Shown here: positions 1-34,514 of the stretch, piece by piece
Position numbering within the stretch: the first letter of the stretch is position 1
Layout of the letters: the number at the start of each line of letters is the position of its first letter
Assembly: GCA_041480905.1 (NCBI GenBank)
Contig: JBGPAW010000001.1
Location: forward strand, 1 to 34,514
Length of the DNA: 34,514 nt
Direction of reading: 5' to 3'
DNA from: Phycisphaerae bacterium
GTDB lineage: Bacteria > Planctomycetota > Phycisphaerae > UBA1845
Made by a program: the position numbers and the translations under genes
The notes under the pieces: model-generated
Databases searched by the model: none
What the model was told of the DNA's origin: nothing
What the model saw: the letters and a program-made list of their open reading frames with translations, nothing else

Positions 1-396
1 CCGCCGCCGGCGTCCACCCGGCGGAGACCGGTGGCACGGAAAAAGGTGATGATCTCGTTGCTCATGCCGGCCGACGGCGGGCCTTCGGTGAGATAGAGCA
101 GGTCTTCAGCGGCGTAACCCGTCTCTTCCAGAAGCTCGCGGCGGGCGGCGGCGGCCAAGGCTTCGCCCTCCTCGCCGGGGACGTCGCCGACCAATCCCGC
201 GGGAAGCTCGATCACAGAGGTCCGCACCGGTTCGCGGTACTGCTCGGTCAGCAGCAAGCGGCTCTCGTCGGTGACCGCCAGGATGGCTACGACGCCGCGC
301 CTATGCGGTCGCTCGGCGAACTCCCAGCCGCGGCGGTTCACCAGGCGGAGGTGCCGGCCCTGCGCGAGGACTACCTTATCAGCGCTGTCGTCCATG
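1..396 (-). CDS. NUDIX hydrolase (ADP-ribose pyrophosphatase-like); C-terminal part lies beyond the window edge
   Basis: Own minus-strand translation from ATG at 396..394: MDDSADKVVLAQGRHLRLVNRRGWEFAERPHRRGVVAILAVTDESRLLLTEQYREPVRTSVIELPAGLVGDVPGEEGEALAAAARRELLEETGYAAEDL... It contains the Nudix box core E-x7-RELLEETGY. It is absent from the ORF track because no stop codon lies inside the window. Confidence 0.8.
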
Positions 397-470
397 AGTT
401 GTCACCACCCAGGCCCCCGCGCTCCCCTTCGGGTCGCGGCTAAACACCCTCTTGCCTCTTGCCTGGTGGC

Positions 471-2156
471 CTATTCTCTCACAGAACCGGCGGGCGCAAA
501 GAGCTGCACGGACTGGACGGTCTCCTCGATGCGGTTTTGCCAGGTCCGCCGGTTCTGGGAAGCGAGTAGCTGGAGGCTGCGGACGACGCGCGGATCGAAC
601 TGCGTCCCGGCGCAACGCTGAAGCTCATCAAGGGCCTTTTCTATGGAGCGGCGTTTGCGGTAAACCCGGTCGGTGGTCATGGCGTCGAAGGCATCGGCCA
701 CCAGGAGGATGCGGGCCCCCACGGGAATCTGTTCGCCCTTAAGTCCGGCGGGATGGCCTTGCCCGTCGAAGTGTTCCCGTTGGTGGCGGATGATTTGCAG
801 TTCCGATTCCAGAATGTGCAGATGGTCGATGATGCGCGTGCTGATCAGCGGCACCTGCTGCATGACCCGCTGCTCCAGTTCGGTGAGGCGTGAGGGCTTC
901 AGCAGAATGCGATCGGGAATGCCCACTTTGCCGACGTCGTGCAGCAAAGCGGCGTTACGCACCGACAAGGCCAACGCTTCCCCACACCCCAGGTTCTGGG
1001 CGAGCTGTTCGGCATAGTACCCTACGTTCATGGAATGCTGGGCGGTGTAGGGATCTTTCTCCTCCAACGCCTGGACCAGGGCCCGGACGCTCTGGACGTA
1101 GACCTCCTTGGTCTGCACGCTCAAAACCGCCACCCGTTTGCGCAGCTCCTCCACCTCCTGGGTCTGGATCATGGCGGCCAATTGGTCGCCTTCCTCCTCG
1201 ACGTCGCGCGCCATGCACACCTGATTGCGGCCGTAGCGTTTGGAGACGTACAAGGCGCGGTCGGCCAGCTCCACCAGCTCCGCGGGGGTGCGCACGCGGG
1301 GATCCTCGGCGCTGGCGACCCCCAGCGAAACGGTAATGATATGGTCCCGGATGGATTCCACGCCCAGTTGGTCGCAGACGTTAAGCCGAATGCGCTCGGC
1401 CAGGGCAGCGGCGTCGTCGAGGGTGGCCTCCGGAGCCACTACGGCGAATTCGTCCCCCCCGAAACGTCCCAAGGTGTCCACCTCGCGGGTCGTGCTGCGG
1501 AGGATGCGGGCCACGGCCTCCAGAACGTCATTGCCGACCAGATGCCCGTAGGTGTCGTTGACCGCCTTGAAGTAGTCAATGTCCATCATGATCAAGGACA
1601 TGGGCGATCCGTAGCGCCGGGAGCGTTTCCATTCGTTCTCGAGGATGCGATTGAGGTGATCGTGGTTGTACAGCCCGGTCAAGGCGTCGGTCACCGCGGC
1701 CTGTTGCAGGCGGCGCTGCATTTCCCAGGTGCGTAGGCCGACGCGCAGACGTGCCGACAACTCCCGTAAATCCACCGGCTTGGTCAGGTAATCGTCCGCG
1801 CCGGCTTCCAGCGCCTCATACTTGCGCGTGGCCGCATCGTGGGCCGTCATCATAATGAAGAAGGTGCCCGCGGCGCCCGCGTCGGCGCGGAGGTGTTGGA
1901 GCAGCGTGGGACCATCCATCGTCGGCATGCACCAATCGCACAGCACCACCTTAGGATGATCCTGCAAGATGAGCTGTAACCCGGCCTGACCGTCCGGCGC
2001 CTCGATCCAGGTCAATCCGATGCGTTCGAGATGGGCCTGGACCAATCGCCGCGTGTCCTGGTCGTCATCGATGATGCAGACGTCGTACACCGTGCTATCC
2101 CCGAGCCTCGGGTGCGGGCGTGTACCGTTCACGCGGCGCTGGACCTTCCCACGCAA
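471..2156 (-). CDS. Response regulator with REC + GGDEF (diguanylate cyclase) + HD-GYP (c-di-GMP phosphodiesterase-like) domains
   Basis: 561-aa ORF. REC: VCIIDDDQD...VVLCDWCMPTMDG. GGDEF: REVDTLGRFGGDEFAVVA, with an RxxD I-site 5 residues upstream. HD-GYP: LLHDVGKVGIP...HQREHFDGQGHPAGL...DAFDAMTTDRVYR. The track start is TTG at 2156. An in-frame GTG at 2090, preceded by GGGGA, is an alternative start. Confidence 0.85.
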   Translation of the reverse strand: MRGKVQRRVNGTRPHPRLGDSTVYDVCIIDDDQDTRRLVQAHLERIGLTWIEAPDGQAGLQLILQDHPKVVLCDWCMPTMDGPTLLQHLRADAGAAGTFFIMMTAHDAATRKYEALEAGADDYLTKPVDLRELSARLRVGLRTWEMQRRLQQAAVTDALTGLYNHDHLNRILENEWKRSRRYGSPMSLIMMDIDYFKAVNDTYGHLVGNDVLEAVARILRSTTREVDTLGRFGGDEFAVVAPEATLDDAAALAERIRLNVCDQLGVESIRDHIITVSLGVASAEDPRVRTPAELVELADRALYVSKRYGRNQVCMARDVEEEGDQLAAMIQTQEVEELRKRVAVLSVQTKEVYVQSVRALVQALEEKDPYTAQHSMNVGYYAEQLAQNLGCGEALALSVRNAALLHDVGKVGIPDRILLKPSRLTELEQRVMQQVPLISTRIIDHLHILESELQIIRHQREHFDGQGHPAGLKGEQIPVGARILLVADAFDAMTTDRVYRKRRSIEKALDELQRCAGTQFDPRVVRSLQLLASQNRRTWQNRIEETVQSVQLFAPAGSVRE

Positions 2157-2235
2157 CTACCTCATCGGAGGCCAGCCGGGCAGGCTTGGCTTGAAAACCC
2201 ACCGGACGGCCGCCGCCCGGTTTATCGGGCTCAGC

Positions 2236-2895
2236 CTACCTCAGTTCGACGTTCCAGTAGGCGTTATCGAGGAATTGCTTCCAGGAATGGTACTTGGAAC
2301 TGGACAGGGCCAGGTGCAGCACCGGGCTGAAGCGCGGTTTGGACGGCGGCTTGACGAGTTTCATGCCGGCCTCGCCGGGTGTCCGTCCGCCTTTGCGGAC
2401 GTTGCACTTGAGACAGGCGCAGACCACGTTTTCCCAAGTGGTGACGCCGCCGCGGGAACGCGGCACGATGTGGTCCAGGCTCAGCTCGGAGGAGTTGAAC
2501 TTCTTGCCGCAATACTGGCAACGGCTCATGTCGCGGGCATAGATGTTGCGGCGGTTGAACTTGACGTCGTGCCGTGGGAGTCGGTTGAAACGCAGCACGC
2601 GGATGATACGCGGCACGGCGATGTCGAAGCGGATGGTACGGACCCAGTCGTGCTCGGCCGGGGCGAACTCCCGCTTGAATTCACTCAGTTCGCACCAGTC
2701 CTGGAAATTGTACGAGACGTACCGCCCGTCCTCGACGTTCACGACTTCCGCGACCGGTTCGTCGCGCTGGTCCCGCTTAAACAGCAGCGCGAACGCCCGG
2801 CGCACGTCGATGACGCGCAGGGCAACATAGTGCGCGTTGAGCATCAGCACCTGGCAGTCCAGGCCGCTGCCCGCGCGAACACCCGGGTTAGCCAC
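2236..2895 (-). CDS. HNH endonuclease family protein (McrA-like, stand-alone)
   Basis: 219-aa ORF with CQYCGKKFNSSELSLDHIVPRSRGGVTTWENVVCACLKCNVRKGGRTP. This is the CxxC...DH...N...CxxCN HNH zinc-finger nuclease signature. Confidence 0.8.
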   Translation of the reverse strand: MANPGVRAGSGLDCQVLMLNAHYVALRVIDVRRAFALLFKRDQRDEPVAEVVNVEDGRYVSYNFQDWCELSEFKREFAPAEHDWVRTIRFDIAVPRIIRVLRFNRLPRHDVKFNRRNIYARDMSRCQYCGKKFNSSELSLDHIVPRSRGGVTTWENVVCACLKCNVRKGGRTPGEAGMKLVKPPSKPRFSPVLHLALSSSKYHSWKQFLDNAYWNVELR

Positions 2896-3001
2896 CGCTT
2901 CGAGTGCGAAAGCGACACCTCCTCACGCCCCCTCGCCCCTCACCAGCGCCTCATTCTAGACGTTCTCGGGCGCCAACTCAAGCGTCCTGTGGGATAGTGG
3001 G

Positions 3002-4006
3002 TTACTCGATGCCCTGTTCGGCCAACCAGCGTTCGGCGTCGATCGCGGCTTTGCAGCCCATGCCCGCCGCGGTGACGGCCTGCCGGTAGACGGAATCCAC
3101 CACGTCGCCCGCGGCGAAGACGCCCGCCACGTTGGTCGTGGAACGGTACGGGTCCTTCAGCTTGACGTAGCCCTTGGGGTCCAGTTCGAGCTGCCCCCCC
3201 AAGAAGCGCGTGTTGGGGGTGTGCCCGATGGCCAGAAAGAACCCGCGGATGTTCAGCTCGGGGAGGGCCCGGGTTGTGACGTTCCGCAGGCGCACCCCGG
3301 TCACGCCGTCGGTATCGTTGCCGAGAACTTCTTCCGGTATCGAATTCCAGACCACTTTGATTTTGGGGTGGTGGAGCACGCGCTCCTGCATGATCTTGCT
3401 GGCGCGGAGTTGATCGCGACGGTGGACGACGTACACCGGGTTGGAGAATTTGGTCATGTACAAGGCCTCTTCCATGGCTGAGTCGCCGCCTCCGATCACC
3501 GCCACGGGCACGTCACGGAAGCGCGGGAAGGCCCCGTCACAGGTGGCGCAGGCCGTCACGCCCAGCCCGGCCTTGCGATAATACGTCTCGCTGGGCAGCC
3601 CCAGCCAGTTGGCCGAGGCGCCCGTGGCGATGATGACCGCGTGGGCCGACACCGTGGCGTCGTCGCTGTCGGCGAGCGTGAAAGGTCGCTTCGAGAAATC
3701 GACCCTCTCCACGTTGGCGCCCTTGACCCGGACGCCGAAACGCAGGGCCTGGTCGCGGAAGGCCTGCATCATCTCCGGCCCGTTCACGCCGTGGGGGAAG
3801 CCGGGGTAATTCTCCACCTCGGTGGTGAACATGAGTTGCCCGCCGGGGATCATCTCGCTGTCCGAGGCGACGGCCCCTTCGAACACGAGCGGGACCAGGT
3901 TGGCGCGGGCGGCGTAGATCGCCGCCGTCCAACCGGCCGGGCCGGACCCGACGACTACCACTTTTTCCGCGTTGGCGTTAGCTGACATCGTGGTTGATCT
4001 CTCCAA
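3002..4006 (-). CDS. trxB: Thioredoxin-disulfide reductase
   Basis: 334-aa ORF. FAD motif VVVGSGPAGWTAAIYAAR, redox-active CATCDG, NADPH motif VIGGGDSAMEEA, C-terminal GVFAAGDV. Confidence 0.93.
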   Translation of the reverse strand: MERSTTMSANANAEKVVVVGSGPAGWTAAIYAARANLVPLVFEGAVASDSEMIPGGQLMFTTEVENYPGFPHGVNGPEMMQAFRDQALRFGVRVKGANVERVDFSKRPFTLADSDDATVSAHAVIIATGASANWLGLPSETYYRKAGLGVTACATCDGAFPRFRDVPVAVIGGGDSAMEEALYMTKFSNPVYVVHRRDQLRASKIMQERVLHHPKIKVVWNSIPEEVLGNDTDGVTGVRLRNVTTRALPELNIRGFFLAIGHTPNTRFLGGQLELDPKGYVKLKDPYRSTTNVAGVFAAGDVVDSVYRQAVTAAGMGCKAAIDAERWLAEQGIE

Positions 4007-4175
4007 TTACCGTTGTCGTGCCCGCGAAGGATAAGCGAGACGAGCGTTTTCGTCCAAGGAGGCCATCCCCTCCGCCGGAAGTACGGGCGTTGACACCGCA
4101 GGGTCGTGTTCATACGCTACCGGTCCGACCCGGCGGCGTGGTCCGGGGGAAACAACCGTAGCACCAGGTGCCAGC

Positions 4176-5267
4176 GTGAGACCATCTCCCCTGCACAGCC
4201 TGCACGTCCAATTAGGCGCCAAGCTCGTGGAATTCGCCGGCTGGAACATGCCGGTGATGTACCGGGGCATCATCGAGGAGCACCACTACACCCGCAGCGC
4301 CGCGTCGTGGTTCGACGTCTCGCACATGGGGCGGTTACGCTTCGTTGGCGACGAGGTGGAGACTGGTTTGCAACGCCTCTGCACGCGGAATCTCGCCGGG
4401 ATGGAGGTTGGCCAGTGCCGCTACTCGCACGTCTGCCGCCCGGACGGCGGGATTCTGGATGACGTGATCGTCTCGCGGGACGAGCACCATTGGGGGATGG
4501 TCTGCAACGCCTCCAACCGCGAGAAGATCGTGAGTTGGATCAGGCAGCAGACGGCCGGATGCCGGTTTGAGCTCATCGACGAGACCCTGGAGACGGCCAT
4601 GGTGGCCGTCCAGGGCCCCCAGGCGGTGGCGGAATGCACCCGCCTGCTTCCGCTCGACCTGCAAACGATCGGGCGGTACCGCTTCATCTCCGGAACGTAC
4701 CTGACCTTCCGCTACGCCATCTTCCGGAGCGGGTACACCGGCGAGGACGGCTTCGAGATCGTCCTGCCGGCCAAGGCGGTCCCGTTGGTGGCCCCGAAGC
4801 TGCTGGGCGACGATGCGGAGGCGGACGCTGCGCTCCTGAAGCCGGCCGGTTTGGGAGCCCGCGACTCCCTGCGTCTGGAGGCGGCCATGCCGCTGTACGG
4901 GCACGAACTGACCGAAGAGTGGGATTCGCTCACCGCCGGACAGGCGTGGTGTGTGGATCTGGAGAAGGACTTCATCGGGGCGGAGGCGATGCGCCGGTTC
5001 AAAGCCTTCGGTCTCAAACGCACCCTCGTGGGTTTGGAGCTCGAAGGCCGACGGACGGCCCGGCCGGGATACGCGGTCTGTGCCGGCGACCGCACCGTCG
5101 GCAAGGTGACCAGCGGCTGTCTCAGCCCCACGCTGGGCAAGAGTATCGCCATGGCCCTGATCGACACGGAGTGGGCCGACGCCGGCCGGGAGTTGCAAGT
5201 GGATTTCAACGGCAAGCCCCATGCCGCCCAGGCGGTGAAGCTGCCGTTCTATAAACGCAGCAAGTAG
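4176..5267 (+). CDS. gcvT: Glycine cleavage system aminomethyltransferase (T protein)
   Basis: 363-aa ORF with GTG start. The N-terminus PLHSLHVQLGAKLVEFAGWNMPVMY, plus FDVSHMG and RSGYTGEDGFEI, are typical of GcvT. gcvH follows directly. Confidence 0.92.
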   Translation: MRPSPLHSLHVQLGAKLVEFAGWNMPVMYRGIIEEHHYTRSAASWFDVSHMGRLRFVGDEVETGLQRLCTRNLAGMEVGQCRYSHVCRPDGGILDDVIVSRDEHHWGMVCNASNREKIVSWIRQQTAGCRFELIDETLETAMVAVQGPQAVAECTRLLPLDLQTIGRYRFISGTYLTFRYAIFRSGYTGEDGFEIVLPAKAVPLVAPKLLGDDAEADAALLKPAGLGARDSLRLEAAMPLYGHELTEEWDSLTAGQAWCVDLEKDFIGAEAMRRFKAFGLKRTLVGLELEGRRTARPGYAVCAGDRTVGKVTSGCLSPTLGKSIAMALIDTEWADAGRELQVDFNGKPHAAQAVKLPFYKRSK

Positions 5268-5350
5268 GGTGGGCGCCGCCCACCCTCGTGGGATACGTCG
5301 AGGCGTTTGGGTGGGCCATGCCCACCTTACAGCACAGGTGGACCCGAGCA

Positions 5351-5734
5351 ATGAGCATACCGAGCGACAGAAAGTATTCCAAGACCCATGAGTGGTATCT
5401 GGGGAGCGGTGACGTGGTGACCATGGGCATCACCCAATTCGCCGCCGATGAACTGACCGACATCACCTACGTGGAATTGCCCGCCCCGGGTACGCGGGTG
5501 GAGGCCGGGCAACCCTGCGGGGAGTTGGAGTCGGTCAAAGCCACCTCGGACCTGCTCTGCGCGGTGAGCGGCGAGGTTCTCGAGCGGAATGAGGTGCTGG
5601 CCGACCACCCCGAGAAAATCAACGAGGACGCCTTCGGCGCGGGTTGGATGCTGAAGATTCGGGTCCCGGACTTGTCGCCGCTGGGGTCGTTACTGGACGC
5701 CGCCGCCTACGCGAAACACATCGCCGAGGCGTAA
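5351..5734 (+). CDS. gcvH: Glycine cleavage system H protein (lipoyl carrier)
   Basis: Internal ATG of track ORF 5288..5734 gives MSIPSDRKYSKTHEWY..., the typical GcvH N-terminus and size (~127 aa). The lipoyl-lysine motif is GELESVKATSDL. The 5288 start would add an atypical 21-aa extension. Confidence 0.9.
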   Translation: MSIPSDRKYSKTHEWYLGSGDVVTMGITQFAADELTDITYVELPAPGTRVEAGQPCGELESVKATSDLLCAVSGEVLERNEVLADHPEKINEDAFGAGWMLKIRVPDLSPLGSLLDAAAYAKHIAEA

Positions 5735-5889
5735 CGCCGTTGTGAGCCTGTCAGAAGAAATGCCCTCACTCCGGGCTACCCTGCCCGCAGTCCGGATCGC
5801 AGGCCCGGCTTTTGACGGGTTCGGAGGGTGGGAGCTATGATGGCGGCGATCAAGCTAACTCTTTGTAGTAACCGATGATACGGTAGCTG

Positions 5890-7668
5890 ATGAAGGGTCG
5901 CGGGACCATGAAACCCCTGATGCTCGGTTTGGCGGCGGTCGGAGTCCTGCTAAGCGGCGTGTCCTGCGGCGCGGGCGGGACGGGGAACATCGAGAAGCCC
6001 CGCGACCAGCGTTTCCGGGCCGACGCCGGCAAGGACGGGCTGGCCGGCGAGGGCGACGCTGCCACGCTGCGCGCGGTCGGCACCAACGGTACGGAACCGT
6101 TCCTCTTCCGGTGGAGTGTGGAACGGACTCCGGAGGGAGCCGCGGAAGTCACGCTGACCAACGAAACCTCCGCCGAGACCACCACCAGTCCGCTGAACAC
6201 CCAGGGCCGCTACGTCTTCCGCGTGGTGGTGGTTGACGCGGCCGGTAAGGACGCTTACTCCTTCGTCACCGTAGACGTGGGCCCGCCGGGGACCGGGACG
6301 ACCACCGCTTTGGAGGTCTCCATCGAAGGGCCTTCAACCATCGCCCCCGGCGAAACGGGAGAACTCCGCGCCATGGTCTCGTCCGAAGGCGAGTTTACCT
6401 ATTTGTGGGAGGTGGTGACGGACAGCCCCGTCAACTTCAAGTCGCCGGACCGGGCGGTGACGGCCTTCACCGTCGACAATCCCGGCACGGTGGTGGTGCG
6501 GGTGACGGTCCGGGACGAAGCCGCCCACGCCGTAGGCGCGGCGGAATGGTCGATCGAAGCGGCTATCGCAGGCGCGCTGACCGTCACCGTGGCGGGACCC
6601 GACAGTGCCAAACTCGAGGAGGTCTTCGAGGTCACCGCGTCGGTCTCCAACAGCAACGGCGCGGTCACTTACGCCTGGACGGTGACCGACGGAGGGGCGG
6701 AACTCACCAACTCCAACGGGGCGATGGTGAGCGTGCGTCCGACCGCGGTCGGACGGCTGGCGGTGCAGGTGGAAGTCACGGACCCGCTCGACGGCGAAAC
6801 GGCCACCGCGGAGTACGTCGTCACGGTCAACCCCGCGTCCGGGACTTTGACCGTCCGCGCGACCGGCCCGGACATCCTGAGAGTCGGCGAGGAGGGCAGC
6901 CTGACATCCGAGGTGGACGGCGCCGCGGCTTCCGACGAGCTCGCCTACACGTGGGAAATCGTGTCCGGGGACGGGCACCTGCACAGTCCGCAACAGGCCG
7001 AGACCGCGATCGACGCCACGAAGGGCGAGACCCTGAAGGTCCATCTGCGGGTGACCGCGACCGGCAGCGAGGGCACCAAGGTCGGCGAGGCGGATGTCTT
7101 TGTGGTCACCATTAGCGAAGACCGACCGGAAGTCGTGCTCACCATCACGGGATTCGGGGAGATGGTTTTTGAGCTTCGGGCCGACGTCGCGCCGAAGAGC
7201 GTCGCGAACTTCCTGCACTATGTGGACGACGGCTTCTACGACGGCCTGGTGATCCATCGCGTGATATCGGACTTTGTAATTCAAGGGGGCGGCTACCGCC
7301 CGACCGCCGACGGCGGCTTAGAGCCAGTGGATGTTCGTGATCCGGTCTCCGGCGAGGCCGACAACGGCTTGAGTAACGTCCGGGGCACGGTGGCGATGGC
7401 CTTACGCGGCGAAGACGTCGATTCCGGTACGTCGCAGTGGTTCGTCAACCTGGTGGACAACGACGGATCGGGTACTACGACCAATCTCGACGAACGGCAC
7501 TTCACGGTCTTTGCCTCAGTGACTGAGGGGATGGAGGTCGTGGAGGCGATCGCCGCCGTGGAGACCGAAAGTCGCCCCGAGCTGTCCGGCTCGGAAACGT
7601 CCATTCCCGTGGAAGACGTGGTGATCGAATCCGTCGTCCGGCGGGAGGCCCCGTCGGGAGGCGGCTAA
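5890..7668 (+). CDS. Secreted or lipoprotein with ~4 PKD/Ig-like repeats fused to a C-terminal cyclophilin-type peptidyl-prolyl isomerase
   Basis: 592-aa ORF. The signal/lipobox-like N-terminus is MKPLMLGLAAVGVLLSGVSCG. Four ~90-aa repeats each contain an (F/Y)xW(S/E/T)V motif (FLFRWSVE, FTYLWEVV, VTYAWTVT, LAYTWEIV). The C-terminus FELRADVAPKSVANFLHYVDDGFYDGLVIHRVISDFVIQGGGY...GTVAMA...SQWFVNL...FASVTEGMEVVEAI matches cyclophilin PPIases. ATG at 5908 is an alternative start. Confidence 0.8.
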   Translation: MKGRGTMKPLMLGLAAVGVLLSGVSCGAGGTGNIEKPRDQRFRADAGKDGLAGEGDAATLRAVGTNGTEPFLFRWSVERTPEGAAEVTLTNETSAETTTSPLNTQGRYVFRVVVVDAAGKDAYSFVTVDVGPPGTGTTTALEVSIEGPSTIAPGETGELRAMVSSEGEFTYLWEVVTDSPVNFKSPDRAVTAFTVDNPGTVVVRVTVRDEAAHAVGAAEWSIEAAIAGALTVTVAGPDSAKLEEVFEVTASVSNSNGAVTYAWTVTDGGAELTNSNGAMVSVRPTAVGRLAVQVEVTDPLDGETATAEYVVTVNPASGTLTVRATGPDILRVGEEGSLTSEVDGAAASDELAYTWEIVSGDGHLHSPQQAETAIDATKGETLKVHLRVTATGSEGTKVGEADVFVVTISEDRPEVVLTITGFGEMVFELRADVAPKSVANFLHYVDDGFYDGLVIHRVISDFVIQGGGYRPTADGGLEPVDVRDPVSGEADNGLSNVRGTVAMALRGEDVDSGTSQWFVNLVDNDGSGTTTNLDERHFTVFASVTEGMEVVEAIAAVETESRPELSGSETSIPVEDVVIESVVRREAPSGGG

Positions 7669-7781
7669 GCTGGTGTCCCAGTGAAACTGCAACTTATCCG
7701 AAACGCGACCGTGAGGGAGCGGCGCACCGTTGGCGCCGGCCGGTTTCTCCATTATGATGACGTCAGATGAGGCAGGATGGA

Positions 7782-8895
7782 ATGACCATGCTCGAAGACC
7801 CGGCGGTGATGTTTAAGGACATGTCGTCCCGGATCAACGCGATTCGGGACTCTCTTTGACCTCGCCGGCAAGTCGGCGGAACTGGCGGCGCTGCAGCGTG
7901 ACATGGCGGCCCCGGACTTCTGGGACCACCCCGTCCGCGTCCAGGAGGTCACCGGGCAGCTCAAGAAGGTCAAGGCCGTCGTGGAGCTGTTCGAGCAGCT
8001 CGAGGCCCAGGTGGGCGAAGCCCGGGCCATGCTGGAACTGCTCGAGGAAGAGGACGACGCCGAGACCCGCCGGGAACTGGAGTCCGGGCTGACCCGGTTG
8101 CAGGCCGAGATCGACCGGGCTGAGTTGCTCACCCTCCTCGCCCGTCCGAACGACACGCGCGACTGCTATTTCAACATCCAGGCCGGTGCCGGCGGCGCCG
8201 ACGCCCAGGACTGGGCCGAAATGCTCATGCGCATGTACTTGCGCTATTTCGAGCGCACTGGATATGAGGTCGAGCAGCTTTCCATGAAGGTGGGCGAAGA
8301 GGCGGGCATTCAATCGGCCAGCTTCCTGGTCAAGGGGACCTACGCCTACGGGTACCTGTCCTGCGAGACGGGCGTGCACCGGCTGGTCCGCATTTCGCCG
8401 TTCAACGCCCAGGGCAAGCGCCAGACCAGCTTCGCCTCGGTTGACGTCCAGCCGGTGATCGACGACATTCAGATCGACGTGGATTGGGAGAAGGACGTGC
8501 GCGAAGACGTTTTCCGCTCCAGCGGGGCGGGCGGACAGCACGTCAACAAAACCTCGTCGGCCATTCGCCTGACGCACCTGCCCACCGGCATGGCCGTACA
8601 GTGCCAGAACGAGCGCTCGCAGCACAAGAATCGGGCCCAGGCGCGCAAGATGCTGACGGCCAGACTCTATCTCATGGAGGAAACCAAGCGCGATGCCGAA
8701 CTGGCTAAGATCTACGGCGAGAAGGGCCAGATTGCCTGGGGCAACGCCATCCGGAGTTACTTCCTGTACCCGGAGCAGCGCGTAAAAGACGGGCGCACCG
8801 GGCACGTGACCTCCAACCCCACCCGCGTGCTGGATGGTGACCTCCAGGATTTCATCAACGCCGAACTGCGCCGCCGCGCCGCCGAACGACACTAG
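7782..8895 (+). CDS. prfB: Peptide chain release factor 2, expressed via programmed +1 ribosomal frameshift (frame 0: 7782..7856; frame +1: 7858..8895)
   Basis: Own translation gives ATG 7782 ... MTMLEDPAVMFKDMSSRINAIRDSL, then an in-frame TGA at 7857..7859 in the context CTT TGA C. The +1 frame continues DLAGKSAELAALQRDMAAPDFWDH... into track ORF 7903..8895. That ORF carries the RF2 SPF motif (RISPFNAQGKRQTSFASV) and GGQ (SSGAGGQHVNKT). Confidence 0.92.
7845..7860 (+). promoter_or_regulatory. RF2 autoregulatory +1 frameshift site (CGG GAC TCT CTT TGA C)
   Basis: The slippery CTT plus a UGA-C weak stop lies at 7854..7860. A weak SD-like GGGA sits a few nt upstream. The arrangement matches the canonical prfB recoding site. 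Confidence 0.85.
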
Positions 8896-8900
8896 GCAGC

Positions 8901-10073
8901 ATGGGGAGTGATACCATGAATGTCTACCCGCCCCCCTCGCGTGTCTCTCGCCCCCGCGGACCGCTGCTGCTGACTGCGGCTGTCCTGCTCGCAGGTGGAT
9001 GGGTAGTGGCCCGCCAGTTGCCAACGAGTTCCAAGGAACAGAAGGGTTCTGAGGCTCACCCACGCGCCGTCACCCCGCGCGGGAACTTGACCGACGAGGA
9101 AAAGCGGACGATCGACCTGTTTCACAGCGTCTCCCCCTCCGTGGTGTACATCACCAGCATCGCCCAGGTCCGCGACTTCTTCACTTTGGACGTTTTCAAG
9201 CTCCCTCGCGGTACCGGCTCGGGCTTCATCTGGGATGACCAAGGCCACGTCGTCACCAACTTCCACGTGGTCATGGAGGGTCTTCGCGAGGGTGACACGA
9301 TTGAAGTGACCCTGGCCGACCAGACTACCTCGACGGCGACGTTCGTCGGCGCTGCTCCGGACAAGGACTTGGCCGTGCTGCGTATCCCCCCGCCGCCGGC
9401 GAGATTCAAGCCGATCCCGGTGGGAACCTCCAAAGACCTCCAAGTTGGTCAGCGGGTTTTTGCCATCGGGAATCCGTTCGGCCTCGACCAGACCTTGACC
9501 ACGGGGGTGGTCAGTGCGCTCGGGCGGACCATGACCTCCGTGGCCGGACGCGAAATCGAGGGCGTGATCCAGACCGACGCCGCCATCAATCCGGGCAACT
9601 CGGGCGGTCCGCTCCTCGACAGCGCCGGACGACTCATCGGCGTTAACACCTCCATCTACAGCACGTCCGGCTCAAGCGCCGGCATCGGATTCGCCGTTCC
9701 CGTGGACATTGTGAACGACGTGGTGCCGCAGTTGATCCGGCATGGCCGTCTGATCCGGCCGACCCTGGGGATCATGTACTATCCGGACGAGAATCTGTTG
9801 CGCCGCGAGGGAATCCAGGGGGTGCTGGTCCTCAGCGTAACGCCCGGCTCAGGCGCGGAAGCGGCGGGCTTGCAGGGGACCCAGCGGACCCGGAACGGAC
9901 GTCTCATTCTCGGCGACATCATCAAAAAGATCGATGGGACCGCCATTGACAACACCAATGCCCTGCTCGACGCCCTCGAACGTCACCAGGTGGGCGACGT
10001 GGTGGAGGTCACTTTTGAGCGTGACGGCAAGCTCCGCACCGTCAAGGTTCAGGTTCAGGCCCCCCCGCCGTAG
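8901..10073 (+). CDS. HtrA/DegP-family trypsin-like serine protease with one PDZ domain
   Basis: 390-aa ORF with an N-terminal hydrophobic anchor (LLLTAAVLLAGGWVVA). Catalytic triad contexts are VVTNFHVV, DKDLAVLRI and GNSGGPLLD. The C-terminal PDZ-like segment is GVLVLSVTPGSGAEAAGLQ...GDIIKKIDG. ATG at 8916 is an alternative start. Confidence 0.88.
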   Translation: MGSDTMNVYPPPSRVSRPRGPLLLTAAVLLAGGWVVARQLPTSSKEQKGSEAHPRAVTPRGNLTDEEKRTIDLFHSVSPSVVYITSIAQVRDFFTLDVFKLPRGTGSGFIWDDQGHVVTNFHVVMEGLREGDTIEVTLADQTTSTATFVGAAPDKDLAVLRIPPPPARFKPIPVGTSKDLQVGQRVFAIGNPFGLDQTLTTGVVSALGRTMTSVAGREIEGVIQTDAAINPGNSGGPLLDSAGRLIGVNTSIYSTSGSSAGIGFAVPVDIVNDVVPQLIRHGRLIRPTLGIMYYPDENLLRREGIQGVLVLSVTPGSGAEAAGLQGTQRTRNGRLILGDIIKKIDGTAIDNTNALLDALERHQVGDVVEVTFERDGKLRTVKVQVQAPPP

Positions 10074-10179
10074 CCCGGTGCATAGCCAGGGGTATTTGAG
10101 GCGCGAGTGTGCGCCGTGGTGGCGCTGAATCCAGGTTATAGGATGTGTCCCGCCGTGAAGGAGTTGGCTCGGAGTCCCG

Positions 10180-11274
10180 ATGACCTTCCCAATTTACCCA
10201 TCTTCTCCAACTCAACGGCGTCTGCTCACTTTTTGGAGCGGCGGATGGGTGCTTCTGGTGGCCGGGCTGCTGATGGCTGGCGTGTGTGCGTGGCGGGTGC
10301 CCGGCATGCTCCGTTCGCGGGGTTCGCCCACGATCGGCGACGGGAAGAACGTCGCCAGCTACGGATTCGATCTGTCCACTTGTCTGGTCTCACGTGAAAC
10401 ACTTTTGGCTGCCGGGTTCGCCAAGGACGGGCTGCACGCTTTGCTCGACCCGCCGACCCTCACCGCCGCGGAAGTCGAGGCGGCCAACACGAAAGCGCAT
10501 GGCAAGTTCCTCGTTCCCGGCGACCGCGTCGTCGGGGTCGCATGGAATGGGGAGACGCGGGCTTATCCCTTGCGGATTCTGGCTTGGCACGAGGTGGTTA
10601 ACGACACGCTGGCCGGGCGACCGATTGCGGTTACCTACAGTCCCCTGTGTGACAGCGTGGTGGTGTTCGACCGCCGCGTGGCCACGGAAACCCTGACCTT
10701 CGGCGTGAGCGGATTGCTGTACAACTCGAACCTGCTCATGTACGACCGACGCCCGGAAGGTCGGGGCGAAAGCCTGTGGAGCCCGTTGCAGTTCCGCGCG
10801 GTGGCCGGTCCCGCCGCCGCGGCCGGGTGGCGGCTGGAGGTGATCCCCGCCGCCGTGATGCGTTGGGGCGATTGGCGAAGCCGACACCCGGAAACGCGCG
10901 TGCTGGCCGCGGCCCCGGGCATGGCTCGCGAATACCAGCGGGAACCCTATGCGAGTTACTTCGGGTCGGACCGCCTGCGGTTTCCCGTCCGCCCGCTGCC
11001 GCCGCCGGATGGTCCGGCGTACAAAACCCGCGTCGTGGTGGTCGGCGTGCATGGGGTCCGGGGGGTGTTCCCGCTCAGCACGATCGCCGCCCGGGCCGAC
11101 GCGAACGGCGTCTGGCGAACCGCCCTGGGCGGTTCACCGCTGCGTTTCATCTACCGCGAGCCGCCGGCCAGCGTTTGGGTCGAGACGGACGAACCCCACC
11201 CGGCGCTGGAAACGGTTTATTGCTTCTGGTTCGCATGGTATGCCCTGCACCCCGACGAAGCCCTCCTGCCGTAG
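10180..11274 (+). CDS. DUF3179 domain-containing membrane-anchored protein
   Basis: 364-aa ORF with an N-terminal TM segment (WVLLVAGLLMAGVCAW). The core DRVVGVAWNGETRAYPLRILAWHEVVNDTLAGRPIAVTYSPLCDSVVVFDR...LTFGVSGLLYNSNLLMYD...SLWSPL matches my recollection of the DUF3179 family pattern. Confidence 0.7.
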   Translation: MTFPIYPSSPTQRRLLTFWSGGWVLLVAGLLMAGVCAWRVPGMLRSRGSPTIGDGKNVASYGFDLSTCLVSRETLLAAGFAKDGLHALLDPPTLTAAEVEAANTKAHGKFLVPGDRVVGVAWNGETRAYPLRILAWHEVVNDTLAGRPIAVTYSPLCDSVVVFDRRVATETLTFGVSGLLYNSNLLMYDRRPEGRGESLWSPLQFRAVAGPAAAAGWRLEVIPAAVMRWGDWRSRHPETRVLAAAPGMAREYQREPYASYFGSDRLRFPVRPLPPPDGPAYKTRVVVVGVHGVRGVFPLSTIAARADANGVWRTALGGSPLRFIYREPPASVWVETDEPHPALETVYCFWFAWYALHPDEALLP

Positions 11275-11357
11275 CATCATGGCGGAGACGTGATAAGATT
11301 CGCTTTTCGGGAGTCGGTTGATTGTCCGCCCAGCCAATTAGTGTAGGACACTAACAA

Positions 11358-13994
11358 TTGACGACGACGGACCTCACTCCGGCCATGCGCCAGTACGTCG
11401 AGCAGAAACAACAGGTCGGCGACGCCATCCTGCTGTTCCGCATGGGGGATTTCTACGAGACGTTCTACGAAGACGCCAAGTTGGCCGCCCGCGTCCTGGG
11501 CATCGCCCTGACGTCGCGCAACAAGGGCGACAACCCCATCCCGCTGGCCGGTATTCCGTATCACGCCCTGGAGGCGTATCTCTCGAAGCTGGTCAAAGCC
11601 GGGTACAAGGTGGCCATCTCCGAGCAGGTCGAAGACCCCAAGGCCGCTAAGGGTGTGGTCCAGCGGGCCATCGTGCGGGTGGTCACGGCCGGGACGCTGA
11701 CGGATGAGGCCCTGTTGGACGAGCGGGCCGAGAACGTACTGGCGGCGGTGTGCGTACAAGGGCGCGACGTGGGCATCGCCGATATCGAGCTGGCTTCGGG
11801 GCGGTTCCGTACCTTCGACCTGCTCCGCGAAGGCGCGGTAGACGAATTGGTCCGCCTTGGGCCGGCGGAGATGCTCCTGCCGGGCGAAACGTTCACGCCC
11901 GCCTCGGCTGATGAGCCCGCCGCCCGGATCGCGGAAGAGGTCCGGGCGCTGTGCGGGGCGACGATCTCGCGGCGGGCGGAACACAGCTTCGCGCCGTTCA
12001 ACGCCGAGCGGACGTTGCTGGCCCACTTTGGGGTGAGCACGCTGGCGGGATTCGGCTTCACGGAGATGGACGCGGCGCTGTGCGCCGCGGGGGCGATCAT
12101 CGCCTACCTGCAGGAAACGCAAAAGACATCCCTGGTCCACGTGCAAAGGCTGGAGCGGCGCAGCGCGGGGCGTTACGTCGGGCTGGATCGCAACACGTGG
12201 CGGGCACTGGAGATCGAACGCACGCTGCGCGGCGGCGAGCGTCGCGGGAGTCTCCTGGCGGCCATGGACCGCACGGGCCATCCCATCGGGTCGCGGACGC
12301 TGCGGCAGTGGATCGCCCTGCCGCTGGTGGACGCGAACGAAATCGGGTCGCGGCACCAGGGGGTGCAGGAGTTGGTCGAGCAGACCGGGATGCGCCGGCA
12401 AGTCCGGCGCACCCTGCGGGAACTGGCCGACGTTGAACGGATCAGCGCCCGCGTGGCCCTCGCCCGGGCGAGTCCGCGCGACCTGACGGCGTTGGGGCGA
12501 ACCTTGCTCCGCCTGCCCGAGTTGCGGGCGGCCTTGACCGAGGCGGGCGCCCCGCTGCTGCATGAGCTAGGCCAAGCCTTGGACGGCACCGAGGAATTAG
12601 CGAACGGATTGCGGCGGGCGATCCGGGAGGACGCTCCGCTCAGCGTACGCGAGGGCGGCATCATCGCGTCAGGCTTCAACGAAGAACTGGATCGTCTGCG
12701 GGGCATCCGCAGCCAGGGGCAGAACTGGCTGGCGAAGTATCAGGAGGAGCAGAGCACCCGCACGGGGATTGCGTCGCTGAAGGTGGGGTTCAACCGCGTG
12801 TTCGGGTACTACATTGAGATTTCCAATATGCACCGTGACCGGGCCCCAGCCGATTACGTCCGTAAGCAGACGGTCAAGAACGCCGAGCGCTACATCACCG
12901 ACGAGCTGAAGCAGTATGAAACCGAGGTGCTCACCGCCGAGGAGCGGGCCAACGATCTGGAGTACCGCCTGTTCGAGGAGTTGCGCGGGCGGGTGGCCAA
13001 GGAGATGACCCTCTTGCAGCGGGTGGCCGGTGCGGTGGGGCGGTTGGATGCGCTGGCCGGTCTTGCCGAACTGGCCGTCGAGCGCCGTTACGTCCGCCCG
13101 GAGATGGTCGCGGAGCCCATGCTGCACATCGTGGACGGGCGGCATCCGGTGCTGGACCAGACGCTGGGGGACGACTTCGTGCCCAACGACACGGAGATGC
13201 TGCCCGGCGGGGACCGGGTGCTGCTCATCACCGGGCCGAACATGGCCGGAAAAAGCACCTACATCCGCCAGGTCGCCCTGCTGGTGCTGATGGCCCAGAC
13301 CGGTTCGTTCGTGCCGGCCGGGTCGATGCGTTTCTCGCCGGCGGACCGCATCTTCGCCCGGGTGGGAGCCAGCGACGAGCTGGTCCGCGGGCAATCGACG
13401 TTCATGGTGGAGATGAGCGAGGCGGCCAACATCCTCCACAACGCCACGGAGCGGTCCCTGGTGGTGCTGGACGAGATCGGACGGGGGACGAGCACGTTCG
13501 ACGGGCTGTCGCTGGCGTGGGCCATCACCGAGCACGTGGCCAATTGCGTCCGCTGCCGGACCTTGGTGGCGACGCACTACCACGAGATGACCGAGTTGGA
13601 GGAATTGCTCCAAGGGGTGCGGAACTACAATGTGGCGGTGCGCGAATGGCACGGAGCCGACGGCAAGGAAGAAGCGCTGGTCTTTTTGCACAAGATCGTG
13701 CCGGGCGGGGCGGACAAGAGCTACGGCGTACACGTGGCCAGGCTGGCGGGGATTCCCAAGGCGGTGGTGGAGCGGAGCAAGGTGATCCTGGATGAGCTAC
13801 AGAAGGGTTTCTCGCGGGAGTCGCACACCACGCGCATCGCCGGGGCCCGCACGCGGAAGGAGGAGCAACTGCTGCTGTTCGAGGACCCGGCGGAGAAGGT
13901 GGCCCAGCGCCTGGTCCGGATCGATCCGGACCAGACGACGCCGATGGAAGCGCTCAAGCTGCTCCGTGAACTCCGCGACGAGTTGGGTGGATAA
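11358..13994 (+). CDS. mutS: DNA mismatch repair protein MutS
   Basis: 878-aa ORF with a TTG start. The N-terminus TPAMRQYVEQKQQVGDAILLFRMGDFYETFYEDA is the mismatch-binding domain. Walker A is GPNMAGKSTYIRQ. Also present are STFMVEMSE and DEIGRGTSTFDG. Confidence 0.95.
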   Translation: MTTTDLTPAMRQYVEQKQQVGDAILLFRMGDFYETFYEDAKLAARVLGIALTSRNKGDNPIPLAGIPYHALEAYLSKLVKAGYKVAISEQVEDPKAAKGVVQRAIVRVVTAGTLTDEALLDERAENVLAAVCVQGRDVGIADIELASGRFRTFDLLREGAVDELVRLGPAEMLLPGETFTPASADEPAARIAEEVRALCGATISRRAEHSFAPFNAERTLLAHFGVSTLAGFGFTEMDAALCAAGAIIAYLQETQKTSLVHVQRLERRSAGRYVGLDRNTWRALEIERTLRGGERRGSLLAAMDRTGHPIGSRTLRQWIALPLVDANEIGSRHQGVQELVEQTGMRRQVRRTLRELADVERISARVALARASPRDLTALGRTLLRLPELRAALTEAGAPLLHELGQALDGTEELANGLRRAIREDAPLSVREGGIIASGFNEELDRLRGIRSQGQNWLAKYQEEQSTRTGIASLKVGFNRVFGYYIEISNMHRDRAPADYVRKQTVKNAERYITDELKQYETEVLTAEERANDLEYRLFEELRGRVAKEMTLLQRVAGAVGRLDALAGLAELAVERRYVRPEMVAEPMLHIVDGRHPVLDQTLGDDFVPNDTEMLPGGDRVLLITGPNMAGKSTYIRQVALLVLMAQTGSFVPAGSMRFSPADRIFARVGASDELVRGQSTFMVEMSEAANILHNATERSLVVLDEIGRGTSTFDGLSLAWAITEHVANCVRCRTLVATHYHEMTELEELLQGVRNYNVAVREWHGADGKEEALVFLHKIVPGGADKSYGVHVARLAGIPKAVVERSKVILDELQKGFSRESHTTRIAGARTRKEEQLLLFEDPAEKVAQRLVRIDPDQTTPMEALKLLRELRDELGG

Positions 13995-14418
13995 CACGGT
14001 TTCCATCGCGGATTGTGGATTGAAGAGGCTGGAATCCCCCTCGTCTCGTTAGGTTCGGTTCTCTGACCTACCATCTGACTATTGGGGGAAGCCGGTTCTC
14101 CGGTTCGCCACCGTAGCCCCAGGACACCGGGGAATTGCAATCGCCAGCGTTTCCAGGTGTATAAGATGCGCTGAGCAAGGCGATGTCGCATGCGCCGGCG
14201 GAGTGGCGGATGGATTGACCTAAGTGCTTGATTGGGTTAAGGTAAGCGCATTACAAGCAGGACCCGAGGGTCAGGGCGACGATCTCGCGGGGCCAGGGAG
14301 GGTGGTATAGCATGCGCGAGTGCCTATCCTTGGCCGGTTCTCCAGCCTACTCAAACGGGCAGGTCGCGGATTCCGCCGATAGAGCCTCGATAGGGAGCGA
14401 GTCAGGGGTCTGAGCACC

Positions 14419-15627
14419 ATGCCCACTTATGCCTACAGAGCAATCGGTCCTGACGGCAAAGCCGTCGAGGGTACGCTCACGGCTGAAAACCAGCAGACCC
14501 TGCTGCGCATGCTGGACGAGGAGTCCTTGTTTCCGGTCTCGGTCAGCGAGGGAGGTCGCGCCGGCCGGCGGATGATCGGCACCGGTCGCAAACGGGTCAA
14601 GCTTCGCCACGTGATCGCATTCTACAACCAGATGGCGGACCTGCTTCGGGCCGGCGTGCCGATGCTCCGCACGTTGGACACCCTGGCCCGCCTGACGACG
14701 AACGCGGTGTTGGCCGAAGTGCTCAAAGAAGTCCGGGAAGACGTCGCCGGGGGGACAACCCTGGCGGAGTCGATGGCCAAACATCCTAACGCGTTCCACC
14801 CGCTGCACACCTCGATGATCCGGGCGGGCGAAGCCGGCGGTTTCCTGGAGGATGTATTGCACCGGCTGGCGGCGTTTTCAGAGCGGCAAGACGAACTGCG
14901 CGGCAAACTGGTCGGCTCGATGATCTACCCGTGCATCCTGGTCCTGGCCGGCGGTGCCATCGTGACCCTACTTATGGTGTTTGTGGTGCCCAAGTTCCGC
15001 ATCTTCTTGCGGGAAGAGCATTTCAACTTCCTCACCAAGATTGTTTTTGGGGTCTCGGACTCTTTGCAGGCGCATTACGCGGTGCTGCTGGCGGCGGTGG
15101 CGGCGGTGCTGCTGGCCATTTGGGGGTTCCAGCGCACGGCGCAGGGACGGCTCCTGTGGGCCAAGTTCCAGCTCAAAGCGCCCGGCGTCGGAAAAATATA
15201 CACGATGGTGGCGGTTTGCCGCTTCTGCCGCATCCTGGGCACGCTGTTGCACAACGGGGTGCCCATCCTGCAAGCGCTGAAGATCTCCAGAGACTCCGCG
15301 GGTAACGTGGTCCTCGCGGAGGCGATCGACAGAGCCGGCGAAAACGTCAAGAAGGGGGATACTTTGTCCAGACCGCTGGCGGCCAGCGGGCTATTCCCGC
15401 TGGACATTCTGGCCATGATGACGGTGGCGGAAGAGAGCAACACGCTGGATACGATGCTGGTCGACGTGGCGGACACCAACGAAGCGCGTACCTCGCGGAA
15501 AATCGACCTGGCGGTCCGTCTGGTGGAACCTATTCTGCTGGTGTTCATGGCCGGATTGGTGCTGGGCATCGCCCTGGCTTTGCTGCTCCCCATCCTGACC
15601 ATGAGTTCACGGGGGATGAGTCTGTAA
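14419..15627 (+). CDS. gspF: Type II secretion / type IV pilus platform protein GspF/PilC family
   Basis: 402-aa ORF. MPTYAYRAIGPDGKAVEGTLTAENQQTLLRMLDEESLFPVSV is the classic GspF N-terminus. It has two T2SSF repeats and three predicted TM segments. Confidence 0.9.
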   Translation: MPTYAYRAIGPDGKAVEGTLTAENQQTLLRMLDEESLFPVSVSEGGRAGRRMIGTGRKRVKLRHVIAFYNQMADLLRAGVPMLRTLDTLARLTTNAVLAEVLKEVREDVAGGTTLAESMAKHPNAFHPLHTSMIRAGEAGGFLEDVLHRLAAFSERQDELRGKLVGSMIYPCILVLAGGAIVTLLMVFVVPKFRIFLREEHFNFLTKIVFGVSDSLQAHYAVLLAAVAAVLLAIWGFQRTAQGRLLWAKFQLKAPGVGKIYTMVAVCRFCRILGTLLHNGVPILQALKISRDSAGNVVLAEAIDRAGENVKKGDTLSRPLAASGLFPLDILAMMTVAEESNTLDTMLVDVADTNEARTSRKIDLAVRLVEPILLVFMAGLVLGIALALLLPILTMSSRGMSL

Positions 15628-15676
15628 AGATGCGAAGAAGGTCCTGGTGTTCCGACACGCGTGATTTGACGGGCGT

Positions 15677-15732
15677 CCGGGAGGGCGAGGCTCCTGCCGA
15701 GCCGTGGCTCGCCGGGAGGCGCGCCCTCCCGG
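15677..15732 (+). promoter_or_regulatory. Nested or alternative GC-rich stem-loops in the gspF-gspG spacer
   Basis: CCGGGAGGGCG (15677..15687) is the perfect reverse complement of CGCCCTCCCGG (15722..15732). A second CCGGGAGG (15712..15719) can instead pair with CCTCCCGG (15725..15732), leaving a 5-nt loop. An inner CGAGC-CGTG-GCTCG hairpin lies between them. Confidence 0.6.
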
Positions 15733-15802
15733 AACCATCGCACGAGCCGTGCCGGACCACCAGGGAGAACAAACGGAGTTTCTAAGCCGAGGAGTTAGGG
15801 TC

Positions 15803-16258
15803 ATGTCGCGTCACAAGAGGAGATCGCGGGCAGGGTTTACGCTGCTGGAGGTTCTGCTGGTCATCGGCATCCTGGCCTTGCTGGCGGCGTTCGTGGTACC
15901 GGCGCTTTCGGGAGCCGGCGAAAGGGCCAGGATCGGCATTGCCCAATCCGAGATCGGTCGGAACGGACCGATCGCGGGGGCGCTCAAGCGCTACAAGTGG
16001 GACATCGGCAAATTCCCGGACACGGACGAAGGGTTGGCGGCCTTGTTCGAGCGGCCCAGCAGCGTCGACGAGGAGAGCAAGAAGTGGAACGGGCCTTATG
16101 TGGAGGGCAGCCCGGAAGACCTCAAAGATCCGTGGGGCAAGCCCTTCCAGTACCGCTTCCCCGGCGATGCCAACGAGAAGGAATACGATCTGTGGAGCTT
16201 CGGGCCCGACATGAAGGACAGCACCGACGACGACATCACCAGTTGGAAGCGGAAGTAG
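15803..16258 (+). CDS. gspG: Type II secretion major pseudopilin GspG
   Basis: ATG at 15803 is preceded by GGAG at 15791. The product starts MSRHKRRSRAG|FTLLEVLLVIGILALLAAFVVP, a prepilin leader with G-1, F+1 and E+5. The C-terminal T2SS-G signature is GPYVEG...DPWGKPFQYRFPGDANEKEYDLWSFGPDMKDSTDDDITSW. The track start at 15704 is a likely over-extension. Confidence 0.92.
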   Translation: MSRHKRRSRAGFTLLEVLLVIGILALLAAFVVPALSGAGERARIGIAQSEIGRNGPIAGALKRYKWDIGKFPDTDEGLAALFERPSSVDEESKKWNGPYVEGSPEDLKDPWGKPFQYRFPGDANEKEYDLWSFGPDMKDSTDDDITSWKRK

Positions 16259-16264
16259 TGAGTA

Positions 16265-16292
16265 GCTGTCAGCTTTCAGCTAACAGCTAAGA
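16265..16292. repeat. Tandem heptad repeat AGCTGTC AGCTTTC AGCTAAC AGCTAAG, 6 nt after the gspG stop
   Basis: Read directly from the sequence: four consecutive 7-nt units, each starting with the palindromic AGCT. Related arrays lie at 19038..19065 and 31251..31278. Confidence 0.85.
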
Positions 16293-16317
16293 CCATTGCG
16301 CTGCCGAGATGGCGTAA

Positions 16318-17286
16318 ATGACTCATCAACGATGTCATTATGGAGCCAGGCAAGGCCGCTCCCTGACGGTCGCGGTTCGGACACGCAAGCCAAGACCGCT
16401 CCCTGACGGTCGCGGTTCGGAAAGGCAATCCGCAATCCTTGACATCCTCGACGCCATCCGGCGTCGAGCACGTCAAGGACAGGTCCGCAATCCGCGATTC
16501 ACGGAGCCTTCGCGGCTCGACCGGTCATTCACGCTGTTGGAGGTTCTGCTGGTCATCGGGTTGCTGACGGTCCTGGCCGCAATGGTCATGCCGAACCTGT
16601 TAGGGCAGATCCTGGGGGAACGGCTGCCAAGGTCGGCCAAGCAGTTACGGTCGCTGGTGCAGTTGACGCGGGCGAACGCGATGCTGGACGGCAAGCGTTA
16701 CCGGCTGCGGTTCCCCCGCCAAGACGAGCTGGACAACGAAGGGACGGACGTGCAGCCGATCGTGGAATGCGAAGAGGAGCCGTTTCGGGCTCCGGGGATA
16801 TACGTGGCGGTGACGGCGGCGTGGGCCCAGGGCGAGACGCTGCTGGAGGGGGTGTGGTGCGTCAAGGTGCGCCTGGCCAAACCCACGACCGAACAGTTGC
16901 TGCGTAATTTCGAGGACGTGCGCGCGGACCTGAACGAAGACGAGCAAGAGGCGGACCCGTTCTATCAGGAGTTCATCGACGACTTCGAGAAGGACTACCC
17001 ACCGCTGGTGTTCGAGCCGGACGGGACGAGCGAGTGGGCCACGTTCGTCGTCAGCGAGGCCCCCCGCGGCACCGACTCGAAGGCCCTGGCGGACTACAAA
17101 CGGATCGAGGTGATCTACGACGGTCTGACCGGGTTGGCGTGGTTGCAGCGGCCGTTTTACGAAGAGGAATTGAACATGCTGGTGGAGCACAACTGGCCGC
17201 CGGTGTTGCGGAAGGATTTTCTGCGGGCCGAGCCGCTGACCGAGAACGAGGTCATCGAGATTCAGGAAAGTCTGGTGCGGAAATGA
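16318..17286 (+). CDS. Minor pseudopilin, GspH-like; 5' boundary uncertain
   Basis: The prepilin-type hydrophobic N-terminus SFTLLEVLLVIGLLTVLAAMVMP is followed by a GspH-like SAKQLRSLVQLTRANAMLDGKRYRLRF. The only in-frame ATG/GTG/TTG upstream of this motif is ATG 16318. That start gives a 66-aa leader translated through the repeat-filled spacer. Residue -1 is Ser, not Gly. Confidence 0.65.
   Translation: MTHQRCHYGARQGRSLTVAVRTRKPRPLPDGRGSERQSAILDILDAIRRRARQGQVRNPRFTEPSRLDRSFTLLEVLLVIGLLTVLAAMVMPNLLGQILGERLPRSAKQLRSLVQLTRANAMLDGKRYRLRFPRQDELDNEGTDVQPIVECEEEPFRAPGIYVAVTAAWAQGETLLEGVWCVKVRLAKPTTEQLLRNFEDVRADLNEDEQEADPFYQEFIDDFEKDYPPLVFEPDGTSEWATFVVSEAPRGTDSKALADYKRIEVIYDGLTGLAWLQRPFYEEELNMLVEHNWPPVLRKDFLRAEPLTENEVIEIQESLVRK
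16351..16421. repeat. Two copies of a 31-bp REP-like GC-rich repeat (16351..16381 and 16391..16421)
   Basis: CAAG[G/A]CCGCTCCCTGACGGTCGCGGTTCGGA occurs twice with 1 mismatch and a 40-bp period. Each unit can fold as GACCG-CTCCCTGA-CGGTC or ACCGC-loop-GCGGT. Confidence 0.85.
16425..16500 (+). repeat. 16-bp interrupted hairpin (16437..16478) flanked by GCAATCC heptads and 9-bp direct repeats CCGCAATCC
   Basis: The hairpin is CCTTGAC-ATC-CTCGACGCC-ATCC-GGCGTCGAG-CAC-GTCAAGG. GCAATCC GCAATCC lies at 16425..16438 and GCAATCC GCGATTC at 16487..16500. CCGCAATCC occurs at 16430..16438 and 16485..16493. Confidence 0.8.
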
Positions 17287-18158
17287 AGCGTGGGTTCATG
17301 CTGCTGGAGGTGGTGGTGGCGGTCGGCATCCTGGCGGTGGGGATGGCCTTTATCGGCATGCAGATTCAATACGCCTCGCGTCATGCCCGCGAGTCCGAGC
17401 GTACGATGCGGACGTTGTTGCTGGCCGAGTCCAAGCTCACGGAGCTGGACGCGGGGCTGATCGTGCCCGAAGAGAAGCTCGAGGCGACGTTCGGCGCGGT
17501 GTTTCCGGATTACGGCTGGCGGTTGGAGATGAAGCCGACCGCGACGCCGGAGTTGAACCACCTCACCTTGGAAATCCTGTACCAGGCCCGCCAAGACGTC
17601 AACGAGGAATTCCGGTTCGACGAGGCCGAGGTCGTGCAACGCCTGTACACCTTGCGCGCGACGCCCCGTCCCCTCAACCTGGTGAATGACTTCGGCATGC
17701 CCGAGGAGCAGGCGGACAAGTTGACCGAGCAGTTGGCCGGCGTGGGTGACGGCGGTCTCGATCCGCGTAACTTGAATCCGGCGCTGTTCGCCCAGATGGA
17801 CCTGGAGCAGTTGCTGGAGGTAGCCCCGCCGCTCCTGGAAGCTTTCGGCATAAACATGGAAGAATTGATGCAGATGCTCCCCGAGGACCTGCGTCAGATG
17901 GTGGAGGACGCTCTGGCGGAGAGTCGGACCTCGACCACGACGGGCCCAGCAGAGGGCGGTGTGGGGGCGGGGGCGGGGAGCGGTTCGGGGAAGAGTCCTG
18001 GTGGGGGGGCCGGCCCAGGAGGCGGTCAGGGGTCGGTCAGGCGTCCCGGGGAGGGCACGGGTCGGCCGCCGGGTACGGTCACCGGTCAGAACCGGCGTCC
18101 GCCGCGAGGCCAGGGACGCGGCCCCAACCCGGGGGCAAGCTCGGCGTCGGATAAATAG
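17283..18158 (+). CDS. Minor pseudopilin, GspI-like, with a long C-terminal extension and a Gly/Pro/Arg-rich tail
   Basis: ATG 17283 overlaps the upstream stop (ATGA at 17283..17286). The product starts MKRG|FMLLEVVVAVGILAVGMAFIG. The GspI-like core is ~120 aa (...WRLEMKPTATPELNHLTLEILY). A ~170-aa acidic helical region plus the GAGAGSGSGKSPGGGAGPGGGQG...RRPPRGQGRGPNPG tail follows. The track ORF start at 17034 is an over-extension into the upstream gene. Confidence 0.7.
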   Translation: MKRGFMLLEVVVAVGILAVGMAFIGMQIQYASRHARESERTMRTLLLAESKLTELDAGLIVPEEKLEATFGAVFPDYGWRLEMKPTATPELNHLTLEILYQARQDVNEEFRFDEAEVVQRLYTLRATPRPLNLVNDFGMPEEQADKLTEQLAGVGDGGLDPRNLNPALFAQMDLEQLLEVAPPLLEAFGINMEELMQMLPEDLRQMVEDALAESRTSTTTGPAEGGVGAGAGSGSGKSPGGGAGPGGGQGSVRRPGEGTGRPPGTVTGQNRRPPRGQGRGPNPGASSASDK

Positions 18159-18160
18159 TC

Positions 18161-19018
18161 GTGGCACGGCGTGTGGACAAACCGGTTCGTGGTCGGGCGG
18201 GAGGGTTCACCTTGCTGGAGGTGGTGCTGGCGATGTCCATCTTCACCGTGGTGAGCGGGGTGATGTACTGGTTCTTCTGGAATTCGCTGAGCGTCACGGA
18301 ACAGGAGACGGCCCAGGCGCGCAACGTGCAACTCATCCGCGTGGTGCTGGACCGGCTGGCGCAGGAAATCCGGCAGGCCGACGGTTTCGTGCCCGGTTAC
18401 GGGGCGGGGATCATCGGATACAAGCACGCCATTTCGATCAACACCACGGTCCTACCGGACAAGAAACTGATGTACCCGCGTTCCATTAAGGACCAACAAC
18501 AAGTGGGTCAGTTCGACGTCGAGGAGGTCCGCTACTACATCGGGTGGGACGAGGAGAACCTGGACGCGGAGGGCAATCCGCGGGCGTTGGGGCTGGTGCG
18601 GCGGGAGCGGAAGACCTTGCTCCAGGAAGTGGTGATCCGGGGCGACGAGCAAGCGGACACCGGTAACCAGGAACAGGCCGTCGCGATCAAGGAAGAACTC
18701 TACGCCCCGGAGCTCAAGTACATCGAGTTCAAGTACTTTGACGGCGCCACCTGGTGGGATGACTGGGAGATCACGCAGGGCAACGCCTTGCCGCAGATCA
18801 TCCGGGTGACGGTGGGGTTTGAGCCGGTGCTGCCCAAGGATGAGGAAATGAAACTGATGGAGGACGACTTTTTGCGGGACGAGGCCGAGTTGGTGCCCCT
18901 GGCCCCGGACCGCTTCGCCATGTTCATCCGCGTGGTGCAGGCGGATACGTTTTTCGGCTCGCGTCTGACGCGCGAGTCCTCGGCGCTGATGAACTCGGGG
19001 GAGAACAAGGGGTTCTAA
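18161..19018 (+). CDS. Minor pseudopilin, GspJ-like
   Basis: GTG start 2 nt after the upstream stop. ...RGRAGG|FTLLEVVLAMSIFTVVSGVMYWFF is a prepilin motif. It is followed by ARNVQLIRVVLDRLAQEIRQA, typical of GspJ-type pseudopilins. 285 aa. Confidence 0.7.
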   Translation: MARRVDKPVRGRAGGFTLLEVVLAMSIFTVVSGVMYWFFWNSLSVTEQETAQARNVQLIRVVLDRLAQEIRQADGFVPGYGAGIIGYKHAISINTTVLPDKKLMYPRSIKDQQQVGQFDVEEVRYYIGWDEENLDAEGNPRALGLVRRERKTLLQEVVIRGDEQADTGNQEQAVAIKEELYAPELKYIEFKYFDGATWWDDWEITQGNALPQIIRVTVGFEPVLPKDEEMKLMEDDFLRDEAELVPLAPDRFAMFIRVVQADTFFGSRLTRESSALMNSGENKGF

Positions 19019-19037
19019 GAAACGTCGAAACGCCGAA

Positions 19038-19065
19038 AGCTGATAGCTGAGAGCTGATAGCTTAT
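19038..19065. repeat. Tandem heptad repeat AGCTGAT AGCTGAG AGCTGAT AGCTTAT, 20 nt after the gspJ-like stop
   Basis: Read directly from the sequence. On the minus strand it reads ...ATCAGCT CTCAGCT ATCAGCTTTCGGCG. That is the same CAGCT-heptad family as 16265..16292, in inverted orientation. The last unit overlaps ATG 19064. Confidence 0.85.
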
Positions 19066-20611
19066 GCAGGATCGCGGGTGCCAAGTTGGTTTCGTTGGTG
19101 GACGGCCGCAGAGGGACGGTGCCGGTAGGCGCGGACTGATCCTTCCGGTCGTGCTGCTGATCCTGGCGCTGCTCGCGCTGCTGGCGGCCAGCTTCGCCTT
19201 CCAGGTCAACGCGGATTCCGCCGCCACCCGGGCGCTGGTGGAGAGAATGCAGACCCGGCTGGCGGCGGAGGCGGGTTTCCAGTACGTAGCCTTGGTGCTG
19301 CGGGATCACCTCGAGGACGTGAACGCCTGGTACGATAACGAAGAGAAGTTTCGCGGCGTGGTGGTGTGGTCGGCCACCGGCGGGCTGTCCACCTTCGGCG
19401 CGGTGGAAAAGTCGGACACCCAGAGGAGCCAAGCTAAGGATAAAAACAGCGTCGCCCCGGCCTATCGCTTCAGCGTTGTCGCGGATGACCCCAACGACGA
19501 TCAGGTCAAAGTTCGCTATGGAATCACCGACGAGGCGTCCAAACTGAACATCAACACGGCCACGGCGGCCCAGTTGACCCGCCTGATCGCCCAGGTCGTC
19601 CCACCGGAGGTTCAGGTGGAGCCGCTGGTGGACGCTCTGCTGGACTGGCGCGACCCGGACGATACCGTGAGTTCCAACGGCGAGGGAGGCGGCGCGGAAA
19701 GCGACTACTACCGGTCCTTGAAGGTGCCGTATCGGTGCAAGAACGCCCCGTTCGACACGGTCGAGGAGCTGCTGATGGTCCGCGGGTTCACCGGGCAGAT
19801 TCTCTACGGGGAAGATGCGGACCGGAACGGGCTGCTGAGTCCCAACGAAGACGACGGGAATGTGACCTTCCCCCCCGACAACGCCGACGGAGCGCTCAAT
19901 CGGGGGCTTTATCCCTACATTACGGTTCACTCGCGGGAGTTCAACCGGGCCAACGACCGCAAGCCGCGCGTGGTGCTGGTGGGCGGCGGATCGAACACGC
20001 GCTTGGAGCTGGAACCCTTCTTCAGCGCGGAGGAGGCGGATTATCTGGTGGCACGGGCGGCGGCGACGGGGGAGTCCCGGCCAACGTCCCTCACCGCGTT
20101 CTTGGAGACGGCTTCGACCAACGGTCTGGTAAGCCCGTTTATGCTGGAGGATTTTCCGCGCATCGTGGACCGCTGCACGCTGGATCCTTCGCCGGAACTC
20201 CGCGGTCTGATCAACATCAATACCGCGCCGCCCGCCGTGCTGCGCTGTTTGGAGGGATTGACCGCTGAGGACGTCAACAACATCGTCCAGAAACGGGCGA
20301 CCTTGAGCGCCGAGACCAAACAGACCCCCGCCTGGCTGCTCACCCAAGGGGTGCTGGACCAGGAGAAATACGACGCGGTGGCGGAGGGGATCACCGCCCG
20401 CGGGCTACAGTTTACAGCCGAGGTGGTCGGATACGCCGATCACCTCGGGGTGCGGGCTCGCTTCCAGATTATTTTCGGAATGCGTGGCCCGGTGCCGCAA
20501 ATCCTGTACTATCGCGATCTGACCAACCTGGGAGTGCCTTATCCACTGACCCGCGAGGAAGAAGAAACAGGTGGTTATGCCCATGGGCTGGGTGGAAAGA
20601 CAACTGGTTAG
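19064..20611 (+). CDS. gspK: Type II secretion minor pseudopilin GspK-like
   Basis: 515-aa ORF with the hydrophobic N-terminus RRGLILPVVLLILALLALLAASFAF. GspK hallmarks are YGITDEASKLNINTATAAQLTRL, FDTVEELLMVRGFTGQILYG and GLININTAPPAVLRCLEGLTAEDVNNIVQKR. No clear SD precedes ATG 19064. Confidence 0.8.
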   Translation: MQDRGCQVGFVGGRPQRDGAGRRGLILPVVLLILALLALLAASFAFQVNADSAATRALVERMQTRLAAEAGFQYVALVLRDHLEDVNAWYDNEEKFRGVVVWSATGGLSTFGAVEKSDTQRSQAKDKNSVAPAYRFSVVADDPNDDQVKVRYGITDEASKLNINTATAAQLTRLIAQVVPPEVQVEPLVDALLDWRDPDDTVSSNGEGGGAESDYYRSLKVPYRCKNAPFDTVEELLMVRGFTGQILYGEDADRNGLLSPNEDDGNVTFPPDNADGALNRGLYPYITVHSREFNRANDRKPRVVLVGGGSNTRLELEPFFSAEEADYLVARAAATGESRPTSLTAFLETASTNGLVSPFMLEDFPRIVDRCTLDPSPELRGLININTAPPAVLRCLEGLTAEDVNNIVQKRATLSAETKQTPAWLLTQGVLDQEKYDAVAEGITARGLQFTAEVVGYADHLGVRARFQIIFGMRGPVPQILYYRDLTNLGVPYPLTREEEETGGYAHGLGGKTTG

Positions 20612-22157
20612 CATCGACTGGGATATCCGCAACCTGCGGGTGGTGTCCTTCACCGTGCGCGCCAAAGGGGACGTGCGGATCCGGAAGGTCTTTTCCGTGG
20701 CGATCCCTCCGGAGGTGAGCGTAGGCGATCCGGCGTCCTTCGGGCAACTCCTGGCGGAGGTGCTGCGGCGAGAGGAGATCGTGGCCAAGCGGATGGTGGT
20801 GGACGTGCCGCGGGATCAGGCGGTGCTCAATACCCTGCGGCTGCCGGTGGTTCCCGCGGACGACCTGGCGGCGATGGTGGAGTTTCAGATCGGCAAGGAG
20901 TTGCCGTTTCCGCTGGCGGCGGCGGTGACGGACTACGCGGTGCCGGACGAGCCGGACGAAGCGGGTACGCAAGAAGTGCTGGTCGCCGCCGTGCGGCACG
21001 AGGCCCTGGAGTATTACAAACAGACGGCCGAGGTGGCGGGCTTGAAGCTGGAGCGCATCGGTCTGCGTCCCTACGCCAACAAGGTGGCGGTAAATGAACT
21101 GCTCGGCGACACCCGGCACGAACGGGTCCTATTCGTGGACGTCGGCCCGGTCCTGAGCGAGATCGACGTGTTGCGGGACGGGAAGCTGGTCTTCTCGCGG
21201 GCGGCGTCGGTGCAGGTTCCCAGACCTCCCCCGAGTGCCGCGGCTCCGGCGACCGAAAAAAGCCCTTCGAGGCTCGACCTGGATCTCTGTCTCACGGGGG
21301 TCGTGGCGGAGGCGGTCCTGCCCGAACAAGACCGCGTGGTCTCGGCGCTGCTGCGCGAAGTGGCGTTGACGATCGAGGCCTATCGCGCCGGCGATCCGGG
21401 CGCGGACATGAACCACGTGGTGGTGGGGGGGGACACCGGGCTGGAAGAGGCTTTGTTGGGGGCCATCCGCCAGCGGTTCGAGATCACCGGGGAGCGCTAC
21501 AACCCGACGGCTTGCCTGGGTTGGGACGGCACCAGCGGGGCGGCGGCGGGCGGATTCGCCGCGGCCTTGGGTTTGGCGCTGGGTCACGCCGGGGCGGGAC
21601 GCCTGGACTTTGACTTCATGCACCCCAAGAAAGCGGTGCCGCGGAGCCGGCGCCGGCTGCGGAAGGCCCCTATCGCGGCGGCGGTCGTGCTGCTCTTCTG
21701 CGCGGCAGGAGCGGTGGCGTACGTCCGGGTGGTGGGCCCTAAGAAACAGCAAATCGCCAATCTGGAGAAACAAGTCGAGAAGGCCAACGCCCAGTTGAAA
21801 GAGTACAAGAAGTTCGGCGAGATGATGACCAAGGTGGAGGAATTCGAGCGGGAGCAGATTATCTGGCTCGACGAGTTGGCCGACTTCCTCTCCGTTTGGC
21901 CGGACACCGATCAGATCGTGCTGTCCTCGATTGATCTGTCGCAGAAGGAGGGGCTGATCCAACTCAAAGACATGTATTGCCAGGATGTCAACGTGGCGGA
22001 CGCCGCACGGGCGCGGTTGGATGCGTTCAGAAAATCCGACGACGGGCCTCTGCTCTATGACGCCACCTTGGGAGGCAATACGCCGCAGAAGGACGCGTAT
22101 TCGGTGAAGGCCTCGATGACCATCGAGGTGAAGAACCGCGGGGGTCGCGCGGATTAG
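20571..22157 (+). CDS. PilM-like (actin-fold) + PilN-like fusion; functional equivalent of GspL
   Basis: 528-aa ORF. The N-terminal part LVSIDWDIRNLRVVSFTVRAKGDVRIRK...VVDVPRDQAVLNTLRLPVVPADDLAAMVEFQIGKELPFP...FVDVGPVLSEIDV is PilM-like. A TM segment APIAAAVVLLFCAAGAVAYV, a coiled coil (QIANLEKQVEKANAQLKEYKK) and an alpha/beta domain then resemble PilN or the GspL periplasmic half. It overlaps the gspK-like 3' end by 29-41 nt. ATG 20583, behind AGGTGG, is the likely start. Confidence 0.7.
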   Translation: MVMPMGWVERQLVSIDWDIRNLRVVSFTVRAKGDVRIRKVFSVAIPPEVSVGDPASFGQLLAEVLRREEIVAKRMVVDVPRDQAVLNTLRLPVVPADDLAAMVEFQIGKELPFPLAAAVTDYAVPDEPDEAGTQEVLVAAVRHEALEYYKQTAEVAGLKLERIGLRPYANKVAVNELLGDTRHERVLFVDVGPVLSEIDVLRDGKLVFSRAASVQVPRPPPSAAAPATEKSPSRLDLDLCLTGVVAEAVLPEQDRVVSALLREVALTIEAYRAGDPGADMNHVVVGGDTGLEEALLGAIRQRFEITGERYNPTACLGWDGTSGAAAGGFAAALGLALGHAGAGRLDFDFMHPKKAVPRSRRRLRKAPIAAAVVLLFCAAGAVAYVRVVGPKKQQIANLEKQVEKANAQLKEYKKFGEMMTKVEEFEREQIIWLDELADFLSVWPDTDQIVLSSIDLSQKEGLIQLKDMYCQDVNVADAARARLDAFRKSDDGPLLYDATLGGNTPQKDAYSVKASMTIEVKNRGGRAD

Positions 22158-22181
22158 CGCCGCGGGGTCGGTGAATCGACC

Positions 22182-23501
22182 GTGATGAACCAACGTGAGA
22201 GAACTCTGCTGCTCGCGATCGTGGTGGCGGCCGGCGGGCTGCTCAGTTGGAAGGTGGTCATTCCCCGATGGCTGGCCCCCATGTTCGACTATGAGGCCAA
22301 AATCACCGAAAAGACAGAGGAGCTCAAGACAAAGATATCGGAGATTTCCGAACTGGACGATGCCCGGGAGAAGTATCGGGATTACGTTTATCGTACCGGA
22401 GGGACCGACGAGAAAGACGTGGGCGATCGGTTCCACGGCACCCTGAATGATTTGTTGAATCAGTGCCGGCTGGAGGACGTGCGGGTAACCCCCAAGAGCA
22501 GCGGCTCACCCAGCAAGACCGGCCTGATGACCCTGAACTACAACATCCGCGCGAGCGGTCCCTTGCAGCAAGCCGTGCTGTTCCTCAAGAGCTTTTATGA
22601 GCTGCCACACATCGCCCGGTTCAAGGACTTCAAGCTGACTCCCCAACAGGCACGCCGACGCGGCCAGCCGAGCGATGCGGTGGACCTGAGCGGTGACATC
22701 GAGGTGCTGGTGCCGCCCACCTTTTTCAGCCCGATCCGTGATCCGCTGGAACACCAACCCCCTCGGCTGGTCAAATACCACACCGACCACTTCGCTTCGA
22801 TATGGGAGAAACAACCGTTCACCCGGCCGCCGGTCGCGGTAGCCAAAGTGGAACCGCCCCCGACTCAGCCGCCCCCCCCGCCCCCCCCTCCGGGATGGAC
22901 GGGGGACCCTCTGCGTAATCAGAAGAAGATCGTGGGTTGTTGGGCGGCCAATCAGGAAGTGATGGTCACGAACACGGCCAGCAACCAGCGGGAGTACGTT
23001 CGGGTAGGGGGGCAGTTGGATGGCGGCAGGCTGCTCTTAGTGCATCCCTACGGCGTCATGGTGCGTAGAAAAGAGGGAAACGAGCGGCGAGAATACTTGT
23101 ATCCTCTGGGAGAGATGTTGTCCAGCGCGGTGGCTCTCGCGGAAGCGACCCGGGAACCGCAACTCCGCGCCGCAGCCCGCCATTATCTGACGGAGGAGAA
23201 ACCGAGCGTTGAGGGGGCGGAAAGCAACGGTGCCGTGGGGACGCCCGACCCAACCGCCGGAGCTTCCGGCGAACTGGCGGGGCCGCCCGAGAATCTGGCG
23301 GGGCCGCTGGTGCAAGCTACTCCAGTCCCCGCAGCCGAGGTATCGGTGTCGCAGGCGCCCCCGCCCACTACGTCTGTGGGGGAGATACCTCCGCCAGTGG
23401 GGCACCCCGAGCGGCGCCCGGGTTGGCCGACGACCGATCTGGCCGGTCCGCCGGTGGAGTTGGCCGGTCCGATCGTGGAGCCTAAGGGTGGAAAACCATG
23501 A
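22182..23501 (+). CDS. PilO/GspM-like membrane protein fused through a poly-proline linker to a PilP/GspC-HR-like beta domain, with a LAGP-repeat tail
   Basis: 439-aa ORF (GTG 22182 / ATG 22185). It has a TM segment LLLAIVVAAGGLLSW, a coiled coil, and a PilO-like core LMTLNYNIRASGPLQQAVLFLKSFYELPHIARFKDFKLTP. The linker is EPPPTQPPPPPPPPG. The segment IVGCWAANQEVMVTNTASNQREYVRVGGQLDGGRLLLVHPYGVMVRRKEG resembles the PilP/GspC HR domain. The tail carries four (E/N/D)LAGP motifs. Confidence 0.55.
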   Translation: MMNQRERTLLLAIVVAAGGLLSWKVVIPRWLAPMFDYEAKITEKTEELKTKISEISELDDAREKYRDYVYRTGGTDEKDVGDRFHGTLNDLLNQCRLEDVRVTPKSSGSPSKTGLMTLNYNIRASGPLQQAVLFLKSFYELPHIARFKDFKLTPQQARRRGQPSDAVDLSGDIEVLVPPTFFSPIRDPLEHQPPRLVKYHTDHFASIWEKQPFTRPPVAVAKVEPPPTQPPPPPPPPGWTGDPLRNQKKIVGCWAANQEVMVTNTASNQREYVRVGGQLDGGRLLLVHPYGVMVRRKEGNERREYLYPLGEMLSSAVALAEATREPQLRAAARHYLTEEKPSVEGAESNGAVGTPDPTAGASGELAGPPENLAGPLVQATPVPAAEVSVSQAPPPTTSVGEIPPPVGHPERRPGWPTTDLAGPPVELAGPIVEPKGGKP

Positions 23502-23562
23502 CGGCGAGAAGCACCGTCCAGGACGCGAGGCGAGGTCGCGCCCGTAATGAAGGAGACGACCC

Positions 23563-26500
23563 ATGCGTCAATTGCGTAGTAGCATCCGTCACGTCGTGAC
23601 CTGGGCGAGGTCGGCCCGTCGGCTGATCGGTCCGGTGGTCCTGAGTCTGGCGTTGGGTGCCGGGCTGCCGACCGGGAGAGCTGACGAACCGCCCGCGCCG
23701 GTCCGAAAGGGTGGCGAACCGGCCCGCGGGACGACCACGGAACCGGCCGGGGCGCGCCCGTCCCGACCGAAGCCGCCGAAGACTAGCGGTGTAGCCACGA
23801 AACCGAAGCCATCCCCGGTCACTCCGCCCGGCAAAACGCCGCCCCGACCGACCCCCGAGGGCGACAAGAATCCCCCACCGGAAGGTGCGGGATCGGCCGG
23901 CACCGGCCCGGAAGGCGAACCCCTGGAGAGCGGGATTGACGCCACCTATGAGCAGATGCTCAAACCGGCGGAGGAGCGGCGCTACTCGATCAGCATACAG
24001 GAGGGGAGCTACGCTGATTTGCTCGACGCCTTTTCGCGGATGTCCGGGCTGGCCATCCTGGGCGACACCCCGGCGGGGACGGTCACGTACGTCAGTACCG
24101 AGGAGATGGACTACACGGCGGCGCTGAGCCGCATGCGCAAAATTCTGTTCAACCATCCCGAGAAGTTCTACCTCTGGCGGGAGGGCAATACGCTGGAGGT
24201 GTTCCGGGTCACTGAAGCCCAGCGCAAGATGAAGCCCGATCGGATTCACACGAGCGTGCACGCTTTTCTGGCCGCCGAGCTGGATGAGATGGAAATCGTG
24301 CTGGTGCTGTATACGCCGGAGACCGGACGGGTGGCCGATTTGGAGTCCTTGCGGGACTTCATGCCCGACTACGTGCGGATCGCGCCCTATCGGGACAAGA
24401 ACGCGTTGACCATTCTGGCGCTGGCCCGGGACGTGAAGAAATACCTCGAACTGGTGGGGATCTTCGAAACCGCCGAAGGAGATCCGCGCCAGTTAAAGGC
24501 CCTGCCCATCCGCTACGTGTTGCCTTCCGAAGCCGTGGAGATGCTGTATCAGTTCATGCCGGCCCTGGCGGAGAGTGTTTCGGCCCCCAGCGCGCCGCCG
24601 CCGAAACCGCGCAAAGGGCAGCACCCCGCGGAAGCCAGCCTGGAGAGTGCCCGGGGTCACGGCATCGACCTGATTCCCTATGACGCGGTCCGCAAGCTGT
24701 TCGTCCGGGGCATGCCCGACAGGATCGCGGAGATCGAGAACTATCTGGAAATCATCGACGTCCAGCGCGGTCCCGGGGACAACCCGGTGATTGTGCCGCT
24801 GAAATACACGCGGGTGGAGCAGTTGCTCACCCTGCTGCGCCCCTTCTACACGGGAGAGCCCGCGGCGCAGGCGCCGCAGCCGCCCGCCGGCGGGAAAGGT
24901 AAGCGAGCGCCCGTGGTCAAGGCCGTGACCAACGAGTCAATCATCACCGATACCATCGAAATCTACGCCAACCCTGCGAACAACACCCTCATCGTCATGG
25001 CGGACGAGGAGCAACTGACCAAGCTGCGCATGTACGTGAGCCTGTTGGATATCCCTTCCCAGGACCAGACGGTCCGGGTGAAGTTGGAACACGCCGAACC
25101 CGAGGCGGTGGCGGCCTTGACGGTGGAAATCGCCCCGATCCTCGGTCCCAACACGGCGGTGGGACTGTTAGTGAAGGTGGATCCCGCCGGTGACGGAGTC
25201 CTGGTGATTGGTAACCCGCAGGGCGTCGAGTTGGCCAAGAGGATCATCGCCGACCTGGATCAGCCGGGGGAGGGTGGTCCGCCCGCCATTCACGCTTATC
25301 CGTGTGAGAACGCGAAGCCATCGGCCCTGATCGGGCTGTTGACGAACCTGGACCAGCAATCCGCAGGTGCGGCGCCCGCGGCACCACCGCAGCCGCCGGG
25401 CCCTGCCAAGAAAGGCCAACCACGGGCCGCCCGAAGACCGGTCCAAGGCGGCACGCGATACTACGGCGATGACGCCACCGGTTTGCTGTACGTGATCTGC
25501 ACGGACAGCGAATGGGAAGAAAGCTACCTGCCCCTGCTCAAGAAGCTCGATCAACAGGCGCAGACGGACCTCAAGGTGGTGGTGGTTCCCGTGGCCCACG
25601 GCGATCCGCAAAAAATCATCGAGTCTTTGGTGCAAGCCCTGAGCGGAGGGCAAAGAGGCGCCGCCATCCCTCCGCCGACCATGCTGCCGCATCCCGAGGG
25701 CGTCATGGTGGTCGGGGCTTCAGCGGCCGTGGTCGAACAGATTCGGAAGCTGGTGGCGGAGCTGGACGTCGACCCGGGGATCGAGCGACGGACCTTCACG
25801 CTGCAATATGCCGACCCCGCCGAGGTCAAAACGGTGCTCGACGCACTGGTCGTGCAGGGTGCCGGCCCCAGAATCACACCCAGGCGTGGAGGCAAGGGTC
25901 AACCGGCCCCTCCTCCGGCGCCCGGAGCCCCGAGCGTCCAGATCGTCCAGTCCGGACGGAATCTTCTGATCGTGGTAGCACCCGCGCAGGAGATGGCGGA
26001 GATCGCCGCGTTGATCACCGAGTTGGACGTCGATCCCCTGAATCTGCGCGTGAAAGTCTACGACTTCCCCGTGGGCAGCAACGTTCTGGAGATCGCCCAG
26101 ACCCTGTCCTCGTTCTATCCCGGCAGCGCGGCGGTGCCGGTAGCCGAAGCGACGGAGAAAGGCAAACCGCGTCCCCGGCAAATGACCGCGCCGGGCGACA
26201 TCCGCTTCATTCCCCAGCCCTCGGCGCACAAGATCCTGGTTTCCGCCCCGGCCGACATGTACCCCGACATCGAGGAAAAGATCGCGTTGCTCCGGCCGGA
26301 GGCGGGCATAGCCGGTCCCATGGTCGAGTTCTTTGAGGTGGCCCATCTCGACCCGCAAACGTTGACGGGGGTACTCGAACCGCTGCTGGAGACCAAGTAC
26401 CAGGAACTGGTGGACACGGGGGTGATCCCGGAGAAGCCCCCTGGAAAGGGCCCGGCCGCCAAACCCGTTTCCGTCACGCCCGATCCGCGCGGGGACCGCG

Positions 26501-29500
26501 TGATCGTCGTGGCCCCGGTCCAGATGATGGAGCCCGTGCGTAAGTTGATCGAGCGGCTGGACCGCCCCGATCGCGCGCGGGTGATGAAGACGGTCACGCT
26601 GGAAAAGGCCGACCCCAAGGAGATGGTGACCACCGTTCGAGCGCTGCTCTCCAGTCGTGGGGCGCTGCCGGCGGCGCCGACGACGGCGCCGGCCCGACCG
26701 GGCGGTCAACCTCCCGGAAGAGGTCGAGCGGCGCCCCCGCAACGGCCTCAAGCCGGCGAGACGGAAACCGTGACCGTTGTGGAAGCGCCGGGCGGGTCCG
26801 CCATTCTGTTGAGCGGGTACGAGGATGACGTCGCCCGGGTGGAACAGTGGATCAAGGACCTGGACGAGGCGGCCAAGAGCGGGCGGGACATCAAGATTTA
26901 CGCGCCCAAGAACGTCGCCGTCGAGGATTTCGCCGATGCGGTGATGACGCTGGTAGACTCCGGCGGCGGAGCGGCGGCCGCACCGCCCAAACCTAAAGGC
27001 GGCAAGGAAGGGGAGAGTCTCTTTGACATGGACCTTTTCAGCAAAGGCGGGCCGCGGCGCGGCAAGGACATCTACTTGGTGACCGACACCTGGGCCCGCA
27101 CCATGCTGGTCAGCGCCATGCCGTCGAAGATTCGCGAGATTGATCGGTTGTACGAGGTGTACGAAGGCAAGGAGGGCGAGGAGCCCCAGATGCCCGTCAG
27201 CAAGCCGCAACCCTACGAGATCTACACACTCAAGAATCGCAAGAGTGCTTATGACGCGGTCTGGGATCTGGAATCGTACATTGATAAGCTCTGGCCCGAT
27301 CCGAGCAACAAGCCGAAGGTGGATTACATCCCCTTCACCCCGGACCTCATTATCCGGTGTCGTCCCGAGGACATGCAGGGCGTCAAGGACCTGATCGAGA
27401 AATACGTCGACAAGCCGGGCGAGAAAACGACGCTCGAAGAACGAACGGCTTACGAGGTGATCCAGTCGCAGGGGATTACCGCACGCGATCTGGCCCGGCT
27501 GGTCCAGTCGCGCGTCGGCCCCGATAAGGTGCATCTGCAGGAGATCAGCGCCGCGGATCAAGACTACATCAAGAAGGTGGAGGAAATCACGCCGTGCGTG
27601 CTGCCGGTCTGCGCGGTGCAAGGGATGCGCGCCGTGGCTTGCGGAATGGCCGACGAACCTGCCAAGTCCACCACCCAGCCCGCGGACCTGAACTCACCAG
27701 CGTTCAACGAGCAGATGAAAATGAAACAAGACCTGCTGCGGAGCCTCTCGGATAAAACCGCCTCCGGCGGTGAGGCGGCGACGTCGCAGCCTGCCGGCGC
27801 CGAAGTCGGGCCGGGTACTCCGGCCGGCCAGCCGGCCCCGGCGACAGAGGCCGCGGGACCCGAGCAGGTGCTCACCATCGCGCCGGACGACGAGAAAGGC
27901 GTGGTGGTGATCAAGGGCACCAAGCAGGAGGTTGCCGAGCTGAAAGACGTCATCGAGAAGATCGTGGAGGAGTTGCAGAAGGTGCCGCAACCGCCGGACA
28001 TCCGCGTGTTCCGTGTGAAGTTCGTAGACGTGAACACGGCCGCCGACATTCTCGAAGCGATGTTCAACGCGCCGCGCCAGCGGAACCTGACTCCGCAACA
28101 GATTCAACAGATGCAGCAGTTGCAGATGCTGCAACAACAACAGCAGCAACAACGGCAGCAGCGTCAGCCGCAGCAACCCCCCCAGGCCGGGCAAGAAGAG
28201 GACAAGGGCAAGGGTAAGCAGCGTAAGGAGGGCGAGGAGGCGCAGCAACCGCAAACGCCGCAACAAGAGCCCGGTCAAATCCGCGTCTACCCCGACGCGC
28301 GCACGCACACGCTGATCATCCGGGCAAGTCCGGAACAATACCCCCCGATCATCAAGCTGCTGGCCACGGTCGACAAGAAAGGGACCGCCGCTGACTTCCG
28401 CATCTACGCGCTCAAGCGGCTGAACGCCGCCGAGGTGGAACAAAAGCTGAAGGAGATGCTCGGATTGGAAGGGCGGTCGGCCCGCGCCTCGCAGCCTCGT
28501 CCGACGACGCCGGGCGGTCGGCCCGGCGTGCCGGTTCAGAACCCGCAGGGGCAGCCCATAGAGTTCATGATGGACATGGGCGGCGAATCCCTCTCCCTCA
28601 CCGGCGCCGAACGCGTCACTATCTCCAGCAACCCCGCGACGAACACGATCATGGCCATGGCCCCAGAGAAGACCTTGGATCTGATCGGGCAACTCATCGA
28701 CCAACTGGAGGAGCAGGAAGTCCCACTGTGGGTGACCAAGACGTATGAGTTGAAGCATGCCGACGCCGCGGACGTGGCCGCGCAGTTGGAGAAAACGTTC
28801 AGCGGCAAGAGTCAGGGCAAAGGAGTCGAAGGCTATGATCCGTCCGACGTGAATCGGCCCACGTTCATCCCCGACGCGCGGATGAACAGCATCACCGTGC
28901 GGGTGCTGGAACTGGACCTGCCCAAGATCGAGCCGCTGATCGAGCAATTCGACCGCGAGAGCCGCGACGACAAGCCCAGGTACATCAAGCTGCAGTACGC
29001 CAAGCCCAGCGAGGTGGCCAAAAAGCTGCAAGAGGCCTTTGCCGGGGTGGGCGCGGGCAAGGGCGGAAAAAAGAGCAAGATCCAGATCACCGGCGACGAC
29101 GGGAGCATGCAGTTGATCGTGATCGCTCCGCCGGACACGTTCGCTGACCTGCAGGACATGGTCGCCAAGCTCGACGTGGAACGGACCAACCTGGAGTTCC
29201 GGACCTTCTCCCTCACCTACGCCCGGGCGCCCGAGGTGCTGCGCCAGATGACCGAGCTCGTCCGTGTACTCATCCAGACCGGGCAGAAGAGCGGCGTCGA
29301 TCTGGGCGTGTTCAGTGCCGTGGCCGACGAGCCCACCAACGCGCTCGTCGTCGCGGGTGAGCCGACCATCTTCCCCATCGTGGAAGGCGTGCTCAAGAAG
29401 ATCGACGTGCCGCCGCCCGAGCCGGTAGCCCTTGAAACGCGCATTTACCGGCTGGTGTCCGCCCAAGCGGAGGACGTGGCCAACACGATCAACCGGCTGT

Positions 29501-31245
29501 TCGGGCAGGTGCGCGGCAAGGGCGGGGCCGAGCCCGCCCGGGCCGAGCCCAACCCCAGCACCAACACCGTGCTGGTCCGAGGCACCAAGAGCCAGCAGGA
29601 GGAAATCTTCAACCAGGTCATCAAACCGCTGGACGAGTTCGCCGAGCAACCGATCAACCTCAAGCAGGCGGTGATCGACCTGCAATACGCCAAGGCGGAC
29701 GAGGTGGCCAACTACCTCAACGAGTGGTTCCGCAACCAGCAGCAGACGATCCGGGGCGCGGGGATCAAGGGCATCAACCCGCTCGATTTTACGGTCTCCA
29801 TCACACCCGAGGTGGCGAGCAACAAACTGCTGGTGACGGCCAACGACAAGAATCTCGAGCTCATCCGGCAGCGCGTGGCGGACGTGGATCGCAAGGAGTT
29901 CGGGGACCTGACGGCGCGGGTGACCATGCCGTACGCGCTCATGAACGCCGACCCCAACGCCGTGGCGCAGATCGTGAGCCGGCATTTCCAGCCGACCGGC
30001 GGCAAGATCGCGGAACGGGACCGCGTGGACGCGGCTCCGGAGGTCGCCACCATGCGCGTCGTAGTGACGGCCAGTCAGCAAAACCAGGAAAAAATCGCCG
30101 CGCTCATCGAGCAGTTGGACAAGGACAGCGTCGTGACGCGCCCCACGCACGTGGTCGAGTTGCACAACAGCGACGCCGCGGCGGCGGCCCGGGCGTTGCA
30201 GGAGATGTTCGTGCAGGGACGCGCGGGGCCCCGCGGCCAGCAGACCGTCTCGATCTCCAACCCGCAGGGCAGCAATTCACTGCTGATCCGAGCGAATGAG
30301 AAGGAGTTGGCCGAGATTCAGGCGGTCATCACCCAGATGGAAGCAACCGGGACCGCCGGCGGCGGCGAGATCAAGATCATCCCGCTCAAGTACACCGACG
30401 CCGAGGAGACTCGGGTCATCCTGGAGGAATACCTGCGCAAACCCGGCGCCCGCGGCGGGGGTCGGGGCGGCGGAGGCGGGGCCGAGTTGGTGGGCGACTT
30501 GCGGATCAGCGTTTCCACCCAGAACAACTCGCTGATTCTGTCGGGGAACGCCGAACAACTCGCCCAGGTCACCGAAGTGGTGGCCCGCATCGACGTGGAG
30601 GTGGAAGGCGCCGGCAACGTGCCCAAGATCATCCGGCTGGAGCACGCTCAGGCGTCGGCCATCCAGCCCCAATTGGAGGAACTGTTCAAACAGCAGCCGG
30701 GTCGGCGTTCGCCGGGCGGCGGAGGCGCCGCCCTCCAGCCGGTGATCGTGGCCGACGACGCGAGCAATTCGCTGATCGTGCGGGCCAACCCGGCGGATTT
30801 CAACGCCATCGAACGGTTGGTGAAGGACTTGGACAGCGAGGGAGCGGCGGGCGCCGGCATTCGGATCGTCCGCGTGGCTCCCGGGGTGAATGTGGTGGAC
30901 ATGGCGGCGATGCTCGAAGACAGCTTCAATGCCAGTCTCAAGAGCCAGCCGGGCGGTGGCGGTCGCGGGCGACCTGTCCAGCAGTTGACCATCACGCCCG
31001 ACACACGCACCAACAGCTTGATCCTGGCGGGCGCCCCGGCGATGTTCGACGATATCGAAGCCACCATACGGACCCTGGAAAAGATGGGTCCGCAGGGCGG
31101 CCAAGTCACTCGGATCATCCGTACAAAAAATGCGGATGCGCGGGACGTAGAGTCTGTTATTCGGGACCTGACGGGAGATAATACCGGCACGAAGAGTTCC
31201 GGTCGCGGGGGCGGTTCGCGCGGAAGCCGCCCACCGCGGAAGTAG
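23563..31245 (+). CDS. Giant (2560 aa) secreted protein composed of ~25-28 tandem secretin N-domain / ring-building-motif repeats; no secretin beta-barrel domain recognisable
   Basis: GGAG precedes ATG 23563. The signal-like N-terminus is RLIGPVVLSLALGAGLPTGRA|DEP, followed by a Pro/Lys-rich ~90 aa. Then ~70-100-aa units recur with the GspD N-domain hallmark (beta-strand + x(L/F)K(Y/H)xxAxE(V/T)xxxL... + D/NxxxNxL(I/V)(I/V)xAxxxxxxxIxxLIxxLD). Examples: IPLKYTDAEETRVILEEYL...STQNNSLILSGNAEQLAQVTEVVARIDVE; IRLEHAQASAIQPQLEELF...DDASNSLIVRANPADFNAIERLVKDLD; TLQYADPAEVKTVLDAL...SGRNLLIVVAPAQEMAEIAALITELDVD. It ends in an RGG-rich tail without a GspD/PilQ C-domain-like segment. Confidence 0.85.
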   Translation: MRQLRSSIRHVVTWARSARRLIGPVVLSLALGAGLPTGRADEPPAPVRKGGEPARGTTTEPAGARPSRPKPPKTSGVATKPKPSPVTPPGKTPPRPTPEGDKNPPPEGAGSAGTGPEGEPLESGIDATYEQMLKPAEERRYSISIQEGSYADLLDAFSRMSGLAILGDTPAGTVTYVSTEEMDYTAALSRMRKILFNHPEKFYLWREGNTLEVFRVTEAQRKMKPDRIHTSVHAFLAAELDEMEIVLVLYTPETGRVADLESLRDFMPDYVRIAPYRDKNALTILALARDVKKYLELVGIFETAEGDPRQLKALPIRYVLPSEAVEMLYQFMPALAESVSAPSAPPPKPRKGQHPAEASLESARGHGIDLIPYDAVRKLFVRGMPDRIAEIENYLEIIDVQRGPGDNPVIVPLKYTRVEQLLTLLRPFYTGEPAAQAPQPPAGGKGKRAPVVKAVTNESIITDTIEIYANPANNTLIVMADEEQLTKLRMYVSLLDIPSQDQTVRVKLEHAEPEAVAALTVEIAPILGPNTAVGLLVKVDPAGDGVLVIGNPQGVELAKRIIADLDQPGEGGPPAIHAYPCENAKPSALIGLLTNLDQQSAGAAPAAPPQPPGPAKKGQPRAARRPVQGGTRYYGDDATGLLYVICTDSEWEESYLPLLKKLDQQAQTDLKVVVVPVAHGDPQKIIESLVQALSGGQRGAAIPPPTMLPHPEGVMVVGASAAVVEQIRKLVAELDVDPGIERRTFTLQYADPAEVKTVLDALVVQGAGPRITPRRGGKGQPAPPPAPGAPSVQIVQSGRNLLIVVAPAQEMAEIAALITELDVDPLNLRVKVYDFPVGSNVLEIAQTLSSFYPGSAAVPVAEATEKGKPRPRQMTAPGDIRFIPQPSAHKILVSAPADMYPDIEEKIALLRPEAGIAGPMVEFFEVAHLDPQTLTGVLEPLLETKYQELVDTGVIPEKPPGKGPAAKPVSVTPDPRGDRVIVVAPVQMMEPVRKLIERLDRPDRARVMKTVTLEKADPKEMVTTVRALLSSRGALPAAPTTAPARPGGQPPGRGRAAPPQRPQAGETETVTVVEAPGGSAILLSGYEDDVARVEQWIKDLDEAAKSGRDIKIYAPKNVAVEDFADAVMTLVDSGGGAAAAPPKPKGGKEGESLFDMDLFSKGGPRRGKDIYLVTDTWARTMLVSAMPSKIREIDRLYEVYEGKEGEEPQMPVSKPQPYEIYTLKNRKSAYDAVWDLESYIDKLWPDPSNKPKVDYIPFTPDLIIRCRPEDMQGVKDLIEKYVDKPGEKTTLEERTAYEVIQSQGITARDLARLVQSRVGPDKVHLQEISAADQDYIKKVEEITPCVLPVCAVQGMRAVACGMADEPAKSTTQPADLNSPAFNEQMKMKQDLLRSLSDKTASGGEAATSQPAGAEVGPGTPAGQPAPATEAAGPEQVLTIAPDDEKGVVVIKGTKQEVAELKDVIEKIVEELQKVPQPPDIRVFRVKFVDVNTAADILEAMFNAPRQRNLTPQQIQQMQQLQMLQQQQQQQRQQRQPQQPPQAGQEEDKGKGKQRKEGEEAQQPQTPQQEPGQIRVYPDARTHTLIIRASPEQYPPIIKLLATVDKKGTAADFRIYALKRLNAAEVEQKLKEMLGLEGRSARASQPRPTTPGGRPGVPVQNPQGQPIEFMMDMGGESLSLTGAERVTISSNPATNTIMAMAPEKTLDLIGQLIDQLEEQEVPLWVTKTYELKHADAADVAAQLEKTFSGKSQGKGVEGYDPSDVNRPTFIPDARMNSITVRVLELDLPKIEPLIEQFDRESRDDKPRYIKLQYAKPSEVAKKLQEAFAGVGAGKGGKKSKIQITGDDGSMQLIVIAPPDTFADLQDMVAKLDVERTNLEFRTFSLTYARAPEVLRQMTELVRVLIQTGQKSGVDLGVFSAVADEPTNALVVAGEPTIFPIVEGVLKKIDVPPPEPVALETRIYRLVSAQAEDVANTINRLFGQVRGKGGAEPARAEPNPSTNTVLVRGTKSQQEEIFNQVIKPLDEFAEQPINLKQAVIDLQYAKADEVANYLNEWFRNQQQTIRGAGIKGINPLDFTVSITPEVASNKLLVTANDKNLELIRQRVADVDRKEFGDLTARVTMPYALMNADPNAVAQIVSRHFQPTGGKIAERDRVDAAPEVATMRVVVTASQQNQEKIAALIEQLDKDSVVTRPTHVVELHNSDAAAAARALQEMFVQGRAGPRGQQTVSISNPQGSNSLLIRANEKELAEIQAVITQMEATGTAGGGEIKIIPLKYTDAEETRVILEEYLRKPGARGGGRGGGGGAELVGDLRISVSTQNNSLILSGNAEQLAQVTEVVARIDVEVEGAGNVPKIIRLEHAQASAIQPQLEELFKQQPGRRSPGGGGAALQPVIVADDASNSLIVRANPADFNAIERLVKDLDSEGAAGAGIRIVRVAPGVNVVDMAAMLEDSFNASLKSQPGGGGRGRPVQQLTITPDTRTNSLILAGAPAMFDDIEATIRTLEKMGPQGGQVTRIIRTKNADARDVESVIRDLTGDNTGTKSSGRGGGSRGSRPPRK

Positions 31246-31250
31246 CGGTC

Positions 31251-31278
31251 AGCTTTCGGCCATCAGCTACCGGCCAAA
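31251..31278. repeat. Degenerate heptad array AGCTTTC GGCCATC AGCTACC GGCCAAA, 5 nt after the giant-gene stop
   Basis: Read directly from the sequence. The 7-nt period alternates the palindromic tetramers AGCT and GGCC. GGTCAGCTTTCGGCC resembles TGTCAGCTTTCAGCT at 16269 and the minus-strand ATCAGCTTTCGGCG at 19031..19044. It can also fold as CTTT(C)GGCC...GGCCAAAG. Confidence 0.7.
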
Positions 31279-31336
31279 GGATGGCAGGCTGGGGTCGGGA
31301 ACTCGCAATTTTGAACTCGGAAGCGAGGGTCTGGTG

Positions 31337-34300
31337 ATGAACACGATCGCCGTTTCCTTGATCGTAGGGTGGTTGGGCATTTCGGCCCTGGCCCAGGAGC
31401 AACCCGCCGGCGAAAGTACGGCGCTCTCCGAACGGGAACAGGTCGACGCGCTGATGGACGAGGCGCTGGCCCGTCAGGACGAAGCCAAGCCGCGGCCTCC
31501 GGCGCGGCGCGACACCAGGTCCGCCGACCGCAGGGAGGCTGCGCCCACCGCACCCCTCGCCACGACCAACGGCGCAGAGGAAGGCACGCCCCCCGAGCGC
31601 GCCGGTCAGCCGCTCCCGTCCATGAGCGGGGTCAACCTCTCCGGCGCCAACGTGGACATCCAGACCGTGGGGTCGGGCACCATCATCATCACCGGCAACG
31701 AGAGCGACGTAGCCATGATCGAGGCCTTGGTGGATCTGCTCGACCGCCAGGGCCCCCGGAACGAGATGCGGGTGGTCACCCTGGAACAGGCGGGCGCGAA
31801 GCGCGTGGCGGAGAAGGTGCAGTCCATCTATTCGAAGCTCAAGGCCCGGCCGGAGGACCAAGTGGCGTTGGTCGCGGTGACCGAAAGGGTGGTGGTGATC
31901 GCGGCGCCCGCCCATCTGATGGACGAAGTGCTCAACATCGTCAAGACCATCGACATCCAGGGCACATTCCCCAGCACCGCCAGCATGACCTTCCAGATCA
32001 AGCACCGCAAGGCCTCGGAAGCGGCGATCCAACTGAAGAAAGTCCTCGATGCCCTGCGCAAGAAAGCGGGCGAGGACGCCGGCCCCGAGGCCGAGATCAT
32101 CCCGCTCGACGCCAACAACACGATTCTGATCACGGCCCCGGAGAGCGAGCGTGCCAAGATTCAGGGCCTGCTGGATGCCATCGACGTGGAGCCCGCGGCG
32201 GGCTGGGGCGACGTCCTGCTGACCGTCTTCCCGCTGCGGAACAGCAAGGCGGAGGAGTTGGCCAAGACTATCAAGGAGCTGATTACGGCCCAGGCGGCGG
32301 CGGACAAGGCCAAACCGGGCGAGGAGCCGCTCCGCCGCCTGCGCATGGTGGTGCGGACGCCGGACGGTCAGCAGCGTGAGTTGCCGCCCTTGGACCTGGA
32401 GAAGCCCCTGAAGCTCATCGCGGACAAAGGGACGGAATCGCTGATCGTGGCGACGGTGGAGTCCAACGTCGCCCCGCTGGGTGAGATCGTGGACATTCTG
32501 GATGGCGTCCCCGGCGCCGAGGAAGTGGGCTGCCAGATTCTCCATCTGCGTTACGCCGACGCCGAGTCGGTTTCCAAGATGCTCGACGACATGTTCAAGA
32601 AGGGCAAGGACCTGCCCAAACCAGCCCCGGGCAGCGAGAGCAGTACGGCGGTCCCCGAAGGACCGATCGGAGAAGCTCTCTCCTACAACGTCACCCTGGT
32701 CACCGACCTGCGGACCAACACCCTGGTGGTGGCCGGCAAGGCGGCGCAGGTCGCGCTGGTCGCCGAGTTGGTGAACAAGATCGACGTACCCTCGGCCGCC
32801 ACCAAGTTCCCGCTGCGGCTGGTCCCCCTGGCCAATACCGACGCGACCCACATGGGCAAAATCCTCGAGGAACTCTTCAAGCAGCGGGCGGAATCGTTGG
32901 AGAAGAGCAACGCGGGCAAGTCCGTCGTCGAGCGGGAGAAGGTGTTCCTGGCCGTGGACATCCGCCGCAACGCGCTGATCGTCGCGGCCTCCGAGGAAAA
33001 CTACAACGAAATCCTGGAGATCACGGCCAAGCTCGACGGCGCCGGGCAACGGCTGATCGAGAACATCCGCATCATCAACTGCGCGAACACCTCCGCGGGC
33101 GACCTGGCTAAGAAAATCGAGGACCTGTGGAAGCGCAAGGCCGATCTGCGCAAGGAAGGGAAATTGCCCGCCGATCTGCCCGTCATCGTGGCGGATCAGC
33201 GGAGCAATGCGCTGGTGATCGCCTCGTCGGTGGAGGACTATGACGAGATCAAGCGGTTGGTCGATCGGCTGGAGAGCCAGCCGCTGGCCCCCATCGCCCA
33301 AATCCGGCTGATCGAGATCAAACACAACGACGCCTCCAAGATCAGTGAGATGCTCAAGAAGCTGTTTGAGGAGCGGATGAAGCAGCGCCTGATCGAGGGG
33401 CAGAAGGAGAACCCCGCCGATCGGGCGGCCTTCGCCGACGATCCGGCTACCAACACCATTCTGGTGGCTTCGTCGCAGGAGAACTACGACGAGATGATGC
33501 GGATCATCGCGGCCCTCGACACCGAGCTGGACGTGGAAGGTGTGGTCCAGTTCTTCGTCCTGCACAACGCCGAAGCGAGCACCGTGCAGAAGAAGATCGA
33601 CGACCTGTTCAAGGCCGGCATCTACAGCCCGACCAAGGGGCTGGACAGCAAGCTCATCCAGGAGCGCCAGAAAGTGACCGTGGTCGCCGACCCGCGCTCC
33701 AACGCGGTCATCGTCAGCGCCAGCAAGCCCAACCTGGCCATCGTCCAGAAACTGATCGAGGTGATGGACACGGAAGACGCGCCGCTGCTCCAGCAGGACA
33801 CGCGCGTGTTCGCGCTCGGGACGGCCGACGCCCTCAAGCTGGCCAAGATGCTCAAGGACCTCTTCGACGGCATGAAGAGCAGCGCCCCCGAGCCCGATCT
33901 GGTCCGCCCGCCGACCATCATCGCCGACGAGCGGAGCAACAGCCTGTTCGTGACCGGCTCGCGGGACAGTCTGAAGCGCTGCGACGACCTGATTGGTCGG
34001 ATTGAGGAGCAGAACGTGCAGCGCACGGCGGTGTTCCAGATCTATCCGCTCAAGCATTCCGCCGCCGCTCCGCTGGCCCAGAAGATGCAGGAGGCGTTCG
34101 ACAAGCGGGAAAAGAGCGGCGAGCAGAGCGCCCGCACCCCGATCTACATCATGGCGGACGAGAGCACCAACAGCCTGATCTGCAGCGCCTCCCGCGACGA
34201 TCAGGAACTGATCGCCAACTTGCTTACACTGTTGGACAAGCCGTCCAGCATTGCCAAGCAGTTCGAGATCTTCCCGCTGAAGGTGGCCAAGGCCCAGGGG

Positions 34301-34514
34301 CTGGCCGATCGGCTGGACAAGCTGTTCAAGAGCCAGGCCAAAGGGGGCGGCGGAGGCGGCGGACGGGCCGACGCCATCGCCGTCGAGCCGGACCCGCGCA
34401 CCAACGCGTTGATCGTCTGGGCCGCCCCGTCGCAGTTGGACAACGTCAAGGAGATCATCGCCAAGCTGGACACCCATGAGCCGGTGAAGGAAATGCAGAT
34501 GCGGGTCATCCGGC
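31337..34514 (+). CDS. Second secretin-like protein (GspD-family N-domain repeats), 3' end beyond the window (at least 1059 aa)
   Basis: Own translation from (GTG 31334) ATG 31337 gives MNTIAVSLIVGWLGISALA|QEQPAG..., a signal peptide. An open frame then runs to the window end with at least ~12 secretin-N repeats. Examples: MRVVTLEQAGAKRVAEKVQSIY...VTERVVVIAAPAHLMDEVLNIVKTID; ILHLRYADAESVSKMLDDMF...DLRTNTLVVAGKAAQVALVAELVNKID; IYPLKHSAAAPLAQKMQEAF...ADESTNSLICSASRDDQELIANLLTLLD; ...DPRTNALIVWAAPSQLDNVKEIIAKLD. It is missing from the ORF track because it has no stop in the window. The 1106-aa minus-strand ORF 31157..34477 is its shadow. Confidence 0.85.
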   Translation, partial: MNTIAVSLIVGWLGISALAQEQPAGESTALSEREQVDALMDEALARQDEAKPRPPARRDTRSADRREAAPTAPLATTNGAEEGTPPERAGQPLPSMSGVNLSGANVDIQTVGSGTIIITGNESDVAMIEALVDLLDRQGPRNEMRVVTLEQAGAKRVAEKVQSIYSKLKARPEDQVALVAVTERVVVIAAPAHLMDEVLNIVKTIDIQGTFPSTASMTFQIKHRKASEAAIQLKKVLDALRKKAGEDAGPEAEIIPLDANNTILITAPESERAKIQGLLDAIDVEPAAGWGDVLLTVFPLRNSKAEELAKTIKELITAQAAADKAKPGEEPLRRLRMVVRTPDGQQRELPPLDLEKPLKLIADKGTESLIVATVESNVAPLGEIVDILDGVPGAEEVGCQILHLRYADAESVSKMLDDMFKKGKDLPKPAPGSESSTAVPEGPIGEALSYNVTLVTDLRTNTLVVAGKAAQVALVAELVNKIDVPSAATKFPLRLVPLANTDATHMGKILEELFKQRAESLEKSNAGKSVVEREKVFLAVDIRRNALIVAASEENYNEILEITAKLDGAGQRLIENIRIINCANTSAGDLAKKIEDLWKRKADLRKEGKLPADLPVIVADQRSNALVIASSVEDYDEIKRLVDRLESQPLAPIAQIRLIEIKHNDASKISEMLKKLFEERMKQRLIEGQKENPADRAAFADDPATNTILVASSQENYDEMMRIIAALDTELDVEGVVQFFVLHNAEASTVQKKIDDLFKAGIYSPTKGLDSKLIQERQKVTVVADPRSNAVIVSASKPNLAIVQKLIEVMDTEDAPLLQQDTRVFALGTADALKLAKMLKDLFDGMKSSAPEPDLVRPPTIIADERSNSLFVTGSRDSLKRCDDLIGRIEEQNVQRTAVFQIYPLKHSAAAPLAQKMQEAFDKREKSGEQSARTPIYIMADESTNSLICSASRDDQELIANLLTLLDKPSSIAKQFEIFPLKVAKAQGLADRLDKLFKSQAKGGGGGGGRADAIAVEPDPRTNALIVWAAPSQLDNVKEIIAKLDTHEPVKEMQMRVIR

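Follow-up and report, generated by a model that had tools for sequence, protein, structure and literature searches.

A Phycisphaerae type II secretion-like gene cluster with a secretin predicted to be split between two polypeptides

We analyzed a contig of a Phycisphaerae bacterium and found a gene cluster that probably encodes a lineage-specific type II secretion system (T2SS), with a secretin in two parts that would together make a single, very long conduit through the periplasm. The window, by which we mean the whole stretch of DNA analyzed, is one whole contig of 34,514 nt and ends inside the last gene of the cluster. From position 14419 to the contig end, the genes encode, in order, GspF, GspG, H-, I-, and J-like pseudopilins, GspK, a PilM+PilN-like protein, a PilO+PilP-like protein, a giant protein of 2560 aa, and a truncated secretin (>1060 aa), here called D'. 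Current databases label the genes of the cluster merely as "secretin N-terminal domain-containing protein," "PilM," or "hypothetical." The features are as follows:

13995..14418, + strand: mutS-gspF intergenic region of 424 nt, presumed from its position to be the operon promoter or leader
14419..15627, + strand: gspF, inner-membrane platform protein, 402 aa (Pfam T2SSF x2, 194.8 bits)
15803..16258, + strand: gspG, major pseudopilin, 151 aa, prepilin motif RAG/FTLLEV (Pfam T2SSG, 85 bits, and N_methyl)
16318..17286, + strand: GspH-like minor pseudopilin, ORF of 322 aa (N_methyl at aa 68-91; position after gspG)
17283..18158, + strand: GspI-like minor pseudopilin, 291 aa, KRG/FMLLEV, with a Gly/Pro-rich tail of ~80 aa (XpsI, 36 bits; weak GspI)
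18161..19018, + strand: GspJ-like minor pseudopilin, 285 aa, AGG/FTLLEV (N_methyl, 26 bits; weak T2SSJ; weak TIGR01711 GspJ)
19064..20611, + strand: gspK, minor pseudopilin, 515 aa (T2SSK_1st, 61.8 bits; T2SSK, 25.8 bits; HHH_3; all above gathering scores)
20577..22157, + strand: PilM, TM segment/coiled coil, and PilN-like periplasmic domain, 526 aa (PilM_2, 62 bits; overlaps gspK by 35 nt)
22185..23501, + strand: PilO-like and PilP-like fusion, 438 aa, with a disordered tail of LAGPPxELAGP repeats (AF2 and Foldseek)
23563..31245, + strand: pore-less giant N-domain protein, 2560 aa (Pfam Secretin_N x19, 614 bits; no PF00263)
31334..34514, + strand: 5' part (1060 codons) of the predicted pore-bearing secretin D', cut by the contig end (open frame; Pfam Secretin_N x11)

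The ORF calls gave ten + strand genes up to the contig end, in agreement with an earlier note on this DNA that had described co-directional, tightly packed genes from 14419 on. The first set of + strand ORFs spans 14419-15627, 15704/15803-16258, 16318-17286, 17283-18158, and 18161-19018, and the second 19064-20611, 20571/20577-22157, 22182/22185-23501, and 23563-31245, after which a frame is open from 31334 to the window end. For gspG, the gene callers choose the ATG yielding 151 aa. An ATGA overlap at 17283-17286 was read directly in the letters, and a 2-nt gap at 18159-18160 followed from the ORF coordinates, both as claimed; an overlap put at 29-41 nt was present but came to 35-41 nt at 20571/20577-20611 by the ORF coordinates, the 41 nt applying if the PilM+PilN-like gene uses the GTG start at 20571. 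The claimed GspG motif DPWGKPFQYRFPG...DLWSFGPD and the GspK motifs KLNINTA and ININTA were found in the translations. Upstream of gspF, the window encodes a response regulator with GGDEF and HD-GYP domains, a TrxB-like oxidoreductase, GcvT, a PKD-cyclophilin protein, PrfB, HtrA, a DUF3179 protein, and MutS. No Rfam family matched in the window or in the mutS-gspF spacer, no sigma-70-like site was found on the + strand of that spacer (13995..14418), scans for promoters and terminators performed no better than chance, and no tRNAs were found in the window. Long ORFs on the - strand (e.g., 31157-34477 and 27694-30165) were judged to be non-genes, by-products of 65% GC opposite the + strand genes encoding Secretin_N domains.

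The case for a two-part secretin comes from the last two genes. The giant protein comprises a signal peptide, a Pro-rich spacer, an N0-like region, ~24 tandem Secretin_N domains, a C-terminal half N domain, and a basic tail. A family HMM resolved 24 full domains and a half domain at 2517-2555 that matches HMM positions 1-38; the alignment to the GspD model TIGR02517 reaches model positions 30-334 only. The secretin pore (PF00263) was absent from the giant in the Pfam annotation, fewer than 60 residues following the last full N domain. The pore likewise has no room in 16 unsplit complete orthologs, which contain 20-28 domains each, and ~70 representative clusters are pore-less in the same way. 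An exact look-up of the giant protein found no match. D' begins with its own signal peptide, an acidic spacer, and the second half of an N domain, the first HMM match covering positions 43-75 only, and continues with 11 full Secretin_N domains. Its N-terminal 350 aa, used as a query, gave two partial matches only. Because the contig ends inside D', we inferred the pore domain from an ortholog of 1691 aa that is 71% identical to D' and colinear with it across all 1060 aa. This ortholog carries Secretin_N x13 and PF00263 at aa 1413-1581 and scores 706 bits with TIGR02517 GspD (cutoff 351) and 272 bits with the PilQ model, under the cutoff of 284. In this genome, the pore would be carried by D'.

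The earlier note had taken the giant and D' for two secretins; the domain matches point instead to a single secretin whose N domains are divided between a pore-less protein and one that bears the pore. As judged from the HMM alignments, one N domain is interrupted by the gene split: its first half ends the giant and its second half opens mature D'. The two half domains are complementary, and a chimera of them is recognized by the HMM as a complete domain (42.7 bits, positions 1-75), giving a total of ~39 N domains for the pair (24 + 1 complemented + 14). The half-domain C terminus recurs in 14 of the 15 complete giants from the loci and in 41-49 of 54 pore-less representatives. The N domains of the giant are orthologous by position to those of its relatives, with 46-74% identity per position between species vs. 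~25-35% between paralogous domains, and this position-wise conservation argues for an ordered, selected stack. Single-chain secretins were found in ~40 representative clusters, with lengths of 3400-5530 aa and 33-58 N domains plus the pore. One such protein at the same operon position (P0216, on the contig of locus L073) is colinear with the giant and then with D' and has 38 N domains; its junction retains a start of D' type, in frame and with a signal peptide, and P0216 may yet be produced as two separate chains.

Alternatively, the pore-less giant could leave the channel unextended and act by itself in the periplasm as a scaffold or adaptor, either just connecting the platform with D', like an outsized GspC, or anchoring the machine in the wall. 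The giant has its own signal peptide and N0-like start, the cluster is without a canonical GspC, and the mitochondrial T2SS-derived system provides a precedent with separate Secretin_N proteins whose channel role is unproven (PMC8134430). We nevertheless regard this explanation as unlikely: in the single-chain relatives the giant array is covalently continuous with the array of D' and with the pore, the split lies inside one domain and leaves complementary halves, and a PilP-like domain able to do the job of GspC is already fused to the PilO-like protein.

We classified the system as a T2SS because GspG and the GspK domains score over their cutoffs, GspF scores higher as GspF than as PilC, and the GspE and GspD scores of the orthologs agree. 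GspG reached 115.5 bits with TIGR01710 (cutoff 88.85) and matched PilA models at the N-terminal helix only; its prepilin leader, with G-1/F+1/E+5, is read in the sequence. For GspF, the best NCBIfam model was TIGR02120 GspF with 331.7 bits, short of the equivalog cutoff of 424, and the PilC models gave 272 and 246 bits; an identical GspF protein is found on three short public contigs. GspK scored 97 bits with NF037980, under the cutoff of 130, and its domains passed the Pfam cutoffs. The T2SS-type character of the pseudopilin set, asserted in the earlier note, is thereby supported. The three remaining minor pseudopilins have prepilin motifs and the right order, and their family matches are weak (17-36 bits, all under the cutoffs); with identities that rest on weak HMM matches plus gene position, we call them GspH-, GspI-, and GspJ-like. 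The GspH-like protein matches GspH, XpsH, and Verru_Chthon cassette protein D weakly across the N-terminal helix, and its true start is probably further downstream because the prepilin motif sits at aa 68-91; its orthologs have 260-278 aa.

The inner-membrane proteins had been read as PilM-PilN and PilO-PilP fusions, and profile, AF2, and Foldseek matches bear this out. The PilM+PilN-like protein scores 62 bits with PF11104 (gathering score 27) and 88 bits with TIGR01175, under the cutoff of 133, and a profile of 43 homologs matches PilM structures with E values of 1e-21 to 1e-15 and no GspL. Its AF2 model (mean pLDDT 85) contains a PilM fold (8-336) followed by a helix (356-426) and then an alpha/beta domain (430-518); Foldseek retrieved PilM (E 6e-22) and, as a distant match, the EpsL/GspL cytoplasmic domain (E 1e-9). 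With a cytoplasmic actin-like domain, a TM segment, and a periplasmic domain, the protein is equivalent to GspL in architecture. The PilO+PilP-like protein had no sequence match in Pfam, NCBIfam, or PDB, so its identity came solely via structure prediction and Foldseek. The AF2 model has three domains with pLDDT 65-87, namely a TM/coiled-coil helix (3-71), a ferredoxin-like abb-abb domain (76-176), and a beta-sandwich (247-307), and it matches, with probability of ~1, PilO (3jc8_Oa, E 2.9e-5; 2rjz; 5uvr), Amuc_1100, and PilP (2lc4, 2y4y, 2y4x). No GspL or GspM family was matched in the window (Pfam, NCBIfam), and no GspC gene or HR/PDZ domain in the cluster (Pfam, NCBIfam). The PilP-like beta-sandwich is the structural counterpart of the GspC HR domain, and on the predicted structure we propose that the fusion may stand in for GspM plus that domain.

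The cluster keeps its gene order in 80 loci in species-level genomes of Planctomycetota, mostly Phycisphaerae, and the position of the GspI-like gene is kept in 80 loci. One locus (L069), on a MAG assigned to Phycisphaera mikurensis, has the operon from gspF through the PilM+PilN-like gene, where its contig stops. The label "hybrid, rearranged" given to it earlier is therefore misleading for what is a stable clade-wide design in 80 species-level genomes. The unusual gene order that had been pointed out stands for the C/D module, which comes last, but the rest follows the canonical order (E)-F-G-H-I-J-K-L-like-M-like. The absence of an ATPase and a prepilin peptidase, claimed for the region between mutS and the end, was found to hold for the entire 34.5-kb contig in the Pfam annotation and, for GspE, in a tblastn search with a relative's protein. 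The motor is thus unlinked in this contig, as had been concluded, but this does not extend to the machine: in 16 of 48 relatives, among them the closest, gspE is the gene immediately ahead of gspF, and the absence of the motor here probably reflects linkage lost locally. The GspE of these orthologous operons contains Pfam T2SSE and MshEN and scores 625-638 bits with TIGR02533 (cutoff 630). Neither the window nor the DNA just ahead of gspE in 10 relatives yielded a prepilin peptidase of the GspO/PilD type; it is common for these enzymes to be shared and unlinked (PMC6668835). The arrangement named earlier as contrary evidence, a gspE/gspO pair downstream of the secretin genes, was not seen in the 4.8 kb after D' in a 66-71%-identical relative (L007), the sole contig found showing the full D' plus downstream genes. 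This contig was recovered by a metagenome scan seeded with a relative's giant C terminus; a scan with the D' alignment matched patterns and recovered no relative.

With a platform of PilM/N/O/P type, the true affiliation of the machine could be with type IVa pili (T4aP), and its product would then be a fibre on the cell surface that serves adhesion or uptake. Matches of the platform proteins are better to PilM, PilO, and PilP than to GspL, GspM, and GspC, there are weak matches to Amuc_1101, Amuc_1100, and Amuc_1098 of the Akkermansia pilus-like cluster, and the Bacteroidetes "T2SS" groups with T4aP in published phylogenies (PMC6668835). The other components speak for a T2SS. GspG, the major subunit, clears its equivalog cutoff and resembles PilA at the N-terminal helix only, GspK is a T2SS hallmark, the D' ortholog passes the GspD cutoff and not that of PilQ, and the operon-linked GspE scores higher as GspE than as PilB. 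In addition, a pilT-type ATPase is absent from the window and the 80 loci in Walker-A/GspE scans, and we hold the pilus explanation to be quite improbable.

The cluster might also export a polymer such as exopolysaccharide slime instead of folded proteins, the long secretin serving as a nozzle. Surface glycans are abundant in Planctomycetes, but genes for polysaccharide synthesis or export are not linked in the window, nor consistently in the related loci, and a full pseudopilus gene set is present, which makes such a function very unlikely. An artefact of assembly or annotation, or the decaying pseudogene of a once single secretin gene, is hardly credible as an account of the giant ORF: repeat-rich genes do break assemblies, the window ends inside D', 100-N gaps occur in or beside the giant/D' region of three relatives (L004, L025, and L043), and the giant appears as two ORFs in a few loci, but intact ORFs of 2400-2900 aa are found in 16 independent assemblies, the family counts 233 representative clusters at E <= 1e-30, the N domains are conserved position by position along with the terminal half domain and basic tail, and in several lineages D' carries a signal peptide of its own. 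One locus (L004, CP070691.1) had been considered as an operon ending after the giant without D' and was dropped, the giant there being cut by the 100-N assembly gap.

For a T2SS with a two-part secretin, we propose a mechanism in four steps, the first three drawn from family knowledge and domain matches and the fourth combining sequence facts with a docking model. First, the GspE ATPase and a prepilin peptidase, encoded elsewhere, would act with GspF to assemble a pseudopilus of GspG capped by the H-, I-, J-, and K-like minor pseudopilins. Second, the platform would consist of the two fusions, the PilM+PilN-like protein doing the job of GspL and the PilO+PilP-like protein that of GspM plus GspC. 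Third, the PilP-like beta-sandwich would probably hold on to the N-terminal N0-like region of the giant. Fourth, the giant would form a pore-less chain of ~24 ring-building N domains closing with the first half of another; D', after its own signal peptide, would provide the missing half domain, ~14 N domains, and the outer-membrane pore; and the half domains, by complementing each other, would dock the two oligomers end to end into one conduit of ~39 stacked rings. The pseudopilus would push folded periplasmic cargo through this conduit. Ring formation, axial stacking, and half-domain complementation are predicted from domain homology.

To our knowledge, the periplasmic rings of the secretin channels examined to date number three to six, and the ~39 N domains, about six times the number in the largest of them, suggest an unusually long envelope-crossing tube. 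With 3-4 nm per ring, if as in solved secretins, the conduit would measure roughly 100 nm or more. Such a conduit would be enough to span a planctomycete periplasm that is wide or variable. A length of ~100 nm exceeds an ordinary periplasm, and we counted this against the proposal. A bolder reading, which we advance tentatively as a possibility, is a secretin "nanotube" of 40-60 stacked rings and ~100-200 nm that carries T2SS cargo across an enlarged or variable periplasm and is built here from two polypeptides joined by a split N domain; its scope would be Phycisphaerae, plus those other Planctomycetota whose single-chain versions have as many as 58 N domains. If true, it would be the longest secretin channel known by far and could match one of the unassigned envelope structures already visible in planctomycete micrographs.

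We found no description of this system in the literature on T2SS, secretins, giant genes, and crateriform structures of Planctomycetes and Phycisphaerae. A conserved family whose ring-building domains number from ~39 (split) to 58 (single-chain) would revise the view of T2SS reach, and the cluster offers a molecular handle on the unusual planctomycete envelope and periplasm. The docking of two different oligomers via a split domain would be an assembly principle whose pattern is shared by the half-domain proteins of the mitochondrial GspDN system. The combination of a PilM/N/O/P-type platform with a T2SS-type filament, ATPase, and secretin bears on the origin of T2SS from T4aP-like ancestors.

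Among known systems, the canonical proteobacterial T2SS (Gsp/Pul/Eps/Xcp, gspC-D-E-F-G-H-I-J-K-L-M-O) shares with this cluster GspF, GspG, four minor pseudopilins (three of them putative here) ending in GspK, a secretin predicted here to be of GspD type, the E-to-M gene order, and, in a third of the orthologous operons, an adjacent GspE. It differs in that a full PilM fused to a PilN-like part here replaces GspL and one PilO+PilP-like protein replaces GspM and GspC, the secretin module is last and has ~39 N domains over two polypeptides instead of N0-N3, and gspE and gspO are not linked to the cluster on this contig. We also called the pseudopilins oversized (H-like ORF of 322 aa, I-like 291, J-like 285, and GspK 515 aa); those of canonical T2SS have roughly 120-330 aa. 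The T4aP system PilM-PilN-PilO-PilP-PilQ of Pseudomonas, Myxococcus, and Thermus resembles the cluster in PilM, by sequence and fold, in the PilO- and PilP-like folds, and in the M-N-O-P-secretin order. Unlike in T4aP, the four platform parts are fused pairwise, the filament genes are of T2SS type, no PilA-type pilin or PilT is present, and the secretin ortholog scores as GspD and not PilQ; no AMIN domain was matched in the window proteins or the D' ortholog.

Within the PVC superphylum, the pilus-like cluster Amuc_1098-1102 of Akkermansia muciniphila is matched weakly at three points: the PilM-like protein resembles the Amuc_1101 family (69 bits), the PilO-like domain resembles structures of Amuc_1100, and the D' ortholog resembles the Amuc_1098 family, with family scores all far under the cutoffs (650-750 bits). 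We treat this likeness as a lead and not as membership, and we know of no T2SS pseudopilin set or giant N-domain array in the Amuc_1098-1102 cluster. In Thermus thermophilus, PilQ has six stacked periplasmic rings, N0-N5, and the extra N-domain rings lengthen the channel across a wide periplasm (PMC5745081), as is predicted here from the genes alone. The present system differs in having ~39 N domains (<=58 in single-chain relatives) instead of six, in distributing them over two gene products, and in being of T2SS type, PilQ serving T4P and DNA uptake. A parallel to the split is the mitochondrial T2SS-derived system, in which separate GspDN1-3 proteins occur beside the pore-bearing GspD (PMC8134430): in both, Secretin_N domains stand apart from the pore-bearing protein and half domains lie at the split ends. 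The mitochondrial proteins are small one- or half-domain eukaryotic proteins without N0 and GspC, whereas the counterpart here is one bacterial protein of 2560 aa with ~24 domains and an N0-like start.

Ten co-directional ORFs were found by ORF analysis from 14419 to the end of the window, which is one entire 34,514-bp contig (GC content ~65%) whose end falls within the last gene, D′. The packed, co-directional arrangement described in the earlier note held in its details: direct reading of the sequence confirmed the ATGA overlap at 17283–17286, the ORF coordinates confirmed the 2-nt gap at 18159–18160, the overlap at 20571/20577–20611 was found to span 35–41 nt, and the quoted GspG and GspK motifs were present in the translations. 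The features discussed here are as follows:

471–2156 (–), response regulator with GGDEF and HD-GYP domains
5890–7668 (+), PKD-cyclophilin protein, 592 aa
7788–8895 (+), prfB (release factor 2)
11358–13994, mutS, immediately 5′ of gspF
17283–18158 (+), GspI-like pseudopilin
20577–22157 (+), PilM/N-like platform protein, 526 aa
22185–23501 (+), PilO/P-like protein, 438 aa
23563–31245 (+), Secretin_N protein of 2560 aa, here the giant
31334–34514 (+), D′, the partner of the giant, cut by the contig end

Using one genome per species, we scanned for related loci and obtained 80, nearly all from Phycisphaerae or Planctomycetota. Every sufficiently long locus had the order F, G, H-like, I-like, J-like, K, PilM/N-like, PilO/P-like and giant, and the operon is a stable clade-wide design, not the local rearrangement implied by the earlier reading of a "hybrid, rearranged" machine. 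The PilM-like protein had 324 homologs of very uniform length (~510–560 aa), all from Planctomycetota or Phycisphaerae MAGs where the source was named. One full Phycisphaerae-type operon (JANQQE010000004.1) comes from a MAG recorded as "Alphaproteobacteria bacterium", a label that most likely reflects a mistake in binning or taxonomy.

The operon flanks are otherwise not kept among the 80 loci, the position of mutS being common only to a distant one (L028, 3–2336), whose MutS is 54% identical to that of the window. The first 14 kb encode the GGDEF and HD-GYP response regulator, a TrxB-like oxidoreductase, GcvT, the PKD-cyclophilin protein, PrfB, HtrA, DUF3179 and MutS. The PKD-cyclophilin protein, which may be secreted, has an uncommon combination of K319L-like PKD, PKD and cyclophilin-type peptidyl-prolyl isomerase domains. 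In prfB the programmed +1 frameshift is of the classical kind: a short ORF0 opens with ATG 7788 and stops at the TGA within CTT TGA C (7854–7860), and the main PCRF/RF-1 frame resumes from GAC at 7858, which is why the Pfam match begins only at profile position 12. Rfam, tRNA and promoter/terminator scans of the window added nothing.

Among the operon proteins, GspG scored above the TIGR01710 cutoff, and GspK exceeded the gathering scores of both T2SSK_1st and T2SSK. GspF contained two Pfam T2SSF domains and scored higher on the NCBIfam GspF model than on the PilC models, but below the equivalog cutoff. The H-, I- and J-like genes stand in canonical order, with weak family matches, and each encodes a prepilin leader in which position –1 is G or S, +1 is F and +5 is E. 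The minor pseudopilins are all much larger than their canonical counterparts, and the GspI-like protein has a C-terminus of ~80 aa rich in Gly, Pro and Arg.

The profile of the 526-aa protein matched PilM structures (E 1e-21) and did not match GspL, and its AF2 model (mean pLDDT 85) was closer in Foldseek to PilM (E 6e-22) than to EpsL/GspL (E 1e-9). The PilM part, which is full-length by both profile and fold, continues into a membrane/coiled-coil helix and then a small periplasmic domain of alpha/beta type; as modeled, the protein is a PilM+PilN fusion with GspL architecture. The 438-aa protein had no match in the sequence families searched. Its predicted fold consists of a TM/coiled-coil helix, a ferredoxin-like domain and a beta-sandwich, with matches to PilO, Amuc_1100 and PilP structures. 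PilP corresponds in fold to the GspC HR domain, and the occurrence of this fold in the 438-aa protein explains why the operon has no separate gspC. The tail of the same protein is disordered, and conserved LAGPPxELAGP motifs recur in it.

A striking feature of the operon, and its real peculiarity, is a split secretin of roughly 39 domains. In the giant, Pfam found 19 Secretin_N domains and no PF00263 pore domain, and an HMM built from its own repeats placed 24 full domains end to end at aa 312–2509. The first 1060 aa of D′ contain 11 Pfam N domains before the contig ends. This part is colinear with, and 71% identical to, a 1691-aa ortholog on a 56-kb JGI contig, which has 13 Pfam N domains and PF00263 and scores 706 bits on the GspD model (cutoff 351). 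Judged by this ortholog, the pore would be carried by D′, which in the window stops before it. The 16 unsplit complete giant orthologs have 20–28 N domains and at most ~70 residues past the last one; the pore-less giant is a conserved form. At most positions, the domains of relatives find their best match in the domain with the same array number in the window giant, with same-position identities of 46–74% in a 66%-identical lineage and 25–60% in a 43%-identical one; paralogous domains inside one protein share ~25–35%. This pattern marks the array as old and ordered.

The break between the two genes cuts through a single N domain. Its first half (HMM positions 1–38), followed by a basic tail, closes the giant, and its second half (positions 43–75) opens mature D′; joined in a chimera, the halves score as a single full domain. 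The pair has ~39 domains in total (24 full, one complemented and 14 in D′). The half-domain C-terminus was found in 14 of 15 complete giants from the loci and in 41–49 of 54 pore-less representatives, and D′-like N-termini follow the giant in several lineages.

An exhaustive homolog search with giant residues 121–1300 gave 233 representative clusters with E values of 1e-30 or below. When domains were counted in the best 150, the proteins fell into two classes: pore-less proteins of 2200–3550 aa with 20–35 N domains, and ~40 single-chain secretins of 3400–5530 aa with 33–58 N domains and a C-terminal pore. One single chain of 4066 aa (P0216, HUW81391.1, Phycisphaerae, on the contig of L073) occupies the equivalent operon position, has 38 N domains and is colinear with the window giant first and D′ second. 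The earlier reading of the pair as two secretins does not fit a giant with no pore, complementary halves and colinear single-chain relatives. P0216 still contains an in-frame D′-type start and signal peptide (MRNNTMLASCLALAVLAQA) at the junction (aa ~2410–2450), within the loop of the split N domain, and its product may be either one chain or two. Single-chain secretins reach 5063–5532 aa with 53–58 N domains and a pore (P0204, P0205, P0212 and P0214), and a pore-less protein with 60 N domains also exists. Internal runs of near-periodic modules in these proteins and in P0209 (5437 aa) suggest further lineage-specific lengthening.

Assembly gaps and contig ends, that of the window included, cluster in and around N-domain genes; MAGs issued as complete chromosomes (CP070691.1, CP070718.1 and CP070827.1) are no exception, and public models of these genes are therefore often truncated. 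Gaps of the 100-N type lie at ~20172–20271 in L004, at 962–1061, 7278–7377 and 12367–12466 in L025, and at 14725–14824 in L043. We dropped a reading of L004 as having no D′, the giant gene there being broken by such a gap. The giant forms two consecutive ORFs in five relatives (L051, L059, L075, L080 and L082), a pattern that may reflect additional natural splits or else frameshift errors.

Over its full length, the 34,514-bp window encodes neither a secretion ATPase nor a prepilin peptidase, which extends the earlier claim for the stretch between mutS and the window end, and tblastn of the window with a relative's GspE gave no match. GspE lies directly 5′ of gspF in 16 of the 48 loci with enough upstream DNA, including L008, the closest genome relative; the remaining loci, like the window, have unrelated genes there. 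The operon-linked GspE proteins contain Pfam T2SSE and MshEN and score 625–638 bits on TIGR02533. The machine therefore uses a T2SS-type ATPase of variable linkage. Ten relatives had housekeeping or unknown genes, and no prepilin peptidase, 5′ of gspE, as did L007 in the 4.8 kb 3′ of D′; in the window's genome, gspE and the peptidase are presumably located elsewhere. MshEN, a c-di-GMP-binding module, is N-terminal in GspE of L008, L013, L049, L066 and L082, and a GGDEF protein lies 3′ of D′ in L007 (19557–20888). Together with the GGDEF/HD-GYP regulator of the window, these are possible c-di-GMP links.

Taking as established which genes are present and conserved, which domains they encode, the lack of a pore in the giant, its colinearity with single-chain secretins and the complementary halves, we propose a working scheme whose first part follows from T2SS and T4P knowledge. 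GspE and GspF would polymerize GspG into a pseudopilus with the H/I/J/K-like proteins at its tip, on a platform formed by the PilM/N-like and PilO/P-like proteins. PilP pairs with PilQ-N0, and on this model and that of GspC-HR with GspD-N0, the PilP-like domain would bind the N0-like start of the giant. The GspC-HR interaction with GspD-N0 has been reported (PMC3169554). We further propose that the giant oligomerizes as stacked rings and docks on the N-terminal end of the D′ oligomer by half-domain complementation, forming one conduit of ~39 rings. Solved secretins measure 3–4 nm per ring, and at that spacing the length of the conduit would come to 100 nm or more. Enlarged periplasms have been reported for Planctomycetes (PMC7716846; PMC11131199).

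Of the overall reading in the earlier note, the PilM/N- and PilO/P-like platform and the unlinked motor stand; the rearrangement and the second secretin do not. We found no description of this Planctomycetota/Phycisphaerae system in the literature searched, which does not prove that none exists, and a survey of the TFF superfamily does not mention Planctomycetes (PMC6668835). The system most likely operates in the manner of a T2SS: GspF, GspG and GspK of the window pass the respective tests, as do GspE and GspD in orthologs. It differs in that the sequence-family tests for GspL, GspM and GspC failed, with T4aP-type folds in their places, and in that the 2560-aa giant, without a pore, lacks what defines a secretin. 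In the T2SS-derived system of mitochondria, the GspDN proteins are separate, and two of them each make up half an N domain (PMC8134430). Thermus PilQ, described as one of the largest secretins characterized, has six rings (PMC5745081), in comparison with the ~39 N domains of the window pair.

Follow-up and report, generated by a model that had tools for sequence, protein, structure and literature searches.

Our results suggest that the 2560-aa protein encoded by the longest ORF of the window (here, the whole stretch of 34,514 nt that was analysed, from a Phycisphaerae bacterium) is probably one of the two chains of a giant type II secretin that originated by an ancient gene fission, namely the inner chain, on the side of the inner membrane. 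This protein, hereafter the giant, would represent the N-terminal two-thirds of a split giant secretin, not a free-standing new architecture, and the remaining part of that secretin would be encoded by the next gene (Table 1).

In Pfam searches, the giant matches Secretin_N (PF03958) with E=3.6e-189 and 20 stretches above threshold, and it retrieves no PF00263, STN or AMIN match, even at E<=1. We also used 24 related secretins to construct an HMM of the barrel; its positive control scored 3.7e-119, and it likewise gave zero matches in the giant (--max, E<=1000). Therefore, the giant alone is not a secretin in the strict sense. Both searches agree with an earlier note on this DNA, which had described a tandem Secretin_N array without a pore domain; the signal peptide, Pro/Lys-rich spacer and RGG tail that it listed were each found again by sequence inspection, the spacer following the signal-peptide-like N-terminus and reaching to about residue 125. 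The note overlooked that the first domain of the giant is, as judged from sequence profiles, an N0 domain. A profile of residues 135-231 and their orthologues matches the N0 of XcpQ/GspD (5mp2, 4e9j, 5wln, residues 15-97) and PilQ (4ar0), with E=5e-5 to 4e-4. This N0 is seen only with the six-sequence profile, and phmmer of giant residues 121-496 against the PDB gave no relevant match.

The array that follows was delineated with a repeat HMM built from the family, which finds 25 matches in the giant, 22 of them spanning 70% or more of the model; the final match is restricted to model positions 1-32. With two or three degenerate copies added by eye, this amounts to about 24-26 N-domains and one half-domain, close to the 25-28 repeats counted earlier. 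The repeats measure 61-123 aa, and the α1-β2 loops carry low-complexity insertions of variable length, many of them long. The linkers between domains are regular (8-13 aa), as expected of a uniform stack. Pairwise identity between repeats of the giant is 5-36%, with a mean of 19%, and the search for DNA repeats found no long ones: the longest family has 51 nt at 60-75% identity, and there is one 32-nt CAA microsatellite. These values are in agreement with the previous view of the repeats as old and selected, with no long repeats in the DNA. A misassembly by repeat collapse was rejected, since the DNA has no long repeats.

Table 1. Features of the giant, the downstream secretin and their operon, in positions of the window.
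Feature	Coordinates	Strand	Remarks
gspF, platform protein of the inner membrane; opens the T2SS operon	14419..15627	+	Pfam T2SSF, E=5.6e-58
gspG, major pseudopilin	15704..16258	+	Pfam T2SSG, E=7.4e-24, and N_methyl
Three minor pseudopilin genes	16318..19018	+	N_methyl motifs, weak T2SSJ match
First minor pseudopilin	about 16318-17286	+	Start uncertain
Second minor pseudopilin, MKRGFMLLEVVV...	17283-18158	+	
Third minor pseudopilin, GspJ-like	18161-19018	+	
gspK-like minor pseudopilin, 515 aa	19064..20611	+	Pfam T2SSK_1st, E=1.2e-16, and HHH_3/T2SSK
gspL-like: cytoplasmic PilM_2 actin-like domain, one TM, periplasmic coiled-coil and domain	20571..22157	+	PilM_2, E=5.6e-17
439-aa bitopic protein, in the gspM position	22182..23501	+	
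Giant barrel-less secretin N-domain protein	23563..31245	+	ATG start, 2560 aa; read as inner chain of a split secretin
Signal-peptide-like N-terminus, residues 1-40, hydrophobic core LIGPVVLSLALGAGL	23563..23682	+	Sequence inspection
N0 domain (predicted), residues 135-231	23965..24255	+	Colinear with the N-terminal domain of single-chain giant secretins
About 24 complete Secretin_N domains (N1-type, β-α-β-β-α), residues 244-2506	24292..31080	+	
Conserved hydrophobic loop with Cys, ITPCVLPVCAVQGMRAVACGMADEP, within repeat 12	27586..27660	+	
Terminal half-domain, β1-α1 only, residues 2515-2536, VTRIIRTKNADARDVESVIRDL	31105..31170	+	Repeat-HMM positions 1-32/36 only
Basic Gly/Ser/Arg-rich tail, residues 2537-2560, and stop codon	31171..31245	+	
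Intergenic spacer, 91 nt	31246..31336	+	Shine-Dalgarno-like GAGGG, 7 nt before the ATG of the secretin
True secretin gene, outer chain	31337..34514	+	Cut off at the window end; 1059 codons included
Secretin signal peptide (residues 1-22) and spacer with one predicted helix (residues 23-99)	31337..31633	+	
Initial half-domain, β2-β3-α2 only, residues 100-136, NLSGANVDIQTVGSGTIIITGNESDVAMIEALVDLLD	31634..31744	+	Repeat-HMM positions 39/44-69 only

The portion of the downstream secretin gene that lies in the window is almost entirely Secretin_N (12 stretches in Pfam). Full-length orthologues have 1547-1744 aa and a C-terminal PF00263 barrel. In the window secretin the barrel falls beyond the window end, and it was seen in L001, L002 and other loci, a 78%-identical contig among them. 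The first 99 residues consist of the signal peptide (Kyte-Doolittle hydrophobicity 2.24) and the spacer (identity 0.18), and N0 is present on the giant only. Giant and secretin are read in different frames, which, together with the intergenic ribosome-binding site and the separate signal peptide, indicates two separate products. A programmed frameshift or read-through joining both genes was considered and rejected, as the frame relations vary by lineage and the secretins have their own ribosome-binding site and signal peptide.

As far as the sequences tell, one Secretin_N domain is divided between the giant and the secretin, and both halves have been retained; this split was overlooked in the earlier note, and what would be the last repeat of the giant is a half-domain only. 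In all seven gene pairs, the C-terminus of the giant corresponds to repeat-HMM positions ~1-35 and the N-terminus of the secretin to positions ~39-69, and in two of the seven the concatenation of giant and secretin was scored as a single domain covering positions 1-69. The half-domain ending is found in all 15 complete giant homologues listed, and its counterpart at the start of at least 55 of the 74 partner-type secretins (0/74 in shuffled controls). The barrel and N-domains are carried by separate polypeptides in seven lineages. The half-domain of the giant has a conservation of 0.33 (0.24-0.57 for its intact domains) and that of the secretin one of 0.43 (0.30-0.63 for its intact domains), so both halves are conserved like intact domains across lineages that are 27-30% identical overall, while the adjacent spacer is only 18% identical. 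Beyond the half-domains, the 16/16 giant homologues that have a C-terminus carry a net charge of +2 to +9 over their final 25 aa, and the secretin spacers are net acidic in 73% of cases.

The halves were also modelled together with AlphaFold2, joining giant residues 2508-2560 to secretin residues 23-140 with their native tails kept, and using an MSA of 16 rows with window-derived and database-derived fragments, natural single-chain homologues included. In this single-chain chimera the halves fold as one domain, with a pLDDT of 86-91 in both halves and 42-55 in the linker. The complete list of strands comprises 7-13 from the giant and 138-142 and 146-152 from the secretin; as the only other strands are those of the secretin, the giant strand can pair only with them. 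A 321-aa chimera predicted from the single sequence, without MSA, had a pLDDT of 53, too low to be informative. A Foldseek search of the split-domain model against the PDB yielded no significant match (best E=1), likely because of the 100-residue insertion in the model. The top non-significant matches were secretin N-domains and KH domains, including EpsD (6i1y, 164 columns, rmsd 2.5 Å).

The closest relatives of the giant are Phycisphaerae/Planctomycetota MAGs, and all members of the family come from uncultured representatives of these groups. Of the pair of a repeat-only ORF and a secretin, for which the earlier note proposed a search, seven cases were examined, including that of the window, all within Phycisphaerae/Planctomycetota. 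The gene order gspF-G-H/I/J-K-L-M-like followed by giant and secretin is found in the window and in L002, L004, L008, L010 and L011, and L001 covers the giant/secretin junction only. The same operon ends in one secretin of 3906-4447 aa in L006, L007 and L012. Such single-chain giants (P0019-P0037) have 2969-4447 aa, with 28-49 Secretin_N domains and PF00263, showing that the presence of many N-domains is a property of the whole secretin clade. In the databases they are labelled as "type II secretion system protein D", "secretin N-terminal domain-containing protein" or "hypothetical". The domains counted in each pair sum to 33-44, with about 39-40 in the window pair. According to BLAST, giant residues 1569-2426 are colinear with P0020 residues 1739-2566 and partner secretin residues 225-1690 with P0020 residues 2762-4200, an arrangement in which the split-pair junction implies one domain more than in P0020. 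A further database sequence, P0032, was examined as a distant barrel-less member and rejected, because it is terminated by polylinker-like sequence at a contig end.

In our reconstructions, the partner secretins group together in a single clade with a bootstrap of 97/100, which is nested among the single-chain forms under midpoint rooting, the only rooting applied to this otherwise unrooted tree. The sequences would favour fission rather than fusion, a direction that rests mainly on the half-domain argument. In the nearest single-chain relatives (P0021, P0031 and P0026) the orthologous domain is intact and carries a low-complexity loop of 170-330 aa at the break point. In P0021 and P0031 the beginning of this loop is the basic Gly/Ser/Arg stretch known from the giant tail, and the loop holds a signal-peptide-like hydrophobic stretch; in P0026 a short Asn/Gln segment comes first and then a Gly-rich basic stretch. 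Judging from these loops, P0021 and P0031 could be secondary re-fusions rather than pre-fission intermediates.

The genome context points to a type II secretion system. The giant is the last-but-one gene of the operon and the secretin gene comes next, and both the gene content in Pfam and the gene order agree with the earlier placement of the giant in the secretin slot of a T2SS-like operon, upstream of a second secretin. GspF, GspG, minor pseudopilins, T2SSK and PilM_2 were found, with a weak match for T2SSJ, and the order of the T2SS genes is kept in eight related loci. gspF, which has mutS directly upstream in the window, is likewise the first gene in L002, L004, L006, L007 and L012. Among the large window ORFs scanned with Pfam, the GspE ATPase and the prepilin peptidase GspO are absent; a T2SSE gene adjoins the operon in L007, so GspE and GspO are probably encoded elsewhere in the source genome. 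The 439-aa protein begins with a TM, continues with a GspM/PilO-like region and a Pro-rich linker, and has a conserved β domain at its C-terminus. It shows no Pfam match, even at E<=10, and its orthologues are present in all split and all fused loci. The top PDB match of a profile of its C-terminal domain is the HR domain of GspC (3oss_C), a weak match with E=0.085 over 23 residues. This protein is a candidate GspC-HR/PilP-like partner of N0, an assignment that is suggestive only.

Together, these observations allow a scenario to be proposed for the origin and function of the pair. The ancestor would have been a single-chain secretin of ~4,000-4,400 aa, composed of N0, ~40 N1-type domains and the barrel, and the fission would have taken place inside the expanded α1-β2 loop of one N-domain. 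The upstream product would have retained the signal peptide, N0 and ~24 N-domains, with the orphan β1-α1 and the basic tail at its end. The downstream product would have acquired its own ribosome-binding site and signal peptide, and would begin with the orphan β2-β3-α2, followed by ~14 N-domains and the outer-membrane barrel. Both chains would be exported and oligomerise like other secretins, which form homo-oligomeric stacks of rings as 12-15-mers; ring oligomerisation of these diverged N-domains is assumed by analogy with GspD, PilQ and InvG. The orphan halves may then complement each other in trans and rebuild one N-domain, which would lock the two ring stacks 1:1 and in register, giving a continuous conduit of ~40 stacked rings and, at 3-4 nm per ring, roughly 120-160 nm. 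At the bottom, the N0 ring would contact the platform in the inner membrane, probably through the HR-like C-terminal domain of the upstream 439-aa protein, and the GspG pseudopilus or cargo would travel within the conduit. To accommodate a tube of 120-160 nm, the periplasm would have to be very wide and the pseudopilus very long, unless another mode of transport is used. The full proposal, in which a trans-complemented split Secretin_N domain yields a single ~40-tier conduit of more than 100 nm, running from an N0-GspC-like contact to the barrel and bridging the enlarged periplasm of Phycisphaerae/Planctomycetota, is tentative, and we judge the balance to lie slightly against it. Of the two roles offered in the earlier note, a stacked-ring conduit or a ring adaptor, the evidence favours the latter, i.e. 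an adaptor or extension for the downstream secretin.

Other explanations must be considered for the giant. It might be an independent periplasmic scaffold, building a separate ring stack or fibre that is attached to the inner-membrane platform via N0 and contacting the secretin only by ordinary ring-on-ring stacking or by electrostatics between tail and spacer, the half-domains being tolerated scars. Indeed, the machines of T3SS and T4P are generally built as ring stacks of several proteins, the basic tails and acidic spacers could by themselves mediate the contact, and the Foldseek search of the split-domain model was not significant. Nevertheless, we consider a scaffold of this kind unlikely: both halves have stayed as conserved as intact domains where the neighbouring spacer has drifted, the halves are exactly complementary in every pair, and the AlphaFold2 chimera pairs them with a pLDDT of about 90.

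The uniform short linkers also speak for stacking in a fixed geometry rather than for a flexible tether or spacer, and we know of no characterised Secretin_N domain in a secretin that does not form rings. Such a tether, an array without a closed-ring stack that would act as an extensible beads-on-a-string or as a substrate- or peptidoglycan-binding rail, would keep the outer-membrane pore linked to the inner-membrane platform as the width of the periplasm changes. The long low-complexity insertions in many α1-β2 loops and the uneven repeat lengths would suit it, as would the periplasm of Planctomycetota, described as enlarged and variable (PMC11131199), and the flexible, unevenly spaced rings of Thermus PilQ (PMC5745081); even so, it seems very improbable. 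Finally, the existence of single-chain forms could suggest that one giant gene was split by a sequencing or assembly error, or by a recent nonsense or frameshift mutation, and the database "barrel-less" relative P0032 is indeed an artefact. However, an artefact or pseudogene is effectively refuted for the split, since seven independently assembled lineages share the split, down to 27% identity, with intergenic spacers of 91-236 nt and variable frame relations; a separate start, ribosome-binding site and signal peptide are present in every downstream gene; there are at least 74 partner-type secretin clusters; and the DNA has no repeats able to mislead an assembly.

To our knowledge, the secretins studied so far have two to six periplasmic rings, six being the maximum. 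We found no published description of giant or split bacterial secretins in the literature, and a preprint on giant genes of Omnitrophota mentions gspD only as a neighbour. The scale of these proteins, with 28-49 N-domains in the clade and ~40 over two chains here, would correspond, if the domains stack, to a channel four to five times as long as that of Thermus PilQ, and the adaptation of T2SS/T4P machines to very wide periplasms would become testable by cryo-ET. If true, this channel would far exceed every known secretin channel in length; it would stand out as a landmark in tomograms and be a candidate to account for some of the pores in planctomycete envelopes that still lack an explanation, and the "piston" action of the pseudopilus over such a distance would need to be rethought. 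A fission in the middle of a domain with both halves long kept would, if our reading is true, represent a natural split-protein complementation joining two homo-oligomeric stacks 1:1. With N0 and barrel on separate chains, the inner-membrane contact and the outer-membrane pore become genetically separable. In addition, at least 18 giants annotated as "secretin N-terminal domain-containing" or "hypothetical" and at least 74 metagenome partner secretins are now interpretable as the two parts of a single machine component.

Compared with known systems, the pair shares with canonical GspD/XcpQ/PulD (5wln, 5wq7, 3ezj) an N0 ahead of N1-type Secretin_N domains, the location in a gsp operon that also encodes F, G, minor pseudopilins, K and L, and the PF00263 barrel, here on the partner gene. 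However, GspD consists of one polypeptide of about 650-750 aa that carries N0-N3, whereas two chains are found here: N0 and ~24 N-domains lie on a barrel-less chain, ~14 N-domains and the barrel on a chain without N0, and one N-domain is shared out between them. The single-chain giants of Phycisphaerae and other MAGs, hitherto undescribed, have the same operon and N0 head and are colinear with the pair, but form one polypeptide. PrgH/PrgK with InvG in T3SS and PilP with PilQ in T4P are similar in that separate barrel-less periplasmic proteins with small α/β domains form rings coaxial with the secretin. In contrast to the giant, a secretin fragment with N0 and Secretin_N and no membrane anchor, PrgH, PrgK and PilP are anchored in the inner membrane, belong to different families and have 1-3 domains.

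The PilQ of Thermus thermophilus, a 757-aa chain with six periplasmic rings (N0-N5) and a length of 350 Å, is among the largest characterised secretins (PMC5745081). It would share with the giant pair the use of extra N-domain rings to span an unusually wide periplasm, and it resembles the pair in the β-α-β-β-α fold of N1-N5 with loop insertions. Nevertheless, its six rings come from one chain, compared with ~40 domains on two chains here, and it belongs to a type IVa pilus system, in contrast to the T2SS-type operon with a GspG major pseudopilin. A parallel for the split itself is the T2SS-derived system in the mitochondria of some protists, in which the secretin is made of several polypeptides, GspD and GspDN1/2/3, with N-domains on barrel-less proteins and the same kind of intra-domain split (PMC8134430). 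That system is eukaryotic and highly reduced, lacks N0 and GspC, and its pieces are single domains or half-domains, whereas the giant carries a 25-domain array and retains N0. The fission proposed for the giant is independent of the mitochondrial GspD split, and the two represent parallel cases of a type II secretin divided between polypeptides.

The 2,560-aa giant protein and the partner secretin encoded directly downstream very probably derive from one giant T2SS secretin through an ancient fission that has been conserved, as regards both their homology and the fission itself. The arrangement is genuine and shows more structure than the earlier note recognised. Considered by itself, the giant is a secretin fragment by every criterion except the defining barrel test, which fails. 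Its translation is as described in that note: the N-terminal signal is hydrophobic, a spacer rich in Pro and Lys comes next, and a long xLKYxxA...NxLIVxA...LD repeat series leads to an RGG-rich end. Secretin_N (PF03958) is matched over 20 stretches (Pfam, E=3.6e-189), and a family-iterated repeat HMM retrieves 25 repeats, 22 of them spanning at least 70% of the model, in line with the ~25-28 counted by eye. The claimed absence of the barrel also held in the proposed Pfam check: Secretin (PF00263), STN and AMIN were not found in the giant even at E≤1, and a barrel HMM built from 24 related secretins gave no match to it with all filters off (control, 3.7e-119). The repeats are divergent at the protein level (pairwise identity 5-36%, mean 19%) and joined by uniform linkers of 8-13 aa; long DNA repeats are missing, again as first described (none exceeds 51 nt), and there is one 32-nt CAA run. 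A repeat-driven misassembly of the giant is unlikely.

Features of the T2SS operon in the window
Feature	Coordinates	Strand	Remarks
gspF	14419-15627	+	
gspG	15704-16258	+	
Three minor pseudopilins	16318-19018	+	
gspK	19064-20611	+	
GspL-like PilM_2 protein	20571-22157	+	
439-aa bitopic protein	22182-23501	+	no Pfam match
Giant	23563-31245	+	longest ORF of the window
Partner secretin	31337 to window end	+	1059 codons; 12 Secretin_N stretches (Pfam)

The giant lies, as previously claimed, in the secretin slot of a T2SS-like operon, between a gspF to GspL-like series and a second secretin gene. The latter is separated from the giant by 91 nt that include a GAGGG ribosome-binding site, lies in a different reading frame and has its own signal peptide; in a 78%-identical Planctomycetota MAG contig (L001) it continues into a typical secretin barrel. 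The operon begins directly after mutS (window 11358-14419), and the genes further upstream of gspF are unrelated housekeeping genes including mutS, a prfB-like gene and gcvT/H. Neither gspE nor gspO was found among the window ORFs scanned, and the related locus L007 has a divergent T2SSE gene upstream of the operon; the ATPase and prepilin peptidase are probably encoded elsewhere in the genome. The start of the first minor pseudopilin (16318-17286) is uncertain, with the N_methyl motif at residues 68-91 of the longest ORF, and the ATG of the second (17283-18158) overlaps its stop by 4 nt (ATGA), suggesting translational coupling. Unrelated genes of the window include a response regulator-GGDEF-HD(-GYP-like) protein (471-2156, minus strand) and a 592-aa protein in which PKD repeats and a cyclophilin-type peptidyl-prolyl isomerase are fused (5890-7668, plus strand).

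Barrel-less homologues of the giant (1,931-3,574 aa, three partial, down to 27% identity) always come from Phycisphaerae/Planctomycetota MAGs and are named 'hypothetical' or 'secretin N-terminal domain-containing protein'. The pair recurs among these MAGs, as the database search suggested in the earlier note revealed: every locus read (L002/3, L004/5, L008, L010, L011) presents the gspF...gspL-unknown series, a giant and, immediately downstream of it, a 1,547-1,744-aa barrel secretin. The more distant matches are barrel-bearing single secretins, 2,969-4,447 aa long and each with 28-49 Secretin_N domains, and at L006, L007 and L012 such a protein stands alone in the same operon slot. The summed Secretin_N domains of the split pairs counted (33-44; ~39-40 in the window pair) fall inside this single-chain range. 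By BLASTP, residues 1569-2426 of the giant are colinear with residues 1739-2566 of the single-chain P0020, and residues 225-1690 of the partner secretin with its residues 2762-4200. An apparent distant barrel-less member, P0032 (3233 aa; L009 17343-17761), was rejected because its end, GSSRVDLQACKLE, 59 nt before the contig end, looks like a translated cloning-vector polylinker; the contig is chimeric or truncated and provides no genuine barrel-less protein.

The division between the two genes passes through one Secretin_N domain (beta1-alpha1-beta2-beta3-alpha2). The last repeat-HMM match of the giant (residues 2518-2549/2553) covers only model positions 1-32/34, corresponding to beta1-alpha1, after which come a basic Gly/Ser/Arg tail and the stop codon, and the first match of the partner secretin (residues 108/111-136) covers only positions 41/44-69, that is beta2-beta3-alpha2. 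Complementary halves (~1-35 and ~39-69) were found in 7/7 gene pairs, plain concatenation being called as one full domain in two of the seven, and the same beta1-alpha1 ending was seen in all 15 complete giants inspected. A strict test, requiring the C-terminal half alone and its position right in front of the first full domain, was passed by 55 of 74 partner-type secretin clusters, against 0/74 shuffled controls, and most of those failing still show the motif by eye. Both halves are as conserved as intact domains: conservation is 0.33 for the giant half-domain (0.24-0.57 for intact domains) and 0.43 for the secretin half-domain (0.30-0.63), against 0.18 for the secretin spacer. The tails of the giants are basic in 16/16, and 73% of the secretin spacers are net acidic. 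At the other extremity, residues 135-231 of the giant can be aligned to the domain that opens the single-chain giants, and their profile matches N0 of XcpQ/GspD (5mp2, 4e9j, 5wln) and PilQ (4ar0; E=5e-5 to 4e-4); in the partner secretin, nothing but a signal peptide and a spacer of low conservation precedes the first repeat. N0 is carried by the giant and not by the partner.

Loop insertions also occur within the array. A Gln-rich low-complexity insertion in the alpha1-beta2 loop of repeat 13 (28096-28185, giant residues 1512-1541; CAA repeat at 28131-28162) is one of many that occupy the structural position at which the fission site lies. Repeat 12 has a conserved Cys-containing hydrophobic loop (ITPCVLPVCAVQGMRAVACGMADEP; 27586-27660, residues 1342-1366), then a short helix and a low-complexity stretch, then the beta2-beta3-alpha2 half, which is the layout of the giant/secretin junction. 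Two family proteins (P0002, P0004) have similar loops, as does the single-chain P0035 at a comparable position; this loop may serve as a gate or as a contact with membrane or wall, or it may be a scar left by an older split.

Regarding fission versus fusion, a NJ tree of the last three N-domains plus the barrel grouped the partner secretins in one clade (bootstrap 97/100), located inside the single-chain forms when midpoint-rooted. In the nearest single-chain relatives (P0021, P0031 and P0026), the orthologous domain is whole and carries a 170-330-aa low-complexity insertion in its alpha1-beta2 loop, which in P0021 and P0031 begins with the basic Gly/Ser/Arg stretch also seen in the giant's tail; in P0026, a short Asn/Gln segment precedes a Gly-rich basic stretch. 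Since the fusion of unrelated genes would not make a complete domain from halves, fission inside an expanded loop is the simplest history. In the break-point loops of P0021 (residues 2889-3091; L012 ~17670-18270) and P0031 (residues 2766-3060), an 'MP...' segment precedes a hydrophobic stretch that equals a signal peptide in strength (Kyte-Doolittle 2.1-2.25); no clear Shine-Dalgarno site was found upstream of the P0021 segment in L012. These two proteins may be secondary re-fusions of split genes or may use an internal translation start. For the window pair, we are highly confident that fission produced an N0-bearing inner chain of 25 repeats and a barrel-bearing outer chain, each with one half of the split domain.

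Judged from their sequences, the two exported proteins together correspond to one giant secretin whose N0 and barrel lie at opposite ends. Both chains would oligomerise as in secretins, and the orphan halves would complement each other in trans, tying two ring stacks 1:1. N0 would dock on the inner-membrane platform, a candidate partner being the conserved beta-rich C-terminal domain of the 439-aa protein. Kept in all split and fused loci, the latter also has an N-terminal TM, a GspM/PilO-like region and a poly-Pro linker; the best PDB profile match of its C-terminal domain is the GspC HR domain (weak, E=0.085), and the 439-aa protein is possibly a GspM-GspC fusion contacting N0. Scaled on Thermus PilQ, in which six rings and the barrel together span 350 A (PMC5745081), ~40 tiers would reach roughly 120-160 nm. 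An enlarged periplasm has been described for Planctomycetota generally (PMC11131199), the host here being uncultured. For trans-complementation with a continuous conduit longer than 100 nm, we consider the chances about even.

A single-sequence AlphaFold2 run on a chimera of the halves was uninformative (pLDDT 53). A second run joined giant residues 2508-2560 to secretin residues 23-140 in one chain. Its alignment had 16 rows, made up of the window chimera, the C-termini of 11 giants, the N-terminus of one secretin and three segments from natural single-chain proteins; pLDDT was 86-91 in the two halves and 42-55 in the linker between them. The sole beta-strands of the model are 7-13 from the giant and 138-142 and 146-152 from the secretin, so the giant strand can hydrogen-bond only to secretin strands. 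Foldseek against the PDB gave nothing significant (E≥1), for which the long insertion is a plausible cause; the top matches were secretin N-domains and KH folds. The model supports the compatibility of the halves as one domain and, as a single-chain chimera, is no proof of association in trans.

Our literature search found no published description of bacterial giant or split secretins, which does not prove that none exists. Nevertheless, some protists are already known to have a split secretin in a T2SS-derived system of their mitochondria (PMC8134430). In contrast to the giant pair, which has both, the mitochondrial system lacks N0 and large arrays; its split is an independent parallel to the one described here.

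Follow-up and report, generated by a model that had tools for sequence, protein, structure and literature searches.

Secretins are among the best studied machines of the bacterial outer membrane, and assemble as homo-oligomeric rings of 12–15 subunits. To our knowledge, the foot and the pore reside on a single chain of ~500–900 residues in every secretin described, and classical GspD carries its N0–N3 domains on one chain of ~650 residues. The average length within the family is 555 ± 151 residues (PMC4827864). Thermus thermophilus PilQ, with 757 residues and six stacked rings (N0–N5), has been called ‘exceptionally long’, and its extra N-domain rings lengthen the periplasmic channel across a wide periplasm (PMC5745081). 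The type II secretion secretin DR_0774 of Deinococcus radiodurans (PDB code 8co1) has adapted to an envelope that is unusual and thick, and features an additional N-terminal ‘flange’ as well as belt and cap subunits (PMC10828601). In the literature searched, which covered giant and split secretins and those of Phycisphaerae or Planctomycetes, we found no description of the proteins reported here.

The locus considered here occupies the end of a 34,514-nt stretch of DNA from a Phycisphaerae bacterium (JBGPAW010000001.1), which appears to be the whole contig and is hereafter referred to as the window. Two adjacent genes, ORF1 and ORF2, are of principal interest:

23563..31245, + strand: ORF1, 2560 residues, the putative barrel-less proximal half of a split secretin (Secretin_N, E 3.6e-189; no PF00263)
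31246..31336, + strand: spacer between the genes, 91 nt (sequence)
31337..34514, + strand: ORF2, 5′ part (1059 codons) of the predicted barrel-bearing half of the split secretin (open frame, Secretin_N, orthologs, GC3 0.90)
31157..34477, − strand: antisense shadow ORF, 1106 residues, not a gene (mechanical listing)

As for GspD, XcpQ and PulD (PDB codes 5wq7, 5wln, 6hcg), the pair combines putative signal peptides, an N0 foot, N-domains of the β-α-β-β-α type and a gsp operon, and the C-terminal PF00263 barrel is shared as well, here seen in orthologs. We read the pair as a protein of ~4,250 residues and ~40 N-type domains that is divided mid-domain between adjacent genes and that, unlike classical GspD, has N0 and barrel on different polypeptides. 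Compared with Thermus PilQ, it would have about seven times as many rings, in two chains, and it belongs to an operon of the type II secretion kind rather than to a type IV pilus. The difference to DR_0774 is of another nature, since the partners of that secretin are unrelated proteins around the barrel and not a second N-domain stack, and its own N-domains are limited to N0–N3 plus the flange.

The stop codon of ORF1 ends at 31245 and the ATG of ORF2 is at 31337, in a different frame, from where the frame stays open for 1059 codons up to the last base of the contig, as had been noted in a sequence-only reading of the same DNA. A Shine-Dalgarno-like GAGGG motif (31325–31329) lies 7 nt 5′ of the ORF2 ATG, and the GC content at codon positions 1, 2 and 3 of ORF2 is 0.65, 0.40 and 0.90. 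The length of the spacer differs among genomes. A search of the spacer returned no promoter-like site and a single terminator-like site that overlaps the ORF2 start, where 0.6 such sites are expected by chance. That reading had also pointed out that ORF2 is absent from the list of open reading frames and that the antisense frame 31157..34477 appears there instead; this is correct, because the list omits ORFs that run off the end. The antisense frame was rejected as a gene since domain matches, homologs and the GC3 signal all fall on the plus-strand frame. Within ORF2, the following parts can be distinguished:

31337..31393, + strand: predicted signal peptide, aa 1–19, MNTIAVSLIVGWLGISALA, with predicted cleavage before QEQ (read by eye, ortholog N-termini)
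31394..31645, + strand: variable low-complexity linker, aa 20–103, net charge about −3 (mean identity to 20 homologs 0.15)
31646..31744, + strand: orphan half N-domain, β2-β3-α2 only, aa 104–136, ANVDIQTVGSGTIIITGNESDVAMIEALVDLLD (profiles, AF2, conservation 0.42)
31772..34474, + strand: eleven complete Secretin_N (β-α-β-β-α) domains, aa 146–1046 (profile matches 2–12, Pfam)

The Pfam Secretin_N family matches ORF2 in 11 stretches (E 2e-109), and our own iterated profile finds 12 matches with a regular spacing of ~80 residues, with a 13th beginning at the window edge, where a further N-domain starts at ~aa 1054; the earlier count of at least ~12 repeats is thereby borne out. In AF2 models, the first two complete domains assume full β-α-β-β-α folds (pLDDT 77–88). 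The N-terminus, MNTIAVSLIVGWLGISALA followed by QEQ, resembles those of orthologs (e.g., MNAIYISL and MKAIYTFL), which agrees with the signal peptide originally proposed for ORF2, and judged by eye the N-termini of ORF1 and ORF2 are both signal-peptide-like. The linker that follows has a mean identity of 0.15 to the 20 homologs, as against 0.30–0.67 for the domains, and is net negative in 25 of 31 orthologous pairs.

In the window, ORF2 can be read to aa 1059, and the barrel, expected at ~aa 1410–1580 of a full-length protein of ~1690 residues, would lie past the contig end that cuts this copy. An exact match to the last 40 nt of the window, sought in metagenome contigs as a continuation of ORF2, was not found, and the barrel of this ORF2 is inferred from its orthologs. 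The orthologs P0001 and P0002 (1687–1690 residues) share 71% identity with ORF2 at 100% query coverage and contain both PF03958 and PF00263; PF00263 is present in every complete ORF2-type homolog listed, and in the copy at locus L001 it is matched over 169 of 169 model positions (E 6.8e-51). Orthologs of ~1690 residues thus end in a strong PF00263 barrel, and it is therefore ORF2 that, by homology, is to be regarded as the true secretin belonging to the gsp operon of this window. The search for PF00263 suggested by the sequence-only reading accordingly gives a divided answer: the family is found in ORF2 orthologs, is absent from ORF1, and in this copy of ORF2 would lie past the contig end.

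ORF1 is complete in the window and comprises a predicted signal peptide, a Pro-rich linker, N0, ~25 N-domains, a half-domain and a basic tail:

23953..24501, + strand: N0–N1 ‘foot’, aa 131–313 (profile against PDB, AF2, Foldseek)
24502..31080, + strand: N-domain array, aa 314–2506, with 23 profile matches and one divergent domain at ~aa 1213–1283
31096..31191, + strand: terminal half N-domain, β1-α1 only, aa 2512–2543, ...VTRIIRTKNADARDVESVIRDLTG... (profile positions 1–32)
31192..31242, + strand: basic Gly/Ser/Arg tail, aa 2544–2560 (charge in orthologs)

Pfam Secretin_N matches ORF1 in 19 stretches (E 3.6e-189) and our own profile in 24. Two of the domains have very long insertions in the α1–β2 loop (~aa 1300–1420, and a poly-Q run at ~aa 1530–1600), and two divergent domains in addition to the 24 matches are indicated by AF2 and weak matches. 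Together with the 12 matches in ORF2, the window holds 36, and when ORF2 is completed from its orthologs (15 matches) the pair reaches 39 matches, corresponding to ~40 N-type domains plus N0, so that the original estimate of ~39 N-domains over both genes is about right. PF00263 was found neither in the complete ORF1 (Pfam) nor in any of the ORF1-type proteins retrieved, and the ORF1-type orthologs (2355–3319 residues) contain PF03958 only. The earlier proposal, that two multi-ring proteins stack as two components and that the gene part for the barrel lies outside the window, is supported by this division and by the signal-like N-termini on both chains.

The foot of ORF1 deserves particular attention. 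Its profile matches the solved N0–N1 structures of GspD and XcpQ (PDB codes 5mp2, 4e9j (E 3e-16), 5wln and 5wq7), the N0–N1 AF2 model has a pLDDT of 86, and the best Foldseek matches are again XcpQ/GspD N0–N1, with the isolated N0 domain 4jtm superimposing at a TM score of 0.79 and an rmsd of 1.8 Å. The region is also homologous to the extreme N-terminus of the single-gene giants discussed below. In Pfam, no N0 family matched the ORF1 N-terminus, even at an E value of 10. The ORF2-type proteins close to the window gave no N0 match, and ORF2 begins instead with predicted signal peptide, linker and half N-domain. N0 and barrel are consequently not found on the same chain; N0 is on ORF1, and the combination of N0 and barrel is provided by the pair together and by neither chain alone. 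On these grounds we regard ORF1 as an integral part of the secretin, namely its proximal two thirds, rather than as an accessory add-on. The sequence-only reading had left the choice between an accessory extension and a barrel-less system; the first is contradicted by the N0–N1 foot on ORF1, and the second by the barrels of the ORF2 orthologs.

Single-gene relatives of 3,400–4,900 residues (P0056–P0074 and P0183–P0218), from Phycisphaerae and other uncultured bacteria, have the same N0, N-domains, barrel (PF03958 and PF00263) and operon slot, but in one polypeptide; their 35–48 N-domains compare with 39 in the split pair. In the databases, these fused giants have no more specific name than ‘type II secretion system protein D’ or ‘secretin N-terminal domain-containing protein’. 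P0057 and P0170 are found in the same operon slot and with the same upstream gene order as ORF1 and ORF2, and P0170 is collinear with the pair at 31–41% identity, with ORF1 corresponding to aa 1–2407 and ORF2 to aa 2492 onward. Specifically, ORF1 aa 1535–2560 aligns to P0170 aa 1429–2407 (31%), and ORF2 aa 106–1059 to aa 2492–3442 (40%, 676 bits), so that two adjacent genes are collinear with a single-gene homolog in the matching genomic slot. With N0 only on ORF1, the barrel only on ORF2-type proteins, fused relatives in the same slot and P0170 collinear with the pair, an ancient gene fission is supported. Fission or duplication had both been put forward initially, and the idea of ORF2 as a recent duplicate of part of ORF1 was rejected, the two being only 22–23% identical. 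In the distant fused giants the junction domain is intact and has a short loop. The fused relatives nearest to the split clade (P0183, P0196, P0206 and P0209) have a junction loop that contains a segment resembling a signal peptide as well as a basic stretch; P0196 and P0209 were also considered as split genes with TGA read as Trp, which was discarded, the codon being TGG and the junction GC3 0.90.

The existence of fused versions could be taken to mean that a giant secretin has been interrupted by a nonsense mutation, a frameshift or an assembly error, leaving a pseudogene, and interrupted copies of ORF-A do occur at a few related loci (L030, L044 and L055). However, the two-gene arrangement recurs at L001 and L004, and in a genome scan, which returned 52 loci and used closer N0 sequences after a mixed N0 alignment showed no conserved stretch, the split pair was seen in the genomes of at least 29 species of Phycisphaerae. 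Among representative clusters, the best 82 all fall in the barrel-less size class. ORF2 moreover begins like a gene in its own right, with a ribosome-binding motif, a start codon, a predicted signal peptide and a linker; the basic tail of ORF1 is conserved, and the GC3 of 0.90 is that of coding sequence. Because the split is conserved, a broken gene is effectively refuted, and we give this explanation almost no weight.

The position of the cut is informative. According to our own profile, ORF1 ends with positions 1–32 of an N-domain and ORF2 starts with positions 33–71, and an independent Pfam match to the ORF2 half-domain covers only positions 28–68 of the 69 in PF03958. In the AF2 model, this region of ORF2 forms strand-strand-helix (pLDDT 56–71), followed by complete domains, and the unconserved stretch upstream contains no β1-like strand. 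When joined, the two halves score 38.8 bits over profile positions 1–71 as one domain, and in global alignments to P0057, P0060 and P0067 both fall on one intact domain. Their conservation (0.41 in ORF1, 0.42 in ORF2) contrasts with 0.15 for the linker. Both are kept in homologs at 27–37% identity, the terminal half-domain of ORF1-type proteins being likewise seen in orthologs down to 27%, and 29 of the 34 testable ORF-Bs from other genomes show a clear N-terminal match to the half-domain profile, in 28 of them as the sole such match. The halves are thus conserved like whole domains, and are under selection. The α1–β2 loop, in which the genes are cut, holds large inserts elsewhere in ORF1. As a counter-argument, a whole domain with a long insert in its loop can likewise give partial profile matches, as match 11 of ORF1 does, but ORF2 has no β1-like strand upstream of its half-domain.

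Alternatively, ORF1 could be an independent barrel-less accessory, such as a periplasmic scaffold, belt or tether, placed beside an ORF2 secretin and not coaxial with it, in which case the half-domains would be degenerate ends that have no joining role. The spread in length of ORF1-type proteins, 2355–3319 residues, is what might be expected of a spacer. In the distant fused giants, short half-domain profiles did not pinpoint the junction, and in a ranking of all domains against the reconstituted one the collinear domain came out on top in only two of the four relevant giants (P0060 and P0058), so that this control does not discriminate. Against such an accessory stand the location of N0 on ORF1 and its absence from ORF2, the fused proteins in the same slot that run collinear with ORF1 and then ORF2, and half-domains conserved as whole domains across 27–37% identity. 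We consider an accessory role quite unlikely, and hold to ORF1 as part of the secretin.

Upstream of the pair, consecutive plus-strand genes (14419–20611) match PF00482, PF08334, PF07963, PF11612 (weakly) and PF21687/PF03934, and show that the secretin shares its operon with GspF, GspG and minor pseudopilins, GspK among them:

14419–15627, + strand: GspF (Pfam)
15704–16258, + strand: GspG (Pfam)
16318–17286, + strand: pseudopilin-like
17034–18158, + strand: pseudopilin-like
18161–19018, + strand: pseudopilin-like, GspJ-like
19064–20611, + strand: GspK (Pfam)
20571–22157, + strand: PilM/GspL-like, with TM helix
22182–23501, + strand: 439-residue TM protein, no family match (Pfam, PDB)

MutS is found directly upstream of GspF, and a PilM_2/GspL-like protein is present (Pfam). 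GspE, GspO and a recognisable GspC were not found within the window, and their genes may be located elsewhere in the genome. In type II secretion systems, the HR domain of GspC binds N0. The 439-residue TM protein may be a GspC/PilP-like partner of N0, but gave no Pfam or PDB match in support.

Taken together, we judge it probable that ORF1 and ORF2 make up a single giant secretin of type II secretion (GspD), which is encoded by two genes and works as follows. The two genes, last in the gsp operon, would be transcribed together, as suggested by their common strand, a spacer of 91 nt and the lack of a credible terminator, and their N-termini suggest that both products are exported by Sec. In analogy to solved secretins, ORF2 would multimerise to form a gated outer-membrane pore that extends ~14 N-domain rings into the periplasm. 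ORF1 would assemble into rings of matching symmetry, and the ring formed by its N0 domain, a domain shown to be present, would engage the inner-membrane platform encoded just upstream. At the junction, the β1-α1 end of ORF1 is predicted to complete the β2-β3-α2 start of ORF2 to give one whole N-domain ring, and this shared ring would join the two stacks to a continuous conduit of ~40 rings. Docking may be assisted by the basic tail, which has a net positive charge (+3 to +18) in all 31 orthologous pairs, and by the linker, which is mostly acidic. If the rings stack at ~3 nm each, a spacing that we estimate from solved secretins, the conduit would reach a length on the order of 100 nm; stacking, stoichiometry and length are all extrapolated. 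The periplasm of Planctomycetota is greatly enlarged (PMC5394234), and a conduit of ~100 nm would suit it.

A split secretin need not be a rigid stack of ~40 rings that serves protein secretion; the arrays might be flexible or partly collapsed, or the channel might export a polymer or fibre. The number of N-domains differs between orthologs, many domains have long disordered loop inserts, and such export has been shown for GspD/PilQ ‘nozzles’ in cyanobacteria and myxobacteria; slime secretion in other phyla needs GspD-family secretins (PMC12475490). On the other hand, the pseudopilin set (GspG, the GspJ-like protein and GspK) and GspF belong to the type II secretion type, and in every solved secretin the N-domains are arranged as stacked rings, six of them in Thermus PilQ (PMC5745081). 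Such a channel seems unlikely to us, and the stacked conduit remains the preferred reading.

A more specific scheme is offered as a tentative possibility, which we hold with less than even confidence. An inner stack (ORF1; N0 and ~25 rings) and an outer stack (ORF2; ~14 rings and the barrel) would be locked by the N-domain shared between the polypeptides into a trans-periplasmic tube of ~40 rings and ~100 nm. The signal-peptide-like segment in the loop of P0183, P0196, P0206 and P0209 suggests precursors that, once exported, are cleaved to give the same two chains; fission may have proceeded via, or alongside, such single-chain forms, with separation of the halves being selected. If so, separation could allow the pore half to arrive at the outer membrane, with the foot half remaining at the inner-membrane platform.

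The findings point to a channel that is built of two chains and whose length would far exceed that of every secretin described to date. A secretin seven to eight times the usual size, and routinely split mid-domain, would change views on the limits of channel length, and would bear on how the inner- and outer-membrane halves of a secretion system find each other. The series, which leads from an intact domain through one interrupted by a signal-peptide-like insert to two separate genes, is an unusually clear natural case of fission within a domain, and the split N-domain could find use as a module, provided by nature, for fragment complementation. For the Planctomycetota, the proposed conduit addresses how folded proteins are secreted across a possibly greatly enlarged periplasm, and it predicts a large, regular structure that should be visible to cryo-tomography.

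The sequence-only reading proposed a new open reading frame downstream of ORF1, the 2560-aa gene, and this is borne out: ORF1 ends at 31245 and the ATG of ORF2 lies at 31337, leaving a 91-nt spacer, with a GAGGG motif 7 nt 5′ of the ATG and a frame of 1059 codons without a stop that runs to the final base of the window, itself apparently the whole contig. The codon-position GC content of ORF2 (0.65/0.40/0.90 for positions 1/2/3) is a clear coding signature. ORF2 is missing from the ORF track because the tool omits ORFs running off the end, and its antisense ORF is listed instead, as had been observed. The secretin-N repeats, earlier counted as at least about 12, were recovered both by Pfam (Secretin_N, E 2e-109, 11 stretches) and by an iterated profile built from these sequences, which gives 12 evenly spaced N-domain matches and a 13th beginning at the window edge. 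The genes at the locus are, in order:

Same strand, 5′ of ORF1: GspF, GspG, three pseudopilin-like proteins (one GspJ-like), GspK
Same strand, next: PilM/GspL-like protein with a TM helix
22182-23501, forward strand: 439-aa TM protein
23563..31245, forward strand: ORF1
31337..34514, forward strand: ORF2, running off the 3′ end
31157..34477, reverse strand: antisense ORF of 1106 aa, a mechanical shadow of ORF2

The pore-forming barrel had been suspected beyond the window, and orthology supports this. The closest relatives of ORF2 (71% identity, 100% query coverage, 1687-1690 aa) carry PF03958 and PF00263, the secretin barrel, and in the ortholog at L001, a related locus in another genome, the C-terminus matches the whole barrel model (E 6.8e-51). 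Because the orthologs consist of 15 N-domain matches and then the PF00263 barrel, ORF2 is assigned by orthology as the putative barrel-bearing secretin of its operon. The end of the contig cuts off about 630 residues of ORF2, and a search by exact match recovered no sequence beyond it, so for this organism we infer the barrel. No N0 domain was found in ORF2 or its close relatives.

In the complete ORF1, Pfam detects no PF00263 barrel. Its N-terminus reads as signal-like and is followed by a Pro-rich linker, and far longer secretins have a homolog of residues 116-320 at their extreme N-terminus. A profile of this N0-N1 region, the secretin foot, which takes in sequences of fused giants (single-gene secretins with N0, 35-48 N-domains and a barrel), matches the solved N0-N1 structures of GspD/XcpQ (5mp2 and 4e9j, E 3e-16; also 5wln and 5wq7). 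Crystal structures of secretin N0-N1 are the best structural matches of the confident AF2 model of ORF1 N0-N1 (pLDDT 86), on which N0 of ETEC GspD, taken alone, superposes with a TM-score of 0.79 and 1.8 Å. In total, ORF1 comprises N0 and about 25 N-domains, i.e., N1, 23 full profile matches and one divergent domain.

Judged by sequence, the gene cut lies within one N-domain (β1-α1-β2-β3-α2), of which ORF1 and ORF2 hold complementary halves. ORF1 and its orthologs end with profile positions 1-32 only (β1-α1) and a basic Gly/Ser/Arg tail, and ORF2 and its orthologs start with a putative signal peptide, a variable linker and then profile positions ~33-71 only (β2-β3-α2); the cut site is the α1-β2 loop. 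In agreement with a half-domain, ORF2 aa 101-140 align to positions 28-68 of the 69 in the Pfam model, and the AF2 model of aa 92-292 has a strand-strand-helix unit at lower confidence (pLDDT 56-71) followed by two complete β-α-β-β-α domains (pLDDT 77-88). The half-domain profile finds a clear match, always near the N-terminus, in 29 of 34 ORF-Bs (ORF2-type genes) of other genomes, and in 28 of those the match is the only one. Three of the five exceptions have an early-interrupted ORF-A (the ORF1-type gene), and in the other two the simple ORF-B caller took a short matchless ORF. When joined, the halves score as one domain (38.8 bits, positions 1-71), and their conservation (0.41-0.42) is the same as that of whole domains, compared with 0.15 for the linker. 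In a global alignment with three fused giants, which is collinear by construction, each half falls on its counterpart within a single intact domain; in two independent controls, short profiles of the halves did not locate the junction in distant fused giants, and the joined domain had the collinear domain as its top match in only two of four. The ORF1 tail is net positive in 31/31 pairs, and the ORF2 linker net negative in 25/31. One ORF1 N-domain carries a very long α1-β2 insert (window about 27460-27820, aa about 1300-1420) with a Cys-containing segment, CVLPVCAVQGMRAVACG, and low-complexity sequence; this is the same loop as that in which the gene is cut. A second very long α1-β2 insert, in another ORF1 N-domain (window about 28150-28360, aa about 1530-1600), is a poly-Gln run.

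The pair is conserved. At L001 and L004, another such locus, the gene directly 5′ of the ORF2 ortholog encodes a protein without a barrel (2792 or 2895 aa). A scan of one genome per species with a single narrow search pattern gave 52 loci, in uncultured genomes only; every label but one reads Phycisphaerae or Planctomycetota. At loci with enough sequence ORF-A ends after about 2,400-3,300 codons, beyond which another ORF opens. L019 (JANQQE010000004.1), labelled Alphaproteobacteria, is probably a mis-binned contig; its ORF-A C-terminus is almost identical to those of two Phycisphaerae loci (L018, L023). ORF-A is interrupted early at L030, L044 and L055 and contains a run of N at L042; assembly errors, frameshifts or additional splits may account for these breaks. 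In an exhaustive N0-N1 search (185 representative clusters), the best 82 (37-78% identity) are all ≤ 3,545 aa, and proteins > 3,800 aa, which carry N0, 35-48 N-domains and PF00263, occur only at 34% identity or less. The relative P0181 (5437 aa), in which no barrel is detectable and whose end is a tail of the ORF1 type, is perhaps the longest member without a barrel. The fused giant P0056 (3846 aa) is labelled Methylomirabilota, and if this label is right, giants also occur outside Planctomycetota.

Two origins had been raised for the pair, duplication and ancient fission. ORF1 and ORF2 are not recent duplicates, because they are only 22-23% identical. The proposed ancient fission finds support in the fused giants P0057 and P0170, whose genes lie at the same operon position as ORF1-ORF2. 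In P0170, aa 1429-2407 correspond to ORF1 aa 1535-2560 (31% identity), aa 2492-3442 to ORF2 aa 106-1059 (40%, 676 bits) and aa 2473-4035 to aa 85-1659 of the full-length L001 ortholog (41%, 1110 bits); by these alignments P0170 is unambiguously collinear with ORF1 and then ORF2.

At the P0170 junction both half-domains are kept, and between them lie, in order, a basic tail, a short spacer, a signal-peptide-like segment and a linker. At the DNA level the codon after the tail is GAA, a single substitution away from TAA, the spacer has a GC3 of 0.50, and a GAGGA motif stands 5′ of the ATG; P0170 looks like a split pair with the stop codon lost or misread. In P0196 and P0209 a recoded stop was suspected at the junction and ruled out; because the codon is a true TGG and GC3 is 0.90, both read as continuous ORFs. 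Within the loop, both have a basic stretch together with a hydrophobic segment that ends in AVAQT, and the sequences of P0183 and P0206 have the same layout. These four and P0170 are the fused forms nearest the split clade: their identity to the ORF2 type is 34-41%, against 25-31% for fused forms with a short intact loop. This suggests a path from the intact domain to two genes by way of a domain into which a signal-peptide-like segment is inserted, as an ordering that may be read in either direction.

MutS and housekeeping genes lie 5′ of GspF (window 11358-15627, MutS adjoining GspF), and the ORF1-ORF2 spacer holds no credible promoter or terminator. Genes for a GspE ATPase and a prepilin peptidase are absent from the window, so the secretion ATPase is probably encoded elsewhere. 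The features of the 439-aa protein are a TM helix at its N-terminus, a stretch resembling a coiled coil, a poly-Pro linker and a small β-rich C-terminal segment; it matches nothing in Pfam or the PDB and could be a platform component touching N0, in a GspC/PilP-like role. Two pseudopilin-like ORFs (16318-17286 and 17034-18158, forward strand) overlap by ~250 nt as listed; from the positions of their N-methylation motifs (aa 68-91 and aa 85-107), the true starts are probably well 3′ of the listed ones. A small gene beginning with a lipobox-like L..GC motif directly follows the ORF2-type secretin at L001 (15321-15848) and L004 (15012-15494) and is conserved between the two (31% identity, E 2e-27); an unrelated one with SLVGC follows P0057 (L058, 22615-23211); all are possible pilotin-like lipoproteins. 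A 592-aa cyclophilin-type prolyl isomerase fused to PKD domains (5890-7668, forward strand) appears unrelated to the secretin pair.

Secretins average 555 ± 151 aa (PMC4827864). The six rings of Thermus PilQ are called exceptionally long and serve to span a wide periplasm (PMC5745081), and the Deinococcus secretin has N0-N3 and a flange domain, with unrelated belt and cap subunits (PMC10828601). Databases give ORF1/ORF2-type and giant secretins generic labels only, and searches of open-access papers and bioRxiv preprints turned up neither giant nor split secretins. The paper on the enlarged periplasm of Planctomycetota (PMC5394234) studied Planctomycetia, not Phycisphaerae.

The suggested two-component stack is supported and sharpened by the placement of N0 on ORF1 and of the barrel on ORF2-type proteins and by the P0170 collinearity, which, like domain content, pair conservation and complementary half-domains, have direct support; we consider a split-secretin architecture quite probable. 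In analogy to solved secretins, both chains would form rings of equal symmetry, ORF2 would form the outer-membrane pore, and the N0 ring of ORF1 would meet the inner-membrane platform. The half-domains would complete each other in trans, joining the two ring stacks, a mode of joining to which we give an even chance. At a ring spacing of ~3 nm, our own estimate from solved structures, ~40 rings would make a tube of the order of 100 nm. In each testable feature the ORF1-ORF2 system is a secretin, but neither chain by itself has the usual one-chain layout.
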